Assembly: GCA_951406725.2 (NCBI GenBank)
Contig: OX597815.1
Span: forward strand, 135,098,001 to 135,162,000
Direction of reading: 5' to 3'
From: Octopus vulgaris
Lineage: Eukaryota
Length of the DNA stretch: 64,000 nucleotides
The notes under the pieces: generated by a model
What the model was told of the DNA's origin: nothing
Databases searched by the model: none
Seen by the model: only the letters and a program-made list of their open reading frames with translations
Part shown: positions 1 through 64,000 of the stretch, piece after piece
How the letters are laid out: the number at the start of each line of letters is the position of its first letter
Position numbering within the stretch: the first letter of the stretch is position 1
Translations under genes and position numbers: made by a program

Positions 1-844
1 TCTTTTAAGTAACAAAAATATATTGTATTCATCCAAAAGTCCTATACACTTCTCAAGTCATTGATGATGTGCAGTAACAGTTAAACTATGCTTTGCAGAT
101 GAGGCCCAATAACACTGAAATATATCTAGAGTAATTGCACTAGTATTAAAGATCAAACTCGTTCATACTGCTTTATAGATAGAATTTGAATAAATTAAAA
201 TAATTTTTAGAGCTGTTGCTATCTGCCTTTATTGGCCAGGATTAGTAATTTGAAAAAAATGTTGTGCTTATTTTTAGAGTATAATGTTAATTAATTAGAA
301 TTTTTTTTGTTTACTACAACAAATAGGTTAACCTACATTTTTATTATTCAGTTTTCAGACAGATCTCTCAGGGTATTTATTCACTATCATTGTGTGTGTG
401 TGTGTGTGTGTGGTGGTGTGTGTGTGTGTGCGCGCGCGTATTCTCAGCCTGGAATTTGGCCATTTATATCCCAGCTTCCTGGCTGGCATTTCAGTACATG
501 TAATGTTGCCACAACTATTATGCATGCTGGACTAGATGGATAGATAGATAGATAGATAGACAGACAGCCTAAATTAAGTGCAATCTGACATAATATTAGG
601 AGACTAATTGGATATGGATCAGTAAAGCTTAGCAACTGTGATGATGGTGGTTATGATGATGATGATGATGATCATCATCATCATCATCGTCATGTCCTTC
701 TCTTTGATAATGCCAATAATGATAATGAGGAGGAAAAAGAGAAAAAAACATGACAAATAACAATATTCTATATTTCATTTGCTAAGATTGTTCTTTGTGA
801 AATAGTATAATGGCAACAAAGTGTAAGACACGCAAATACACAGA

Positions 845-904
<60 letters not shown>

Positions 905-1127
905 TCATACATATGTGTGTGTGTGTGTGCGTTTGTGTATTATTTAATGAAAATTTGATTCGAACAAACAATTTACAGATGACAGTAATTCACTTATATG
1001 AAATGTTACAAGTTTTTACAAATAACCAAAAATATTATCAACAAGCATGAAGCATAAAATGTTAATGTCTTCCAGCTGAAAACTGAATATTTTCTTCAGA
1101 ATGTCACTCATCCTCACTCGCTGTGTA

Positions 1128-2292
1128 TATGAGGGTGGACTGAAAATTTCATTGGTTGACTATGAAGAAGTAATGCTAGAGCTGTGAAATCTTGCATGCT
1201 TTAATTTCAAATCTTCATATTGATAACTGCATTGTTTCTATCCAGATAAACTGACATCTCACTGTCCAAAGTAGACTTTAATAGTAATGAGTAGTGATTT
1301 CTCTTAAAAATCGACAAATTTTGGTATCGTGGCATTAAGAATTATCTACTAAAATGAATTTATTCCCTTAAGGACATTCATGCTGACATGGCTGCTACAT
1401 TAGAGCATGATGTTACAATTTTATCAACAAGGCAAAAGTGGGCAGCTGAATTTAGTAGGAGAATGGAAAGTCTTGAAGATGACTCATTGTCTGGACATCC
1501 TGCAACTGCCACCATGGAAGAAAACATTGATTGTGTTCATCATGTGCTGATAGAGGACAGGTGATTGACTATAAATCAAACAGCCAATGCTATTAGCATA
1601 TCCTGTAAGAGAGTTGAGAATGTTTTGTACAACAAACTTGGAAAGACAGTTTCTGCTTGGTGGGTCTTCTGACACCTGATCAGAAGCGCACCAGCCTGAT
1701 TAAATCACAGGAAAATCTTATGTTGTTTGAGGTAGATCCAGCTGGTTTCCTTCAATGTTTTGTAACCCAAGATGAGTGTTGGGTTCATCACTTTGAGTCA
1801 GAGATAATCCTTGTAGTGAAAACACCCCTTGCAGTTATAAAAGTCGTGAAAACACCCTGAGGCAGTTATAAAAGGCTATCAAGATCAAACACCCAGGGAA
1901 ACTGATGAAAGGGGTCTTGCTTATTGAAGACAATACTCCAGCACACAAGTCTTTGGTTTCACTGACTACTGTGAGTGACTGTGGCTTTGAACTGGTTGAT
2001 CAACCTCCCTATTCTCCTGATTTGGTATTATTTGGCTATCATCTGTTCCCCAACAAGAAAAAACACCTGGCTGGGAACCAGTATTGCAGTGATGATGATG
2101 TCATATCTGCTGTTGATGACTTTTTTGAGCAACAGGATGAAAGCTTCTCTATCAATGGGATCCAAGCACTGCAATAATGATGTAAGAAATGTGTTGGCTG
2201 CAAGGAGGGCTATGTGGAAAAGTAAGCCTGATTTGGTCACATTCCATGAGAGTATCTTGGTCAGCCTATGAATTTTTCAGCTGACCTTTGTA
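1128..2292 (+). mobile_element. Decayed mariner (DD34D-type Tc1/mariner) DNA transposon with frameshifted transposase
   Basis: Imperfect TIRs TA-tgagggtggactgaaaatttcattggttgac / gtcagcctatgaatttttcagctgacctttg-TA. ORF fragments VTQDECWVHHFE, DNTPAHKS and PPYSPDL..YHLF are mariner catalytic motifs. Confidence 0.92.
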
Positions 2293-2450
2293 ATTATTGT
2301 CTCATGTATGCCTGTTTGCAGTTGTTGTTAATATGGCAGCAGTTTGGGGATCTACAGTTGCATTGTCTTTCAAGGGTGTTTCTGGTGTGTTTATGTTTAG
2401 TGTGAATGAGTATTATTGACTCTATATTGGGGAAGCAATATATATACACA

Positions 2451-2505
<55 letters not shown>

Positions 2506-2517
2506 ATACATACAACC

Positions 2518-2675
2518 ATGCATTGTTGTGTGGTTAAGGAGTTCTCTTCCCAACCATATGGTTTCAGGTTCAGTCCAGCTTCATGGTGCCTTGGTCAAGT
2601 GTCTTCTACTATACTCCTTGGTTGATTAAAGGCTTGTCAGTGGATTTAGTTGACATAAACTGAAAGAAGTCAGCA
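2518..2675 (+). mobile_element. SINE family S1, diverged 5' part
   Basis: tgtgtggttaag...caaccatatggtttcaggttcagtcc...ccttggtcaagtgtcttctactata matches the full copy at 61685-62100. Confidence 0.75.
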
Positions 2676-3729
2676 TGCATGCAGGCTTGTATCAGTGTGC
2701 ATGTGTGTAAGAAACAGAAGCTGATATGGTTGCAGATAATGCTGCTGTGGGTGTTAAATCAAGAAAAACCAAAAAAGCAAGACCAGAATTCTCTCTAAAC
2801 CTTCATTTATTCTTTTACATATATTACTGGAAAACTATGTTTCCAATGAATTCCATTGAAGGTAGAATTAGTTGCATATATATCAAATTTACAGTTCTAA
2901 TGTTGACACTGAATGAACATAAGAGCAAAAAGAAGAAAAGTCACTGCAAAGAAAATACCTATATGAAAGTGTACCTCAATAATTCCATGTTAGTCCTATG
3001 TAACATGTATTGATTGATGAGTTGCTCATTGTTAAAAAGCACCTAAAGTTACTAAAGAACAGAATTAAGCTGTAGCATGTCTATCCAGCATTGCTTCAAG
3101 GGGGAAGATGGCATGAAGTTTCTTCTGTCTTATTTTGTTCTGAATATTGTTGTCTGTTGCTCACTACAGCTGTCTACCTAGGTTTTAACTTTCATAGAAC
3201 AAAAGGAGCTCAGATACCACATCTTGAACTAGATGTTTCTGACTGGTCTGAAGCAGGTTTTGACAAGATCTTTTTTTACCAAACAGTATATTTTAAAAAA
3301 ATTAAATACTATGGTTTAATTATGTGACAATTCATGATGCTTTTAGTAGCAAAGTAATTTGAAGTTTTTTGAAGTTTTTATAACATTTTACCACTAAGCT
3401 AACAAGTGCATACATCAAGGTGGTTGCACATAACAGTTTGGTGTAATTTGATAGCAACTAGTCTGGAACTAGTAAGGAAGTATATAGCTGATATAAATAC
3501 TGTTGTCTAATAAGTTTCCATTAGTCAGAGAGAATAAGCACTTGTATATTAAACAGAGTGGGACTATTATTTCTACAGTATTATGAACTTAGTCTCATAA
3601 CATCCAACTCATGTTACTAAATAGTTTGGGGTTGAAGAACCTTTTCAAGTGTGGAAAGTAAATTAACAGTCATCAGACATGGCTGAATGAAAAAGTATAG
3701 GCTTGGGCTCTTTTTTACTGGATCTTTGA

Positions 3730-3812
3730 AAATACAACATCGGGAAAAATTAGAGATGAAAAGACAGTCAAAAACCACTAGAGTTCTTCTATGAGCATGT
3801 ACAAGCACCAGT
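3730..3812 (+). pseudogene. Possible GIY-YIG endonuclease remnant (Penelope-like)
   Basis: With frameshifts reads IGK..KRQSKTTRVL..EHVQA, resembling YIGKTKRxLxTRxxEH. Short and degenerate. Confidence 0.3.
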
Positions 3813-4152
3813 AGATTCTGAAGACTTCAGAATTAGGTCTAGAACAGTCGCACCCAGAATTGAGAAGCTGGAAACCTTTGAAGTGAATCTCTTAGGCATC
3901 ACACCCAAGCTATGATACTGTAAATCCTCTGCACCTTTAGACATACAAAAACTTAAAAATTCAGAATGAACTTTAATTTCTTCTTAGACAGAATTAAGAA
4001 TTTATATAGGATAGATAATAAAACATACATATAACTACTAATGAAGAGTATTACACAGACCTGTCTCTCACTTCTATGATAATTAACTATAAGGCCAAAT
4101 TATTGGGTAAGGCATTGAGGATAGAGTAGAAGCTTTAGCAAAGAAAGATGCC

Positions 4153-4690
4153 TTAACCCTTTCAGCCCGGCTGGTACATATTTGTACCAGTCAAAAATTT
4201 TACAACTCAAACCTTTAAAATTTCCATTTCATGTGATGCAGTATAGTACTGCTCCAGTTTTTCTGGTAAGTATGTAGCGCCAGACATATGACCAGAGTGT
4301 ATGACACTATAGTGATAGCTCAAAAAGCTCACGTGTACAAACTCCCCACATTTACCGACTGCTTTTAAGTGATTATCATCATGCTTTGGTAAGTTATTTA
4401 TAACATTTTTTCACTCTAAACATATTTACTAATCACAAACATGTTGTGTATAGTTTATAAGCATTAGGTAGTAATAATCTTGCAACAATGTTGCAATACA
4501 TATTTCTAAGAGTAAATAATTTTGAGTGGTACACACCTATACCATTGTGGTTTTGTACAGGTACACACTTATACCATTATAGATTATTGTATAGCTAAGA
4601 TTGTACCATCTGTGTCATAAAACTGTTCTATAGAGAATCTTCTTTTTGTTGTGAATCAAACATACATATACAATTTTTCAATCAACCTTT
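4153..4690. mobile_element. Left end of a piggyBac-type non-autonomous element
   Basis: Begins TTAA-CCCTTT and has internal ggtacaca..tatacca subterminal repeats. Right end not found. Confidence 0.4.
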
Positions 4691-4764
4691 GTATTATTCC
4701 CTAATATTTGAAATTTTCATTTTTTTGCAAGTCTACCTCTACTACAGGTTTCCTCCACTGTTAG

Positions 4765-5201
4765 GGTGTGACACAACTGTCCTCATCCATACACAACACA
4801 GGACCATACCAGCACAGTCGTCTCTCTTGCACACCACATCGGATGTTTCTTATGTCCAGCATACCAGCTTCATTTCTTTCAAGCCTATCATGTCCTCAGC
4901 AGTCACAGCCCATGTTTCACTGCCATATAAGCATGGCTGTTCACATACATGCACCATACAGTCTAACTTTCACTCTGAGCAAGAGGCCCTTTGTCACCAG
5001 CAGAGGTAGGAAATCTGTGAACTTTGCCCAGGCTATTCTTATTCTAGCAGCTATGCTCTCAGAACATCCACCCCTGCTCCTGACTTGGTTACCTAGGTAA
5101 CGGAAGTTATCAACTACTTTTAGTTTTTTCCCCCCAGGCATGTAATGGAATCTGTTTTCTGTATAACTTCGGTGTTTATTGCCCCTGTGCATCTGCCACA
5201 C
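4765..5201 (-). mobile_element. RTE-clade LINE fragment (post-RT region)
   Basis: ORF 4941-5201: LKVVDNFRYLG...RIRIAWAKF..LPLL...LRVKVRLYGAC. Confidence 0.85.
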
Positions 5202-5239
5202 ACAAAAACTATCATATATATATATATATATATATATAT

Positions 5240-5410
5240 AGGCAAATCAAAAATAAAACAGGAAAAACAACAAAAGTCAAAAGGATGTACACAGTGAATA
5301 TATTACACTGACACTCAGAGAAAATTTAAGATGAAAAAAAAATGTGGGATGTAACATTTTGAGCATGGATTGTCATCAGAAAGATGAAAAAGTTCATAGA
5401 GAAGGAAAAG
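5240..5410 (-). mobile_element. Short Penelope-pLTR-like repeat with degenerate minimal hammerhead
   Basis: Minus strand ctttCTGATGA-caatccatgctc-aAAA-tgtta; layout similar to the copy at 50270-50430. Confidence 0.45.
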
Positions 5411-6839
5411 AATAGTCTAAGAAAAAATATGTCATTACATGACTGAAAAATAACAGACTTGAAGTATAAGGAGATAGAGAAAGTAGTTTTTGAAGGCTGG
5501 AGAGTGCAACAATGGCCAGAGTATGTGTGTGTGTTTGTGGTAGTATCTATGTGCATATGTGTTTGTAAGCTACAGCATGCAATGATGTCAGTTGCAGAAG
5601 AAATCCAAGTTTAAGGGGTGTCTTATTGATCAAATTGGTAGATGGTCTTAATGTTACAGTTTTGTACTTTCTTTAAAAAAATTCTCAGTGTATTTTTTTG
5701 TTTTTCCTTCTGCTAAAATCTTATTTCAACCTAAGAAAACTCTGTTAGTAATTTTTTATCGTATTATTTATTTGCTTATCATTTTTGATGGGTGGAGATA
5801 TATTTATTTTCCTTCGACTCCAAACCTCCTCTATTTCTTTCTCAACTGTTGTCTTTGTTTTAGTGGTACTTAATTGTGGTGGTGGTGGTAGTAGTAGTAC
5901 CAATGTTTTTTTCTGTTCCACTCTGTCAAAGAATGTAAATAAAAACAAAAACAATGTCCTCTTGAAAAATAAGCAAAAGAATTCTTCAAACCATATAGCA
6001 TATGAGTAAGAACAACAACAAAAAAAAAAGGAGGCATAGATGCGGGGGTGGTGGGGAACAATAACAGAACCCAGAAGGCAACCACTTGAAACATCTAATC
6101 CCTAGGCAGCAACAGCAATGGAATTTTAGATATAACAACAAGCAGGCATTTTGGTGTGAGAGAGTAGTGAAGATAGTCAGGCAGGTGGTGAGACATGAAA
6201 TGGCCAATATAGATAGACAACTTTCTCTTTTTCATGCTCTTCATGCGTGGCTCTGGAGGAAGACAAGAGTAATATGTTCATGTTTTTACCATTTTCCTTC
6301 CTATTTTTACAGTTTTTTTCATTTTATTTTTTTTTTTGCTTCTAGTTTTTTTTTAAAAATTATTTTTTATCTGGTTCTATTTTTCTATGAATAATATGAG
6401 AGGTCAGAGAGATTCTAAAATGTTTTACCGACATACTTCTCTATTTTTTTAGTTTTTAACAGTGCAATGGAAAGGACTTCTGCTTGCCACATGCACACAC
6501 ACTAAGATTTTACTTCCCAGTAATCTGCTCTGTGAAAATATCCCTTCACCTGGCTCATTACCAAATAGTACTAATATTGCTAATAATAATGCTGACTGCA
6601 ATGACAAATTCATTTATAGCAAAAAGATGCTTTTGCAATAATGATTAAAAATATCAGACTGAGAACAATAATCTACTAATTCCCTCATTTAGAAGATGTG
6701 TCAAATTTGTATATGTAGTTGTTATTTGTGGTGGTGATGGTGGTCTCGGAAGGAATTTTGATTAGTGACAACTGGGAAACTGTAGAGAAATGCTTTTGGA
6801 AGAAGGAAGAAATCATAATAATGAATAATTGTTTCTAAG

Positions 6840-7255
6840 ATGGCAAGCTGGCAGAGTTGTTAACACACTGGACAAAATGCATGCCTCGTGGCATTTCATC
6901 TGTCTTTATGTTCTCAATTCAAATTTGCCTTTCATCCTTTTGGGGTTGATAAAATAAGTACCTATTTCTTTACTACCCACAAGGGGCTAAACATAGAGAG
7001 GACAAACAAGGACAGACAAATGGATTAAGTCGATTATATCGACCCCAGTGCGTAACTGGTACTTATTTAATCGACTCCAAAAGGATGAAAGGCAAAGTTG
7101 ACCTCGGCGGAATTTGAACTCAGAATGTAGCGGCACACGAAATACTGCTAAGCATTTTGCCTGGCGCGCTAACGTTTCTGCCAGATAAAATAAGTACCAG
7201 TTGAGCAATGGGGTTGATATATTTGAATTGCTGGCCTTGTGCCAAAATTTTAAAG
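6840..7255. mobile_element. Young SINE S3 (minus, 6963-7183) nested in an older plus-strand copy of the same family
   Basis: 15-bp TSD gataaaataagtacc at 6948-6962 and 7184-7198. Near-identical to copies at 49587 and 63660. Confidence 0.88.
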
Positions 7256-7631
7256 CAATATATGATTGTTTCTCATTAAGGTACAAACCAAACAATTTTA
7301 ACGGACAGAAGTCAGTTGATACCACAATTTATATGCTAAGCACTGCACATACAGACCGTACAAGATTTGAAATATTCTACATGTTACCAATAGAATAAAA
7401 CTGTCCTCTCTCTCAATACCCACGCAAGTATGGAAAAGCGGATGTTAGAATGATAATTATACAGGCACAGATATGACTATGTCAATAAGATGTTTGTTTT
7501 GCAAACAGCCCTACTGTGCAGCACATGGGGCAAGAGACTTTAACTATAGCACCAGTCTGACCAATGGTTTGTAATTATGGTAGAGAAAAACTGTGTGGAA
7601 GGTTGTTGTGTGTATATATATATATACTGCA

Positions 7632-8013
7632 TACTGTATACACTTGAGTGGTAGTCAATCTCATGTAAAAGTCAACCCCCTATTTTTGGCCAAAAAATTG
7701 GGAATTTTCCAAAGACCCCATATAAAAGTTCATCATAATATTTCACGAACAGGACAACATTTGTTGGTCAAGGTACCATATCATCCTGTATGTAGAAATA
7801 ACTCTGTTGATGCACAGAATTGGTAATATTAATGTAATTCATTGTGTTTTTGATTTTATTCACTTAGAGAGCTTCTGCTGCTGATACGATACTTTGGATT
7901 CTAGCTTGAATTTCAGCCCCTCAAATGTAGTACCCATGTAATAGACAACCCCATAAATTTGACTTTAAAAAAATGGTCTAAATAATTTGACTCTTACACA
8001 AGCATATACAGTA
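7632..8013. mobile_element. pogo/Tc2-like MITE
   Basis: TA-flanked imperfect TIRs tactgtatacacttgagtg / cacaagcatatacagta. Confidence 0.6.
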
Positions 8014-8081
8014 TATATACTCCTCATAATCACATTATGTCCGTCTCTCATGCTGGCTTAAGTTGTCCTGTATATCCAAAG

Positions 8082-8119
<38 letters not shown>

Positions 8120-8232
8120 TATACACACAATACACACATTGTAATTACATTTTGCCATAGTAGGACCAATAACCAGTTGTTGGAACTTCATATACATATA
8201 ATGTCTATCAGTGATTCATTCATATATATATC

Positions 8233-8381
8233 CATCATCATCATCATCATTTAACATCCGCTTTCCATGCTAGAATGGGATGGACGGTTCAACTGGGGTC
8301 TAGAAACACTGCCAGATCAGACTAGGCCTGGTGCAGCCTCCTGGCTTCCCAGACCCCAGTTGAACCGTCCAACCCATGCTA
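8233..8381. mobile_element. SINE/LINE-tail family S2 copy with internal inversion
   Basis: (cat)n tail followed by arms 8271-8301 and 8351-8381 in inverted orientation. Confidence 0.8.
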
Positions 8382-9693
8382 TATATAATCATGCTATACA
8401 TATATATATATATGGTCTAGTGGTTAGGGAGTTTGGGTCATGATCATCATAAGATCTTAAGTTTGATTTCTGGATCAAGCAGAGCAAGACATTTCATTAT
8501 GTATTGCTCCAGTTTGCTTAGTTAGAAAATGAGTACCATCCCAGTACCGGCGCAGCCCTCTCTTCTTCCAGTAACATGTCTTTGATGATCTGCTGAACTG
8601 AAGGTGGGAGTGGGAGGGTTGAGAGGGTGCCTATGTTTGCTGGTGATGACATATGCATCTAAAAGAAGTAGTGAATGCATGGTTACATGTTCCCAAGTCA
8701 TATTCACTTGTGAGTGACAGATGTATATACATATGGATGCTTGTATTTATGCAATGCAAAAAAATGTATCTTGCCTAAGAGAGGCCCTTGTTTGTGTGTA
8801 AATATATATGTATGCACACACACACACACACGACGCAATTTTATAGAGAATCTTCCAGTTTACTTGCTTAATACAAGAGTATATGCCTCTTCACTGCCAC
8901 ACCACTGCATTCCAGCAAGGAAAATTTATCTTTCAATGACTCAGTCTACTTAGCATTAGACAGATGAAGCAAAAAAGGTGGTTGATTTCTATCCTATCAC
9001 TGTCATCTGCTTGTCTTTGGTAAAGTAAGTTTGACACTTAATGGCTCAGTCCATGAAGCATTCATTAGGAATTCATGAGACTAGATCTTGCCTATGTGGT
9101 GGCTTATTACCTCATCCCTGTTATATCCTAGGGTTTGTGATAGGACATAAATTATGGATCCTTCAGCTAACAGTTCAACGCCATGTTGATTCAGTAAGTT
9201 TTAGCACTTATCTTCTAGGTAACATTAGATCAAATTGCGGCTACTTGAAAGCAATGTTATCTGCGTTTATACAAACATTACATTTAAAAATCAGTTTCTG
9301 CAACATATTGCTATTAGTATTCTATTAGTGTTCAATTGTGTCTCAGAGCAAGTCACATGATTGCCTCAATAAGCCAAGTGTTGTAATACTGGTTCTACTC
9401 TTGTATGTGTCAAGTGATCCAGGTGTGTAAGAGTCTATGTAACTGCCAACTGCCTCATATATATATATATATAAAATCATCAGAGAGAAAGAAGGAGAGA
9501 GAGAAAGAGACAGAAAAAAAGAGTGAGAGAGAGCTGTGTGTGTTAGCATACACGTGTCTATCTAGCTGTTTGTTTGCCTTATCCACATCTAGCCATCAAC
9601 AACTATTGATCTACTTATCTACATGCATGAATCTCTATGCAACTATCTATCTATCTATTTATCCTTTTCCTATACTTCATTGCAAACACAACA

Positions 9694-9727
<34 letters not shown>

Positions 9728-9734
9728 CACTAGT

Positions 9735-10010
9735 GAAGGTCAGGAGTTCAATTCCCGGCGATGTGTTGTGTCCTTGAGCAAGACACTTTATTTCACATTG
9801 CTCCAGTTCACTCAGCTGGCAAAAATGAGTTGTACCTGCATTTCAAAGGGCCAGCCTCATCACATCCTGTATTACTCTGAATCTCGCTGAAAACTACATT
9901 AAAGGTACGTGTGTGTGGAGTGCTCAGCCACTTGCACATTAATTTCACGAGTCAGCTGTTCTGTTGATCGGATCAACTGGAACCCTCGTCATCATAACCG
10001 ACTGAGTATG
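9735..10010 (+). mobile_element. CORE-like SINE family S4a
   Basis: gtgttgtgtccttgagcaagacactttatttcac core; 3' part shared with 53761-54132 and 63480-64000. Confidence 0.8.
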
Positions 10011-10039
10011 AGTTCATATACTGCACAAAGCAGTTTGAA

Positions 10040-10525
10040 CAAAATATTTTCATGTAAAGTCATATTTAACACATTTAAGTGTATTTGTGTTTGATAAGAT
10101 CTTCCATTGTGGAAATTGTCCAGGGAAAAACTTATCTTCCTAGCCAATATATGTGAAAGCACACTTTGGGCTGTGAATGTCACTGGATCATAGGATTCAA
10201 AAGTTTGTGTGTCTTTTTGCTTCATGAGCCAGGAGAACTAAATCTGTCACTCATAGTGAGATAAGAATAAATTTTTTTTTATTAAAACAGCATACAGTAT
10301 GTTTGCTGATGGGTGTGAAGCTTGGTCAAGCTAGAATAAAATCAATAATGTTGCATGATGCAACACTGAATAAAAAATATTTATGTAAAGTCATATTTAA
10401 CATGTTTGAGCATATTCAAACATGATAAGACCTTCCACTGCAGAAATAACCCCAGAAGAAAATTCTTCTCCAGGACTTGTAGAAAATATATATTTTGGGA
10501 TGTAAACAACATTGCTGGATTGTAG
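10040..10525 (-). mobile_element. 331-nt tandem unit (about 1.4 copies) with degenerate hammerhead-like fold at 10181-10234 (element D)
   Basis: atgtaaagtcatatttaac at 10052 and 10383. Minus strand ctgg-CTcATGA-agc-aaaaag..ctttt-GAAt-cctatgat-ccag. Confidence 0.5.
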
Positions 10526-11143
10526 AAGAGATTCTTTGAATAGAAAGTTCTTTTCAGACATTTTAATCTGAATCTAACACATCTATGTCAAATTTTAACC
10601 TGAATGTGACACACCCATATACAAAGTTATTTACATGCTTGACTGACCTCTAAACAATAACATTGCTCTCATTTCAAACCAAACAAAATATTCCAAAAAA
10701 AATCAACCCATACTCTACAATCATACTTTCTTCCTTCCTTTTTCTGCCCTTCTTCCTATACATCTACATCCCAGCACTACAAACACCAAGCCTGATTTTC
10801 ACATCACATAGCTCCACCTATTCCAGGAAAACCACTTGTCAAAGACTATATATACAGCCAAAGGAACCCAGCTAGATTTTGTCTTAGCTTACATTTAGTA
10901 GTGAGTACAAGCTTCTGACAAAGCTCAAAGAGGTAGAAATGTGGGTCTAGCATTCTCACTGCAAATGGCTGGATAAATTTAGTCTGCTACTGAAATGTTT
11001 GTACTTTTAAACATAGTATGTCCATTGGGGGAGACTATATCTGGATATACTGAAGTTAATTTGCCTTTTCTTGGTATACTTGCATTAAGTATGTTACATG
11101 GATGGTTATTTTAATCTAATATTAATTCTGTTGCATATAACAG

Positions 11144-11177
<34 letters not shown>

Positions 11178-11334
11178 ATTTATATGTGCATATAAGTGAG
11201 TGCCTAAGCACAAGTGTGCATTGTCACATTTATGACCTTACTACAAGACAATCTATAACAAACTCCATCAGCAGCCAATCTATAGACATCTAGTCTTTTT
11301 AGTTTCTAAATTTCTGCTAAATTACCTCATTATT

Positions 11335-11919
11335 GTAAAGTATAATAGCCATCTCGATATGGCTAACCACAGTGTTACTGTAGCTTTTTAGCCCCAGGAG
11401 ATCATCGTCTCCAGCTGGCTTTAGGCACACTATCTGTGCCCTTATGGTATTTACAAAGGGAGGCCATCCCTTTCTCGTAAGCCTAAGTGATACGCACCGG
11501 ACTGACAGTTTTGAGGTTGTTGCCTCATCAACAGGTGGTAATCACCAGATCACGATGAAAGGGAAAGCCTGTATGCAAATATATAAGAGTTTTTCTAGTG
11601 ACTTCTGCCACTGATTTCGAAAAACTGTCTGCAAGCATTATTAAATCTCAGAACGAGATGTAAACAGTAATCGCTTGACAATGTAAAGTATAATAGCCAT
11701 CTCAATATGGCTAACTACAAAGGGGGGTGTTACTGTAGCTTTTTAGCCCCAGCAAATACCATAAGGGCACAGATAGTGTGCCTAAAGCCAGCTGGAGACG
11801 ATGATCTCCTGGGGCTAAAAGCTACAGTAACACTGTGGTTAGCCATATCGAGATGGCTATTATACTCTACATTCTTGAGCGATTACTGTTTACATCTCGT
11901 TCTGAGATTTAATAATGCC
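11335..11919 (-). mobile_element. Retrozyme/Penelope-pLTR-like insertion, 348-nt unit, tandem plus inverted (element A)
   Basis: 12-bp TSD tacctcattatt at 11323-11334 and 11920-11931. Unit restarts at 11683; inverted segment 11754-11918. Confidence 0.85.
11487..11545 (-). ncRNA. Type I hammerhead-like motif (variant core)
   Basis: gtgattaccac-CTGTTGA-t-GAGG caacaa CCTC-aAAA-CT gtc AG-TC|cggtgcgtatcac: stems II and III, a GUC site and an extended, slightly out-of-register stem I. Confidence 0.6.
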
Positions 11920-12557
11920 TACCTCATTATTATCTATACAAAAATCAAAAAATAGAAGTTAAAAAAATAGAAGTTAAAAAAATAAAATATTAAAATTCTA
12001 AAATATTATATATATCATATATATATATATAGCTGGGATTATCGTTTGCATATGTGTATTAGTGAATCTCTGTTTCTTAGCTCTTATAGTTTTCTGAGTT
12101 GATCTAGCTTTGTGTCCAAGTGTCTGATTTTCATATCTGTAACCACATGTGTGAGTCTATAAATGTGAATGTGTATATTTGTGTAAGTATGCATAGTTAA
12201 ATGTGTGTTTACTATGTGGGTGAGTGAATATATATTTATATGTACATCCATATATCTATATATGAGTCAACAAACTAATGTGTATGTGTGTGTGTATCAT
12301 CATCATCATCATCATCATTTAATGTCCATTTCCATGCGGACATGGGTTAGATGGTTTAACTAGAACTGGTAAGCCAGAAAGCTGCACCAGGTTCCAGTTG
12401 GAATTTGGCTTGGTTTCTACAACTGGACGCCCTTCCTAATGCCAACCACTCCAAGAGTGTATAGTGTGTGTGTATATATATCTTTGCACCTATATGTGGG
12501 TCTCTATTACATGTTTGTGGATATAAGGACATGCATGTATATGAGTATGTGTGTGTG

Positions 12558-12628
<71 letters not shown>

Positions 12629-12819
12629 TGTCTGTTTTTATTTCTCTATATGAGTGTCTGCATTTATTCTGGTTTACAAGCTAAAGTAAGTGTTTATATA
12701 CATATTGAATCTCTCAACAGGGGGTTTTCACCCTCAAACTGCATTGTAAGGTATCTGGTTCCACATGTAACAACCTCTATTTAAATGGTTTCCACAATAA
12801 ATATACATTTTGTTTAAAT

Positions 12820-12900
12820 GACTTTGAGAAAGCTATAAGATGTCACATGAACACTCAGCTCTGAGAGCATTGCTTCTTATAGCAGAAACAGCTGAAAGCC
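12820..12900 (+). ncRNA. Degenerate type I hammerhead with long stem II
   Basis: gact-tTGAGaA-a-GCTATAAGA...TCTTATAGC-a-GAAA-CAGCTG-aa-agcc: perfect 9-bp stem II and palindromic stem III. Confidence 0.45.
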
Positions 12901-13083
12901 AATGAAAGTGATTACAGAACACCTACTCTTTTGCTATTTATTAATTTAGATTATGTTTTGTACTCATCTGATACTTAAATCTAAAACATAGGTATATTGA
13001 GTTCTAACAACTGGTTATTATTAGTATTGCTATGCCTTTGAGAAATCATAATATCTATAGATATATACGTATGTGTATGTATT

Positions 13084-13127
<44 letters not shown>

Positions 13128-14454
13128 TATAAATATATATGCATGTATATATATATGTATGAATATATACATGAAGGAAGAAAATAGAAAAAAGCTTAGA
13201 GAAAAGAAAAACAAAAGAGTGGCATATGCTATAGTAAAAGCTCACGAGGATATGTTTTGTAGAAAAATATAGTTAAGAGTTCTCTAAAAGGGTTTTATGT
13301 ACCTTTTAGAATATGATTAGCTGGCAACAATTATGTAAAGCTTGTACATGTATGTCTTACGCATGCACACACACACACACATACGCGCAAACAGACATAT
13401 GGGCTTCAAAATAAGTGTACGCATCTTACTCTCATTAACTGGACTGTTTGTCTTCTTGCATTTGAATGTGTATTTATGTATGTATTATGTAAAAATGATG
13501 ATGATATATGAAAAAATTATCTGCTGCTAATATTTTACATGCGCATGATATATAAGTTACAACCACATGTATATTACATTATTATATTTACACACACACA
13601 CACACACAATGTACTGTATGTATTCTGTCTGTACAAATATACACAATTACACACAGACACATACAGACACACAACATACTCACAATTGAATAGACAAGTA
13701 CATCTATTTTTAATACATACACATTTTGCTCACTCAAAACACGCATACACACACATAAGTCATACCCTAAGAGATAGTCGTAACCATAAGTTAGTGAGAT
13801 TCTACCCCATCCAGTTTGTAAATGTTACATCCATTAACAGATCTAAAGGTGTCCATTAGCTACAGACATACATCAATTTTCACATGAATCTTAATCTGCA
13901 AATACAGCTGTTAATCCCTCATCCAGCATAGAAGATAAAATAGATCTAAACAACCAAATACAGCTTGTGAGATGAGGTAACATCAACAGAAATCTTAACA
14001 ACAACAATATGATATAAGCAATATATGAAAATATATATATTAATACTTCTTGATTTTTTTTCTCTCTCTTTATTCTTGTTGTTTTTAAGGTGAATTAGCA
14101 GAAGTGGTAGAACAATGGATAAAATGCCTGGTGGTATTTAGCATTCTTTCTTTATGATTTGAGTTCATGTTTCAACAGCTCCTGATTTTACATTTTACCT
14201 TTCTGTGATCAACAAAATAAATACCTTTTCCCCTAAATATGTGGTCCTGTGTTTTTGTCAACTTTGCCTTTCATCCTTATAGTGTCAATAAACTAAGTAC
14301 TAGTAGATATTGAAATCCACCAGTGCTTGTCAAAATCTATACTCATGCATCTAAGTTAGAAATTATTATCACTTTAATTACTAGCAGAAAAACTGACCCC
14401 TGGATATATATATATATATATTTTATTCTAATACAAGATTTGAGCGAGGTTGTT

Positions 14455-14730
14455 CCCAGTGCCACTGGACTGGTTCCTGTGCAGGTGGCACATAAAAAAC
14501 ACCATTTGAGCGTGGTTGTTGCCAGTACCGCCTGACTGGCCCTCATGCTGGTGGCACATAAAAGCACCCATTACACTCTTGGAGTGGTTGGCGTTAGGAA
14601 GGGCATCCAGCTGTAGAAACTCTGCTAGATCAGATTGGAGCCTGGTGCAGCCATCTGGTTCGCCAGTCCTCAGTCAAATTGTCCAACACATGCTAGCATG
14701 GAAAGTGGACTTTAAACGATGATGATGATG
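14455..14730 (+). mobile_element. SINE/LINE-tail family S2
   Basis: ggtggcacataaaa..cacc repeats, ggaagggcatccagctgtagaaac and a (gat)n tail. Confidence 0.85.
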
Positions 14731-15679
14731 GCTTAGTTGGCTAAAACTTTGAAGTCATTATCAACAACATTCTTGTATAAGAATATAAGAACAATAAATT
14801 TGTACTCTACTAAAGTATAGAGTATCCCATCAGATTAATGTAAAATTGTTTGCACAATTACACAATATAACTTAATTTACTTATTTATTTCCTGAGTAAT
14901 CACCATTTTTGCAGAAACAGACAGAAAACTAAAATACTGTCTAGTGTAAATTAATCACATCCTCCTCTCCAATCTATTGGGCATATAGGCATAATTTTTG
15001 TTTGTTGTAATAAAAATAAGATAACAAAACAAAGTCAACAGAAGTAATTAACAGTAATTACTTTTAAAGTTTTCCTGTTATGATGGCAAGAGTGGTTGTA
15101 GTTTTGGAGTTAAGTTAGGAAGGGTGAAAAAGGTTAGAGTGAGGGTCATTTGGTTCCAGGTTAGGTTCTTGGAATTTCTCCTACATTTGTAACAGCATTA
15201 AACATGGTAATTTGATTTTATGACTGTCTTCAAATTTTTGAATGATATTTATGATTTGTTTCTAGTGATTTTAGGTTTATAGGTTTTGTATTTATAGCAC
15301 TGATATCTAATAAACTCAACTGAAGATGACAAAAACTACACTAAGTGGAGTTTACTCACTCATAACGTGTGTATATATGTGTGTGTATCATCATCATCCA
15401 GTGTTTTAAATCCAGCTTTTGTCCCCATTAACAGGGGTGGCCAAATCTACCTCAATGCCATAGCAAACACCCTCAACCATCTCACCCGATTTTGGGCATC
15501 CTCCTTTTTCAAACCAAACCTCCCAATCTCCTCTTCTACCTGTCACCCCACCTTTCCCCTGGTCTATCTCACTTTCACGCTCCATTTACCTCAAACTCAA
15601 TCACCCTCCTCAACACATGGCATACCACCTCACTCCATTCGCCATATGTATATATATATATATATAAAGAGTAAAAGTC

Positions 15680-15995
15680 CCCTTTGGTTATGAATGACCA
15701 TGGGATTGCACTTATAAAATTACCCTCCAAGGCACAAAATGTTTAAGGAAGACCAACAGTTGCCCATGCATACCAGCCTCCCCTCTCCACACCACTGTTA
15801 TCTAAGGGAAAGGCAAAGGCTGATACAGCTTGGCACCAGTGACATCACAACTCATTTCTACAGTCAAGTGAACTGGAGCAACTTGAAATAAAGTGTCTTG
15901 CTCAAGAACACAACACACAATCCAGTCTGGATATTGCACTCACTACCTCATGATTGTGAGTCCAGCACTCTAACGACTGAAGCATTTGCCTTCAC
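15680..15995 (-). mobile_element. CORE-like SINE family S4b
   Basis: Homologous to 19745-20055 (+) and 30525-30855 (-). Confidence 0.8.
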
Positions 15996-16045
15996 TATAT
16001 ATGCATGTGTGTGTGTATTTGTATGTAAATTTTCATACATATAAA

Positions 16046-16076
<31 letters not shown>

Positions 16077-18008
16077 ATATATATATATATATATATATGC
16101 ACATATATACATATATATATGTACACATGTAAATATACATATAGCAAATTAAGACTTATTCGAGGTAGGAATTTTACAGCCTGATGGTTTTCTTGCTACC
16201 AACATTTACCAGCTTTTAACTGTTTTGCAAGTAATGGATTTTGTATGCTAAAGGTCTTCAAGAGTGCAGGACAAGTGAACACAATATTAAAAACATTCAT
16301 GCACATTTGTATGCATGTGGAAGCATGCACACACATGTGCACACATGCGCGTACACACACAACGCAGTCGGCCTGGATACTACACTCAAATGGAAAATGT
16401 ATAGAAATGTGATCATGTTCACTAGAATGCATAGGTCTACTCAATTATGCTGCCCCAGAATTAAAGAATGACAAATTGTTTTATAATTCATTCAAAACAA
16501 ATAATCCATTAAATAAATCTCATGAGCAAATAAAAAATTTAGACTGATCTGAACATTAAGACAGTTATTTATACAATAAATAGATATGGTTATGATAGTG
16601 TATCCCTCTTATATACATACATATATATATGTAAGTAAATGCACGTAGATATGTAAAAGAAATGCATTAACAATATGAAGTTCAAAACAAAGTAAAAAGC
16701 TTAATTAAGCTCTGCTACTTGTAATTGGAAATGGAATGTTCTGAAATATACACCAATAGTAACTGTTACATAATTTTCATTTTAAATTAAAAGTTAATCT
16801 GTAGCAAATGTGAGAATAAATTAATTTCCTGCTTAGTTTTCTGTTAGTAACTTATAATTTTAAGTAATGTTCAGGGTACAAAATTCAAGTAAACAGAGCA
16901 TCATGGCAAAAACAAAGAATGTAAATGGATCTTTGGGGAGAGAATGCTGTGTATACAGAAATTTTGTGGAGGTATAATGAATAAAATTTCCTTATTTTTT
17001 ATCTTTGTAGTAATAAAATACTGATATAAAACATATACATAATAAGCATGCTAAAAATGTCTTAGGTTATTTTAATCATAGAAGTACAGTGTACCATTAA
17101 TGTAACTTAAGTCATTTGAATATTTAATTAAAGCATGAAATGAGAATTTCCGTTCCTGTTTAATTTTCTTCATTCGTAGGATGAGTATTAAGTAATACAG
17201 ATATTTACATTCTACAGATATTTTCTGTTTCTGATTGGTTTTGAAATAATTACACACATTTTAAACAGGATATAAAGTTATAATAGGAAATGTTTTCAGG
17301 ATGGCTTCATACAAACTGAAACATTTCATTTACAGATTGCTATACTTTCAGACACCCTTGGACAAAAATGATACCAAATTATTTTAAATATGAAATTTTA
17401 AAAAAATATGAAAAACAAAAAATCAGAAAAAACATCTAATTACATATTATGTGGCAAAACATTCCACATATCATTTGCGTGTGAATAAATAAATTCTTGG
17501 CTTTCAGTCAAACCTTGTGCTTTCATGCTTTGATTAATTAGAAAAACATATGACTATGTCTGGTTATATATGTATATACATTGGTGTAATTCTGCATTAA
17601 ATTTGATTTTGTTAATAGAAACCAGCATGGCATCTCTGAGTACAACCATCATATACATGTAAAACAGGTTTTGAATAGTAAAGTGAACCTGGTATAAATT
17701 ACAGTTTTACATATCTTTTTAAAATTTCAATTGTCTCCCTTGCAAGTTTATTACTGGTTTGTGTTTATTTTACCAAAAGTGATTGGGATATTCTTAGCAA
17801 TCAAGGTCTTGACAGTTTTACACAATGACAGTTCCATTGAAAACAATTCTGTGTGTGTGTATTTGGCAAGTCTAAGATGGCATTGTTGTTTTTTTTAAGT
17901 TACCAAACTGAACAAAAGGAAATACATTAGAAAAAGTAATTTTAAGATAAAAAAAAAATCCTTATCTGCCCTGTATACAGTGAGATCTGGAATGAATATT
18001 TGCATCTC

Positions 18009-18231
18009 TTATCATTTATCTTTCACTTGTTTCAGTCATTAGACTGTGGCTATGTTGGGGCACTGCCTTGAAGAATTTTTAGCCAAATGAATTGACCCTT
18101 GTACTTTTTTTTAAGCCTGGTACTTATTCAATTGTTCTCTTTTGCTGAACTGCTAAGTTATAGGGACATAAACACACAAGCACCAGTTGTCAAGCAGTGG
18201 TGGTGGGTGACAAACACAGACAAAAAGACAA

Positions 18232-18262
<31 letters not shown>

Positions 18263-18428
18263 CACACACAATGGGCTTCTTTCAGCTTCAGTCAACCAAA
18301 TCCACTCACAAGGTTTTGGTTGGCCCGAGGCTATAGTAAAAGACACTTGCCTAAGGTACCATGCAATGGGACTGAATCCAGAACCAAGTGGTTGGGAAGC
18401 AAGCTTTTTACTACACAGCCATGCCTGC
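18009..18428 (-). mobile_element. SINE family S1
   Basis: Full-length reverse copy of 61685-62100. Confidence 0.9.
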
Positions 18429-18555
18429 ATGTTTTTCACAGGTCTAAGCAGGTTCAGAAAAATTATACTGGTCGCTGTGGAGTATATGATAAGAGAATAA
18501 ATGCTCTTTTTTATGATGATCCCATGTTCAACACACTTGGCTTATTGGTAGAAGA

Positions 18556-18602
18556 CATTCAGGGTCATTGGTGTTTCAACATGTGTCTCATCAGTCAGAA
18601 GC
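18556..18602 (-). ncRNA. Type I hammerhead motif C1
   Basis: gcttctga-CTGATGA-GAC acat GTT-GAAA-caccaatgac|cctgaatg: intact CUGAUGA and GAAA, mutated cleavage site. Confidence 0.7.
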
Positions 18603-18754
18603 AGTAGGAACTCTGAATCTAAACAAAGCCAGCAGCTTTGTTTCTACTTTAGTGCACAAATTGTTTGCTGCTTGGTAATTATATCTGCCAAGTAATACAA
18701 AATTGTTGTATGCACCATTTACAGTGAGATCAAGAATAATTATTCATATTTTTA

Positions 18755-19116
18755 GGTATGGCTGTGTCATAAGAAGCTTGCTTCCCAACCACATGGTTCT
18801 AGGTTCAGTCCCACTGTAGCACCTTGGGCAAGTGTCTTTTAATAAAGCCTCAGGCCAACCTTGTGAGTGGATCTGGCTGATGGAAATTGAAAGGAGCCCA
18901 TGTCTTTGTATCTGTGTTTGTCACCCCATCACTGCTTGACAACAGGTGCTGGTGTGTTTATGTCCCTGTAACTTAGTGGTGTGGCAAAAGTGACCAATTT
19001 GAATAAGCACTAAGCTTTAAAAAAAAATAAGTCCTGGGGTTGATTTGCTTGACTAAAACTCTTCGAGATGGTGCTCCAGCATGGCCGCAGTCAAATGACT
19101 GAAACAAGTAAAAGAG
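18755..19116 (+). mobile_element. SINE family S1
   Basis: ggtatggctgtg...ggtgctccagcatggccgcagtcaaatgactgaaacaagtaaaaga. Confidence 0.9.
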
Positions 19117-19231
19117 TAAATCTAAGCAGATTTGGATGCAAATATTTTGGTTGCTGTAACATATGTCACAGAATAAATTCTGCCATTTGTGATGACAGTG
19201 TGTTGAACACACTTGGCTCATTGATGCATGT

Positions 19232-19281
19232 CATTATGGGATACTGGTGTTTCAATATGTTGTGTCTAGTAAGCCAGAGGC
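19232..19281 (-). ncRNA. Type I hammerhead motif C2 (degenerate)
   Basis: gcctctgg-CTtActA-gacacaacatatt-GAAA-caccagtATC|ccataatg. Confidence 0.55.
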
Positions 19282-19566
19282 AACTGGAATTCTGAGCTTA
19301 AAACAAAGTTGCAGGCTTTGTTTATGCTTTCTGTACACAAATTGCTTGCTATCAATGCTTATTTCTGCCAACCAATAAAAAAACTGTTATGTGCACTATG
19401 TTAAGAATATGGAAATAATCATTCCAAATCTTGATGTAATCAGTGCAAATTTTATAATTTTTTTTTTTCTGTTGGTTGGCAGATATAGGCATCAATTAGC
19501 AAATAATTTGTTCACTGAAGGTATAAACAAAGTCACTGGCTTTGATTAGGTTCAAGAGTTTTGGCT

Positions 19567-19614
19567 GCTTCTGGCTGACAAGACACATGTTGAAACACCA
19601 GTATTCCAGAATGC
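19567..19614 (+). ncRNA. Type I hammerhead motif C3 (in the inverted copy)
   Basis: gcttctgg-CTGACaA-GAC acat GTT-GAAA-caccagtATT|ccagaatgc; stem I ttctgg/ccagaa. Confidence 0.7.
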
Positions 19615-19744
19615 TGTGCAGCAATAAGCTGTCATCCTAAAGGGGAGTAGTTATTCTCCTATACAGTGACCAGTGTATTTTGCATCTCAAGCTGCCTAGA
19701 CATGTTAAAAATAAATATGTTAATAATCATTAATTTTAAAATAA

Positions 19745-20055
19745 GGTGCATGGCTCAGTGTTGAGCTTACGATTGTGAGGTTGTGAGCTCGAATCCTGGA
19801 CCAGGCTGCGTATTGTGTTCTTGAGCAAGAAACTTTATTTCATGTTGCTCCAGTTCACTCAGCTGTAGAAATGAGTTGCGATGTCACAGGTGCTAAGCTG
19901 TATTAGCCCTTGCCTTTCCCCTGGTGAGGGGAGGCCGGTATGCATGGGCGACTGCTGGTCTTCCATAAAAAAACAACCTTGCCTGGACTTGTGCCTGTGA
20001 GGGTAATTTTCTAGGTGCAATCCCATGGTCTATGTCGTGACCGAAGGGTGTCTCA
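19745..20055 (+). mobile_element. CORE-like SINE family S4b
   Basis: tRNA-like head tggctcagtg...ctcgaatcctgg followed by the tgtgttcttgagcaagaaactttatttc core. Confidence 0.8.
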
Positions 20056-20779
20056 GAAATCTAACTAGAAAAAATAAATTTATACTGCTTTGCATTCCAT
20101 ACACAAAATCATATATATATTAAACCCACATAACAGCAGAGCCTTAGCATGGCTGCAGCTCTTGAGCTGAAACTATTAAAGCAAAACAAAAAAACATTTT
20201 AAAGCAAGGCAGCTTTTGTATCTATGTAAATCGTTTTAACCCATACTTTGTATGTGTTGATCTTTACACTCAATTGTTTTTGTGTGGAATTGTTGGAAAA
20301 ACTCTTTAAAAGATAATAATGAAATGCACAAAAAATGTAACTTTAAGATTTATTATAATCTAGAATCTTGTCATATAAAACTATGAGTGGTTTTGCAACA
20401 AGTTGTGTTTATTTGATTAGATCATTGATTAAAATAAATATAATCACATTTTTATGCAAACAATGTTTCATTACAATTATCTACATAAATACATTTTAAA
20501 ATACCAGCACACAACAGGTTTGTTTAGGCTAGCTATGGTTTATTTAAATTTGCCATGGAACCAGATATAGCTATGTTCCATAGAACCTAGTCTAAGAAAA
20601 AACAGTGGACTGTTACTAGCAATAATTATCGTAAAACACTTTTTTATTTGAAATATATTATTATACTGGGGACTGATGTCTACAGCACAAGATCAATTGT
20701 ACTGTATTTTGAACAGTTATACACACACACACACACACATACATACATAAATAAATAAATACATACATACATACATACA

Positions 20780-20980
20780 TAGTTGAAATTTACAAAAAAA
20801 CTAAAGAGAAAAAGAGGTGTATAAATATCAAACAGGTGTATTAGTTTAATGCTCGGGAAGATGAGAAAGTCTTTTATGTTTCAAGCCTATGCTCTTCAAC
20901 AGAAAGGAACACAAATAAATAAACAGAGAGAAAATAAAAAAAAAGCTTTAGGAGCTATTGGTCAATCATGGCAGTCAATC
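20780..20980 (-). mobile_element. ~200-nt dispersed repeat with minimal hammerhead (20871-20907)
   Basis: cttt-CTGTTGA-a-GAGC atag GCTT-GAAA-cATA|aaag; homologous to 48757-48930 and 50458-50650. Confidence 0.7.
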
Positions 20981-21034
20981 ATATATACACATACACATAT
21001 ATATATATATATGTATTTATGTATGTATATAAGG

Positions 21035-21177
21035 ATAAAGGTGAAACCAATTATTGATATTATGAATGCAGTTAATGCACGTTTCTAAGCAGTTACATAA
21101 GATATCCTTTACATAACTACTAGAAATGTGTGTATTAATTACATTCAAAATATCAACAATTGGTTTTGTGTCTTTAT
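21035..21177. repeat. Imperfect ~140-bp palindrome (foldback MITE-like)
   Basis: ataaag..aaaccaattattgatattatgaatgcagttaat.. pairs with ..attaattacattcaaaatatcaacaattggtttt..ctttat. Confidence 0.7.
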
Positions 21178-22432
21178 ACTCATATCATGCATCTCCTTTT
21201 CATAACCATCTAATCTGTCCTCACTTTGACAATATTATTTAATACAACAAAGATATAGGAATGTAATGATTAATTGGACTTGAGTTAAAAGGATCAGGTA
21301 AAGTATATTGCATCAAATTACAACACTATACACACACATATATATAGTCATGGCTATGTGGTTTGTTATGCAACCAGGTATTTGGGGCTCAGCCCCACTA
21401 GCACTTTGAACAAGTATCCTTCTGCTAGGGAATTCTGTGTAGACTTAATAGACGGAAGCTGAAAGAAACCAGTTGTGTGTGTGTGTGCAATGAAAATTAT
21501 ATTAGTGAAAACAATATAAAATATTTACAGATTATACACATGAACTAATATATACATGTGTGTTTATCTGTACACACACATGTATGCATGCATGTGTGTG
21601 CATTTCCTAGAATAAATTCAGCATTTTCCTTGCATCTTCATTTAGATTAGTAAATTATAAGTAGATACAGAAATGTACACAAAAATGTGAAAAACAAGTT
21701 TTCTAAATATATATATCTATACAAACACAAGCATATACATACACAGCAGACACATGCATACATAGACAGTATCCCACATTAGATTACTTGACTGGTCTAT
21801 AATGGAAATTGACTTCTTGAACCTAAAAAGCTGCATGATCCTGGTATTCACCACAAGCTTCCCTTTTCACAGTACTAACTCGAGATTTATTAAACCATAT
21901 AAATTCACATTTATACCAATAATTATTAGGTACATTTGGGTATGTTGGTAGATGTTTAATGGACAATGTGGAAAAGCTAAGATTATTGGGCTAAGAAAGA
22001 GACCAGCTAATAAACACTTTAGAGATGCAACCAGTAAGAATAGTAAAATTAAACAAGACTTTTCTGAAGTCCAACTTATCATCGTTATCATAGAAATACT
22101 GGTAATGGATGTTTACTTCTTTGCTAGAAACAAGCGCTTTTTTTTTTTGTAGAAAGAATTCAAATATTTAAAAAAAGGAGGAAAACAAATACATTTAATC
22201 ATTTTTACACATACATGTATGCTTCAGTGAAAAGAAAACCACACCAATGGAATAAATGATTAAAAAGGAAACAAATATTCAACAAGCAAACCCGATATTT
22301 CAATCACCACAACGAAGACAATTTCTATTCTCAAACTGATGAAAGAATGGTAAAATGTCCAAACATTAAATTAAAAGTTGTAAAAAAAAAGAAGAAAAAA
22401 TCCCCCAGAAAAAGAAACTCTGTAGTACTTAC

Positions 22433-22479
22433 ATATTTTAATATGGCAAGAAAAGTATTCCAAATGATTGTATAGGTAA
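22433..22479 (-). CDS. Candidate 47-nt internal exon of an unidentified gene
   Basis: tttcatgtttttatttgacAG|TTACC...AAATAT|GTAAGT. Open frames xTYTIIWNTFLAILKY or YLYNHLEYFSCHIKI. Supported by splice signals only. Confidence 0.35.
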
Positions 22480-23919
22480 CTGTCAAATAAAAACATGAAA
22501 GAAAATATATTAATAGGTAAACAAAGATGTATTTATGAATTATTCTGTTACCTCTCTCTCTCTCTTAAGCAAATGTTGCATTTATATACTATCTAAGGAT
22601 GCTAGATCCACCTGTCCATAGGTAGACAGATGGTTTGTTGCCAGTATCATGAATGGAGATACAGTTGTTTGACCAACTGAATTACTTGCTCATTGAATCA
22701 ACATGCAAGTGGGTGAGCATTCCATAGACAGGTGTACCTTTAACATAATTAACAGAGTGTGACAAGACTATATCTTTGAATTACAGTTACAATCCATACA
22801 ATGGGTTTCTATACAGTTTCCATCTATCAAATTTTACTGACAGTGTATGGGACCACCCTCAGCTGTCAAAAATGTCAAATATCCAAGATGCTATGCAGTG
22901 GAACTGACATAGGATGTTGCAAAGTGAGCTTCTTAATAATTTGGGTATATTGTACCAATACACACACACACGGGTGGCAGTGATGACTAGAGGTGGAAAT
23001 TAGGTGAGGAAATCAATCTTAGGTTTGCTTAAATGAGAGGGTCTTCCTGAGTACTGCATACTACAAATCATTCTGTCATTTGTCATTTTCTTCACAAGGT
23101 TCAAAGTCCTATGATTAGCCTTCACTACTGTGTTCCATGTCTTCTGGGGTTTCCCCTCTTCCATAAGTTCCATCCATTTTAAGTGATCAGCACTTTTTTT
23201 ATACAGCTGTCCTCATTCACATGCATCACATGTCCATATCAATGCAATTTTCTTTCTTGTATACTACATCCAATTCCTCTTATGTCTAATTTTGCTCTCA
23301 ACATATTTCATCATCATTTAACATTCGTTGTCCATGGGTTGGAAGGTTTGACCAGGGCCTCAAGCTGGAAGGTTGCACCAGAATCCAGTCTGATTTGGCA
23401 TGGTTTCTATGGCTGGATGCCTTTCCTAATGCCAACCACTCAGAGTGTAATGGGCGCTTTTATGTGCCACTGACACAGTTGCCATTTGTGTGATACCAGT
23501 ATCTGCTGCGACTGTGATTTTACTTGGCTTGATGGGTCTTCTCATGCATCACATAATGCCAAAAGTCTTGGTCATTGCCTCTGTGAGGCCCAACATGCCA
23601 AAATGAAGTGAAGAAATTAAAAGACAAAACATATGAAATACCGGCTTGTACTTTGTTATTCTTGTACAGGTTTGGTAGAATAGTATACTTAATATATGAG
23701 TATATACATAATTTTTTTTAATTGGCATAATTACTATTATTATTGAAGAGTCACATTATAATCAAAAACTTTCAAAATCCACCCCTTAAGCAAAATCCAC
23801 TCCCTTAGTGGGAGTAAAGAGAAAATTATTATGAGAAATATGCATATACAAATACATAGACATATGTTTTAATACAAATAAACATGGACAAATGCAATAC
23901 AATATATATAGACACACAT

Positions 23920-24160
23920 TTCTCGTGCCAGTGGCATGTAAAAAGCACCATCTGATCGTGGCCGTTTGCCAGTCTCATCCCGCACGTAGAAGCACCCACT
24001 ACACTCACAGAGTGGTTGGCATTAGGAAGGGCATCCAACCATAGAAACACTGCCAGATCAGACTGGGCCTGGTGCAGCCTTCTGGCTTCCCAGACCCCAG
24101 TTGAACCATCCAACCCATGCTAGCATGGAAAGCGGATGCTAAACGATGATGATGATGATG
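23920..24160 (+). mobile_element. SINE/LINE-tail family S2
   Basis: Same core and (gat)n tail as the other S2 copies; a reverse copy lies at 23308-23600. Confidence 0.85.
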
Positions 24161-24190
24161 TATGAGTGTGTCTGTGTATGTGTGTCTGTA

Positions 24191-24251
<61 letters not shown>

Positions 24252-24374
24252 ATATATATACATATACACAAATAGTCTATGTAAAATATGGATGCATGTG
24301 CATAAATAAGTCATTTATATTTTATGGTTTGAAAGAATCTAACATATTTATTTCTTGGGATTCTCTGAGATTAA

Positions 24375-24600
24375 TACCTCTGAGAACCTCCTTCATATGA
24401 AAGGTATTTTTGCTATTTTGTGCATCCATTGTTTACACTGGGTACACTCTATGGAGTTTCTTCCTACTCCTTACCTACAGAAACCTCTCATCTGGAAATA
24501 CAATTGGGAGGCATTGCTGATTTGGAACAAGTTCTACATGCATGATAGCACTATTCACTGACTCTGTCTGAGAGATAGAAGATCCTTCATACTCGCCTTC
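24375..24600 (-). mobile_element. RTE LINE fragment (Cys-rich region)
   Basis: Reads CR*GVGRNSIECTQCKQWMHK. Confidence 0.65.
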
Positions 24601-25626
24601 AGTGATGTGTATTACTGAGTTGTGATCCTATATCAAAATGACTGTCGCTGCACTTACGATAGGGGTTTTATTCTGTCTACTGGCTATAGCAAATGAGATT
24701 ATATGATGGACAAGATAAAAAGAGCTGAAGTCAGATATTTTTATCTTCGGCCTGGTACACATCAACTTCTTAGAGTTCCACTTGGAGAGGAAGCTAAGAG
24801 GGGAGAAGGAGATGCTTTTTTCCACTGAATTTGTTGGAAAGTTGTTTGGCTTTAGGTCAGTCCTGATTGGACAGATTTATGTTAGCACGCTGGGAAAAAT
24901 GCTTAGTGCATTTTATCTGCCTTTACATTGTGAGTTCAAATTCTGCAATGGTTGACTTTGCCTTTCATCCTTTTGCGGTCTATAAAATGAGTACCAGTTG
25001 AGCACCAGGGTCGATGTAATCAACTTACCGATCCCCTGAAACTGCTGGCATTGTGCCAAAATGTGAAACCAATATTTCCTTTATCAGAGGCTCTTGTGAC
25101 GAAAAAAAAAAAACAACAAAAAAGAAATTTCTAATATTATGATATATTTGATTATTTGTTCCCCCTCATTGTCTCCTTCTACACACAAGGTAAAACTCCC
25201 GCTTTATTGCAATTTGTCCTTGTAATGCCTACCCACCAAAAAAAAAAAAAAAAAAAATCACCCTTATCAGTTGACTCAAATATCAACCAACTGAGAATAA
25301 CATACAGTACACAGTGTTTTCATTTTGAACATCACTTTCTTATATTTATTTATTTACTTTTGCCAACTCTATGAAATATTAGCAACTAGGTTGCAATGTC
25401 CTGTGCTGCCAAAAACAACAACCTTTTTTAAATGTCGGGCAATGACACTGAGTCTTGTTGAAGGCACTCCGCCACCAGACAGATCTAAGCAGCAACAATG
25501 CAAAACCACCCCAGTCACTTAATAAAATCTTCCCTCCTTTGCTGAATGGAGAAGCAAGCACAAATAACTGCACAGTGAAAACATATCTGACAGAATTGTT
25601 TGGTTGTCTATGTATCTGCTTCCCCC

Positions 25627-25627
<1 letters not shown>

Positions 25628-25719
<92 letters not shown>

Positions 25720-26055
25720 CACACATACATATATATATACATACATATATATATACATACACATACATATATACACATATACATACATATATATATACAC
25801 ATACATATATATATACACATACATATATATATACACATATATATATATACATATATATACACACATACATATATATATACACATACATATATGTATACAC
25901 ATACATATATGTATACACATACATATATGTATACACATACATATATGTATACACATACATATATATACACACACATATATATACACACACATATATATAC
26001 ACACACATACATACACACATGCACAAATATATATGCACATGCACACACACACACC
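25628..26055. repeat. Compound (TG)n/(TA)n/(TACACATACATATA)n microsatellite
   Basis: Directly visible; source of several spurious ORFs. Confidence 0.97.
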
Positions 26056-27399
26056 ATTATTAGCAAATTTTCCTCTGTTTTGATTAACTTTAAAGGTTGC
26101 TGGCAATGACAGTGCAGAAAATGTCATCTGTTAGAGGAAGAATGAGTTGCAGACTTGTGGTGCTAACATGGCCTAACTGAAAGTGCATGCATGAACATTA
26201 AAGACCCTTGTGAGTTAGTCACTGATGCCACCGCCACCACCACCACCAAAGTCACCAGCATTATTCCTACTACCATTACCATTACCACTATCACTGCTGT
26301 CTCTACTTTCACCAGTGTAACCACTACAACTATTATTACTACCATCACTTACTACCACTACCAACAAGACCATTTTTTTTCAACATTATCTTCAGTTCCA
26401 CAGAAGCCTATTGATTAAATATTTAACATTGAAGAAACATTGAAAACAAACTGCTTCATATTAAGAAAATAAATTAAATTCTTTTTTTTTTTTATAATTA
26501 ATCGAGAGATACTCAAATTCTTATGACTGCACTCCTATTATTTTTGTTTTTATTACTATTTTTATTATGCACCACTACCGCCACCACCACAATCACCACC
26601 ACCACATTTGAATGTTTTGATTTGTTTAGCCATCATTCACAACAATACCATTGTTATCCTTGTTATTAAGGCTAATGTCATTACAATCATTACTGACTAC
26701 TTCATTTCCCTTATACTGTTAATGCTTATAAGAAACCCTACATTGTACTCCAGTCTGTGAAAACATCTTGGGTTTGGTGACTGCAGAATGTTATCCTTAG
26801 CATCCTCAGGAAAGGCTTTAATCTCACAACTAAACACTCTTACTCCATCATTGCAACTGCCATTATTATTGGCATTTTATGTTTGTGTTTTTCCAAACTC
26901 ACTAGGTCTTCAGTACTAGGTCTTGTCACTCGTTGCAGTTATTTGCCATCTCCTTTGTGAGGTTCAAGCTCTTAAAATCAACTTTCATAACTTTTTACCA
27001 TATCATATTTCATCTTCCTTTCTTTCACTTGGATTGCTCCATGTCTTTACTAACCATCATCCCCCATATGCATCACATGTTCACATTGATGAACTCTGCA
27101 CTTTTCATATGCTATATCTAAATCCTCTTATATCCAGTTATCCTCTCAGCTCAGTTTTTGCTTCATCATTCATATACACCAACAGTACACATCCTGTGAA
27201 ATATGTATTCATTTCTTTCCAGCCTTCACATTTTTCCTGTTCAATGTCCTTATTTTTCAAGTACCCAACACTCATCTTACACAAAAGCATCATAAAATCT
27301 ACCTTTTCCCCAGAAAGAATTCCTCTGCTGATTGTAAAGGTAATTTTTTTCTACTTTGTTTTTACTCTGGATACTATGCTTTTGGAACATTATCTTTCA

Positions 27400-28560
27400 T
27401 CCACTGTTAATTAGGTCACTAGGTAAGAGAAGCTATCAGCTATTTATTTATATATATATATATCATAGCCAAATAGCTATGATAAAAGAAAAATTGAGCT
27501 CTGGTAAGACACCTATTTGCATGCCAGATTCTCTACTGAACTCCTTGCTAACTCACATGCAGATAATATCTCTCCATATGGTTTGTACATTTCTTGCAAA
27601 CCACTCATTTATACCTACTTCTCTCAGCCTTATTCAGACTGCAGTGCATGAAACTTCAACAGAGGCCTTCTCTCACAATGAATGCTTGGTCACACCAAAA
27701 ACTAATCCAATAGATATCTCATTGAAAAGAGAACACAAACTTGAACTAAGTTTTATCTAAGCTGATTTTCTTCTTAATTAGTTGTGCTGTAACCCTTTGT
27801 TACTTACATCACTTGTCCCATTAATTTGATGCTTCTATGGAAGCTTCTTTCTACAGCACAACCTTTGCCTTTGTAGTAATTACTGATACTACTTCTATAC
27901 CACATATTGTGAATAAGCTCTTCCAGTACAACCTGCTGACTGTGCAAGTAATTGGTGTATGTCTTACATCACTGAATATTTTCAGCATCTTAGTGCTCCT
28001 TGCCTTCACATCCTTAATGACCAAATGGCTACTTTAAACATATCTCACACGATTTCAATAGCCAACAGCCTTGTTGAGTCTCCTTGGGATTGTTTCATCT
28101 CCCCAATAAATTCTTTTAATTCAACAGTTTCTTGCAGCAATATTTCCATGCCATTTAATCTTGGCATTAGTGAAGGCATGTGCAGCTATGATAACAAACA
28201 TTTTACTTACACCATTTTGATTTATACTGGCATACGACTTTGCAATCCCAAACACTTCACACTTCTGATCCTCATGTCATAGAACATTGACAAATTTCTT
28301 ACTTTCTGCTTCACTTCTTGCTATGTACCAGTGATGTTTAGCTTCTGTCATCGCTACATGTTGTTGTCTTTTCCAAGCATTTTATGGCTCTGTCTATAAT
28401 ATTATTCTCTATGTCACCAGGTTGAGACCTTTTGCCAGCCATAGATCTGGTCTCTGCCTCACAACATGTCTTGCAGTAACTCTTAGTTTTCTTCTATATT
28501 ATGTCTCTTGTCTCTTCCTCTGCTGCAAAATGTATTTCAGCTAGTACTCATTTAGTATCT
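27400..28560 (-). mobile_element. Heavily decayed RTE LINE segment
   Basis: Purine-rich minus strand with RT-region remnants similar to 39730-40300. Confidence 0.55.
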
Positions 28561-28639
28561 ATGTACCTCTATGTTCTCGTGTACAACACTGTTTTTAAAT
28601 TAAATCCTTTCTTTAGAAATCTAAGTGTGAACAATCAAT

Positions 28640-29045
28640 GGAAATAGTAGTTGTGATACCTGTGCCGGTGGCACATAAAAAGCACCATCCGAACGTGGCC
28701 GTTGCCAGCACCGCCTCGACTGGCTTCTGTGCCGGTGGCACATAAAAAGCACCATCCGAACATGGCCGATGCCAGCACCGCCTTGGCTGGCTTCCGTGCC
28801 GGTGGCACGTTAAAAGCACCAACCGATTGTGGCCGATACCGGACTCCCCTGGCACCTGTGCAGGTGGCACATAAAAAGCACCCACTACACTCGCGGAGCG
28901 GTTGGCATTAGGAAGGGCATCCAGCTGTAGAAACACTGCCAGATCAGACTGGAGCCTGGTGCAGCCCCTGGCTTCCCAGACCCCGGTTGAACCGTCCAAC
29001 CTGTGCTAGCACGGAAAACGGACGTTAAACGATGATGATGATGAT
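28640..29045 (+). mobile_element. Young S2 element with four internal ~67-bp repeats
   Basis: gtgc(c/a)ggtggcac at 28662, 28729, 28796 and 28858; CpGs retained; (gat)n tail. Confidence 0.9.
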
Positions 29046-29460
29046 GAACAAATATCTACATTTAAACAGAACACAGGTGCATACTTAAAGAAAACCAGAG
29101 TTCCACCTTTTTTTTTTAATTTCTAGTCTTTTTGAATCAGGAATGAAACTTGTAGGTAAATATAAACATTAGCAATGTTTTTATTTTCTCATTATAGTTT
29201 ACATTTCTTCAATATCAAGAGTTGTTCTGCTACATATTTTCAAACAAAGGCAGTCATGTCACCGTGTTAATCATCTATGGGTAAACTCTGATGATCCAGT
29301 TAAGTACATTCAATTAATATGTAGCTAATGGCATATTAACATGCAACATTTCAGATTGTAACTTTTGTTTGTAAATTTCGATTGAGCAAACCTATGATCA
29401 AATGTGCTGTAACCAGGAGGATATCTTTTAAGGGTATTCAGAACTACATTGTCCCATATA

Positions 29461-29872
29461 CTCTTTTACTTGTTTCAGTCATTTGACTGCGGCCATGCTG
29501 GAGCACCGCCTTTAGTCAAGCAAATCGACCCCAGGACTTATCCTTTGGATGCCTAGTACTTATTCTATCGGTCTCTTTTGCCGAACCGCTAAGTTACGGG
29601 GATGTAAACACACCAGCATCGGTTGTCAAGAGATGTTGGGGGCACAAACACAGACACATAAACATATACACACACACACACATACATATACATATATACA
29701 TATATACGATGGGCTTCTTTCAGTTTCCATCTACCAAATCCACTCACAAGGCTTTGGTCGAACCGAGGCTATAGTAGAAGACACTTGCCCAAGGAGCCAC
29801 ACAGTGGGAATGAATCCGGAACCATGTGGTTGGTAAGCAAGCTACTTACCACACAGCCACTCCTGCACCTAT
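29461..29872 (-). mobile_element. SINE family S1, full length
   Basis: Near-identical reverse complement of 61685-62100. Confidence 0.92.
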
Positions 29873-30524
29873 GTCCATTTCATAACGTAGTAAGGCATGA
29901 TTTGAGAGATATATGGTAGCTATTTCTAATAGGTCAAACGATCATAGGTTTTTTTTTTCTTTTGCTGTGTACTGGTGGCGGAAATGGTAGCAGCTGATAT
30001 TTTTTAATAATCATAATGCTAGCAAGTTAAATTAAATGTGAAATGCTGGCAGAAGGCCACACAATTTGACAGAGATCACAGCTGATGAAATCCTCCCCAG
30101 CACCTGAAATGGTACTTAAATCACCCACTACCTTGATAATAATAATTATAATCAAGATGATAATGATTTCTTGCATTGGGATAAAACCGCTGGCTTATAA
30201 AGGACCAGTGTAGTTCATAGAATTGGTCCCAGTACATGTCTGTTACATATTCTAGATGTAGAGATGCAGTTAAGGCATTCAGGTTAACAAGCTACAATTT
30301 CTGTCAATCCCAATGACCTTTCCAAAAGCTGTTGACTTAATATCTGTTTCAAGAGCATTAACAGTATAAGTAAGTCAAATAGTTTCAACAAGTGATAAAT
30401 CTATACTACAGTCTTAGCATTCCAGGAGCTGGCTCTTGTACCACAATACTATGTGAGTGGTGACTATGAAGTACCAGGGGTTGTAATTTTGTGGTGGTGA
30501 CATTAACTGAATCATGACCTCCCA

Positions 30525-30855
30525 ACCCCTTTAGTCATGAATGACTGTGGGATTGGACCTAGAAAGTTGTCCTCTGAGGTACAAGTCTGGGCAAGGTCGT
30601 TTATGGAAAGCCACTAGTTACCCATGCATACCAGCTTCCCATCTCCATACCACCGATGATATCCAAGGGAAAAGCAAAAGCCAATACAGCTTGGCACCAG
30701 TGATATTACAACTCACTTCTACAGATGAGTGAACTGGAGTAACGCAAAATAAAGTGTCTTGCTGAAGAACACAACACACAACCAGGTCCAGGAATTGAAC
30801 TCACTACCTCAGGATTGCGAGCCTGATGCTCTAACCATTGAGTCATGCACCTTCA
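30525..30855 (-). mobile_element. CORE-like SINE family S4b
   Basis: Homologous to 15680-15995. Confidence 0.8.
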
Positions 30856-31930
30856 TTAGCTATGACAGTAATTTTGATGGTATTGGTGAATACATTGATC
30901 CTAATATCAACGGTGATGACGATGAAGGTGATGATGATGAAAGTGTTGACGAAGCAGATGAAATGATCACTAAATATTTGTATGACACTGCTTTATGACT
31001 TACTATGGCCTTTAACACCGAATATCCTAGTGTAAATACCACTCTACTTGCGTGAATATTTATCTGCATGCGTATATATATGCCTGCATACTTGTGTGTT
31101 TGTTTCTGACTTTTGTGCACAATATGCATGAGTGCATATGTTTATAGGAGTGAGAGACAATAAATGTACGGAAGATGTTTGTTAATTGTGCATATATGAA
31201 GTGTCTTCAGTATATTTGCGAATGTGCTGTGCATAATAAAGTGCTTGCATCAACGTGCAAAAGCGTATTTATCTATGTGTGCATGCATGTATTTGTAGAG
31301 CACATTAAAGACATATTGTGTGTATGTGTGTGTTTGAGAGAGTGAGAGAGAAATGCGCGTGTGTGTGTGTGTAGCAACTACGTTTTGTGTTGATTACGGG
31401 CATGTATGCATATTGCATTAATTGTGAATTTTGTGTGCATTGTGAATGCGTGGATGCTGATCATGTCAGATGATATGTTTACATTTATGAGCATGTGTGT
31501 GCATGCATGTGAGCAGGTGTAAATGTTTACATCTACTTGAATAAATATGTACATGTGTGTGAGAAAGTGCGTATTTGTAAGAACATGCATATGCGTGTGT
31601 GCGCACACACATGTGAACATAAATGTGTGGTCTTGGCAATGTACTACATGAAAATTCTAAATGTGGATGTGTGAATGCATTTCTATGTGTATTTATGAGA
31701 TTACCATGCATCATATGATTACGCGAAGTCAGCCCTGATCAAACAGACCTATGACCAAGGGCATCTAGCTACGATCATTCTATCTTCACTTTTCAGACAT
31801 GCTATCCAGTGTTCACTTTTTAAATACTATAGCAGGTGATTTGAAGGAGATTCAGATGCTTTAACTATCAGGTCAACTGACTATGTATTATATGTATTTT
31901 TTTTTTGTGTGTGGTGTGCGTGTGTGTGTG

Positions 31931-31967
<37 letters not shown>

Positions 31968-32276
31968 TAGATAGATAGAGAGAGAGAGACAGACCTATGT
32001 ACTCAAGAAGACACATACTCCACTGCAGAAGTGTTAAAGCCACTGTCCATGGTAAAGAGGATTGGCTTGCAAAAGTCCTGTGTTGGGGGGGCATGTAAAA
32101 AGCACTTGTGCCAGTGCCATGTCAAAACATTCATGTGGTGGCACGTATAAAGCACCCAGCACACTCTGTAAAGTAGTTGGTGTTAGGAAGGGCATCCAGC
32201 CATAGAAACCAGGTTAAATCAGACTGGAGTCTGGTGCAGCCTCCCCAGCTTGCTAGCTCTGGTCAAACCATATAAC

Positions 32277-32731
32277 CAGCACTGGATTAACCATTAAATA
32301 AAATAAACACGCGCTTAGGGGATCAAGGGATGGGGACATCGCAAAAATGAAAATGGTCCACCGCATGAAAGAAATCACTTTAAACTTGCTAAAATAATAT
32401 TAATAATGCCTTATCTCTTCTAAGTATAGAAGCAGAAGTTTTACATAAAATTAATTCTAACGATATCATCAAAGACTTTGTTATTAAAAGAAAAAAAACA
32501 AAGGAGAAAATTTTTCAAATATAAATAAAGTGGAAACATACAAAAATAAACATTATTTTCCATCTTATAGTTAATTTTGTTACATTTTGAAAAATAAGAA
32601 TTTATTTTATGGGCTTATTATTGTTTACATTTTGAATAATTTTTGTTTATATTTTCAACCATTTACGTATACTCGAGGGCACCAAAACCTTTTAAATGTT
32701 TAGTACCTCTATGGGCCTTAATCTGGCTCTG
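32277..32731 (+). mobile_element. Non-autonomous hAT element nested in an S2 copy (32085-32785)
   Basis: TIRs cagcactggattaa / ttaatctggctctg; degenerate 8-bp TSD catataac/catccaat. 32408-32490 encodes ALSLLSIEAEVLHKINSNDIIKDFVIKR, resembling a hAT C-terminal dimerisation domain. Confidence 0.8.
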
Positions 32732-35221
32732 CATCCAATCCATGCCAGCAAGAAAAACTGAAATTAAATGATGATGATGATGATATATGCATAATATGTG
32801 TGTGTGCATGTAATACAGTTCAGTATGGGATAAATCCATAGATTTTAGCCATCACTGCATTTATAAATTAATTAAATATATCATAATTTACTTGATACGT
32901 GAATATATATTCCGTTTTCTTTTTGATTTCTTTTGCAGTCTTAAAGGAATATTATGTTACATTGGAGTAAACATTTTGTGCATGCATGTCACGTGTAATA
33001 ATTCAGTTAGGTGGTAGTGTACTAAATGACATATAAAAAAAAATTCTTAATGAATTGAAATTTGCCACTTAATTGCAGAAAGAAACAAAAACCTGGTAGC
33101 AATTGTTAACGAATCTGTTAGAAGAAGGGAGATAATTTTCAGCTGTTAAGAATTGATTTCTTTAATTTAATTTAATTTTTAGGGTTATTTTTGTGCTTTC
33201 TATTGTGAGATCTGTATGTCTAGATGTGAATCTGAATGTATAAGTCAATATGCAAATGCATCATTGCATGCTTCTGTGTGTGCATGCATGTGCATACGTG
33301 TGCATGTATGTGTACATTTGTTTGTATGCGCCTGTGTGAAATTACAAAACTTTAAATTGATAAATCAGCATTTGCTGCTCAGAAGTGAAAATTCAGAATT
33401 TCATGTATACAAAGGAATATAATTTCCTATTTATGGATGCTGCCACCAGTACCGTAATCATCACTATAATGATGGCTATTAATGCGTCCAATCCCTATCA
33501 CTTCTCATCACTCTCCCAATTACAGCAAATATTCCATTAAAACACATAAACAAGAAATACTGTGAATGAGGAATTTCAGATAGAAACCTTCTAATTTGAA
33601 TTTTTTCAGTTTTTTTTTAAACATTCTATAGCTTACAACATTATGTATGCGTGTATTTGTGTGAGTGTGCACATTTGTGTGTATATGTAGGACACTTATC
33701 TTGTAGGTATAATTTATGTAATTTACCTAAAGAATTCTGATATAAATGAAGAGCAATGAGACGCATGGCAAAAAGTAAATAAATACATAAATAAAAGATA
33801 TTCAATAATCCACCTTATGTAATTATGATTTCACACATTGGCTCAAAGACAAATATTTGAAGGGGAGGTTTAGCTTGGAGAGATGGGAAGTCAATTGCAG
33901 CGAGATTTGGAGTCAGAATGAAAATGAAACATTACGTAACAAAATACTGAAATGTTATTCACTAATCCCTTGCTCTTCCAGTTTAAATCATAATGATTTC
34001 TATAAGACACAAAGCCAAAAGCTCAAGTTATGCATGCTATAAATAGCTATAAGCTGCTGTTCCATTTATGGTCAAGAAAATTTGGTAATCACAGATGGGT
34101 AATTACAGGGTTAAAATCTGGTGACAGTTTGGAGTAGATTCTGATGGATCAATTTTTAGTGAGACCAGAGGATAAACTGCCAAGTCTAGTAGTGGGAGGG
34201 CACCGAATTCTACTGTGACATAGATTTATTTAGAAAAGGAATACTAAGAATAATGCCTGCATAGCAGACAAGTGGTATGAAGCAATCTATTTGACAATAC
34301 AGGCAATTTTTTTACCTTTAATTCTTCTCAATGTTTATTGATTGGCATAGTCAAATTAACTGATGGTCTCAATATCATATGCTTTTAGTCTTTATTTGGC
34401 AACCAAAGGTTATATGCAACAGATTAGGAGATTAAACATTTTGAAACTACTCATATGAATGAGCCATGTGAGGGAAGTTCCATAAACAGCTTAGTTACTG
34501 TCAGAGTATTAGAATGTATAAAGAATACGGGTCAGTTGAAGATGAAGTAGAAACAAATGCTCACATTTGAAAAGATATTAATTTTTCTTACACTGGAAAC
34601 AAGCAGTATACCAGGGCTAGATATGAGTTGCAAAAATATCATGGAAAATTTCATCAAGGAACAGATGTGCTAGAAGCTGTCCTTTTAGAAATCTGATTAA
34701 TTTCAGAATTCAAAAATTTTTAAGTCATCTTGAGGGAAGCAAATTTTCTACTTCAAAAGCAGAACTATAAGCTTGAAAATATTTCATAGACATTTCCAGT
34801 GTATAGACATGATATATGATTGAAGTCAAAGCTAGAGTTTTATATCCTAAGAGGCTAGTTTGTATATGGGCAAGGGAGATTCCATTTATGAATGAGTCAA
34901 TAATACTTTGGAGATGCATGGCTTAGTGGTTAGAATATTGGACTCATGATCGTAAGATTGTAGTCTTGATTCCTGGACCAGGCAATGTGTTGTGTTCTTG
35001 AGCAGAGCACTTCATTTCATGTTGCTCTAGTCCACTCAGCCATAGAAATGAGTACCACTAGTGGAGGTGCATCGCTTAGTGATCACAGATGTAAACAAAT
35101 ATGCAGACACACCTGCACACTCCTATACAAAGAGGATGATCTTTCAGTTTCTGTCATCTAAATCTGTACATATGGCTTTTATATGTATGTGTGTGTACAT
35201 TCACTTATGTGTATACATATT

Positions 35222-35508
35222 TCATCATCATCATCATCATTTAATGTCAGTTTTCCATGCTAGCATGGGTTGGACGGTTCAACCGGGGCCTGGGAAGCCA
35301 AGAGGCTGCACCAGGCTCCAGTCTGATCTGGCAGTGTTTCTACAGCTGGATGCCCTTCCTAACGCTAACCACTCCGTGAGTGTAGTGGGTGCTTTTTACG
35401 TGCCAGGGGAGGCTGGCAATGGCCATGATCGGTTGGTGCTTTTTACGTGCCACCGGCACGGAAGCCAGTCAAGGCGGCACTGGCATCAGCCACGTACGGA
35501 TGGTGTGT
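35222..35508 (-). mobile_element. SINE/LINE-tail family S2
   Basis: Matches 28640-29045. Confidence 0.88.
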
Positions 35509-35754
35509 TGTAGGTGTACACACACATATATATTAACATACACAAACATATATATGCACATACACACAAATATATATGTACCAGCAGCTAAACTCGGTTT
35601 CACCAGGTCGGTTTGGATGATGTGGCAGTAAAACCTGCTCTTGTAAGCATTCGACTTGCTTGGGTATGCTTATGTTAAAAAACAATTTTAGAGTTGAAAT
35701 GCTGTTTGGTTTATTTTGTTTGGCATACAATTTTCATCATCCCACTACCAAGTA

Positions 35755-35972
35755 TGACATCACCCATTCCTTCCTCATTCATAAACATAAGAATATTATT
35801 ATAGTAGATTATCTCTGCAACCATGGGAGCTATGAAAATAATATGACATCACCCCTTCCTTCCTTATTCATCTATCACCCCTTCCTTTCTCATTCATAAA
35901 CACAAGAGTATTATTATAGTAGATTATCTCGGTAACACAAGAGTATTATTATAGTAGATTATCTCGGTAACC
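35755..35972. repeat. Local tandem duplications including a perfect 35-bp repeat
   Basis: aacacaagagtattattatagtagattatctcggt twice (35899-35968), plus a diverged copy near 35783. Confidence 0.85.
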
Positions 35973-36325
35973 ATGAAAAAATACAAAGCCCAGCATCACC
36001 ACCGGATCATTCTACACATCTATGTAATTCTTCATGCACTTCCACCCAAGTGAATTCCACCCACGTGAAACCCAAGACAAGAAAGAATCGCCCATGTCAA
36101 ATTTATATGTATAGATATACATGAACATATACAAGCATGGCTGTGTGCATGCACATACTCACAATATATGCATAAATTTGAATGCATGTATAACCATAAA
36201 GATACATATAGATGTATATGCAAGAAATGATATTAGAAAGTTGAAGTAAGGAGAAAGAAAAAGAGGGAGCTAGAGGGAAAATGAAGAGAAATTTTGAATG
36301 GCAACGATAATTAGAAAAATGAGAA

Positions 36326-36389
<64 letters not shown>

Positions 36390-36539
36390 TGTGTGTGTGA
36401 GTGTGTGTGTGAAAAATACAGTATGAGAGTAAGTTTTCATAACTAAATTTTAATAATACAAAACAGTTATTTAAAAGTGATGGAAACACACACACATACA
36501 CACACACAAAAATAGGGAATAAATGCCATGGTCACTAAA

Positions 36540-37040
36540 AACAAAGATTATGTTGATTATGATGAATACACTGATGAGGAGAAGCTTATAATGATTATTT
36601 CTTCATGATGAATATCATTGCGGTAATGCTTTTGCTAGTTGTGTTGATAATGAATGATGATGATGATGATGATAGAGTGGTGATGATAGAGTTTATGCCG
36701 ATGATGAGGAAAGTGGTACTGATGTTGGTGGCGATCATGTTACTAATAATGGTGATGACAATGACAGTGATTGCAATGGTGATGAAAATACTGCTATTCA
36801 TAACAACAATAATGATGATGATGATGATGATGATGCTCATGCTCTCATTAATATCAATAATATTGATGATGATAACAACAACGCAAAAGATGATTATGAA
36901 GATAATAACATAGCAACAAGAAAGACCTTAATAATGGTAACGATGACAGCATAAAAACAATGATGCTAACGATTTTGATGAGAAAGAATACAATTATGAG
37001 TGAGGTAAAGGAAAACAGAAGAGTAATAGTGGTCATAGAA
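36540..37040. repeat. Degenerate (ATG/ATA)n low-complexity tract
   Basis: Directly visible; poly-M/D/I ORFs. Confidence 0.85.
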
Positions 37041-37688
37041 GATGGAAGATATTTCTGGGCTACACTGTATGTTGAGTATTTCAGTGCATTTGCATCATTT
37101 TCTTCTTGAAAATCATATCATTGAGTCTGCTGGGTTGGTGGAGTGGTGGTAGGTGAGTAGAAATTGGGTACGTAGACGGGTGGGTCAGTAGACTGCTTAG
37201 AAAATTTATGAGGGTAGAAAGGTGGGTAGATAGATAAGTCTGTAGTAATATAGGTGAGTATAGGAAGGTGGATAGGTAGATAGGTGAGTTGTTATTTGGA
37301 TGTGATGGTAGATAGGTAGGTTGTTGGGTAGGCAGGTATGTAGACTGATAGGCTGGCCAACATTCAGTATTGCAACAGAAGTGCATTGCTAACATTAAAG
37401 CACTCTTAGAGATAAACAGATACAGAAATGTGCGTGTGTGTGTATGTTTGTGTGTGTGTGTTTGTGTGTCTATGTGTAAATATCAGAAACAGCAGTAGTA
37501 ATGTTTAAAAAAATTTGGGTGCCACATATTAACCCCACTCACTCACTTGCACCCACTCCCCACCCCCAAACTTGTTGCTGAAAACCAAATGCTAATTGCA
37601 TGTACATCTAACTGCATATGTGACTAATTTTAGTGTGTAATGTTCGTCTAACTTTCCCACACATCCATCTTAGCATTCCCAAATAAAT

Positions 37689-37719
<31 letters not shown>

Positions 37720-37771
37720 TCTATGCATGTAACTCAACTACTTCATTCCATCAATGCTTTCTCTTTCTTTT

Positions 37772-37806
<35 letters not shown>

Positions 37807-38075
37807 TGTCTCGCCACCCTCAACTCACAACAGCCCATGTTTCGTCTATCACATTGATGCATATGACATGGCTGTTGCTTTTGCCTGAAAAACTTTCTCA
37901 TTGTACTCACCAACCACCCCAATACTACAAACATACTGCTCAACCCCTCCAGCACCACCCCATGATGATACCCCGACACCATACTGCAGATTTGCAATAC
38001 ATGCTGCAGAACAGCTAGCCTTGACCTGAATAAAATTTGGCTTCTGAAAATTTTTTTAGCATTTTGTCATATGCT

Positions 38076-38106
<31 letters not shown>

Positions 38107-38671
38107 CATATATGTATGCATGCATAAAAACACACTGATATTGTGGAAATATATACATGCTGGCTCATATACACATTTGTAGCCACAATTCATTAATAAG
38201 AAATCTGAAAAATGTAATGTGATAAACCGAAGTAAAGTTTTAACCACAAACATCCTGCAACGAATTTACTGGTTGTTTATTCAAAATGTGAAATTTATTA
38301 ATAGCACGAATGTTACTTAGCACAGCAGGGGAAGAGTAACTGTATATAATTGATGCACTTTTATCAAAAAAGCTTTAACATATATTTCAAACTATCTGAA
38401 AAAATACTGTGTATTGCATTATTAATCAACGATGTTAATAGTGCATTATTAATAAACCGTTTTAATAATGCAATATTATACAGATTAGACCACTTTGGCT
38501 ATGTCTAAGTTTGTACACACTATAAATAGCTAAAAGCTATTAATCTCTCTGAAGGCTGAAGATGAGTATTGATAAAGGTCTAAGGAAACTAGAAGCTAGT
38601 CAGATTATTCCACTTTCTATGTCCAAAGAGAGATAAATACCTCACATAGTGAGGCTAAAATTATAGGCTTT

Positions 38672-39025
38672 ATCATCATCGTTTAACGTTCGTTTTCCAT
38701 GATGGTTTGACTGGGGACTGGCAAGCCAGGAGGCTGCACCAGACACCAATCTGATCTGGTAATGTTTCTACAGCTGGATGCCTTTCCTAATGCCAACCAC
38801 TCCCGAGAGTGTAGTGGGTTTCCTTTTTACGTGCCACCGGCATGGGAGCCAGTCAGGCAGCACTGGCATCAACCATGTTCAGATGGTGGTTTTTATGTGC
38901 CACTGTCATGGGGAGCCAGTCAGGTGGCACTAGCAACAACCCACGCATGAATGGTGCCTATTGCATGCCACCAGCATGGGAGCCAGTCAGGTGGCACTGG
39001 CATCGGCCACAACTACAAATTCCAT
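38672..39025 (-). mobile_element. SINE/LINE-tail family S2 with three internal repeats
   Basis: catgggagccagtcagg repeated three times. Confidence 0.85.
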
Positions 39026-39289
39026 TTTTGATTTTGATTTGATTGAGATTCTGATTGTGATTTTTGATTTTTTAAAAGGAAGAGTGCATCTTACTTCACA
39101 CTTGTTTTATCAAAAATACTATGTGGTACATTATTAAGCATGTATATATGTGTGTGTGTGAGTGTATGCATAAGAAATTATTCTTATTATTTTGAATTGC
39201 ATTGTTTATATATTTACTTTTTTTGCTTGCTGAATCTGGTGAAAGAAGTGGTGACTATGTCCTTCCACCCCTTGTCAACCTTAAGGAGG

Positions 39290-39620
39290 TTCTAAAGCAG
39301 TGAAAGTATAATAAGATGTGCCAGCTCTGAAGAACAATGGCCATTAGAGTAACAGTAAAAAAGGCAGTAAAAGGAGACAGAATACCTGTGAACTAAATTC
39401 TGGAGCCCATTGCTAACTAAATGCCAATCACTTGAGTAGCCTTTCTCTAGATGCAGTACAGGATGTTTGTATGCATAGCTGCAGCACTGTTCCAAATGTG
39501 GGAGAAGTATTCTATTGGGGACATTACTCAAGCCTAGCAGAATGCAAGCATCTACTGGCAGCTGAAATATTTCCTGGCCCTAAAGAGAAGAGCTAGTCTT
39601 TAGGATGTAGGGGGGGGGGT
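39290..39620 (-). mobile_element. Jockey/CR1-group LINE 3' fragment
   Basis: ORF ..PHLEQCCSY...SVSFYCLFYCYSNGHCSSELAHLII resembles a post-RT LINE C-terminus. Confidence 0.55.
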
Positions 39621-39729
39621 CATTAGTGATAACACTCAGCATTTAGAGTGATGGCGAGGACTAAAGTTGAGACATTCTGGGAGAATAATATGGATGAATA
39701 ATGGTAAACTTGCATATAGTGACCCTAAA

Positions 39730-40300
39730 AAGAAAGAGACATGGAGAGAACTAAAGTGAGAGGTTACTGAATATGGAGATTACATGAGAAAAAGAAAGCC
39801 TTTCAAATGAGAACTTTACAGAGGAACGAGCCATTCTAGTTGACAGCAGTGATAAAGCAATTAAGGATATAAAGATAAGAATTACTGCTACATGATAGAA
39901 TATCTAAGGGAATGAGATTGCTTAGTTAATCCAGTCGTGTAGGAAGGTATACCTTGTGACTCATGTAGCAGCGTTATAGTCAACTGTTCGAGGAGTAAAA
40001 AAGATGCCTTAGAGAGGAATAATTATAGAGGTATTAAATTGCTGGACCAAATAATGGATGTTACAGAATTAGAGATCAACTAGTTAGGAAGAGAGTCAGA
40101 CCAGATGAGATGCATTTTTAGTTTGTAGTAGGGAGAAATACTATTCTTGCAGTTGTCTAACTAGGAAGTAAGACAAGTGAGGAAGTATTTAGCCAAAAGT
40201 AAATTGCTGTACTTTGCTGTCATCAACCTGAAGAAAGCCATTTATAGGGTACCTATCTCCCTAAACTGGTGGTCACTGTGAAAGTTAGAAGTATAGAAAT
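39730..40300 (+). mobile_element. RTE LINE reverse-transcriptase N-terminal fragment
   Basis: Near 39998 reads KKDALERNNYRGIKLLDQIM. Confidence 0.8.
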
Positions 40301-41023
40301 GGCTGGTGGAAGCCCACAGGATCCTGTCGAACCATTCAACCAATGCCAACATGGAAGGCAGACATTAAAAGATGATGATATATATATATTTACAGATAAT
40401 CTCACATGTGTGTGTATATATATATATATATATAACGGGAAGCTTTATGAAAATAAACAAAAGACGAAGGATATATATATATAAGAGTGAGAGAGAGAGA
40501 GAGAGAGAGAGAAAAATAGATATAATTTTGTTGTCATCATTGTATTTACATTCATTTTTGCATGATTCATATGAAATTCATTGAGGTAGGTTTTCCTCAG
40601 CGAGATGCCATTCTTGTTGCCAATGCTTAACTGTTTCCATGCTAAGTAATATTTCTCCTTGGCTAGATACATTTTCTACACAAGACTGGAAATGAACATC
40701 ATAATGGTATGATGGCAATGCTCGCTTTAACCAACGTATGATATCAAGACAAGAGAATGCAAACCCAAAGTCATATATACAAACACACACGTACAGACAC
40801 TCGCATGTACATACACACACACAAAAAGATATATACCATGGAATGTTTTTAGTTTCTGTGTTCTAAATCTACTCACAAGTCTTTGGCTGGCCTAGGGCTA
40901 AAGCAGAAGATAAGTGACCAATGGTACACACAATAGACTTAGCCTGTTTCATACATGCATATCTATATATATACACACACACATACTGTGTGTATATATA
41001 TATATGTGACTCTCTCTCTCCTT

Positions 41024-41109
<86 letters not shown>

Positions 41110-41184
41110 ATATATATACAGACACACACACATACAGATAAAGATGTAAATATCTATCTAACACATACACACTCTCTCTCTCTC

Positions 41185-41229
<45 letters not shown>

Positions 41230-41315
41230 CATATATATGTATGTACATATATATACAGACACACACACACATAGAGAAAGATGTAAATATCTGTCTAACA
41301 CACACACTCTCTAAT

Positions 41316-41347
<32 letters not shown>

Positions 41348-43760
41348 CATACATACATACAGACAGACAGACTGACAGACAGATGGAATTGATAGAAACA
41401 TACATTAGTATGCAAGTTGATAATTAGATAGAATAGAAAGCATTGTAATAGATTTGCACAGGCAGATAGATAGATAGATATATAGCGTGATAGAATGACG
41501 CTCACTTTGAAACGAGTGAAAAAGAAAAGTTGTAGTGATAAAGAGAAGAGAGTGAGATGGAACCTAATAAAGCAGCATTACATTTAGAACATAAACTATC
41601 ATCACAGCAGAAATCTGACCTATAGGAATTCTCTCCATTCACTCATGGTAAATTTGATTCTCTCCATCAGTCCTGCCAGCTTCTTGCTGCCTGCCAATTT
41701 CCTGAAAGACTGCCACCCAAAGGGATATTTTATAGATTTTAATACAAACATAAATCTTTCTCAGACTTCTCTCAAGTTTGAAAGACATTTAGTGACCAAA
41801 TGGGTCATCACTGAACCAGTTACAATTTGATTGCATTCTATAATTTACATTTTTTTTTTCTTATCTGTCATTATTGTTTCAATGCTTAATTAGGTTTGTG
41901 TTTATTTCTTTATTCATTAATGCTCTTTTCTCTGCCACCATTAAATCTCTTGTTACAGATATTAGCATATGGCAATGAAACGTAAAAATATGTAGACATT
42001 TATAATATTCCTGAAACACACTTGCACAATGTGTGTGTGTGTGTCTGTCTGTGTGTGAGTGTGTCCTGAAGACAAAGTACAAAGCAGAAGAGGGAGAATT
42101 GGAAACAACTAAAACAACAGACAGGAATACAAACTTAATGCATAATGCTGTAAAGGACAGGAAGAATTATTGACATTCAGAGAGTTAGTCTTTGTCAATA
42201 TAGACATTAGAAGAAAGCGAAAACAAATTATAGAGAAGAAAAAGTGTGTTTATGGAAGAGGAGCATAGTGACTATACACCCATTTCTCTCTCCATTTATA
42301 TATATATATATATATATATATTATACAGTATCTTATAACCACCAAGGCAACAACTCAAGTTTCATGTATTGGAAAAAAAATATCTGGTTCAACTTATCCT
42401 CCTAATTGTTGCCACTTTCACTTCCATTCTTGAAGTTGTCTTTGGTTATATCACAAGATGGTTATTTGAGATATGACTAAAGTAAAGTGGAGGACAAAGT
42501 GGGTAAGTGTTTTGAAAAATCTTAGCTACATACCCTTCTTCAAATATGAAACTTAAGTTCTTTCTCAAGGATCTTAAGGTACTGATATGAAACTTAGAGT
42601 ACCTTAATCCTCTAAAACTATTAACAAACAAGCAGCACATATATAAGTATCTGTATGTTTATCAGCTGCTGTAATTATGAGAGCAAAACTGTACATATTT
42701 CATTCCTTTTGGATTCCTTGGAACCAATTCCTTTTCAAATTCATATCTCGTTTTCAATAGCAACCTGTCTTACTTTACTTTCCATTCGGACCCCACCTCT
42801 CCTTTTTTGTCTCATCAATGACCTCTCCCTTTCCTCTGAGCGACATCATAGAACTGCCATATCTCATTCCTAACTCTCCTATCTGCTGTCATTCTCAACA
42901 TTCACATGTCTCCCATTCACATCCCCCAATCCATTTTTGTGCACTACTCACTACATTCAATCTTACATTCATCTCTGTGTGTGTCTCTCCCTCTCAAACT
43001 CTCACCCTGCACTTCATCTCCCAATTTCTTATCTATCTTACAATTTTATTAATCTGTTGCTCTCCATAATTTCTGATCTGCTACTTACCATCTCTTTTGT
43101 TCCGTGTCACTGCTATTTTTTCACCTAACCTCCAAACTAATATTTACAATCAAACACATCTCCAGCCTTGTTCATTATTCACTATATTCACTTCTAAGCA
43201 TTTCTCACACTCTTATCCATCCACCCTTTCTGATCTCCTATCACTATTCTCTCATATACTCACACTCTTGTACTTTGAGTGCATGTCTTGACACTACATC
43301 ACCACTATCCTTATCTCTCTTCTTTATCACTTTCCAGCTATTCTCACTTGTGTATAACGTGGGGTAGCCGCATATCTCCCCCACTAAGGCAGGCACTTGT
43401 TTCTGCCTCTATATCATACTTTAAGCTTCTCAGCACATGGCATAAAGCTACCTCCCTGTCTACTATGCACCAATTTGCTTGAGAGGGCTTTTGGGGTTTT
43501 TCTTTAAACAAAGTAAGTTACTTAGTGATGTTACAAACTCCAGTGTCTTGGGGGATAAAAAAAAGGATCCAGTACACTCTGGAAAATGGTTGATGTTAGG
43601 AAGGGCATCCAACTGTAGAAAGACTGCCAGAAAGGACTCATCAGATCTTGTCCAACCCATGCTAGCATGGAAGATGAATGTTAAAGGATGATGATGATGA
43701 AAATGATATATATACCTACATACACACAAACACACATGCATACATGTAGATGTTTCAGTG

Positions 43761-43791
<31 letters not shown>

Positions 43792-44518
43792 TGAAAGAGA
43801 GAGAGTGAGTGTGTTAAGATGATGTTTGTATAAGTGATATTGCTTAAACCATGTTTGTCTCCTAGTCTCTCTGTCTTACTACTTACCTATGACAAAGACA
43901 CAGAGACACAAATGCACGCATGCACACACACACACATTAACAATTTGATTCATTCCACATTAATCAAAGTTTCTTAGTCGCAAATGACAACATTTCTCAG
44001 ATGTCAAGGATTAGAAGAGAAATAAAATTGATTTATAAAGAAAAATATTAGGTGGGGCCTCTGCTGCTCAGTTCAAATCATATGAAGAAATTAGCAGTAG
44101 AGCAAAAAAAAAAACAGCTAATTTTGTTTGTTGTTGTTCCACATGGTGGAAGATACTGTATAGCAGCACTAGCTGGTGTATGACCTGTGAAGACTGAGCC
44201 AGTGTATGCGTGTCTGTTTTAGGTCATATCTGGAAAGCATGGAGGGAGAATTCAATATAAACAATTACAAACACTATAAAAGTCACAATTCATCTAATGC
44301 TAAATACATTACAATACGTAAATATCTCTATTCAAAAATATACATAATTTCCTATATCTTAACTATTCTCAACACCATTTTAAAATATATCCAAATTTGA
44401 AAAGCATATTTACTGTTACTATAGATGGAACAGGTACACTTGTGTATATGTATTGATATAGCCTTTTATTTAGTTAATAGCTTTAGTTATTAGAGGGTAG
44501 CTGTGTTAGGGCACCATT

Positions 44519-44750
44519 TTAACCCATTAGCATTTAAACTGGCCATATCCAGCCAAAATATTCCACCTGTTTTTTTAATTTCAAACTGACCAGATCTTAC
44601 CTCTCACATCTTCCCTACATTATCATTTTAAAAATAAGCAATCACATTATCATGTCATTGAAACTACAACATAATGCATGATTAATTCAAGATGACATGA
44701 CTATATAAGCATTACATTTGACAGTGTAATCTGAATGCTAAAGAGTTAAA
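44519..44750. mobile_element. piggyBac-type MITE (TTAA-flanked)
   Basis: TTAA-cccattagcatt...aatgctaaaagag-TTAA; second copy at 52933-53160. Confidence 0.8.
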
Positions 44751-45712
44751 GGATAGATGGATATATATATATATATGTACATGTGTGTGTTTGTATAAAT
44801 ATATGTCTACACACACCAGCACCATCATCATCATTACTATTCCTTATGTTTCTTTTTCTTTGCTGGCCTGAATTGGATAGAACTTTTTGAGGCAGAGTTC
44901 CCCTTCCCGGTGCCCATGTGTCTTTAACAGCATGTGTGTGTATGTGTGAGTGTATATGTGATGGTGAGTGTGTGCTTGTGTTGTGTGTGTGCGTGAGTGT
45001 GTATGTGAGGGTGAGTGTGTATATGCGTGAGTGTAAGTGTATATGTGAAGGTAAGTGTATGTATGTGTGAGGCTATGTGTGTGGGTGAGGGGGAGTGTGT
45101 ATATGCATGTGTGCAAGGGTGAGTATGTGTGTGTGGTATAAAGTGCTAAAAAAAAAGTAGAATAATATGAGTTTAAGAAAACTGTAGAAAGGTATGAAGA
45201 CATAACATGAGAGAAAAAAATAACATTTACTGACCTTTGGTGTACAAACTCTTTTATTCATGTGTTTGAAAATTCCTCCAAATCCTGCAATGAATAAATA
45301 TAGGATTAAGTTTGTATACACATACATACACCACCACTACCACCACCACCAACACCAATGCCACCGCCATCATTTAATGTCCTTTTCCCATTCTGGTAGG
45401 GGTTGGTGAGTTCGACATGAACTGACAAGCTAGAGAGCTGTGTTCACCTACAGTGTCTGCTTTGGCATGATTCCTACTGCTGGATGTCCTTCCTTATGCC
45501 AACCACACTTCACTGAAGTGTATCGAGTGCTTTTACTGACACTGGAGATCAGCATGGATTTGTGGTTCACTGAATCCTGTCAAATTGTTCAAGCCGAGCC
45601 AACATAAGAAACGAATGTTAAATGATGGTGATGAAATTCTAAGTGCATGTGTGTTGCGTACATGCAAGTAAGTTAAAGAGTGAGTGTTGAACACAATGAA
45701 TAATTTATTTTG

Positions 45713-45868
45713 TTTTCTGTTTCAAAGTCAGTGGGAACTTAAGACAAATTATGCATTGTATTCAACATTCAGTACATCAGTTTTATTTGCATGAACACAA
45801 CTCATACGCACAGTTGTCATAGGTGGCAGCAGTGTCGTCAAATTTCCCACTGACTTTGAAACAGAAAA
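45713..45868. repeat. Perfect 25-bp inverted repeat with 106-nt spacer
   Basis: ttttctgtttcaaagtcagtgggaa (45713-45737) / ttcccactgactttgaaacagaaaa (45844-45868). Confidence 0.92.
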
Positions 45869-48248
45869 TAATAACCAAGCCACAATTGTAAACAACTCTC
45901 AAAAACATCATCATTATCATCATTTAACATTCGCTGTCCACGCTGGCACGGCTGGATGGTTTGACTGAGCTGGCACGCTGGAAGGCTGCACCAGGCACCA
46001 GTCTGATTCAGCATGTTTTTCTATGGCTGGATGCCCTTCCTAATGCCAACCACTCTCAGAGTGTAATGGGTTCTTTTATGTGCCACCAGCATAGGTGCCA
46101 TTTGCATGACACTGGTATCTGCTATGACTGCAAGTATTTGTCTGTGTATGTGTGTAAGAGTCAGTGCATGTACTAATTAACACCATTTGAAATGAAACTG
46201 CAACATTGTTCAAATTCTCCAATAAACAAATCTTGCAGTCCAATGAACAAGTGCACAGCAATGGAATGAAAAACAACCCTTTTGAAAAACTAATAGGGGT
46301 TAGTGACCTGAGAAGTATCCAATTATAGAAAAACTACCGCAATAAGTTTCATGTAGCCCATGCCAAAGTAGAAGAATAGGTGTAAAATGATGATAAAGCC
46401 TGTGATAGACTCAATTTTTTTTTTTTTAAACTTATTTAACCTTCGTTGTTATCAACTAGTAATTTAAAGTATGAAAACCGTTATCAGAATGTATGAATCA
46501 CTAAGCTCAGGTAATTGAAGAATATAAAAGAGAATTGAAAAACCTCATGGTTGATAAGTCAAACAATTATTATGTCAATACATATCAATGAAAAAGATGG
46601 CTTGGATTAGATGGCATGTAAGCAAATTATATGAACATAGTTGTTGTCACATGGAATAATGAGTGAAATAACGTGACATTTATTGTCAAGACATGAATCT
46701 GTTTTACTGTAATTGAAGAGTATCACAGGGGACTGAGAAATCTTGTCACACTAATATATATCAACAGAATACACCATCTGAAAATATTTTTCCGCTCTCT
46801 CATGTAAAGAGACAGCTTTCTAATAGGCTCCTCTTTGACAGATGATCTAAAAGCTTATTTAAACTCATAAAACTTCACAATAAAACTACCATGGACTGAG
46901 TGGAAAATAAATTCACAGTGCACAAAGCATGCAGTGAGCATAATAAATATTTTATTTTATTCTTGATTTATTATATAATCCAACGATATGTGACATAACC
47001 ATATTACCTTACTATCCTCAATATATTAAAATATTTTTATTTCTTACCTATTAAGCAAGTTCAGGTAATTGTCTACTTTAGGTAATTGCATCAGAAATTC
47101 AATCACCAAAGATATATAATTAAGCAGAATGGACTTAATATACATGCATGTGTGCATATTTAAACATACAAATGTCAGAAAAATTACACAATGATGTTTT
47201 GAGTGAGGATCCCCATGAAGTATCTTTACTAGCTGATTCATTCTTATTTTCAGTCAAAGATGGAACCTTTAAATGGTCACTTGACTTGCTAGATATGGCA
47301 ACCAAATGTCCCTCAAATCAAATCTTACTGTTTTAAATAAGGAAAGGACATGATATAATGTTGTTTTAGATGCTTTTAAAAAGACGGAATGTTCATGGCT
47401 TGAAAACTTTTAATAATCATAGATCTGCTCAGTCAGAAGTGATCAGGGTGAAATAAAAGTATTTAATTTAGGAAAAAAAAAAAAGAAAAGAAAAAAAAAA
47501 AGCTAGGCATATGCAAAGTGTGATACTACATCCAAACAGAGATTGCTGTCTAAATTATAAAATCTAAGAGAATTAGTAGATGTTAATATGCAAGATTTTA
47601 GCATGTTTTACTGCAACAAAACTCACTGATACCTACTTAGATTTTATTACTACTCTTTCAACACAAACCCCGACAAGTACTCAAATTTCAGGTGAAATCC
47701 TATCTACATGAGATATAGGACTGCCAAAATAAGATAATATACCAACAAGTAGACAGTCTTTTAATGAAAATGTTTCTTAGCTTATATAAACTGTCCACAT
47801 ACAAACACGTTTTTCAATGAATGGTATTTACTGAGTTAGTATATGATAGGACATTTAGGGTAAATTAACAAATAAATATGCATAAAAATAACAGATACAT
47901 TTCAAGCAGTTTGTAAATTCTCTCAAGTAATATGAAAATATTTTTCTCGCAAACACACGCGTTCAATTCCTTTTGCGTGCATGTGTATGTACAAACATGA
48001 GCATGCACACACACACACACACACACACAGAGTTAGAAGTGAACATTTCCTCACTCGTGTACGCAGACATACTTGCATGATTATGAATTCACCCAAACAC
48101 CTACGCAAACACTTTACAATATGCACTGTATTCTGTACGTCTTATTATGTTGTACGATATCCACATTTCTCTCTCTCCCTTTATTTACACACACACACAC
48201 ACACAGACACACACATGCACTGAATGCATATCTACTGTGAATATCACT

Positions 48249-48350
48249 TTTCCCCTGATGAAGGAGGCATTCTCTGTAAATGAATTTTAAGATTCATAGA
48301 TTCATTTTTTTTACCCAGACGAATGAACCCCAGAAAAAGCTGTTGGAATA
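48249..48350 (+). ncRNA. Type I hammerhead-like motif with long stem II (Penelope pLTR-like)
   Basis: ttccc-CTGATGA-aggagg CATTC TCTG..CAGA c GAATG aacccc-a-GAAA-aagctGTT|ggaa. Confidence 0.6.
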
Positions 48351-48712
48351 TTTTCTTATAATATGTAACCCGAAACCTTATTTTGATGCCTATTATTATC
48401 TCTTCACTATATTTTCAATTCTTTTTTAAAAACGTTTTTATCTAAATTCCTTTAATTCATTATGCTATTACTATGCTTATTGCATTCGTATTCATATTTT
48501 TATACGTCCACATATATTTTTAATATTCATATAATTTTCTATTTTTTATATTTCTAATATGTTTTACTTTAGGCAATTTTTATCGTACTTAAATCTGTAC
48601 ACATGTGTTCATTGTAGTTTGCCAAACTTGAATGCTTTTCATTCATTTATTATACCTGTCTAATGTCTCAGGTTCAACTTGAGCACTTCTATGCAGTCTA
48701 TGTGTTTCATAA

Positions 48713-48756
<44 letters not shown>

Positions 48757-48758
<2 letters not shown>

Positions 48759-48930
48759 AGAGTTTATTAAAAAAACAAAAGATGAAGAGAGGTGGTGTAC
48801 AAAACAAACAGATATATTAGTATAACGCTCAGGAATAGAAAATGTATTTTACGTTTTGAGCTTACGCTCTTCTACAGAAAGGGACACAGAAAAAACAAGA
48901 AGAGAAAAAAATATATATATTATACTAGCA
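48757..48930 (-). mobile_element. Dispersed repeat with minimal hammerhead (48846-48882)
   Basis: cttt-CTGTAGA-a-GAGC gtaa GCTC-aAAA-cGTA|aaat. Confidence 0.7.
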
Positions 48931-49443
48931 ATGAAATGGTTATGGGTGGAATGCAAAGTACAGTACCTTCAGTAGCTGCCTTCTACTATAGTCTTGAATT
49001 GACCCATCCCTTGTGAACTGGAAGGCAGAAACTGTGGAAGGTCACTCATTATTGACATCTAGTACACTTTCGTACCAATGACCATTTTCTGAATATCCCT
49101 CATGATCTTTCTTCCTAGCAAACATGTACCTACCCTTTCTTTCTCCTAATTCCCTTCTACCTTTACTGTCCCTCTCCTGTTACACACTGCTGTTACTTTC
49201 TATCTCTTTTCTCTCTAATACTGTCTAGCTCATTTCCATACTATCACCCCCACCCCAGTGCCTCTGTTTCTGCATCAAACCTTCATTTCTTTCTTTCAAG
49301 AGGACAGGACAGTCAAAACTAGAGTTCTCTCAACATGATGTTGTCACTGCTCATATGCCATAGTATGTATATGTGTGTATGCATTTAAATATATATATAA
49401 CACACACACACACAAATATATACATACACACACACACACATAT

Positions 49444-49847
49444 ATGATGGGCTTCTTCCAGTTTCCATCTACCAAATCTACTCATAAGGGTTTGGTCAGC
49501 CCAAAGCTATAGTAGAAGACATTTGCACAAGGTGCCACGTAGTGCGACTGAATCCAGAACCATGTGGTTGGGAAGCAAGCTTCTTATTTCCTTATTGCCC
49601 ACAGGGGGCTAAACACAGAGGGGACAAACAAGGACAGACAAAGGGATCGAGTCAATTACATCAACCCCAGTGCATAACTGGTGCTTAATTTATCGACTCC
49701 GAAAGGACGAAAGGTTAAGTCGACCTCGGTGGAATTTGAACTCAGAATGTAAAGACAGATGAAATACTGCTAAGCATTTCGTCCGGCACGCTAATGTTTC
49801 TGCAAGCTGGCCACCTTGGGAGCAAGCTTCTTACCACACAACCACAT
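49444..49847 (-). mobile_element. SINE S3 (49587-49817) nested in a partial SINE S1
   Basis: TSD ggga(a)gcaagcttctta on both sides. Confidence 0.85.
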
Positions 49848-50269
49848 CTATATATATCTACATATATAAACAAACATTTAAGTAGTAATAATACTTTTTT
49901 TTAAATGGCAGTGTCCCTATATCGATGTTACATTAGAAATTTCAACATTGTTGCAATAACATGAAGAACATGATTCTATTCTACTTTGCAGAATTTAATG
50001 ACAAACAAATTACAAAATATGGCATTTAAAGCTTTACTTTCCTAGAATGTATGTTATTCCAAGCATAAAAGATATGGATGAAAAATGCTAATAAATCAAG
50101 AAAGCCAGAAAGAGGAAAAAAGAAAAATGTCAGAAAGAATAGAAATAAAAGAGAAAGAAAGAGAAGTTGTAGAAACTATAGATTGGAAAAAAACAACAAT
50201 ACAATTGGCAATTTGGCAGGGTACCGATGGAAAAGAATTTCTAGATTTGTGATGAAATGTAGTATAAGG

Positions 50270-50650
50270 ATATAGTTAATCCAAACTTGAAAACACAAAG
50301 AGAAAACACAACAACGCTAGGATGTGGAACAAATAGTGTTATTGGACGTTCAGGAGAGGAAAGTAAGAAGGAGGATTTGATGTTTCGAGCGGAGCTCTTT
50401 GTCAGAAACATAGAAAAAGGAAAGGTCCAAGGAAGGGAATGTATATATATATATTTAAGGAGAATTCACAAAAAATCAAAAGACGAAGACAGGTGGTGTA
50501 GACAACAAACAGATGTATTAGTATAACGCTTGGGAAGTGAAAAAGTCTTTAATGTTTCGAGCCTACGCTCTTCCACAGAAAGAAACAAGGAGAGAAAATA
50601 AAGAATGTGTAGTGGCTAGTGATCTATCATGGCAAATGATAGATCGGTGT
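50270..50650 (-). mobile_element. Two adjacent minimal-hammerhead repeats (50375-50410 and 50547-50582)
   Basis: gttt-CTGACaA-a-GAGC tcc GCTC-GAAA-cATC|aaat and cttt-CTGTGGA-a-GAGC gtag GCTC-GAAA-cATT|aaag. Confidence 0.75.
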
Positions 50651-50949
50651 ATATATATATGTATATGTGTGTATATATATATATACTATCTTAAGGTGAC
50701 CCGCTCTACTCGCGGGTGAGTGTGTGGTTGTTACTTTCTGTTTCTTATCGCCACATTCTCCCTCTTTGTTTCTCTCTCCTTTCTCATTTTCCCACTCTCT
50801 TACTCTTCCTTTCTCTCGGACTCCCTCTCGCTTTCTCCTACTCTTTATCTTTCTCTATCTATCTCTCTCTCATTTCTGCATTTAAATTACAAATCCGCTT
50901 CCACTTTACCATGTTGAAAATTTGATTGAAATTGGGCAAAAGGTGTCCG

Positions 50950-52498
50950 ATCTAGACCCCCAAACCTGCTCAGCCCAATGACAGACAACAAATTGATGAT
51001 ACAAAGTGAAAGTGGCTGTGAAGAAGTGGATACAACAGTGCACAAATAAATTTTATCAAAGGGAACTTAAGAGTTAGGTTCAATGATGGCACAAATACAT
51101 TTCCCTCAAAAAACATCCTACCATCTAACAAACAAACATAAACAAGAAACCCCCCCAAAACTAGGAGCACATTAGATAATGTATTCCAAAATACAATATA
51201 CCAGAAAACAAGATAAAATTGTGTAGCTGGAACAAAGAAAAATATAAACCAATACAGAAAGGCAAAAAAGATCAACACTGAGTGTCAAAAATATCCACAT
51301 ATAAAATTTATATATATACAAACAGACAATACAAACATAACATTTAAACATAACTCACATCACATAAAAATGCAACACAGAAAATTCATTATCTTCCTAT
51401 AAATTTTCAGCTTCAACAAGGATCTTGTCTCCCACGGCACTACAAGAGCAATGAAAATGGCCATCAGTCAAACCCACACACATCTTATGCAAAATAGAAA
51501 GTAACAACTATGATAATTGATACGCACTACACAATCGTAACCCAACAAATCTAACATACTGAGATATAAACTAATGGCCTATAAATATCTTTCTGGAAAA
51601 AAAAAAGAACATCATCATCACACAATATTCACATTGCAAAAATACATGAATACATGAAAATATGCAGCCTACCTAAAACAAGTCACTTGAACAAGGCAGA
51701 ACAAACTAATCCATGCTGGAGGCCTTATGACATTCATAAAATCATCCAACCAGTACAAAGATACCCAATACGAGATTTAAAATACTAATAAGGTGTGGAA
51801 GACTAGAAATGAGAGCATTCAAAATAAAATCCAACAATGCGAGACAGATTAATAACTTCACAATCTATTCAACTAGACTATATACTCCAGTTACATCACC
51901 TTAATACACAAACACTATCATTGGAAGAGACTTGAGTTCACACAGCACACATTGGTAAAAGAAAAGTAGAGAAGACAAAATGAGAGACAATTGTGCTCAC
52001 TTGTACACGCTAAGTAACTTACACCAAAGTACCTCATCAAGCAAACCATAATAATTCCTCTCTAGAGATAAAATGTTCCACATAACTAGCTATTATAACT
52101 ATATGGTAAAACAATCTTCAAAGTCTCGGTTGACCATATTCACCTATCAATGGGTTAAACATTACCTTCTCAAAAACTTCAAAAACGGCAAAGTGGAATC
52201 ACTTTTATATGAGTTCACAGAATTCTGTACTATGACAGTAATGAATGTATATGCTGCAGAATGTATATTCAACGAAATAACTGTATTTCCAGTAAACATA
52301 TTCTACAGAGGAACAAAATATATTTAACCCACATTTCACAAAAGTGAAATAAAAATGAAGAATCTAACTCAAACTTCAGCATTATATATAACAGAATTAT
52401 CAAATGACTAAACAAAGAAGTAGGAAAGGAAATAAAAGCAAATAACAAACAGAATCCTGAAAAACTTTTATATTCAACATAAACCATCAAAGAAGCAG
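50950..52498 (+). pseudogene. Heavily decayed Penelope-like element ORF (putative)
   Basis: Strongly A/C-skewed coding-like strand; the 3' part loosely resembles the GIY-YIG segment NHxxSF...KNxTxLSxYI. No intact frame. Confidence 0.4.
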
Positions 52499-52712
52499 TT
52501 AACTCTTTCATTACTGTATTTATTTTGAGATGCTTTGTATTTCTTTCAATTACTTTAAATATAACAAGGAATTTAGTAAAATAACTTGGTTATCATTAAG
52601 CTAGTGTTAGGAACATAAATTGTGGAAGATTTTAACTGAAAACTTATGAAAACAAGACATTTGTATTCAGAACCAGAGCCGGTTTCAGCCAGGTTGGTAA
52701 TGAAAGGGTTAA
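52499..52712. mobile_element. piggyBac-type MITE
   Basis: TTAA-ctctttcattac ... gtaatgaaaggg-TTAA. Confidence 0.85.
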
Positions 52713-52932
52713 ACATTGTAATTAGCAGTATCAGTAACTATAACAAATGGCTACAATATATCATAGTAACAATATCAAGTAATGCATCCACACTTTAACA
52801 GCAATCTATTAAACTTCTGAAACAGTTTTCCTAAACCTGTTACTGAAAAATCAAAGACAGAAACTCAAAACGTCAGAAACTGTACACTTAAAACAGTTAG
52901 GACCAGAAAACATTACTACACAAACCTACACC

Positions 52933-53160
52933 TTAACCCCTTAGCATTTAAACCAGCCATATCCAGCCAAAATAATCAACCCGTTTTATCTTCAGTCTGG
53001 CCAGATTTGGCCTCTTGCACTTACCCTACAATATTATTCTAAAAATAAACAACTATGTCATTGAAATCTCAAAGCTACAAAGTAATACATGACTAATTCA
53101 GATCAATATGAATAAATAAGCTTTACATTTGACAGAGAAATCTGAAGGCTAAAGGGTTAA
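52933..53160. mobile_element. piggyBac-type MITE, paralogue of 44519-44750
   Basis: TTAA-ccccttagcatttaaac...ctaaaggg-TTAA; collinear similarity along its length. Confidence 0.85.
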
Positions 53161-53760
53161 ACTACCTGTGATTGATCTATGGCAATGTGTGAATAATATT
53201 CTCAAGGTTAACATTTACTTTTTTGAGTTCATTTCTATGCTCTCTGGCCAATCCAATACTTGACCACATTAAAGGAGGTTAAAGTCACTGAAAACAACCA
53301 ATACACCACTACATTTTGAGATATAGTAGAAAATTGGTTGGGTAAAGAGAAAAATTACAAAATTTGTCAAAAAAAAAAAAGGGAGAGTAATGCATAAATA
53401 CAACTTCTGAGTAATATAGTTTCATTATTTCTTTATTATATTTGTTGAAATTGCACTTTAATAAAACACCTTAATCAAAGAAATATAATTCTGTAAACCT
53501 TAAGAAACTGGTAGAGAAGAAAAGGTTACAAGACAAAAAGTTGTTGATTATGAAGAGTAAGGCTAAAATTCATTTTAAAGCCAAAATCTATGTTATTTCT
53601 AGAAAAAGTTTGAAAAATCTTGACAAAAAGAATCTATTTCTGTAAACCAAGTTACAACTGGGACAATAGTAAAAAACTTATGGGGTAAAAAAGAGTGTTT
53701 GAAGAGCCATATATCTGTGATGAAGGAATCATGAAACATACCCAGTCACTTGATGTACAT

Positions 53761-54132
53761 GGTGGAAGCACTCCGTTGGTTACGACGATGAGGGTTCTGG
53801 TTGATCCGAATCAACGGAACAGCCTGCTCCGTAAAATTAACGTGTAAGTGGCTGAGCACTCCACAGACACGTGTACCCTTAACGTAGTTCTCGGGGATAT
53901 TCAGCGTGACACAGAGAGTGACAAGGCCGGCCCTTTGAAATACAGGTACAACAGAAACAGGAAGTAAGAGTGAGAGAAAGTTGTGGTGAAAGAGTACAGC
54001 AGGGATCACCACCATCCCCTGCCGGAGCCTCGTGGAGCTTCTTAGGTGTTTTCGCTCAATAAACACTCACAACGCCCGGTCTAGGAATCGAAACCGCGAT
54101 CCTATGACTGCGAGTCCGCTGCCCTAACCACT
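53761..54132 (-). mobile_element. Young SINE S4a-related element
   Basis: TSD ttgatgtacat at 53750-53760 and 54135-54145; tRNA-like head; CpG-rich. Confidence 0.88.
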
Positions 54133-54599
54133 ATTTGATGTACATAACTGAAATGTGGCTAAAGAATAACATCCTTTAATGGAAACAGTTAAGCCTCCAA
54201 TAGCACCAAGTCACAATTGCTTCAAGGAAACAATTTCTCATGTTCTTATGATTTACTGCGTAAAAATGGCAAACTCACAAATGTAATATTGTTGAAACTT
54301 TAACCTGAAGAGTTGCAAACTACCTGCAATGAATAAGTAAGACTCACATTGGAATATTGCTCACATATTTTTATTTGACTACATTCACGGGAAGGTCAAT
54401 CAGCTGACTGGCAGATTCACTCACATGCTACAAGCTACAACTCACAGAAGCAGCAATATACACATTTTCTTTTTTTCTACTACTGTAATGTTACCAACTC
54501 CTCTATCTACCCTTTTGACACATGGCCAACTGATACACCAGTTTCACACTTTAACCCCACCCAATCCTAAATACCTTTTCTATTCAATTTAGAAGAAAT

Positions 54600-55400
54600 T
54601 GCTCTATCACTCTATCGACCAAACTATCAGATCTTGCATATTGCTGGTTATAAAGCACCCTCATCTTTCCTTCCGTTGATTGTGTCCTTCTTTTCCATTT
54701 GGGCTCAAATTCTTTGACTACATCATTTTTTCCATTACCTTGGAGGCTTTTTGAGAAGTTGCATCTGGTCTTTTGGATACCACTCAGCAACTGCAACAGG
54801 TCAAGCTACTATCATCTGAGAGCATGGTGGCATACCTGGCCCAGCAGAACTTGTATTTCCAGTATTTTGGAGTTACATAATTCAATTTGCTCCATTCATG
54901 TTGGATGTGCTCCAACAATATTCTACACATGGAGCTTTTCATGGCTCTCTATTTTGTAGCCAGTCAGTGGCCATTGCTCTTTGTACTAGCCATGTCTCAC
55001 TTGCAAACATGTAGGGGTGCAGACAGAATGCTGTTGTTGAAAAAATTGTCATACAGGGGCTTTGTTCAGCTGTGCTTTGAGGATATCCTTAATCAAAACA
55101 AATGCCTTCCATTCTGCTCTTAATCTGCATGAAATTTCAACATTTATGTCTCAGCATATACTTACTGTCTGTCTTAAGTAGATACATTCCTTCACCTCCT
55201 CAGTTTCATCACTTTGTGACTTTGTGCCATGTTTTTGAACAGCATGTATTATGTATTCATGCAATAGAACAACTGTATGGAAGAAACACCTTTTCGAACT
55301 TCTTCTCCGCCCATACTTTTCTTGTGAATTTCAGCTTCAAGAAGTTCAAAGTGTACATAAGCTTCATTCATCTGAAAAGTAAGGTGGGGCCCTGAAAATG
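54600..55400 (-). mobile_element. RTE LINE 3' fragment
   Basis: Remnants FNNSILSAP..ASETW, KFCWA, VAEWYPKD and WKNDVVKEF. Confidence 0.7.
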
Positions 55401-55627
55401 TTTTAGGTGCTGTTTCGCTTCCTCTGATTAATTAAATAGCAAAAATATATGTGCAAATACATACAGATACACATATGTACTGGAATAGAAATCGAGTGTG
55501 TGTCTGTGTGTTTGTGAGAGAGAATAAGCAGCTACTGAATGTATATACACATACACACAGATCAATCTGTGTGTATGTGTGTGTGAGCAGATCCATCCTG
55601 TATCTGTAACATTCTGTAGCTACTTAC

Positions 55628-55687
55628 GTTATCAAGAGGAATTCCCTTCATCTTTGAATATTTGGTTACCACTGTAAGATCTGTTGT
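55628..55687 (-). CDS. Candidate 60-nt phase-0/0 exon, TTDLTVVTKYSKMKGIPLDN
   Basis: gtttaaatttAG|ACAACAG...GATAAC|GTAAGT. Only one frame is open and the length is divisible by 3. No homology recognised. Confidence 0.35.
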
Positions 55688-55754
55688 CTAAATTTAAACA
55701 TATCACTTCCTTCAACATCCTTTTCTCTCTCTCTTCTAAATACATACACACGCA

Positions 55755-55820
55755 CATATATGTGTGTGTGTGTGTGTGTGTGCGCGCATGTGTTTGCGTG
55801 TATGTGTGTGTGTATATATC

Positions 55821-55855
<35 letters not shown>

Positions 55856-55938
55856 TTATTTATATATATATATATATATATGTGTATATGTGTGTATTTA
55901 TATATATATATATATATATATGTGTATATGTGTGTATT

Positions 55939-55973
<35 letters not shown>

Positions 55974-55978
55974 GTGTG

Positions 55979-56029
<51 letters not shown>

Positions 56030-56030
56030 G
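55755..56030. repeat. Compound TG/TA microsatellite
   Basis: Directly visible. Confidence 0.97.
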
Positions 56031-57092
56031 CACAAAAGTTCCCAACTATAAATTCCTGTTTCATATATCTCTTTTCCTCCCATCCTTACAACCAAATTGG
56101 CTTCCACTCTCTTCTTCCCAATCTCATACAAACAGTACCTTCCTCAATTAGTATAGTGCTCTCTCTACCCATCACTCATTTACTATCTCTATTTCCTTTC
56201 CACCACACAACCACTTTTACACAAATCTGCTTTTTGTCTTACTAGCAATAATTTTCCTCCATTTATGCGTTACCATTTTTCACTCTCTCTTTACTTGTTT
56301 ACTTCAAGCTCTCCTGTTTCTCTTCCCCTCAAAGTTTACCAATTTTTTTGTTTTTCTGCTGGCATCTTGTTTTTCACTTTCTCTCTTTTCCAGATTCCCT
56401 CTTTCTCACATTCTCTCCGTGGATTCCATGCTCTTGTTCTTTATTCCACTTGTTTATTTGCCTTTGTACCCCTCTCTCACCTTTTCTCTTCCACCTGTCT
56501 TTATTATATTAATAGAGAAGATAGAAGGAAGAACCACTATTTGGATACAAATACAAAAAAGGGTAGTGCTTAAAGCTTTTCTTTTCGTGTTTGTTTGTTC
56601 GTTGATTAGGCCCAGTTCAACCTATGATTAAAGGTATTCACACTAGGACTGCAACATCTTTTGTCCTGGGCACCATAAATTCACGTTCAAAATATCTACT
56701 CAATCTTTCTTTTCTAAGATGGTAGGCTGTTATTTGAAGAAGATGTAGCTAAATTTTTTTACTGATCAAATGGCTCTCTACAAGCTTCTTGAGGGGAACC
56801 ACATTGTAAAGAAAAGTGGATAAAGTTAATATTGATTAATTCATTGCGCCTCACATACAGTTTAAAGGATGATTCAAAATTTAAAAATACATACAAATGT
56901 GTGTGTGTGTGTGTGTGTGTATGTGGTTGGTGTTAAGAACCATGCCAAAACAAGCAGTGGAGTTTGGTGCAGTTCTCTGGCTTGCCAGTTCCTGTCAAAT
57001 TGTCCAACCCATGCCACATGGCAAAGAGACCTTAAATGATGAGGATGTATGAGTGCATGGATATGTATGTATGTGTGTGTATATATATCTAT

Positions 57093-57147
<55 letters not shown>

Positions 57148-57365
57148 AAAAAGGGCATCAAGCCATAGAAACCATGCTAAATCAGACTGGAGTGTGGTGC
57201 AGCTCCTCAGCTTACCAGCCCATGTCAAATCGGCCAACCCATGCTAGCATGGACAACAGATGTTAAATGACGATGATGATGATAATATATATATCAACAC
57301 CATTTTAAAGCCCACTTTTCTATGCTTGCATAGGTTTGGTTGAGCCGGATTTTTTTTAGTTAGAT

Positions 57366-57680
57366 AGGTGCAGGAGTGGCTGTGTTGTAAGTAGCTTGCT
57401 TACAAACCACATGGTTGCAGATTCAGTAGATGGAAACTGAAAGAAGCGCGTCATTTGTGTATGTGTGTGTTTATGTGTCTATGTTTGTCTCCCTACCATC
57501 GCTTGACAACTGATGTTGGTGTGTTTACATCCCGTAATTTAGCGGTTTGGCAAAAGAGACCGATAGAATAAGTATTAGGTTTTCAACGAATAAGTCTTGG
57601 GATTGATTTGTTCGACTAAAGGCAGTGCTCCAGTATGGCCGCAGTCAGATGACTGAAACAAATAAAAGAATAAAAGAATA
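57366..57680 (+). mobile_element. SINE family S1 with internal deletion
   Basis: ggtgcaggagtggctgtg head and taaaagaa tail. Confidence 0.85.
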
Positions 57681-57759
57681 CCGTTCTTGTCACCAACCTT
57701 CATCCATTCTCAGCTAAAGCAATATTTCCTCATGACCAGATATGTTCTCGCTAAGCTTG

Positions 57760-59010
57760 CTCAAACTTCACTTTTGAAAGTGATATCTCTGCATACATAA
57801 TTTCCTTTCTCCCCATTAATTATTTAGACATCAGCAACAAAAAAATTTTCAGTTACTCAAGCTGAAAGTCTCCTGGTTTTTCTGCTGCTTTCTAAGTTCA
57901 TCAAACTAAGTACATACTGATAATACTTCTTCCTACATCAGACATCCGTCTCACTTCACTCATCTCAGAAGTCATTTGGTCTGGCAACTCGGAGGCTCAC
58001 AACTCTATTTGGTTTTCACACTTATTCTATACTGTTATCGCTGGTGCAGCAACTGGATCTTTTGCAATCCCTACTGTTCTACACCAACTAGTTTCATTCC
58101 CTACATTTCCTGATGACCAACACATATTTTACCACTTAGTTACTTTTAAACATAACCTCTGTCAGACCAAAACTGTCTTGGCACATAGAGAATTATCTAA
58201 TCGCTACTTTATCACAACTATCCACCACACATTGGAATACTACACAATTTCTTGGAGCCTATGGCATTTCAAGTAAACTAACTGAGCAAAATTTCACTAA
58301 TTTTATGCTAGCTTTCATTGGTAGCATATGTGATATGTTCCTGTACATCCCATACATAACAAAAACTCACAGCCTTAATCCCCACACAGGCCATAGCTCT
58401 GCTGCAACAGTTCAGGCAAGAATCATACCCTACAACGCTTGAAGAAAATAACCTATACTTACAAATTGGTTGGCTCTTAAAAACAGCACTTTATCTCTGA
58501 AAATTCAAACTGCAAAAGGAGCCTTCAAAGTTCTCTCACCATCCAAACTGCAGCTGATACTTCTGGTCTTTTGCTGAAAGGATTTCCATCAACTTTGTGA
58601 CAGGCTCCTTTCCTCCCCTTCTTATTCATGATAGTTGCATGAGCATTGCTCCTAGAGAGCAAGTTTTCACATTTGCTGCCTACTTTGTATCTACTTTACA
58701 CTAGATTTCCTTCTAAACTATTCCCCTCTACTCTACCATGGAAACATACATGCCAAATGTAAAAGTATCTCTGATCACTTCAAAGGCCATTAGTTTCAAC
58801 TATTTCTTATATATTACCCAGACATAATTACCATACTTGCCAAAATCAGAATTTTTCTTTCTACAATGATGTAAAATAGTCTTTACAAACATGCTATATG
58901 GTGTATCTTATTTGAAGAAGGGTAACTCCTTGAGCCTACCAACTACTGTCCTATCATATTCTCCAATATCTCAAAGATGTTGAAAGCATTCATGCACACA
59001 GTCCCTTACT
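57760..59010 (+). mobile_element. Decayed Jockey/CR1-group LINE (endonuclease to start of RT)
   Basis: Remnants LDL...DDQH and KG..EPTNYCPI..SNISKMLK. Confidence 0.55.
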
Positions 59011-61457
59011 CCAGATCAAATTAGCAGAAAAAGAATTAAAAATACAAGACTATATTATTGACTGTGTTCTTCCTTTTTGGAACAGTAGGACTGTGATCTG
59101 AGTAAAATTTGTTAGTTATTGCTAGCAAGTCAAAGAAGTGGGCAGATGTTCCCTCATTGGGAAGTGACCAAAATAGAAATACAACCCTAACACTGTACAG
59201 TATATATTTCCCTTCTTCAACATTCTGTATGTTGCATTGTACTAGAGTCAATAGAAATAAATACCATTAATAAACTGGGTCAATTCAATTGAATATACAC
59301 CTTCTCTTTAAGAAAAAAATTGTTTTGTCTAGTCAAAAGAAATCAATATTATAATAAACATTACACCACTACTGGGTTGAAGACTAGAAATAATCAATCT
59401 AATATCATTCATGGCTGCCATTAGTGCATTACATCTGAATTCTTGTCCAACTATTACATTCTTTCCTTTTGAAATTCATTTTGTTTAACCTTCAACCCGA
59501 GATTCACTGAACTGAACTGTTATTATTTCTTCAATTAATACGACTAATTGTCCACTTTTAACACTTTAATATCTCTATTAATATTCTATATTCACTGGCA
59601 CTTTCAAGATCACAGCTTGTGGCAACACCAGGTTGATGACTACTTCTAAATATAGCAACATGAATTGTAAAAATTTCATGCTAATGAATTAACCGTTTCA
59701 CAGTTTGCAATTGGCAGCAGTGGTAGGCAGCACCATTTAACAAATTGTAGTACCAAACACAACAATTAATGTGATATACTTTTCATTGTGTGTTAACCAT
59801 TTTACAAAATATAGCTTCACACATTACATTGCATTTTTGCTTCCCTATCACCATATTTATAGTCTGCATTTTCTACCTTGTTATCTTCGGTTTATCCGTT
59901 CTGTAATTGGTGGTTAAAACTGATGGACGCTAAAGGTAAAAACTTGCAGATGTACGAGTGCAAAATTAAAATGGTTAACTATAGTTTAAATATGCTCCAA
60001 ACACATCACTGTGTATTCCTTTTGTAGACATTTAATTCTACAAGCATCAATTCACCTAGTTGTTAAGAAAAGATTCCAGAACTTTCTGGAAATGTTAACA
60101 AGGAATCACTGATACCTTAACCAATATCACTTTTCCTTTCAGACATAATTCCATGAAGCCATAAAACATCCAAATCATTAATTTTCATGAGTACCTTGCA
60201 ACATTGATTTTCACACTCGTAATACTGGGAAGAAATCTGTTCACTGATAGCTTGGTTTCAGATACCAGGTACATAGTCATTGAGAAATTTTATATAATTT
60301 GGTCCCACAGTTACTTCATTGTCTACCTCATGAGTGTCCAAAATAACATCATTTTGTGCTTAGGTGTCTAACAAAGTTACTTTCAATGATCAACTAATTT
60401 CATTTAAGATAAGTATTTTTTCTTCTAGATATGAAATGCAATGTTTCAACCAGATGACAAGGATAAGTTTTTCACCGCTACAGCAAATTCTTACCTCGGT
60501 TGTCTTAAGGAATACATTTCTGCACATTATGGATTTTAAATTTCCACATTAGAGAGGATTAAATCCCAAATGCAGAAGACTATAGTTTATTTTCCAGATG
60601 TCAGATGCAATTTGCCTCCAGACACATAACTGCTTTTTCTACAGCACACACACAAACATACATACAGGTATGTATGTATGTATACACACACACATATGAA
60701 GGATTAGCTATGCCTTTGGGAAATCATCTAGGAGAGATATGGAGTGTAAATTCTTGTGTGTGCAGTTTTATGTAATCTCAGGAATTTCTGCATATGGTGA
60801 CAGTTAACTATGTACACATATGGGGAGCACATACACTTTATATGATTCTAAACATACACTTATCCTTCTACCTAAGTAGAGAGGATTGATATCACTTTCT
60901 AATTTTTTTTTCCCTCTCCACCTCTCAGGCTGCTTGTGTGCGATAAGGTTCTCATGAGGGCATTTACTTTTTACTCTCAGTTACCAAAATTACTAAAAGT
61001 AAATCTTCTGCAAAACCATTAAAGTATTGGTAGTGTTGCATCTCTGATGGAAAGTGATTTACTAACAAAAAACTTAAAACAACATAACATTTTCAGATAA
61101 ATGTGAATATGATGAAATCATATAAAATCTACCTAATAAACATATATTTAGTCTCACAGTGAAAACATTACGTACAAGTTACAGACTCTTCGGTAGATAA
61201 GAATGTGAGGGATCTGCTGATGTGTTTCATCTTCTTAAAACTTGCACCATATAAATGATATTGTACTATATTAATAGTATGAGTGGCTAATTTGCAATTT
61301 TACAACCTAAAGGCAGAAATATATACATCACTAAAGTGAACAACAGCACTAATTAGCACTAGCATTGCTAGAAATAAGAGTCAAAACAACTCAATAGTCA
61401 CAAAAACCACTATCTTAATGAGCTGACAAAGGAGACAAGCCCCCTACAGTCACAGAT

Positions 61458-61523
61458 AGAGCTATATCACTGATGATTTTGCATTCTGATGTTTAACGCA
61501 TCCTAAAGCTCATCAGTAGCTCT
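61458..61523 (-). ncRNA. Type I hammerhead ribozyme fold (G12A)
   Basis: AGAGCTA-CTGATGA-GC tttag GATG cgttaaa CATC agaat GC-aAA-ATCA tcag TGAT-A|TAGCTCT: 7-bp stem I, 4-bp stem III and an AUA site. Confidence 0.8.
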
Positions 61524-61684
61524 CACCGCACCTAGGGTTAAACTCATCTCGCCTTGTCAGCTTATAAGATCTCTGTTGAAATCGTAAGCTGATTTTGTAA
61601 ACAGTAGTGTGAGAATTATAAATAATGTGGGTGGCTAATTTGCAATTTTACAACCTAAGGGTAGAAATATATACGTCATATATA

Positions 61685-62100
61685 GGCGCAGGAGTGGCTG
61701 TGTGGTAAGTAGCCTGTCTACCAACCACATGGTTCCGGGTTCAGTCCCACTGTGTGGCACCTTGGGCAAGTGTCTTCTACTATAGCCTCGGGCCGACCAA
61801 TGCCTTGTGAGTGGATTTGGTAGACGGAAACTGAAAGAAGCCCGTCGTATATATGTATATATATATATATGTATGCGTGTGTGTGTTTGTGTGTCTGTGT
61901 TTGTCCCCATAGCATTGCTTGACAACAGATGCTGGTGTGTTTGTGTCCCCGTCACTTAGCGGTTCGGCAAAAGAGACCGATAGAATAAGTACTGGGCTTA
62001 CAATAGAATAAGTTCCGGGGTCGAGTTGCTCGATTAAAGGCGGTGCTCCAGCATGGCCGCAGTCAAATGACTGAAACAAGTAAAAGAGTAAAAGAGTAAA
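61685..62100 (+). mobile_element. Young full-length tRNA-derived SINE S1
   Basis: A-box-like tggctgtgtgg, B-box-like ggttcagtccc, CORE-like ccttgggcaagt and a (taaaagag)n tail. Confidence 0.92.
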
Positions 62101-62255
62101 GAGAGTCACTAAAGTGAACAAGGGCACTAATCAGCACACAAAGTCATTGGTTATCTAGCTCTGTGACCAAAGGGGGCTTGTCTTCCTTGACAGCTCATTA
62201 AGGTAGTGCTTTTTGTGGCTATGGAGTTGTTTTGACTTTTATTTCTAGCAATGCT

Positions 62256-62300
<45 letters not shown>

Positions 62301-62779
62301 ACTATCCTAGCGTGTCTTGCTTTGAAGAATATCATTACATAGATCTATCATTATATATATATATATATGTATGTATGTATGTATGTATATATGTATACAT
62401 ACATACTGCAATCAGATGCAAAAGGAAGATTGTGTTCGTTAGATAACTTTATTCAATGTTAAGATAATTTCATATGGTTAGAAGAACTATTTTTTTTACT
62501 ATACATTAGTTTGTATGCATAATTAATCAATTAATCAATTACAAATTTAGCCTTCAACTGTTCTCATCAGACGCTAATAACTTTCGGAAGCAGTGAGCAA
62601 TTACATGTGTACACACACACAAACGCACATACAATGGGCTTCTTTCAGTTTCTGCCTACCAAATGCACTTACAAAACTTTGATTGCCTGAAGTACCATAC
62701 AGTGGGATTGAACTTGAAACTACGTGGTTAAGAAGAAAACTTCTTACCACACACTTGTATGTATGTGTGTGTGTGTATG

Positions 62780-62817
<38 letters not shown>

Positions 62818-63479
62818 AGTGAGCAAGTGAGGAAAAAATACTACTTATCACATTTAGTAGGAGTTGTAAGTACTTAGTAATTGGCTGACTCAAGCTCCAC
62901 ATTACTGTTATAAGTTTTGTAGGTGGAGAATGTGCACATGCACATATGCATGTAAAGGTATATGTTTGTGCGTGTTTGTCTCTTCCTATGCATGTTTAAT
63001 AGTGTTTATGCCCCTAAAAGTATAACACAAATAACAATATGACCAATTAGGTAGTGTCAATGTTTACATTTGCCATAAACAAGAAAAGAGAGAGGAAAAA
63101 AAAAAGCATGTTCACATCAAGCTTATCAAATCTGCTTGAAGAGCCTCCAAATGTCATTGACACTGCCTTACTTTCCTAACAAATGTTAGCTCTGTTCTGA
63201 GTTGAAAAACAGCTAGCGATAGCCTTGCCTTTTCTATTTAGGATAGGTAAAAATAGTTTCAGTCAGATATCAGAGTTGACCCAGTCACAACATTCCGCCA
63301 AAATGTGTGATCATGTATTACTGCAAGAAGTTGTTATTGGTGTGACAGGTACTGTGTGTGTAGGAGTAGTGTTAGAAAAGGTAGAGTAACTGTGAAACAT
63401 AGTGATACTGGTGTGCTAGTGGATGCATGGAAATGAAGATGATAAAGAGTGTTTGGGAAGTTGCAGAAATATTGTTGAT

Positions 63480-64000
63480 GGATGTGAAGGTGCGTGGCTT
63501 ACTGGTTAAGATATGCACTTGGGCAAGACTTTTTATTCCACGTTGCTCCAGTCCACTCAGCTGGTAAAAATGAGTTGCACCTGCAATTCAAAGAGTCAGC
63601 CTTGTCACATTCTGTGTGTCGTGCTGAATCTCCCTGAGAACTACGTTAAGGGTACACATACTTCTTTACTACCCACAAGGGGCTAAACACAGAGGGGACA
63701 CACAAGGACAGACAAACGGATTAAGTCGATTACATCGACCCCAGTGCGTAACTGGTACTTAATTTATCGACCCCGAAAGGATGGAAGGCAAAGTCAACCT
63801 TGGCGGAATTTGAACACAGAACGTAACGGCAGACGAAATACGGCTACACATTTCGCCCTGCATGCTAACGGTTCTGCCAGCTCGCCGCCTTGTTACGGGT
63901 ACACATGTCTGTGGAGCACTCAACCACTTGCACATCAATTTTACAAGCAGGTTGTTTGGATGACCGAATCATCTGGAACCGTCATCATCATAACCAATGG
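63480..64000. mobile_element. SINE S4a (+) with nested SINE S3 (-, 63660-63890)
   Basis: TSD gtta(a/c)gggtacaca on both sides of the S3 copy. Confidence 0.85.

Follow-up and report, generated by a model that had tools for sequence, protein, structure and literature searches.

We consider it quite probable that four repeat families of Octopus vulgaris, here called A, B, C and D, are non-autonomous hammerhead elements mobilised by Penelope-like elements (PLEs), i.e., animal non-LTR retrozymes, since they were likely moved by a PLE reverse transcriptase together with a GIY-YIG nuclease. A sequence-only reading of the 64-kb window (the whole stretch of 64,000 nucleotides analysed) had proposed several families of PLE-mobilised ribozyme RNAs; the families are indeed dispersed, carry PLE-type insertion marks and have no attached ORF, but novelty of kind is not supported, such elements having been described already (PMC7229834 in a mollusc; bioRxiv 10.64898/2026.07.22.740005 on origin). 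That is, the retrozyme class is known from mussel, coral and amphibians, and A-D are likely new members of it. Literature searches for retrozymes in octopus or cephalopods gave no description, yielding just 235 Rfam hammerhead matches in the giant squid genome.

Four dispersed families and their hammerheads

Based on self-alignment and aligned copies, the unit measures 331 nt in A, ~356 in B, ~316-319 in C (after subtraction of two SINE-like inserts) and ~347-348 in D. The units are non-coding, with a GC content of 35-43%, and their self-alignments show no LTR-type layout. The window copies are partial head-to-tail tandems of 1.2-2.1 units each, with the periods read earlier from the letters (331, 348, ~320 and 348 nt), the 348 nt of B being the period at this copy vs. 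~356 nt family-wide. The families had also been described as lacking mutual homology, which stands for B, D and A/C (none in profile-versus-family searches) but not entirely for A and C, which gave a single weak cross-match in each direction (E about 1e-4 to 1e-3, profile search). Each of A-D is a dispersed, multi-copy family with copies across many contigs, not the single-copy duplication that a genome search might have revealed. A first look at the genome returned 4341 candidates for B, 1730 for D, 276 for A and 147 for C, of which 40 per family were scored, so these totals are not copy numbers; all family samples represent top-scoring matches.

The hammerhead is real at the family level: aligned copies of each family yield one type I hammerhead per unit on the minus strand of the window. 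The earlier claim of such a fold on that strand thus holds for the families, whereas every window copy is broken. Similarly, the consensus expected at the time (CUGANGA/GAAA) is found in A, whose alignment columns read CUGAUGA...GAAA, but B instead has the core UUGA(U/C)AA, a U3-A8 variant, with compensatory pairs. Comparison of B with its sister subfamilies (16 pairs in 12 hand-picked copies with intact cores) showed 94.3% of 192 cells paired and two-sided changes at 5/16 pairs, including the core pair U3-A8/C3-G8, while the extended helix I of B had two-sided changes in 7 of 29 predicted pairs; 552/623 cells were paired in the helices of D, which has a long two-part helix II, and 304/360 in those of C, all of these covariation sets being small and their members related by descent. 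Natural B monomers folded better than every shuffle (z of -4.3 linear and -4.5 circular). A strict descriptor, with a background of 2 matches per 803,644 shuffled bases, found no intact hammerhead in the 64-kb window. Rfam gave no hammerhead family among the 150 of 214 window matches listed, which were microsatellite noise; however, Rfam is an unsuitable test for B since its Hammerhead_1 model gives no score even to an intact B array, and the 30 Rfam-match loci examined contained none of the A-D hammerheads, just remoter C- and D-like relatives.

Insertion anatomy and the search for partner elements

The four window copies are dead insertions. A (10020-10530, minus strand) comprises 1.5 units of 331 nt, is 5'-truncated and has a 3' end of the tail class (below); neither an inverted arm nor a target duplication (TSD) was found there, and its hammerhead (10183-10236, minus) is broken, with the core CUCAUGA and GAAA lost. 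B occupies 11323-11931 including both 12-bp TSDs, TACCTCATTATT (11323-11334 and 11920-11931, plus). Its forward arm (11334-11756, minus) consists of a full 348-nt unit with the fixed 3' end (11334-11681) and 75 nt of the upstream unit, its hammerhead (11484-11547, minus) is broken by a 2-nt core deletion and G12A, and its inverted 5' arm (11754-11919, plus) terminates in a ~47-nt tail (11875-11919). C spans 17937-19744 including 14-bp TSDs identical at 13/14 positions (17937-17950 and 19731-19744, plus); self-alignment places ~2.1 units in its forward arm (17952-19406, minus), as a tail (17952-18009), a unit (18444-18754) and a partial unit (19122-19406), with two later SINE-like inserts (18012-18428 and 18759-19120) and two degraded hammerheads with cores near 18590 and 19275 (minus). 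The inverted 5' arm of C (19406-19730, plus) is about one unit long, has a tail-less end and carries a degraded hammerhead near 19570-19612. Finally, D (61270-62258, period 348) has a forward arm (61270-62137, minus) with a 348-nt unit whose tail end lies at 61270, plus ~90 nt from the upstream unit, interrupted by an insert of SINE-like type at 61679-62098; its hammerhead (61455-61524, minus) is broken by G12A, its inverted 5' arm (62130-62258, plus) terminates in a (TA)n run, and no TSD was found for 61270-62258. Hence, of the inverted partial copies noted earlier in A, B and C, those of B and C are present and that of A is not, and D has one as well.

The insertion anatomy matches that published for PLEs (PMC8557442, PMC3846280). 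Among 62 distinct B insertions, 60 terminate in one of two 3' classes, 39 at a fixed site ('end') and 21 about 47 nt past it ('tail'), so the start points are not circularly permuted, as had been suggested for checking; A, C and D show the identical two classes, with an optional tail of 35-48 nt across families, and 5' truncation varies among insertions. Where the outer inverted arm of B is present (n=28), 20 insertions pair an end with a tail and none a tail with a tail. TSDs of 10-16 bp were found in 17/62 B insertions, and those of at least 10 nt in 14/28 inverted vs. 3/34 non-inverted insertions (20/3782 in mismatched flank pairs as the control), with D showing a TSD in just 2/30 loci. A closer resemblance of the inverted arm to the terminal than to the upstream unit, apparent in a window copy, was not general (mismatches of 4.0, 4.3 and 4.7% in 18 triples).

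The genome contains intact 781-aa ORFs encoding reverse transcriptase and GIY-YIG domains as well as two further PLE groups, and a hammerhead-like motif lies near the 3' ends of all three sampled groups, with a U3-A8 core as in B in the GIY-YIG group. The units could accordingly be terminal repeats (pLTRs) of autonomous PLEs isolated through 5' truncation, an explanation we regard as very unlikely and as largely refuted within our sample. None of the sampled A-D copies had a PLE ORF attached, the outcome of a check proposed from the outset; on the 5' side, a unit is followed by a further copy of itself rather than by an ORF, and PLE protein matches near units lie on the other strand, downstream, or beyond unrelated DNA. 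Nor did the profiles match the sampled pLTRs: no terminal-repeat homology to A-D appeared in the three PLE groups (30+20, 30 and 30 loci, the comparison of the last group covering 4 of 6 printed loci), and what did match within PLE-group loci were separate nested insertions. A 3' TTTACA is common to A, B and the GIY-YIG group, but so short a motif cannot serve as evidence of partnership.

Tandems, template and competing explanations

Tandem units within one insertion shared 85 of 190 rare variants vs. 4.3 expected (some alignment rows being misaligned, we used the shared-variant count rather than the pooled mismatch). A B array at G000:C4:13620759-13624380 (minus strand) comprises 10.2 units; ten of its hammerheads are intact, and a short TSD is present. 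There are also several B dimers with at least two complete hammerheads; among A-D, such tandems are known from B alone, although intact D copies exist. We do not take the 10-mer as proof of rolling-circle copying, since its variants are common to non-adjacent units, as expected if the array grew by subsequent duplication and not in a single rolling-circle event. These signs of later duplication, and the lack of an intact motif among the window copies, would suit satellite-like or recombination-made local tandems with hammerhead-like text arising by chance; the dispersal, fixed ends, TSDs and covariation, together with the two descriptor matches in 803,644 shuffled bases, refute this explanation, to which we give almost no weight.

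A more serious competitor, to which we assign a probability somewhat short of even, is that A-D are internally deleted PLEs (mini-PLEs) copied from linear, uncut transcripts, with tandems resulting from template jumps or dimeric sources and a hammerhead as in ordinary PLEs that forms no stable circle. The ends, tail, inversion and TSD are identical to those of autonomous PLEs, most copies contain a single hammerhead whose helix III is weak, such that transcripts would remain uncut, and non-autonomous head-to-tail elements without canonical hammerheads exist in Chlamys (PMC8557442). Yet the seamless junctions and shared rare variants of many independent insertions would require some means of regaining length, and the extended helix I, with its compensatory changes, closes the monomer ends. 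The sole difference between this explanation and the PLE-mobilised retrozymes that we favor is the form of the template.

For such retrozymes, tandem sources would be transcribed by read-through and would self-cleave via paired (dimeric) hammerheads, as the short, palindromic helix III suggests. It speaks against this that most insertions could not yield a cleaved monomer: 13/62 B insertions span two cleavage sites (1/22 in the set from a 3'-half query). In B, priming of reverse transcription may occur at an end signal inside the unit, ~173 nt downstream of where the ribozyme would cut. The template probably extends beyond this cleavage site and also beyond the unit junction, and would be either a circle closed by ligation or a multimer left uncut; autonomous PLEs likely provide the reverse transcriptase and the GIY-YIG nuclease that insert the copies at new sites. 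A circular or multimeric template, as anticipated by the sequence-only reading, follows from copies that run through the cleavage site. A linear, ribozyme-cut monomer as template was rejected for the same reason, with 0/62 B 5' ends at that site (columns 178-190). Between circle and uncut multimer we see about even chances. Circular RNAs from A-D are predicted; in assembled contigs from runs guessed to be RNA, although not so on record, the coverage profile of B resembled the one from the large run X17, with no peaks at start or end, a pattern that bears neither way on expression. It is a tentative suggestion, with a chance a little below one half, that A-D are circRNA retroelements, with PLE reverse transcriptase priming circles half a turn from the ligation site and the intact 10-mer as a live source.

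Relation to known systems and meaning

Animal non-LTR retrozymes were described as 350-390-bp repeats in mussel, and also in coral and axolotl (Cervera & de la Pena 2020, PMC7229834). A-D resemble them in their non-coding 320-356-nt units with one type I hammerhead each, GC content of 35-43%, tandems up to a 10-mer, TSDs >4 bp, well-folding monomer and co-existing PLEs; they differ in that most copies have fewer than two units and that circular RNA and cleavage are predictions for A-D, and the portions of that paper considered here contain no description of the fixed end, tail and 5' inversion. A 2020 review (PMC7761336) reported no motif pointing to a helper element of retrozymes, and Li, Clavereau and Pollet (bioRxiv 10.64898/2026.07.22.740005) argued from pLTR homology and co-occurrence in 31 vertebrates, 3 insects and 1 anthozoan that non-LTR retrozymes are PLE pLTR derivatives. 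We likewise conclude a PLE origin and find monomers, dimers and multimers, but from insertion anatomy and with no homologous pLTR in the sampled groups. EN+ PLE insertions have 8-10-bp TSDs with inverted structures and a 30-40-nt tail (Arkhipova 2013, PMC3846280; Craig 2021, PMC8557442); A-D share the partial tandem, inverted 5' copy, one-end tail and TSD with inverted structures, whereas they lack an RT/EN ORF, their entire repeating unit is 320-356 nt, and the tail of B and D is ~47 nt. Among PLE minimal hammerheads, a U3-A8 variant occurs in Cercyon of Schistosoma (Cervera & de la Pena 2014, PMC4209133). The core of B and the short, palindromic helix III are similar, but helix I is long in B, helix III of D is stable with four pairs, and the units are not ORF-attached.

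The extension of retrozymes to the octopus lineage is in itself modest. The findings touch on which enzyme mobilises animal retrozymes and whether a circle is the template, and A-D link the complete range of PLE insertion marks, backed by counts, to units of retrozyme type. Further, because a ten-unit array with intact ribozymes and intact PLE ORFs occur in one genome, cleavage, circularisation and trans-mobilisation are directly testable. If A-D are indeed circRNA retroelements, the inversion, the fixed end and the presence of a tail on one side only would be a genomic record of PLE enzymes copying retrozyme circles, and since PLE tandems and tails look alike, ordinary PLEs may also transpose via ribozyme-made circles.

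Four units and their dispersed families

All four non-coding units claimed by the sequence-only reading were recovered in the window by a periodicity scan combined with self-alignments: A at 10.0 kb (period 331 nt), B at 11.3 kb (period 348, with a flanking 12-bp duplication), C at 18.4 kb (period 676 less a 362-bp insert, with a flanking 14-bp duplication carrying one mismatch) and D at 61.3 kb (period 348). An inverted partial copy at the 5' end (hereafter, inverted arm) had been ascribed to A, B and C; it is present at B and C, and also at D, but self-alignments of the window revealed none at A. Units C and D are split by later copies of one common repeat, presumably SINE-like. Such ~400-bp SINE-like copies lie at 18012, 18759, 29459, 57361 and 61679 of the window, and an abundant, dispersed repeat containing 66-67-nt units in tandem occupies 14438-14730, 28660-29048, 35182-35516 and 38672-39010.

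Each unit represents a multi-copy family dispersed in the genome, as had been proposed, with 4341 (B), 1730 (D), 276 (A) and 147 (C) first-look matches, which are candidates rather than copy numbers (40 scored per family). Family B is the youngest since its aligned top copies show the highest mean identity to the column majority (95%, vs. 86% for D, 79% for C and 75% for A). The reported lack of mutual homology holds for B and D against all families, but not entirely for A and C, which gave one weak match in each direction, the only one seen across the four families. A sister subfamily of B, B2 (L234-L263; period 357-360, core pair C3-G8), yielded 2076 first-look candidates and has the same end, tail and inversion pattern as B. 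Such families number more than four in this genome: hammerhead-bearing partial tandems were found in the flanks of fetched loci at L009:1893-2566 (period 399), L241:2631-3099 (period 304) and L184:1-795 (period 533), each with two descriptor-intact motifs on one strand, and at L293:1287-1989 (period 325, related to family C).

Hammerhead cores

The claim of a type I hammerhead in each unit stands at the family level but not for the window copies themselves. That is, a strict descriptor finds no intact hammerhead in the window because every copy there is damaged, while the cores are plain in the family alignments: CUGAUGA at 18-27/28 per column and GAAA at 20-28/28 in C; 22-30/30 per column in D, except for G12 (17/30), with 552/623 helix cells paired; 17-27/29 per column in A, where helix II is poorly resolved; and UUGA(U/C)AA in B, with conserved positions at 28-30/30. 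The U3-A8 core, as in B, is described in PMC4209133 as a natural variant of Schistosoma Penelope-like elements (PLEs). Across B and its sister subfamilies, pairing holds in 94.3% of helix cells, with both sides changed at 5 of 16 pairs (12 copies picked for intact cores), and the extended helix I of B also covaries, although the copies compared are few and share descent and thus reflect few evolutionary events. Natural B monomers are predicted to fold better than all of their shuffles. Families A, B and C have a short, palindromic helix III and, following the literature on such helices, their cleavage would be dimeric. The sister subfamilies (B2 at L234-L263; L139:9-75) differ from B in hammerhead helices and core pair. 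Rfam Hammerhead_1 matches ~108 nt in length, with helix II extended by a long insert, occur at L265, L266, L269, L278 and L284, and their core is that of the abundant 42-nt matches.

Insertion anatomy and the template of family B

Pooling three queries, and leaving out duplicates and a 10-unit array (below), gave 62 distinct B insertions. Their 5' ends are scattered across the unit, while 39 of the 3' ends fall at one fixed site (column 356; the cleavage site is column 183) and 21 about 47 nt further on (the tail class). With 60 of 62 insertions in these two fixed classes, start points are not permuted, and the circular permutation envisaged by the sequence-only reading is therefore absent. 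Among the 28 insertions with an outer inverted arm, the tail is on exactly one arm in 20, on neither in three and on both in none, five being irregular. Target-site duplications (TSDs) of 10-16 nt flank 14/28 inverted and 3/34 non-inverted insertions, compared to 20/3782 mismatched flank pairs as a control. This anatomy is that published for endonuclease-bearing PLEs, as characterized in PMC8557442 and PMC3846280. These two end classes recur, less sharply, in families A, C and D, and TSDs are rare in D. The ends of D frequently adjoin (TA)n or (CA)n microsatellites (L031-L060 flanks); ends next to microsatellites have been reported for some PLE clades.

A ribozyme-cut linear monomer as the template would limit copies to ~173 nt and pile their 5' ends at the cut. 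No 5' end among the 62 lies within columns 178-190 and almost every copy extends past the cut, and this alternative was rejected. Rare variants are common to the tandem units of one insertion in 85/190 cases (4.3 expected) and to inverted arms in 69/170 (3.4 expected), and each insertion therefore came from one template or one homogeneous source. These sequence patterns fit a template that may have been either a circle or an uncut multimer, both being compatible with the data. Insertions spanning two cleavage sites account for 13/62 overall and 1/22 in the set with the least bias. Searching with a dimer also retrieved a 10.2-unit B array (G000:C4:13620759-13624380) with ten intact hammerheads and units 98.9-100% identical, which ends at the usual fixed site, has a short TSD rich in A and T and is located within an inverted-repeat element. 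The few variants that it carries recur in non-adjacent units, so at least part of its growth followed insertion, or assembly noise is involved. All variants common to its units (L324:3262-6881) lie within ~45 nt around the end signal.

Relation to PLEs and to known retrozymes

That the units are simply the terminal repeats (pLTRs) of PLEs is very unlikely in view of what lies 5' of the sampled copies, either the same unit again or unrelated flank, and of the lack of attached PLE protein: when two natural PLE proteins were used as queries in translated searches, none was detected in the window and only separate, nested fragments near units. The sampled units thus stand free of PLE reverse transcriptase (RT) ORFs, as the retrozyme interpretation had supposed. 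PLEs are numerous in the genome, with a GIY-YIG group carrying intact 781-aa ORFs and two further groups; judged by their motifs, the three may be Neptune-, Hydra- and Poseidon-like. The 3' ends of the sampled groups bear their own hammerhead-like motifs, and A-D profiles did not match the 3' ends of the three groups, i.e., no partner PLE was found among them. One young PLE family (L151:906-4590) has numerous intact RT+GIY-YIG frames of 781 aa, with a separate open frame of 359 aa ahead, and its 3' end bears a minimal hammerhead of the U3-A8 type and a tail of its own. In a very abundant PLE group (L174-L203; 16926 first-look candidates), the linker is rich in asparagine and the hammerhead, descriptor-intact in 26/30 loci, has a long helix II.

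For coral, mussel and axolotl, PMC7229834 describes non-LTR retrozymes as hammerhead repeats of 150-450 bp whose RNA is expressed in circular form, and proposes PLEs as their helpers; for A-D, circular RNA is a prediction. A preprint of 2026 uses pLTR homology to argue that such retrozymes derive from PLEs as non-autonomous elements, and a 2020 review, where it treats helper elements, reports no motif indicating one (PMC7761336). Our literature search found no octopus description of such elements; the supplement of PMC7229834 may hold cephalopod motifs, and 235 Rfam hammerhead matches are given in the paper on the giant squid genome. At the level of sequence, family B is by definition a non-LTR retrozyme, and families A, C and D work like B, with two intact hammerheads in tandem seen for B alone of the four. 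A-D are real elements of a known kind, apparently undescribed so far in this lineage, and what they add is a counted PLE insertion signature together with an intact array that is open to testing.

Follow-up and report, generated by a model that had tools for sequence, protein, structure and literature searches.

The 585 nt that lie between two identical 12-bp target-site duplications (TSDs) in the window, i.e., in the whole 64-kb stretch of DNA analysed here, are probably a dispersed insertion of a non-autonomous, hammerhead-bearing element (an animal non-LTR retrozyme, that is, a non-autonomous Penelope-like element, PLE), for which a PLE enzyme, a reverse transcriptase with a GIY-YIG endonuclease, would have acted in trans. 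This kind of element is already known, and the insertion adds a member of the retrozyme/PLE type. It carries the integration signature of PLEs (an inverted copy, a tail and a TSD) on a unit of retrozyme size, and the one event appears to record two different monomers. The locus itself, a single dead copy in gene-poor DNA, probably does nothing. For the dispersal of retrozymes, circular RNA templates have been proposed, and the link to PLEs rests mainly on shared ribozymes, co-occurrence and trees; the family described here numbers thousands of copies and is present in two or more related organisms, and with it template form, start sites and target choice could be tested from assemblies only.

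Layout of the insertion and its paralogues

The insertion and its flanking duplications are composed of the following parts:

11323-11334, no strand: left TSD, 12 bp, AT-rich, with ATT at its end
11335-11682, minus strand (RNA sense): full unit, 348 nt, non-coding, 42.5% GC
11683-11752, minus strand: restart, 70 nt, a 5′-truncated tandem copy of unit positions 1-63, pseudo-LTR-like
11753, no strand: joint base of the head-to-head inversion joint, fitting neither continuation, with no microhomology
11754-11870, plus strand: inverted 5′-truncated copy, unit positions 118-1, identical to the full unit at 116 of 118 positions
11871-11918, plus strand: PLE-type tail, 48 nt, unit positions 348-301, with one more base (11919) before the right TSD
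11920-11931, no strand: right TSD, a 12-mer identical to the left TSD

The duplicated 12-mer occurs only twice within the 64-kb window and can be extended on neither side. The chance of such a match at a fixed place is 2e-7, and an identical 12-mer is found 597 nt further on at 3 of 63,380 window positions, the TSD itself counted. The coordinates and the count of two copies confirm the perfect TSD around a 585-nt insert that had been proposed in an earlier, sequence-only reading, and its layout of a 348-nt unit, a 70-nt restart and an inverted segment at 11754-11918 also stands. Read in RNA sense, the order is an inverted 5′-truncated copy with a 48-nt extension, a 5′-truncated tandem copy and a full unit, with the TSD outside. 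No ORF of at least 90 aa was found inside the unit and the element holds no ORF, on which ground its identification as an autonomous PLE was rejected.

The restart is identical to unit positions 1-63 in 61 of 70 alignment columns, the differences being a 7-nt G-rich insert and two substitutions. The inverted arm, 165 nt long as a whole (11754-11918), had been described as the unit end (11635-11682) joined to the unit start (11335-11452). The part from the unit start holds (116 of 118 positions), but the part from the unit end holds only for 11635-11675, where tail and unit (positions 341-301) are identical at 41 of 41 positions, and 3 of the remaining 7 nt differ. The divergence of about 0.85% per arm (95% upper limit about 3%) agrees with the earlier description of the insertion as young, whereas the unit is in the minority state at no fewer than 13 of its 348 positions among the substitutions listed (40 of 50), in addition to indels, and its age is thus a relative matter.

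Twenty-four sequencing runs were listed, with four coded organisms, and 20 of them contain part of the stretch. Contigs were compared at 80% likeness from four of the 24 runs, namely X1 and X2 (organism A), X3 (organism B) and X10 (organism A, presumed RNA), and the runs of organisms C and D lie outside this comparison. The contigs that match the stretch number 3,765 in X1, 3,510 in X2, 3,013 in X3 and 291 in X10. Summed contig depth is 31-47 on the left flank and thousands of times higher on the element, a ratio that is not a copy number; the unit family is clearly very abundant, and it is present in at least two organisms. Neither blastn nor nhmmer detected a second copy of the unit within the window, and metagenome and viral contigs contained no match in exact-pattern scans. 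X10 contains family contigs, which give no strand, ends or circles, and leaves the left flank without cover; its A>G and T>C tallies (4 and 7) are similar to those of the DNA runs (3-4 and 9-10), and are compatible with editing or with none.

It is scarcely credible that the structure arose in assembly, from a chimeric or fold-back read inside a repeat. Such an origin would agree with the fact that no contig spans the whole stretch or exactly matches the inner inversion joint among the 32 of 10,705 pieces listed. However, the TSD is perfect, the two arms differ from each other, and one contig of an independent run, X2, matches the right junction (27 nt of the arm, the TSD and flank) with 0 differences over 114 nt. 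Because of this identity, the right end is not an assembly artefact. The filled right junction is thus present in X2; no empty-site joint appears among the 15 of 25 joints listed, and its absence from contigs proves nothing.

Near-identical inverted sequence at both ends is also what would be expected of a MITE or foldback DNA transposon with long terminal inverted repeats, in which the ribozyme-like motif would be incidental. The inverted repeat is, however, offset by 48 nt at one end and does not have flush termini, and the insertion contains an internal tandem restart. In the paralogue contigs, fixed TIR-type termini are absent, and inversion joints are found at several places (e.g., 11418/11834, 11420/11502, 11471/11685 and 11499 to 11776). 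Varied joints are predicted by the truncation and joining of copies and not by a MITE, and their sequences appear largely to refute the MITE reading, against which the conservation of ribozyme core and stems with compensatory changes, described below, also counts. We regard it as highly improbable, and retain the insertion of a retroposed, hammerhead-bearing element.

Two side observations were made on the same contigs. Loose ends at 11681, in 41, 28, 48 and 6 contigs of the four runs, join the unit start to one different upstream sequence, which resembles unit positions 245-260 and is possibly that of a shorter-monomer subfamily or of the autonomous partner. Recurrent joints from 11727-11745 to 11898-11899 suggest that in many members the inverted repeat is longer and pairs the tail region with unit positions 40-56, as a stem that would enclose the first start site of reverse transcription (see below) and is shorter in the element copy.

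The hammerhead motif and the fold of the unit

The unit contains the following features of a hammerhead ribozyme, with residues numbered as is usual for hammerheads:

11461-11570, minus strand: long stem (extended helix I), with the hammerhead at its tip
11499-11532, minus strand: degenerate minimal type I hammerhead, read from the copy's own letters and paralogue states
11531 (U3), minus strand: start of the hammerhead core, in which A8-A9 are missing
11526-11513, minus strand: stem II, 4 bp, with a CAACAA loop
11512, minus strand: G12A lesion, with G12 in paralogues
11505, minus strand: one extra base in the palindromic helix III, absent from paralogues
11502-11500, minus strand: GUC triplet, with the predicted cut between 11500 and 11499

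On the minus strand, the element copy reads UUGAU, GAGG-CAACAA-CCUC, AAAA, C-UGUCA-G and UC. The paralogue reading is that of a minimal type I hammerhead, with a UUGAYAA core, a 4-bp stem II, GAAA, a palindromic helix III and GUC. At 11512, the base that gives GAAA (G12) holds a depth share of 0.80, 1.00 and 0.95 in X1, X2 and X3 (6, 4 and 7 contigs; X10 is without cover), and the base at 11505 is omitted in 3, 1 and 2 contigs of the same runs. Among the loose ends, 16 contigs of X3 and 4 of X10 have a helix III that is a perfect palindrome, with UGCA as its loop. Two extra core bases at 11526/11527 are found in three contigs, one each from X1, X2 and X3, which then have UUGAUAA or UUGACAA in front of stem II. 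In the family core, a U3-A8 pair appears to replace C3-G8, a reading that comes from these three contigs, takes position 3 as U because the three A>G changes of X1 all lie elsewhere (i.e., from the absence of a listed change), and is subject to an 80% cut-off that favours contigs near the element copy. In addition, two X10 contigs (loose end, 11495) contain a sister motif that has G8 in its core and a 4-bp stem II with two compensatory changes, closed by the same CAACAA loop II, together with a different palindromic helix III and a different cleavage triplet. Both U3-A8 and G8 cores thus seem to occur in the family, judging from these contigs, which would make it useful for the study of ribozyme covariation.

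The sequence-only reading had noticed a hammerhead-like motif capping the unit. The hammerhead is upheld, but the motif lies on the minus strand and its parse, with a core of CUGUUGA...AAAA, was wrong; this parse has been dropped because paralogue indels shift the core two bases further. The paralogue contigs place the core at 11531-11525 of the minus strand, as one of U3-A8 type from which two bases have been lost. Alignment of the paralogues, which had been put forward as a check, shows core and stems to be conserved and co-varying. An HDV-like fold of the plus strand was also considered, and was rejected on the misfit of P2 and J4/2 (by eye), the better fold of the minus strand and the co-variation of paralogues as a hammerhead.

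Loss of A8-A9 abolishes hammerhead cleavage, and so does G12A. Because the element copy has lost A8-A9, carries G12A and has an extra loop base, its hammerhead is, by its sequence, almost certainly inactive, and this motif, which is not intact, is the single one in the insertion. Rfam gave 0 matches at gathering score in the 64-kb window, as is expected of a broken copy, and the five chance-level matches near the element include no ribozyme. Motif scans of the window yielded no other convincing hammerhead.

The unit as a whole folds far better than shuffled sequences, with z of -7.1 for the minus strand and -4.9 for the plus strand, and 0 of 100 shuffles were as good in either case. Within 11455-11580, the minus strand forms 44 pairs (5 of them G.U) vs 39 (2 of them G.U) for the plus strand. 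The rest of the unit, outside about 11461-11570, is a row of small hairpins; the rod that had been proposed for the unit is therefore limited to the long stem. The arms are predicted to pair as a 118-bp helix (plus) or a 129-bp helix (minus) if the element is transcribed, in keeping with the more than 110 bp of dsRNA that had been foreseen.

Short palindromic helix III is described as a mark of hammerheads that act as dimers, and both this helix and the U3-A8 variant are described as traits of PLEs and retrozymes, the U3-A8 variant being reported from PLEs of Schistosoma (PMC4209133). Altogether, and taken jointly with the rest of the preferred explanation, it is likely that the family ribozyme is a minimal type I hammerhead of dimer type and that the element copy is a dead passenger.

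Template and priming of the insertion

The insertion is best accounted for by the following series of events. A tandem source locus would give rise to a minus-strand RNA of at least about 470 nt, which would hold parts of two diverged monomers, uncut between them. Both target strands would be nicked 12 nt apart in AT-rich DNA; the TSD is observed, and the enzyme presumed. Both 3′ ends may then prime cDNA synthesis at two internal sites of the downstream monomer that lie 48 nt apart, as the ends of the copies suggest, with 11335 as the putative start site 1 of reverse transcription and the outer tail end as the putative start site 2. The long cDNA of 418 nt (unit plus restart) would start in the second monomer, cross the ribozyme site and stop in the first, while the short cDNA of 165 nt (tail plus inverted copy) would start 48 nt further downstream in the second monomer. 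The two truncated cDNAs would finally be joined head to head with one extra base. ATT adjoins both presumed nicks, which in AT-rich DNA is weak evidence.

A TSD of 12 bp, 5′ truncation and 5′ inversion are marks of L1-type insertion, and all three are present here, as they would be if a SINE-like RNA had been moved by an ordinary LINE and its 5′ inversion had been made by L1-type twin priming. In twin priming, the inverted piece starts upstream of the first start. Here, however, it begins 48 nt downstream of that start and overlaps with the end that was primed; there is no poly(A) or simple-repeat 3′ tail at 11335, and a PLE-type hammerhead is present. We consider movement by a LINE very unlikely.

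The sequence-only reading had argued that the template contained the head-to-tail junction, as expected of a circular or multimeric RNA. That the insertion is retroposed and derived from a multimer is upheld, but the argument for circularity from an arm that spans the junction is not. This arm is no evidence of a circle because the junction is internal to the monomer that the ribozyme would define; distances downstream of the predicted hammerhead cut are 165 nt for the junction, and 165 and 213 nt for the outer ends of the insertion. On our analysis, the "unit junction" reads as the internal start site 1, one of two. Some paralogue sequence that begins upstream of the tail reads across it. In X1-X3, depth increases about 4-fold at the boundary of unit position 1, a step that is confounded by the indels of the copy and by a second upstream variant (24 of 611 loose ends listed).

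The composition of the copies suggests that the template was one uncleaved RNA holding parts of two diverged monomers. The argument is that the restart keeps a G-run of the family, at 11720-11726, which is deleted in both the full unit and the arm. The family carries this run, as depth at 11373 is 258-633 vs bin means of 33,000-178,000 around it, and the loose ends there are G-rich. Full unit and arm also share minority states at five substitutions (unit positions 98, 304, 307, 316 and 337), and the restart has a private change at 11716. A template of at least about 470 nt that stayed uncut at the hammerhead fits a dead ribozyme. Differences between the monomers (6 in 111) vs those between arm and unit (2 in 118) are not significant alone (Fisher p 0.16). 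Were the three ribozyme lesions to have arisen within 45 nt after insertion, p would be 0.007 at the point rate and 0.16 at the upper limit of the rate, and a date of the lesions before the insertion is accordingly not firm. Gene conversion between the arms could produce the same sharing of states, and a circle of two monomers or a switch of template is a possible alternative route.

Rolling reverse transcription around a single circular monomer RNA would produce the more-than-unit length and the head-to-tail junction as well. Retrozymes of 350-390 nt from mussel and other organisms are reported to form abundant circles (PMC7229834), and circular templates have been proposed for PLE tandems (PMC4209133). 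However, one circle predicts that restart and unit are identical, and since the two differ in family-informative states (a 7-nt indel and two substitutions, with the G-run in the restart only), a single circular monomer is disfavoured. It would also need a working ribozyme, and that of the unit has three lesions. With later gene conversion between the inverted arms as the source of the differences between restart and unit, this reading is improbable, and the uncleaved two-monomer RNA is the template that we prefer.

Over its last 7 nt (8 if the next flank base is included), the TSD is identical to tail positions 302-308 (or 309), and at the right end 11910-11917 can pair with 11925-11932 as an 8-bp hairpin. 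The chance of the match is 2e-4 at a fixed place and about 1% if ends, strands and offsets are allowed to vary, for a single insertion (n=1) and a match noticed post hoc. It may be an AT-rich coincidence, a shared endonuclease preference or a trace of docking between primer and template. The last of these, in which the tail would aid target choice as a docking site, the nicked target end pairing, ahead of synthesis, with the second start site on the RNA, is doubtful. If true across the family, docking would amount to a partly RNA-guided choice of target by PLEs on an uncleaved multimeric template, contrary to the non-homologous initiation seen in vitro and to the circular-template model of retrozymes.

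Relation to known elements and to the rest of the window

Non-LTR retrozymes are described as non-coding head-to-tail units of 150-450 nt with a GC content below 45-50% and a high degree of self-pairing, which have a type I hammerhead with a short palindromic helix III, TSDs of more than 4 bp and a high copy number (Cervera and de la Pena 2020, PMC7229834; Li et al. 2026, 10.64898/2026.07.22.740005). Mussel units measure 350-390 nt (PMC7229834), and according to the 2026 preprint, non-LTR retrozymes derive from PLE pseudo-LTRs (10.64898/2026.07.22.740005). The present element resembles them in its 348-nt non-coding unit with 42.5% GC, its tandem restart, self-pairing, long TSD and high copy number and, at the family level, in the type I hammerhead within the unit, as read from paralogue states with few contigs over the core. 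Unlike them, the locus is a dispersed 1.2-mer with one, broken, ribozyme, and is not an "active" element by the two-ribozyme rule of Li et al. The inverted arm and tail are a further difference, the word "inverted" being absent from the main text of PMC7229834. The family core also appears to be U3-A8.

In reported PLE insertions, a partial tandem forms a pseudo-LTR, a truncated copy lies next to it in inverted orientation, and one end has a tail of 30-40 bp (bioRxiv 2021.04.23.441226; PMC3846280; PMC8969392); for the rotifer insertions given as examples, TSDs measure 8-10 bp (Arkhipova et al. 2013, PMC3846280). The protein of a lizard PLE, assayed in vitro, cuts both strands and extends them, with a preference for ATT; it initiates at two internal positions of the RNA, one on either side of the tail, and prefers uncleaved RNA (Frangieh et al. 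2024, PMC11167929). In its tandem and inverted 5′-truncated copies and its tail at one end, the present insertion is like those of endonuclease-positive PLEs as described (PMC3846280; Craig et al. 2021; PMC11167929), which it also resembles in TSD size, AT-rich target and the position of a hammerhead upstream of two start sites. It differs from PLE insertions in having no ORF, a whole repeating unit of 348 nt and a tail of 48 nt vs 30-40.

The hammerheads of the Cercyon PLE of Schistosoma mansoni, for which pairs of inverted motifs 100-700 bp apart have been described, share with those of the present family U3-A8 for C3-G8, G10.1-C11.1 and a palindromic helix III (Cervera and de la Pena 2014, PMC4209133). 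They differ in that stem II has 4 bp here vs 7-8 bp, that there is no extra base between A9 and G10.1, and that helix III is retained here. Within the preferred explanation as a whole, the element is likely to be a dead member of a retrozyme-type family and to behave as a passenger of PLEs.

A search of largely open-access literature, outside repeat libraries such as Repbase or Dfam, on hammerheads and retrozymes in octopus or cephalopods yielded no description of such a family, which may already be catalogued. A repeat annotation of Octopus vulgaris lists recently active Penelope families and, in the available portion of its text, leaves the word ribozyme unused (PMC13282606).

The window in which the insertion lies is AT-rich (28-41% GC per 2 kb) and full of microsatellites and dispersed repeats, which are octopus-like in appearance. 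In 65 of its 77 ORFs of at least 90 aa (12 microsatellite frames were left out), Pfam gave no match above the curated cut-off and none to a reverse transcriptase or GIY-YIG domain, as an autonomous PLE partner would have, and no host exon was identified. A weak DDE_3 match (Tc1/mariner-type transposase) at 1872-2174, with E 4e-4, falls under the curated cut-off. Several dispersed repeat families, whose many copies are 70-90% identical, fill the window (12297-12461, 14445-14730, 18012-18428 and many more). Other inverted repeats, at 6919-7101 and 61805-62674 (44 nt at 91% and 46 nt at 87%), are MITE-like or paired repeat copies. Another inverted insertion is found at 8223-8381: this is a copy of an abundant SINE-like repeat, of which one half matches the other copies in one orientation and the second half in the reverse orientation, with the switch at 8301.

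Follow-up and report, generated by a model that had tools for sequence, protein, structure and literature searches.

Retrozymes, Penelope-like elements and their hammerheads

Animal non-LTR retrozymes have been described with units of 350-390 nt in Mytilus, 330/350 nt in axolotl and 220-245 nt in coral (Cervera and de la Pena 2020, PMC7229834). They are recognised by non-coding tandem units of 150-450 nt, a low GC content (under 50%), a type I hammerhead ribozyme (HHR) and a target-site duplication (TSD) of over 4 bp (PMC7229834), and their circles are described as highly self-paired. For a retrozyme to count as active, two units in a row must each have a complete HHR (Li et al. 2026 preprint). 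The enzyme that moves animal retrozymes has so far been argued from co-occurrence and from similarity to the pseudo-LTRs (pLTRs) of Penelope-like elements (PLEs) (PMC7229834; Li et al. 2026 preprint), and the anatomy of an insertion is an independent test of it. The marks of a PLE insertion are an inverted 5' copy, a TSD of 8-10 bp and, at one end, a tail of 30-40 bp (PMC8557442, PMC3846280); at AT-rich ATT sites a PLE protein nicks each of the two strands and extends it, with two reverse transcriptase (RT) start sites (PMC11167929).

Two kinds of type I hammerhead are relevant here. In the minimal HHR of metazoan PLEs, helix II is long, helix I is short, helix III is nearly absent, and A9 is followed by an additional base (Cervera and de la Pena 2014, PMC4209133). 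Canonical type I HHRs with a palindromic stem/loop III are reported for newt satellite 2, axolotl Amex1/2 and Aedes (PMC3088659, Fig. S8 legend). No cephalopod is named in the main text of PMC7229834, and we found no report of octopus retrozyme-like repeats in the literature, of which supplementary listings might contain octopus entries. We analysed a 64-kb stretch of Octopus vulgaris DNA (the window), in which a decayed repeat array appears likely to be a dead, non-autonomous non-LTR retrozyme with a ~315-nt unit, probably inserted by PLE enzymes.

Layout, age and ends of the octopus element

Positions 17951-19730, minus two SINEs, amount to 1000 nt, all of them one ~315-nt repeat with a period of 309-323 nt, a GC content of 35% and no ORF. 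The minus strand carries about 2.1 units in tandem, which are joined head-to-head to about 1.1 plus-strand units. The initial annotation had proposed tandem ~320-nt units plus an inverted unit, obscured by two SINEs younger than the array, and this description was confirmed. The tandem arm ends 3' in U0 (17951-18016, minus strand), a partial unit (~0.2) recognised by nhmmer (E 2.4e-05, profile positions 2-57) and by alignment to U3, which stops in the T-tract of the unit at unit position ~62-73. It comprises the full unit U1 (18430-18752, minus) and, at its 5' end, U2 (19120-19397, minus), which is without the first ~40 nt. The inverted arm consists of the full unit U3 (19398-19700, plus), with deletions of 18 nt and ~10 nt, and ends 3' in U4 (19701-19730, plus), the first ~26 nt of a further unit, which had been overlooked initially. 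U4 is identical to the unit start at 23 of 26 positions, a score equalled by 3 of 12144 AT-rich 30-mers; an unanchored local test gave a weaker result (p 0.02-0.04).

The arms meet 5' to 5' at 19398-19403, as seen from the sequence and from an inverted self-hit (19216-19629), with a few bases of microhomology; a small hairpin adjoins this junction. Together, U2 and U3 make up an inverted repeat of 414 nt with 69% identity, and the hammerhead sense faces outward on both arms. A 10-bp hairpin upstream of the hammerhead (18621-18643, minus) is conserved in all three full units, as indicated by RNAalifold pairing (alignment columns 127-149) and an inverted self-hit. No continuation of the array was detected left of 17951 or right of a third SINE-like repeat (p 0.2-1.0), and the array was missed by Tandem Repeats Finder. 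Neither nhmmer nor a covariance model run without filters found a further copy within the 64-kb window (next best 12.9 bits, E 0.35), and a motif scan of prokaryotic genomes returned 4 loci, approximately the chance number, none with unit-like flanks. When the motif region was translated in three frames for a protein search, neither of the 2 candidates examined was a hit.

The units are 72-77% identical (197/272, 224/292 and 191/250), with local scores of 138, 141 and 118 compared with shuffle maxima of 31, 35 and 30 (300 shuffles each). The divergence of the three units is star-like, with odd-one-out counts of 25, 34 and 23. SINE1 (18017-18429, minus; 82% to other copies in the window), a later insertion, has ~14 nt of the unit start duplicated, in degenerate form, on its two sides. 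SINE2 (18753-19119, plus) belongs to the same family in opposite orientation, with a clipped 5' end and no clear flanking duplication; other copies of this family occur elsewhere in the window. The third SINE-like repeat (19745-20048, plus; 74-75% to 15680-15969 and 30527-30811) is of another family and lies directly outside the element. Since both SINEs are nested in the array, the array predates them, in agreement with JC distances of 0.28-0.34 between units versus 0.17-0.20 between these SINEs and other SINE copies. CpG loss is heavy here (30 of the 32 SINE CpGs are gone), and the repeat copies are ~14% decayed.

The element is bordered by a candidate 14-bp TSD at 17937-17950 and 19731-19744 (both plus), matching at 13 of 14 positions. 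Equal scores were obtained for 11 of 4000 random AT-rich pairs, or 5 of 3000 when the left flank was kept constant, rates that apply to an AT-rich duplication picked by eye in search windows set after the match was seen; the right copy also resembles a continuation of the unit itself. The outer 3' ends fall at unit positions ~26 and ~62-73, an offset of ~35-45 nt that is approximate because these ends are AT-rich and imprecise. Neither the duplication nor the offset ends featured in the first description of the locus.

Compared with PLE insertions (PMC8557442, PMC3846280, PMC11167929), the element shares the head-to-head inverted 5' copy, the AT-rich target, a candidate TSD, an approximate offset of the outer ends that may correspond to a tail of the 30-40-nt class, and a hammerhead inside the repeat. 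It differs in having whole tandem units as arms and no RT/GIY-YIG ORF, and its candidate TSD is 14 bp long versus 8-10 bp in the Adineta PLE examples. The candidate duplication together with the offset 3' ends suggests Penelope-like insertion marks. The inverted arm sets the element apart from the retrozymes of PMC7229834, in whose main text the word "inverted" is absent. The layout recurs in a younger, unrelated element of the window (11323-11931), whose 12-bp TSD is exact and whose ends are offset by 46-49 nt.

Hammerhead remnants and the reconstructed stem III

All three full units carry a type I hammerhead remnant, with C3 at 18594 (minus), 19273 (minus) and 19575 (plus) and the cleavage nucleotide H17 at 18564, 19240 and 19605 in copies 1, 2 and 3. 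Copy 1 (18555-18602, minus) retains CUGAUGA and GAAA intact and has U16.1 changed to A and the 1.1-2.1 pair of stem I broken. Copy 2 (19231-19281, minus) has U at G5 and G8 and a 3-nt duplication in loop II. Copy 3 (19567-19614, plus) extends a complete stem I by a bulged U and 2 further pairs and has A at G8. All three copies are predicted to be inactive. The core (C3 U4 G5 A6 N7 G8 A9 and G12 A13 A14 A15.1) is exact in copy 1 and in the consensus, with two changes in copy 2 and one in copy 3; the U16.1-H17 triplet with its A15.1-U16.1 pair is present in two of three copies and in the consensus, and lost in copy 1. Stem I pairs at 6/6 positions in copy 3 and in the consensus; copies 1 and 2 retain 4/6, and no break is shared between copies. 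Across the copies, stem II is paired in 8/9 cells and stem III in 6/9, and the hammerhead pairing as a whole holds in 33/42 cells versus 14-48% when slid.

The majority consensus of the units (321 columns, 38 ambiguous) matches the full type I descriptor once, as do 9 of 20000 column shuffles, with a descriptor applied after the motif was seen and a consensus G8 taken from one of the three copies. The G8 site reads TG, CT and CA in the three copies, a pattern that decay of a single CpG would produce. Both core boxes exact together with stem II, as in copy 1, occur at 2 sites in the window versus 0.175 expected. No hammerhead is present among the 117 Rfam matches of the whole window, nor specifically in 17400-20300 or around copy 3; copy 1 gave only a noise-level Hammerhead_3 hit (11.3 bits, E 7.2, gathering 48.5). 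The minimum-energy fold of single copies is a hammerhead in none, and no compensatory change was seen in the 14 hammerhead pairs, covariation tests being empty for three neutrally decayed copies.

The three hammerheads of the initial annotation thus hold as type I remnants, every one broken, and the three-copy consensus contains NUH and the stem I complementarity in register. The consensus it had written out needs correction elsewhere: its GUY has no C support because position 11.1 is U in all three copies, its purine in loop III is A in all three, and 16.2 is G in one of three. The label of minimal HHR was rejected on the anatomy: stem I has 6 bp, stem II has 3 bp with a 4-nt loop, the stem III segment is 10 nt long and no extra base follows A9. 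The octopus motif shares with the minimal HHR the type I topology and, if stem III was palindromic, the expectation of dimer cleavage, and shows none of its helix or extra-base traits (PMC4209133). Judged by sequence, the ribozyme is of the canonical type and not the minimal PLE type.

The ancestral palindromic stem III proposed at the outset is found in no copy, self-pairing as read being 4/10, 6/10 and 6/10, and C11.1 is also missing from all three, in which the 10.1-11.1 pair is G-U instead of G-C. The full palindrome appears only after two inferred restorations; for it to be ancestral, the CpG must have decayed the same way in each of the three copies, and G must have turned to A twice independently. 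With assumed priors, rough posteriors were 0.64-0.84 for C11.1 by CpG decay, 0.53-0.85 for G16.2 and 0.26-0.64 for loop III. We consider the evidence for and against a palindromic ancestor, reconstructed through CpG decay, to be about evenly balanced. A different palindrome, built on U at 15.2, conflicts with the C that all three copies have there and was discarded. The 6-bp stem I resembles that of the repeats in PMC3088659, and in a dimer the 10-nt stem III segments would pair as a helix of 10 bp, as described for Aedes; unlike in those repeats, the octopus palindrome is reconstructed and not observed, and all copies have the G-U pair.

In folding models of the reconstructed palindromic monomer, a rival helix lies 5.4 kcal/mol below the active fold, and the double hammerhead of the corresponding dimer would be within 0.1 kcal/mol per site of the minimum. 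Granted the palindrome, dimer cleavage is therefore well motivated, being favoured by these predicted folds. A ribozyme trans-complemented between copies 1 and 2 was rejected (stem I 4/6, stem III 5/10).

Origin of the locus

The retrozyme reading is based on the unit size, the 35% GC, the lack of an ORF and a candidate TSD of over 4 bp, all of which fit PMC7229834, as do one type I HHR per unit and the absence of visible LTR-type features. The octopus element departs from non-LTR retrozymes in its uniformly broken ribozymes, in a stem II of only 3 bp with a 4-nt loop and in a unit-length circle whose predicted self-pairing does not exceed that of shuffles (z -0.56 to -1.16 as read, -0.85 with the diagnostic CpGs restored), a test that is weak because the copies are ~14% decayed. 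With 0/3 complete HHRs it is a fossil, not active by the definition of Li et al. 2026. Insertion of this retrozyme was probably performed by PLE enzymes.

The inverted, tailed and TSD-flanked layout would equally be expected if the unit were the pLTR of an autonomous PLE and the locus a heavily 5'-truncated insertion or a row of tandem solo pLTRs; pLTRs carry type I hammerheads, and Xenopus retrozymes match them (Li et al. preprint). We regard this origin as unlikely, in view of three consecutive units without ORF sequence between them and a canonical-type ribozyme instead of the minimal HHR typical of animal pLTRs. Furthermore, Pfam RT/GIY-YIG gave no match in the 58 frames scanned out of 78 that reach 90 aa, and the element contains no RT plus GIY-YIG ORF. 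Somewhat less probable still is amplification of a single retrozyme or pLTR monomer in place, at the DNA level, by unequal crossover, slippage and fold-back inversion, with a TSD and an end offset arising by chance. Local tandem amplification of retrozymes has been proposed (Li et al. preprint), the inversion junction has its small hairpin, and short repeats easily arise in AT-rich flanks such as these; the star-like divergence of the units, a TSD match rate of 0.2-0.3% in AT-rich controls and the second, younger element with matching layout and exact TSD speak against it.

That the hammerhead likeness is accidental, in a decayed satellite or non-autonomous repeat of an ordinary kind, seems very improbable: Rfam support, covariation, a complete copy and a hammerhead minimum-energy structure are all missing, as such an accident would have it, yet few shuffled consensuses match the full descriptor, copy 1 combines exact boxes with stem II far beyond expectation, and stem I is exactly in register with NUH. 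We give hardly any credence to a host function that preserves the locus, whether as an active ribozyme or as a long dsRNA hairpin, for which the U2/U3 inverted repeat could be invoked, as all three catalytic cores are broken, the hybrid of copies 1 and 2 fails too and the motif pairs are conserved no better than neutral decay would leave them.

Under the retrozyme reading, an active ancestor would have made multimeric transcripts that cut themselves at one site in each unit, probably while paired through the palindromic stem III as double hammerheads; the cleaved units could be ligated into circles. A PLE RT/GIY-YIG protein would have nicked both strands of an AT-rich target, reverse transcription being primed from each nick on multimeric or circular RNA at two sites ~35-45 nt apart. 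One cDNA may have reached ~2.1 units and the other ~1.1, with head-to-head joining by microhomology leaving the 14-bp duplication. The two SINEs inserted later, and the locus would have decayed neutrally over tens of millions of years.

A broader reading, which we hold tentatively and rate somewhat below even, is that octopus has retrozyme families combining canonical-type, dimer-gated HHRs with PLE integration marks on arms of more than unit length, namely a head-to-head inverted arm, RT start sites 35-49 nt apart and a 12-14-bp TSD. The window holds two elements with PLE-type ends, and the one at 11323-11931 is a better test object than the decayed array. Such repeats escape Rfam and tandem-repeat finders through CpG decay, so that counts in methylated regions are probably too low.

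Retrozyme-like repeats are known in other animals; a copy with Penelope-type end marks in an octopus is an addition, and the value of this fossil without a working ribozyme is as evidence. If the broader reading is true, it would provide the direct structural evidence, so far missing, for PLE enzymes copying retrozyme RNA, with a circle or multimer copied by priming from both target strands and the RT start sites mapped. In the reconstructed ribozyme, monomer circles would then stay uncleaved because stem II would pair with the cleavage strand in a rival helix, and tandem copies would cleave.

Architecture, age and setting of the array

Self-comparison recovered one SINE family twice within the array, at 18017-18429 (minus strand) and 18753-19119 (plus strand). 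The tandem arm comprised, on the minus strand, a partial unit U0 (17951-18016) and the units U1 (18430-18752) and U2 (19120-19397), followed on the plus strand by an inverted arm made of U3 (19398-19700) and U4 (19701-19730), the latter with only a 26-nt unit start. Without the SINEs, the insert measured 1000 nt with 35% GC. Identities between units were 197/272, 224/292 and 191/250, with alignment scores of 118-141 vs. shuffle maxima of 30-35. The odd-one-out counts among the three units (25, 34, and 23) revealed no sister pair, which fits units that were identical at insertion. Jukes-Cantor (JC) distances were 0.28-0.34 between units, compared with 0.17-0.20 when the inserted SINEs were set against further members of their family. 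On a published scale in which JC 0.2 equals 56 My (PMC13282606), the ~0.15 JC per unit copy would correspond to an age of some tens of millions of years, a figure that CpG decay has probably inflated. The start of the first SINE's duplication (18430-18442), the insertion point of the second (18753/19119) and the inversion breakpoint (19398) all fell within ~5 nt of one unit position, a site that is SINE-tail-like in one orientation only. An old direct repeat at 10036-10525 (331-nt period, 66% over 161 nt) gave no hammerhead in a relaxed scan.

The window is AT-rich eukaryotic sequence, with abundant microsatellites and SINEs, and contains many copies of a SINE-like family whose members hold internal tandem repeats of 66-67 bp (e.g., 14438-14563, 28660-28882, 38823-39004). 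For the SINE family that interrupts the array, one translated frame of a single copy matched 3 of 19 candidate proteins; the two that carry a name are predicted Octopus vulgaris proteins (74 and 59% identity), which makes an octopus the probable host. No RT or GIY-YIG domain was found in the 58 of 78 window frames of at least 90 aa scanned with Pfam (the other 20 being for the most part simple repeats or redundant SINE frames). The hits were limited to two weak matches and one DDE_3 fragment of a Tc1/mariner-like transposase at 1872-2174 (E 4e-4, under the curated cutoff). The CpG observed/expected ratio of the window was 0.27 (0.13-0.46 per 4-kb block) with TG and CA in excess, suggesting a methylated gene body. 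Since octopus methylation is reported on gene bodies, not transposons (PMC9476566), the array locus may be intronic; no exon was found.

Hammerhead remnants and their reconstructed ancestor

A hammerhead motif was present at the equivalent place in each full unit (3/3). Copy 1 (U1) has both core boxes exact, A at 16.1 and 4/6 pairs in stem I; copy 2 (U2) has G5 and G8 changed and again 4/6 pairs; copy 3 (U3) has a complete stem I (6/6), extended past a bulged U by two further pairs, with G8 replaced by A. The rejection rules taken from PMC3088659 class all three copies as cryptic mutants. A type I descriptor that asks for 6 bp or more in stem I, 3 bp or more in stem II, the core and UH matched the majority consensus once, and also matched 9/20000 column shuffles (93/20000 with a relaxed descriptor), in a test made after the motif was seen and with the consensus G8 provided by one copy. 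In the named hammerhead structure, 33/42 cells were paired vs. 14-48% with partners slid. No compensatory change occurred in the hammerhead pairs of the three copies, and Rfam searches of the window and element gave no useful hammerhead support. The family evidence consists of these three old copies; neither the 64-kb window, the prokaryotic-genome motif scan nor the translated-frame protein search yielded further unit copies. We read the motif, on its sequence, as a genuine hammerhead that has since decayed. The initial annotation, an array with hammerhead copies, is real and right in outline; none of its three hammerheads is intact.

The C11.1 and palindromic stem III of that annotation were deduced, not observed, because position 11.1 is U and loop III has A in every copy, and G16.2 occurs in copy 1 only. 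CpG decay gives both a reasonable footing. The 1000-nt array retains a single CpG, and the two nested SINEs have lost 30/32 CpG sites of younger copies (14 to TG, 11 to CA, 5 other) vs. 11% change elsewhere. Eleven sites of the unit alignment, N7-G8 among them, show mixed TG/CA states, and about 3/20 of the invariant TG/CA sites are expected to be hidden CpGs. In a second hammerhead-like family of the window, precisely the 11.1-12 dinucleotide varies between CG, TG, and CA. Under assumed priors, rough posteriors came to 0.64-0.84 (C11.1), 0.26-0.64 (loop CpG) and 0.53-0.85 (G16.2); on these figures the complete palindrome has about even odds, and the initial annotation over-read it.

Cleavage and insertion

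Folding relied on nearest-neighbour energies, which ignore tertiary contacts, and had no active control. Once G16.2 and C11.1 were restored, the most stable monomer structure paired the cleavage strand with the strand of stem II, this rival fold lying 5.3-5.4 kcal/mol below the active one. When the palindrome was granted, the double hammerhead was more stable than two active monomers by 20.3 kcal/mol, and 0.1 kcal/mol per site separated it from the dimer minimum (10.2 and 1.8, respectively, without the loop CpG), but for the consensus as read neither the monomer nor the dimer active fold was favoured (gaps 7.7 and 7.9). The proposed dimer cleavage is therefore plausible in these models conditionally on the reconstruction. 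Aedes repeats are reported to have a 10-bp dimer stem III (PMC3088659, Fig. S8 legend). Helix III is reported as stable in most tested invertebrate retrozyme hammerheads, and those of coral and mussel cleave as monomers (PMC7229834, PMC7761336), which by analogy would speak against an obligate dimer.

On both arms the hammerheads read outward, and the junction at 19398-19403 is therefore head-to-head. The layout of the insertion is also similar to that of L1 twin priming. Arms longer than one unit would require a circle or an uncleaved multimer as template. Folded as a circle, the unit was no more stable than shuffles, which counts against the retrozyme reading. A candidate target-site duplication (TSD), the 14-mer 17937-17950 repeated at 19731-19744 with one mismatch, lies directly at both outer ends; 11/4000 AT-rich control pairs equalled this match, for which the search windows were picked after it was seen. 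Its right copy is also similar to the bases with which the unit itself would continue. Derivation of the unit from the pseudo-LTR of a Penelope-like element (PLE) is considered unlikely, and amplification of the array at the DNA level slightly more so. In unit phase, the outer ends fall at ~26 (right) and ~62-73 (left), an offset of 35-45 nt, and U2 starts at ~40. In PLE insertions the 5' copy is often inverted, the TSD is 8-10 bp long and one of the ends bears a tail of 30-40 bp (PMC8557442, PMC3846280). Purified PLE protein is reported to nick and extend both strands of AT-rich DNA, and to start reverse transcription at two nearby internal sites, explaining the tail (PMC11167929). From these end marks, we infer by analogy that a PLE enzyme probably inserted the array.

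A younger unrelated element (11323-11931) has a like layout, in which a tandem arm of ~1.2 units (~350 nt each) is accompanied by an inverted arm with 96% identity over 127 nt; its 12-bp TSD, at 11323 and 11920, is exact, and its outer ends are offset by 46-49 nt. Near 11531-11495 (minus strand), it contains a degenerate hammerhead-like motif that had no Rfam support. The motif reads U at position 3, has a GUC triplet and combines an odd palindromic stem III with an imperfect stem I.

Other hammerhead-like loci and comparison with known retrozymes

A dispersed repeat family (20803-20934, 48776-48910, 50477-50587; 79% column identity) carries on the minus strand a motif resembling PLE-type minimal hammerheads, with an extra A after A9, a 4-bp stem II, GAAAC, and U in place of A6 (3/3). 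Two copies are in direct orientation 1.7 kb apart, and no RT frame was seen by eye between them. Two prokaryotic MAG loci (L002 and L004, both at 401-428) combine an exact hammerhead core with a stem II of 4 bp, and are possibly true bacterial hammerheads, unrelated to the octopus repeat.

The array motif differs from the minimal hammerheads of PMC4209133 as that paper defines them, so that the label "minimal" went too far. As reconstructed, the array resembles a non-LTR retrozyme in how it works, and by the sequence-level definition it qualifies as a fossil one; it falls outside the active-retrozyme definition as given by Li et al. (10.64898/2026.07.22.740005). Our literature search found no report of such an element among octopus or cephalopod hammerheads or retrozymes, although supplements and subscription papers may hold cases. 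The words "hammerhead" and "ribozyme" are absent from the main text of the O. vulgaris repeat annotation paper, whose supplement may differ, and "inverted" is absent from the main text (outside references) of both retrozyme papers, whose supplements may hold cases. Published work already covers tandem repeats with type I hammerheads, cleavage as dimers and a proposed PLE link; the array is an inactive element, to which the PLE-type ends add modest value.

Follow-up and report, generated by a model that had tools for sequence, protein, structure and literature searches.

What kind of element carries a hammerhead motif inside a 348-nt repeat that runs into an inverted piece of itself, and which machinery placed it in the genome of Octopus vulgaris? 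We addressed these questions within the 64-kb stretch of DNA that holds the locus (the window, to which all coordinates refer) and among related copies across the 2.8-Gb host genome. Our reading, held at a probability of roughly 0.85, is that the element is a neutrally decaying copy of a non-coding hammerhead family, likely a non-autonomous retrozyme, and that the RT/GIY-YIG protein of a Penelope-like element likely copied it into AT-rich DNA by reverse transcription. It would be a new family of a known kind, the non-LTR retrozymes, likely Penelope-mobilised.

Anatomy of the locus and its hammerhead

Comparison of the window with itself recovers the 348-nt period that a preliminary description had read from the sequence, as a direct repeat of 61269-61330 at 61617-61678. 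That description had also placed the end of a second unit at the equivalent of 61359, followed by an inversion, and this is what is seen: the piece at 62106-62137 equals 61328-61359, and 61358-61456 recurs in inverted orientation at 62160-62258 with 88% identity. The assigned features are as follows, with u1 of the unit at 61630.

61283..61630, minus: one full 348-nt unit of a non-coding dispersed family (direct repeat and genome matches)
61458..61523, minus: type I hammerhead (descriptor match and helix covariation)
61523-61517/61464-61458, minus: hammerhead stem I, AGAGCUA/UAGCUCU
61516-61510, minus: hammerhead CUGAUGA
61509-61481, minus: hammerhead stem II, interrupted
61480, minus: hammerhead G12 position, A here (AAAA replaces GAAA)
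61477-61474/61469-61466, minus: hammerhead stem III, AUCA/UGAU
61465, minus: hammerhead position 17, A here (AUA triplet) and C in the family; predicted cleavage 61465/61464
61413..61569, minus: rod hairpin extending stem I (folding energy, and motifs at 61413-61446 and 61533-61569)
61269..61319, minus: optional tail of ~45 nt between site A (about 61320, u311) and site B (about 61274, u357), from end mapping
61631..61678, minus: upstream partial unit, u301-348 (repeat comparison)
61679..62104, plus: repeat of 426 nt that we take to be a SINE, inserted later in the partial unit and present in further copies within the window
62105..62137, minus: upstream partial unit, u272-303, the 5' start of the direct arm
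62130..62258, plus: inverted arm, about u150-272 (repeat comparison)
62257..62298, unstranded: (TA)n microsatellite bordering the inverted arm on its outer side

Read in the hammerhead sense, the locus begins with the (TA)n, which is likely the insertion target, and continues through the inverted arm (u150-272), a direct arm (u272-348, split by the SINE) and the full unit into ~10 nt of the next unit; end mapping assigns its 3' end to type B. The inverted arm carries the 3' half of a second hammerhead, in which the AUC triplet is kept. Inspection of the locus revealed neither a poly(A) tail nor a target-site duplication. There is no frame of 90 aa inside the 348-nt unit, and no RT + GIY-YIG frame was found in the window or abutting the family copies examined. 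The SINE is flanked by a 4-nt duplication (61675-61678 / 62105-62108), and its copies elsewhere in the window, at 29459-29872, 18012-18428, 18759-19120, 57462-57680 and 49400-49586, are 72-90% identical to it; its insertion point in this copy is the A site of the retrozyme. Like the microsatellites, the SINE is octopus-like in appearance. The region has a GC content of 0.36. A pyrimidine run with a terminal AG at 60905-60950 resembles a splice acceptor, so the element may lie in an intron, and a 4230-nt contig of another organism (label F) matches the flank 60905-61263 and diverges at the element edge (61263), a possible empty site.

The hammerhead itself stands as first read. Minus 61523-61458 is the sole descriptor match in the window, on one polarity only, and ten block-shuffled windows gave 0-2 weaker matches each, none combining a stem I of at least 7 with a stem III of at least 4. 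The rod proposed from the paired motifs at 61413-61446 and 61533-61569 is likewise borne out: the 348-nt unit folds at -101.4 kcal/mol (z -4.4, with 0/100 shuffles that low), the rod at 61411-61560 folds at -60.7 kcal/mol (z -5.9), and of 12 natural copies, 11 have a more stable rod region on the hammerhead strand than on the other (z -1.2 to -8.4). Rfam hammerhead models matched neither the window (E<=1) nor four loci whose cores look intact (E<=10). The family has the type I order of CUGANGA, GAAA and NUH with three helices, from which the studied copy departs by G12A. Across 30 sequences picked for near-intact cores, 87% of helix cells are paired, against 25-38% in slid controls, and 11 of 25 pairs show compensatory change; these changes lie in stems I and II, while stem III varies on one side only. 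Judged from its sequence, the family is a true type I hammerhead ribozyme, and its self-cleavage is predicted.

An old, dispersed and decaying family

Of 1687 candidates from a DNA search of the genome, the 40 that were scored yielded 65 matches, most of them with 78-88% identity and spread over many contigs. Pooling all searches gave 206 loci, 140 of them distinct with a good match and 66 left out as duplicates or for want of a 40-bit match; best matches were taken first and some queries included the B end, a sampling that favours full-length copies and B ends. One 23-mer occurs exactly 396 times in the genome (control 0), a count that suggests a superfamily of a few thousand segments. It includes sister families of ~330-350 nt, one of them thinly sampled, with the same layout and other stems and loops; those with the same ends and a different stem II, loop III and cleavage triplet are represented by L175/L176, L177, L179, L187, L189, L198, L202-L226, L253 and L254. 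Contigs related to the family are present in four sequencing runs (labels A, C, D and F). Outside CpG sites, the copies diverge from the column majority by a median of 0.10 (0.081 in the studied copy): the family is old, dispersed and ~10% diverged.

The G12 missing from the studied copy survives in paralogues, as the preliminary description had asked of them: 37 of 52 exact core matches genome-wide retain it. The C11.1-G12 dinucleotide, counted by hand, reads CG in 27, CA in 12 (the studied copy included), TG in 10 and TA in 3 (control 0), a symmetric split which argues that G12 is lost by CpG decay, and the G12A of the studied copy is interpreted in the same way. The two arms of one locus often differ in their G12 state, in the few loci where both can be compared, and we rejected a shared loss through a defective template. 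Among 76 other segments, 67 have C at position 17, and the locus's own inverted arm retains the AUC triplet, so the AUA of the studied copy is derived, even though one sister family does use an AUA triplet. The earlier statement that GAAA to AAAA is the only core defect consequently holds for the core nucleotides and fails beyond them, as the triplet is derived and the copy has also lost two stem II pairs and its loop III palindrome. Since AUA is also derived, restoring G12 alone would make a poor cleavage test. C replaces U4 in 26 of 76 segments, nearly all of them from the other subfamily.

Core columns are conserved at 0.90 compared with 0.89 elsewhere in the unit (CpG, 0.73 versus 0.74), and the full core is present in 11 of 77 segments. 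A core that is conserved no better than the rest of the unit indicates that inserted copies decay neutrally and, together with the small number of full cores, that selection acted on source RNAs and not on inserted copies. The studied copy is very likely inactive, and the family looks extinct.

Insertion ends and the case for a Penelope-like machinery

The 140 loci comprise 68 solo copies, 30 partial tandems, 27 copies with an inverted arm and 15 with both; inverted arms, 42 in total, are on the 5' side in every case. Most copies are 5'-truncated and have a common 3' end, and in the 45 partial tandems a unit continues head-to-tail into the next at 348 nt. Two fixed 3' ends, sites A and B, lie about 45 nt apart: direct 3' ends fall at B in 81 loci, at A in 39 and elsewhere in 20, and the outer ends of inverted arms at B in 24, at A in 10 and elsewhere in 8. 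Where both ends of a locus are at A or B, 21 of 29 loci use one of each, compared with an expected 43% (p 0.0015); eight break this rule, and L024 was counted as BB although its outer end is A. A microsatellite follows 40/54 A ends and 67/107 B ends (107/161 together), compared with 332/2800 flank windows (12%), a comparison in which the short TA run that closes site A has to be borne in mind.

These features form a recognisable signature. EN+ Penelope-like elements and their non-autonomous derivatives are described (PMC8557442; PMC11167929) as showing 5' truncation, partial tandems, an inverted 5' arm, microsatellite or AT-rich targets, a hammerhead upstream of the 3' end, and an optional tail at one end that is tied to two RT start sites. 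The octopus family differs from them, as far as these accounts go, in having no coding frame and a tail of about 45 nt rather than 30-40, and the autonomous families sampled in the genome do not match it in sequence. The contrast that the preliminary description drew between this element and Penelope-like elements is therefore withdrawn, as the family bears their insertion signature.

An internal positive control for end structure comes from the RT+GIY-YIG elements of the genome itself. Their 781-aa frames are intact, they carry a minimal hammerhead, and they terminate in (TA)n, some of them with a 36-nt tail (present in 5/30 loci). One young Penelope-like family (L127-L134 and L139; for example C16:20834500-20841500) has the intact 781-aa RT+GIY-YIG frame, a minimal hammerhead with a U3-A8 core variant ~75 nt before the 3' end, and the optional 36-nt tail; its cysteine linker presumably resembles that of Neptune elements. 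A second family (L071 and L135) has a hammerhead with C or U at position 4. Its tail ends in a motif like the retrozyme family's B end, too short to score, at a similar hammerhead-to-end spacing, and it is a possible partner clade of the retrozyme. Unrelated short hammerhead-like repeats lie beside microsatellites at L071 (minus, near 690), L075 (near 44), L076, L079/L128, L089, L131, L132 and L193, and the genome seems rich in them. In a DNA search for an autonomous partner, five family copies compared with 45 Penelope-like loci gave no match beyond TA repeats. A coding fragment at L180 was set aside as a partner, since other repeats lie between it and the copy.

Might the unit instead be the pseudo-LTR of 5'-truncated copies of an old autonomous Penelope-like element, and not an independent unit? 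Hammerheads are located in pLTRs (PMC4209133), retrozymes and pLTRs are related in frogs (10.64898/2026.07.22.740005), and the prevalence of 5'-truncated copies with a common 3' end would fit. An autonomous tail, however, should lead towards a coding frame, whereas the 45 partial tandems lead from unit into unit; protein fragments occur near just 4 of 116 loci, hundreds of bases away, and none abuts a copy. We regard this origin as improbable.

Mobilisation by a LINE is suggested by the joint at the studied locus. The outer end of the inverted arm (u272) adjoins the start of the direct arm (u271-272), and the arms share a 7/8-nt microhomology at 62130-62137, so that the twin-priming-like geometry proposed at the outset is present. 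In L1 twin priming the inverted arm adjoins the start of the direct arm, and the studied locus is like it in RNA coordinates and in its microhomology. Abutting arms are also found at L005 and L035. Unlike L1 insertions, however, the family brings neither a poly(A) nor a simple-repeat tail and no duplication was seen, and the geometry is a minority pattern, present in 3 of the 10 arms whose ends are internal (2 of 9 with the studied locus set aside), which makes the studied copy atypical. Moreover, two fixed ends with an optional tail are described as common and unique to Penelope-like elements in the account given by PMC11167929. A LINE is thus a very improbable agent; the abutting geometry may hint at a real minor pathway, the alternative being later deletion.

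With a direct arm of 433 nt and the cleavage site lying within both arms, we infer a multimer or a ligated circle as the template, in line with the in vitro insertion of hammerhead mutants (PMC11167929). There is no pile-up of 5' ends at the cleavage site (2/182 starts at u167-170). Separately, 43/182 truncation points fall at u180-220, within the rod's 3' arm, a cluster that would suit stalled reverse transcription and to which query bias may contribute. No locus with two complete units was found among 116 loci, where the longest direct run is 594 nt, or among four further loci; those with two hammerheads (L060, L122 and L253) are decayed, and four candidate regions held no young tandem array.

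A cDNA longer than one unit, together with a viroid-sized unit and a rod fold on the hammerhead strand, would also be expected of an endogenised viroid-like circular RNA that replicates from RNA to RNA. Against such an origin, which we hold to be scarcely credible, the hammerhead occurs in a single polarity, the rod covers less than half of the unit, and the copies have retrotransposon ends and decay neutrally.

Under Penelope-like mobilisation, the preferred reading, a source locus would be transcribed as a multimer (or a circle). Cutting would likely be by a double hammerhead, in which two units pair through the palindromic stem III/loop III, and a lone unit would be off, with CUGAUGA on stem III. 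A Penelope-like protein would then cut both target strands and prime a cDNA from each of them, in most cases starting one at A and the other at B. At the studied locus the bottom strand would have been primed at B and extended for 433 nt, more than one unit, through the cleavage site, and the other strand primed at internal u272, the two cDNAs being joined by microhomology; the copy would have drifted after insertion.

Predicted cleavage of the unit and its place among known ribozymes

The preliminary description had judged stem III stable enough for monomeric cleavage, and folding points the other way. Its four pairs are all A-U rich and the hairpin alone comes to +0.4 kcal/mol. To adopt the active fold as a monomer would cost 3.5-16 kcal/mol over the minimum in 12/12 natural segments, and the minimum-energy fold usually pairs the CUGAUGA strand with stem III. 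Stem III and its loop are self-complementary over 10-12 nt in the main family, in two forms (16/77 and 12/77), and likewise in three sister families, every one seen, despite their different loops. The resulting self-duplex is worth -11 to -15.5 kcal/mol in 9/12 natural segments (-7.4 in the studied copy), and by a rough estimate the double hammerhead is within 1.3 kcal/mol of the minimum in 8/12 (+4.3 in the studied copy). From this modelling, we consider that cleavage in the family would rather probably depend on a dimer. It is the weakest step of the scheme, given a folding model that omits tertiary contacts and Mg2+, the long stem III, and the monomer cleavage of mussel retrozymes.

Efficient cutting of the monomer, which would yield unit-length RNAs for circularisation and leave Penelope-like mobilisation as it is, draws on the same stems. 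Stem III has four pairs, 97% paired over the 30 sequences, where 1-2 bp is usual in animals (PMC4209133), stem II has 5+5 pairs, and mussel and coral retrozymes, the mussel one of similar size, cut as monomers (PMC7229834). Set against the unfavourable hairpin, the cost of the active monomer fold and the self-complementarity retained by differing loops, monomer cutting is conceivable but doubtful. Equally tentative is a joint reading in which a cephalopod-type retrozyme superfamily would have a built-in switch, the UGAU/AUCA complementarity of stem III locking the catalytic strand in a lone unit and the 10-12-nt palindrome opening it when two units meet, combined with Penelope-like priming of the second strand at an internal site, L1-style, besides the two fixed sites.

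In its dimer features the family resembles the dimer-cleaving type I hammerheads of newts, axolotl and Penelope-like elements (PMC4209133, PMC7229834), whose palindromic stem III/loop III can also pair between copies, and differs from those described there in its 10-12-nt palindrome and in a stem of 4 bp as opposed to 1-2 bp. Among the traits of non-LTR retrozymes, non-coding GC-poor units of 150-450 nt with a single type I hammerhead each and a head-to-tail arrangement are found here, the latter as the partial tandems. Compared with the metazoan families in the portions of PMC7229834 and 10.64898/2026.07.22.740005 on which we draw, the octopus family, known from genomic DNA alone, has a similar non-coding unit (348 nt as against ~350-390 nt in mussel), a single type I hammerhead per unit, low GC, a self-paired fold, many dispersed monomers and coexisting Penelope-like elements. 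It departs from them in its 4-bp stem III, palindromic loop and long interrupted stem II, and in lacking an array of two complete units among the loci examined and looking extinct. With two complete units absent from every sampled locus, it falls outside the 'active retrozyme' of 10.64898/2026.07.22.740005, as worded in the part drawn on here. Our literature search found no report of cephalopod retrozymes or of tails in retrozymes, and the supplements of PMC7229834 and 10.64898/2026.07.22.740005 could list such families.

The studied copy itself is a fossil. Particular to the octopus family are the predicted dimer switch and the internal variant of twin priming, and the two fixed ends with their one-of-each rule amount to a testable model of two-strand priming. 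In the parts of the sources cited here, Penelope-like mobilisation of retrozymes has so far been argued from co-occurrence and phylogeny and not from insertion anatomy; this family gives structural support to the Penelope-like mobilisation of animal retrozymes.
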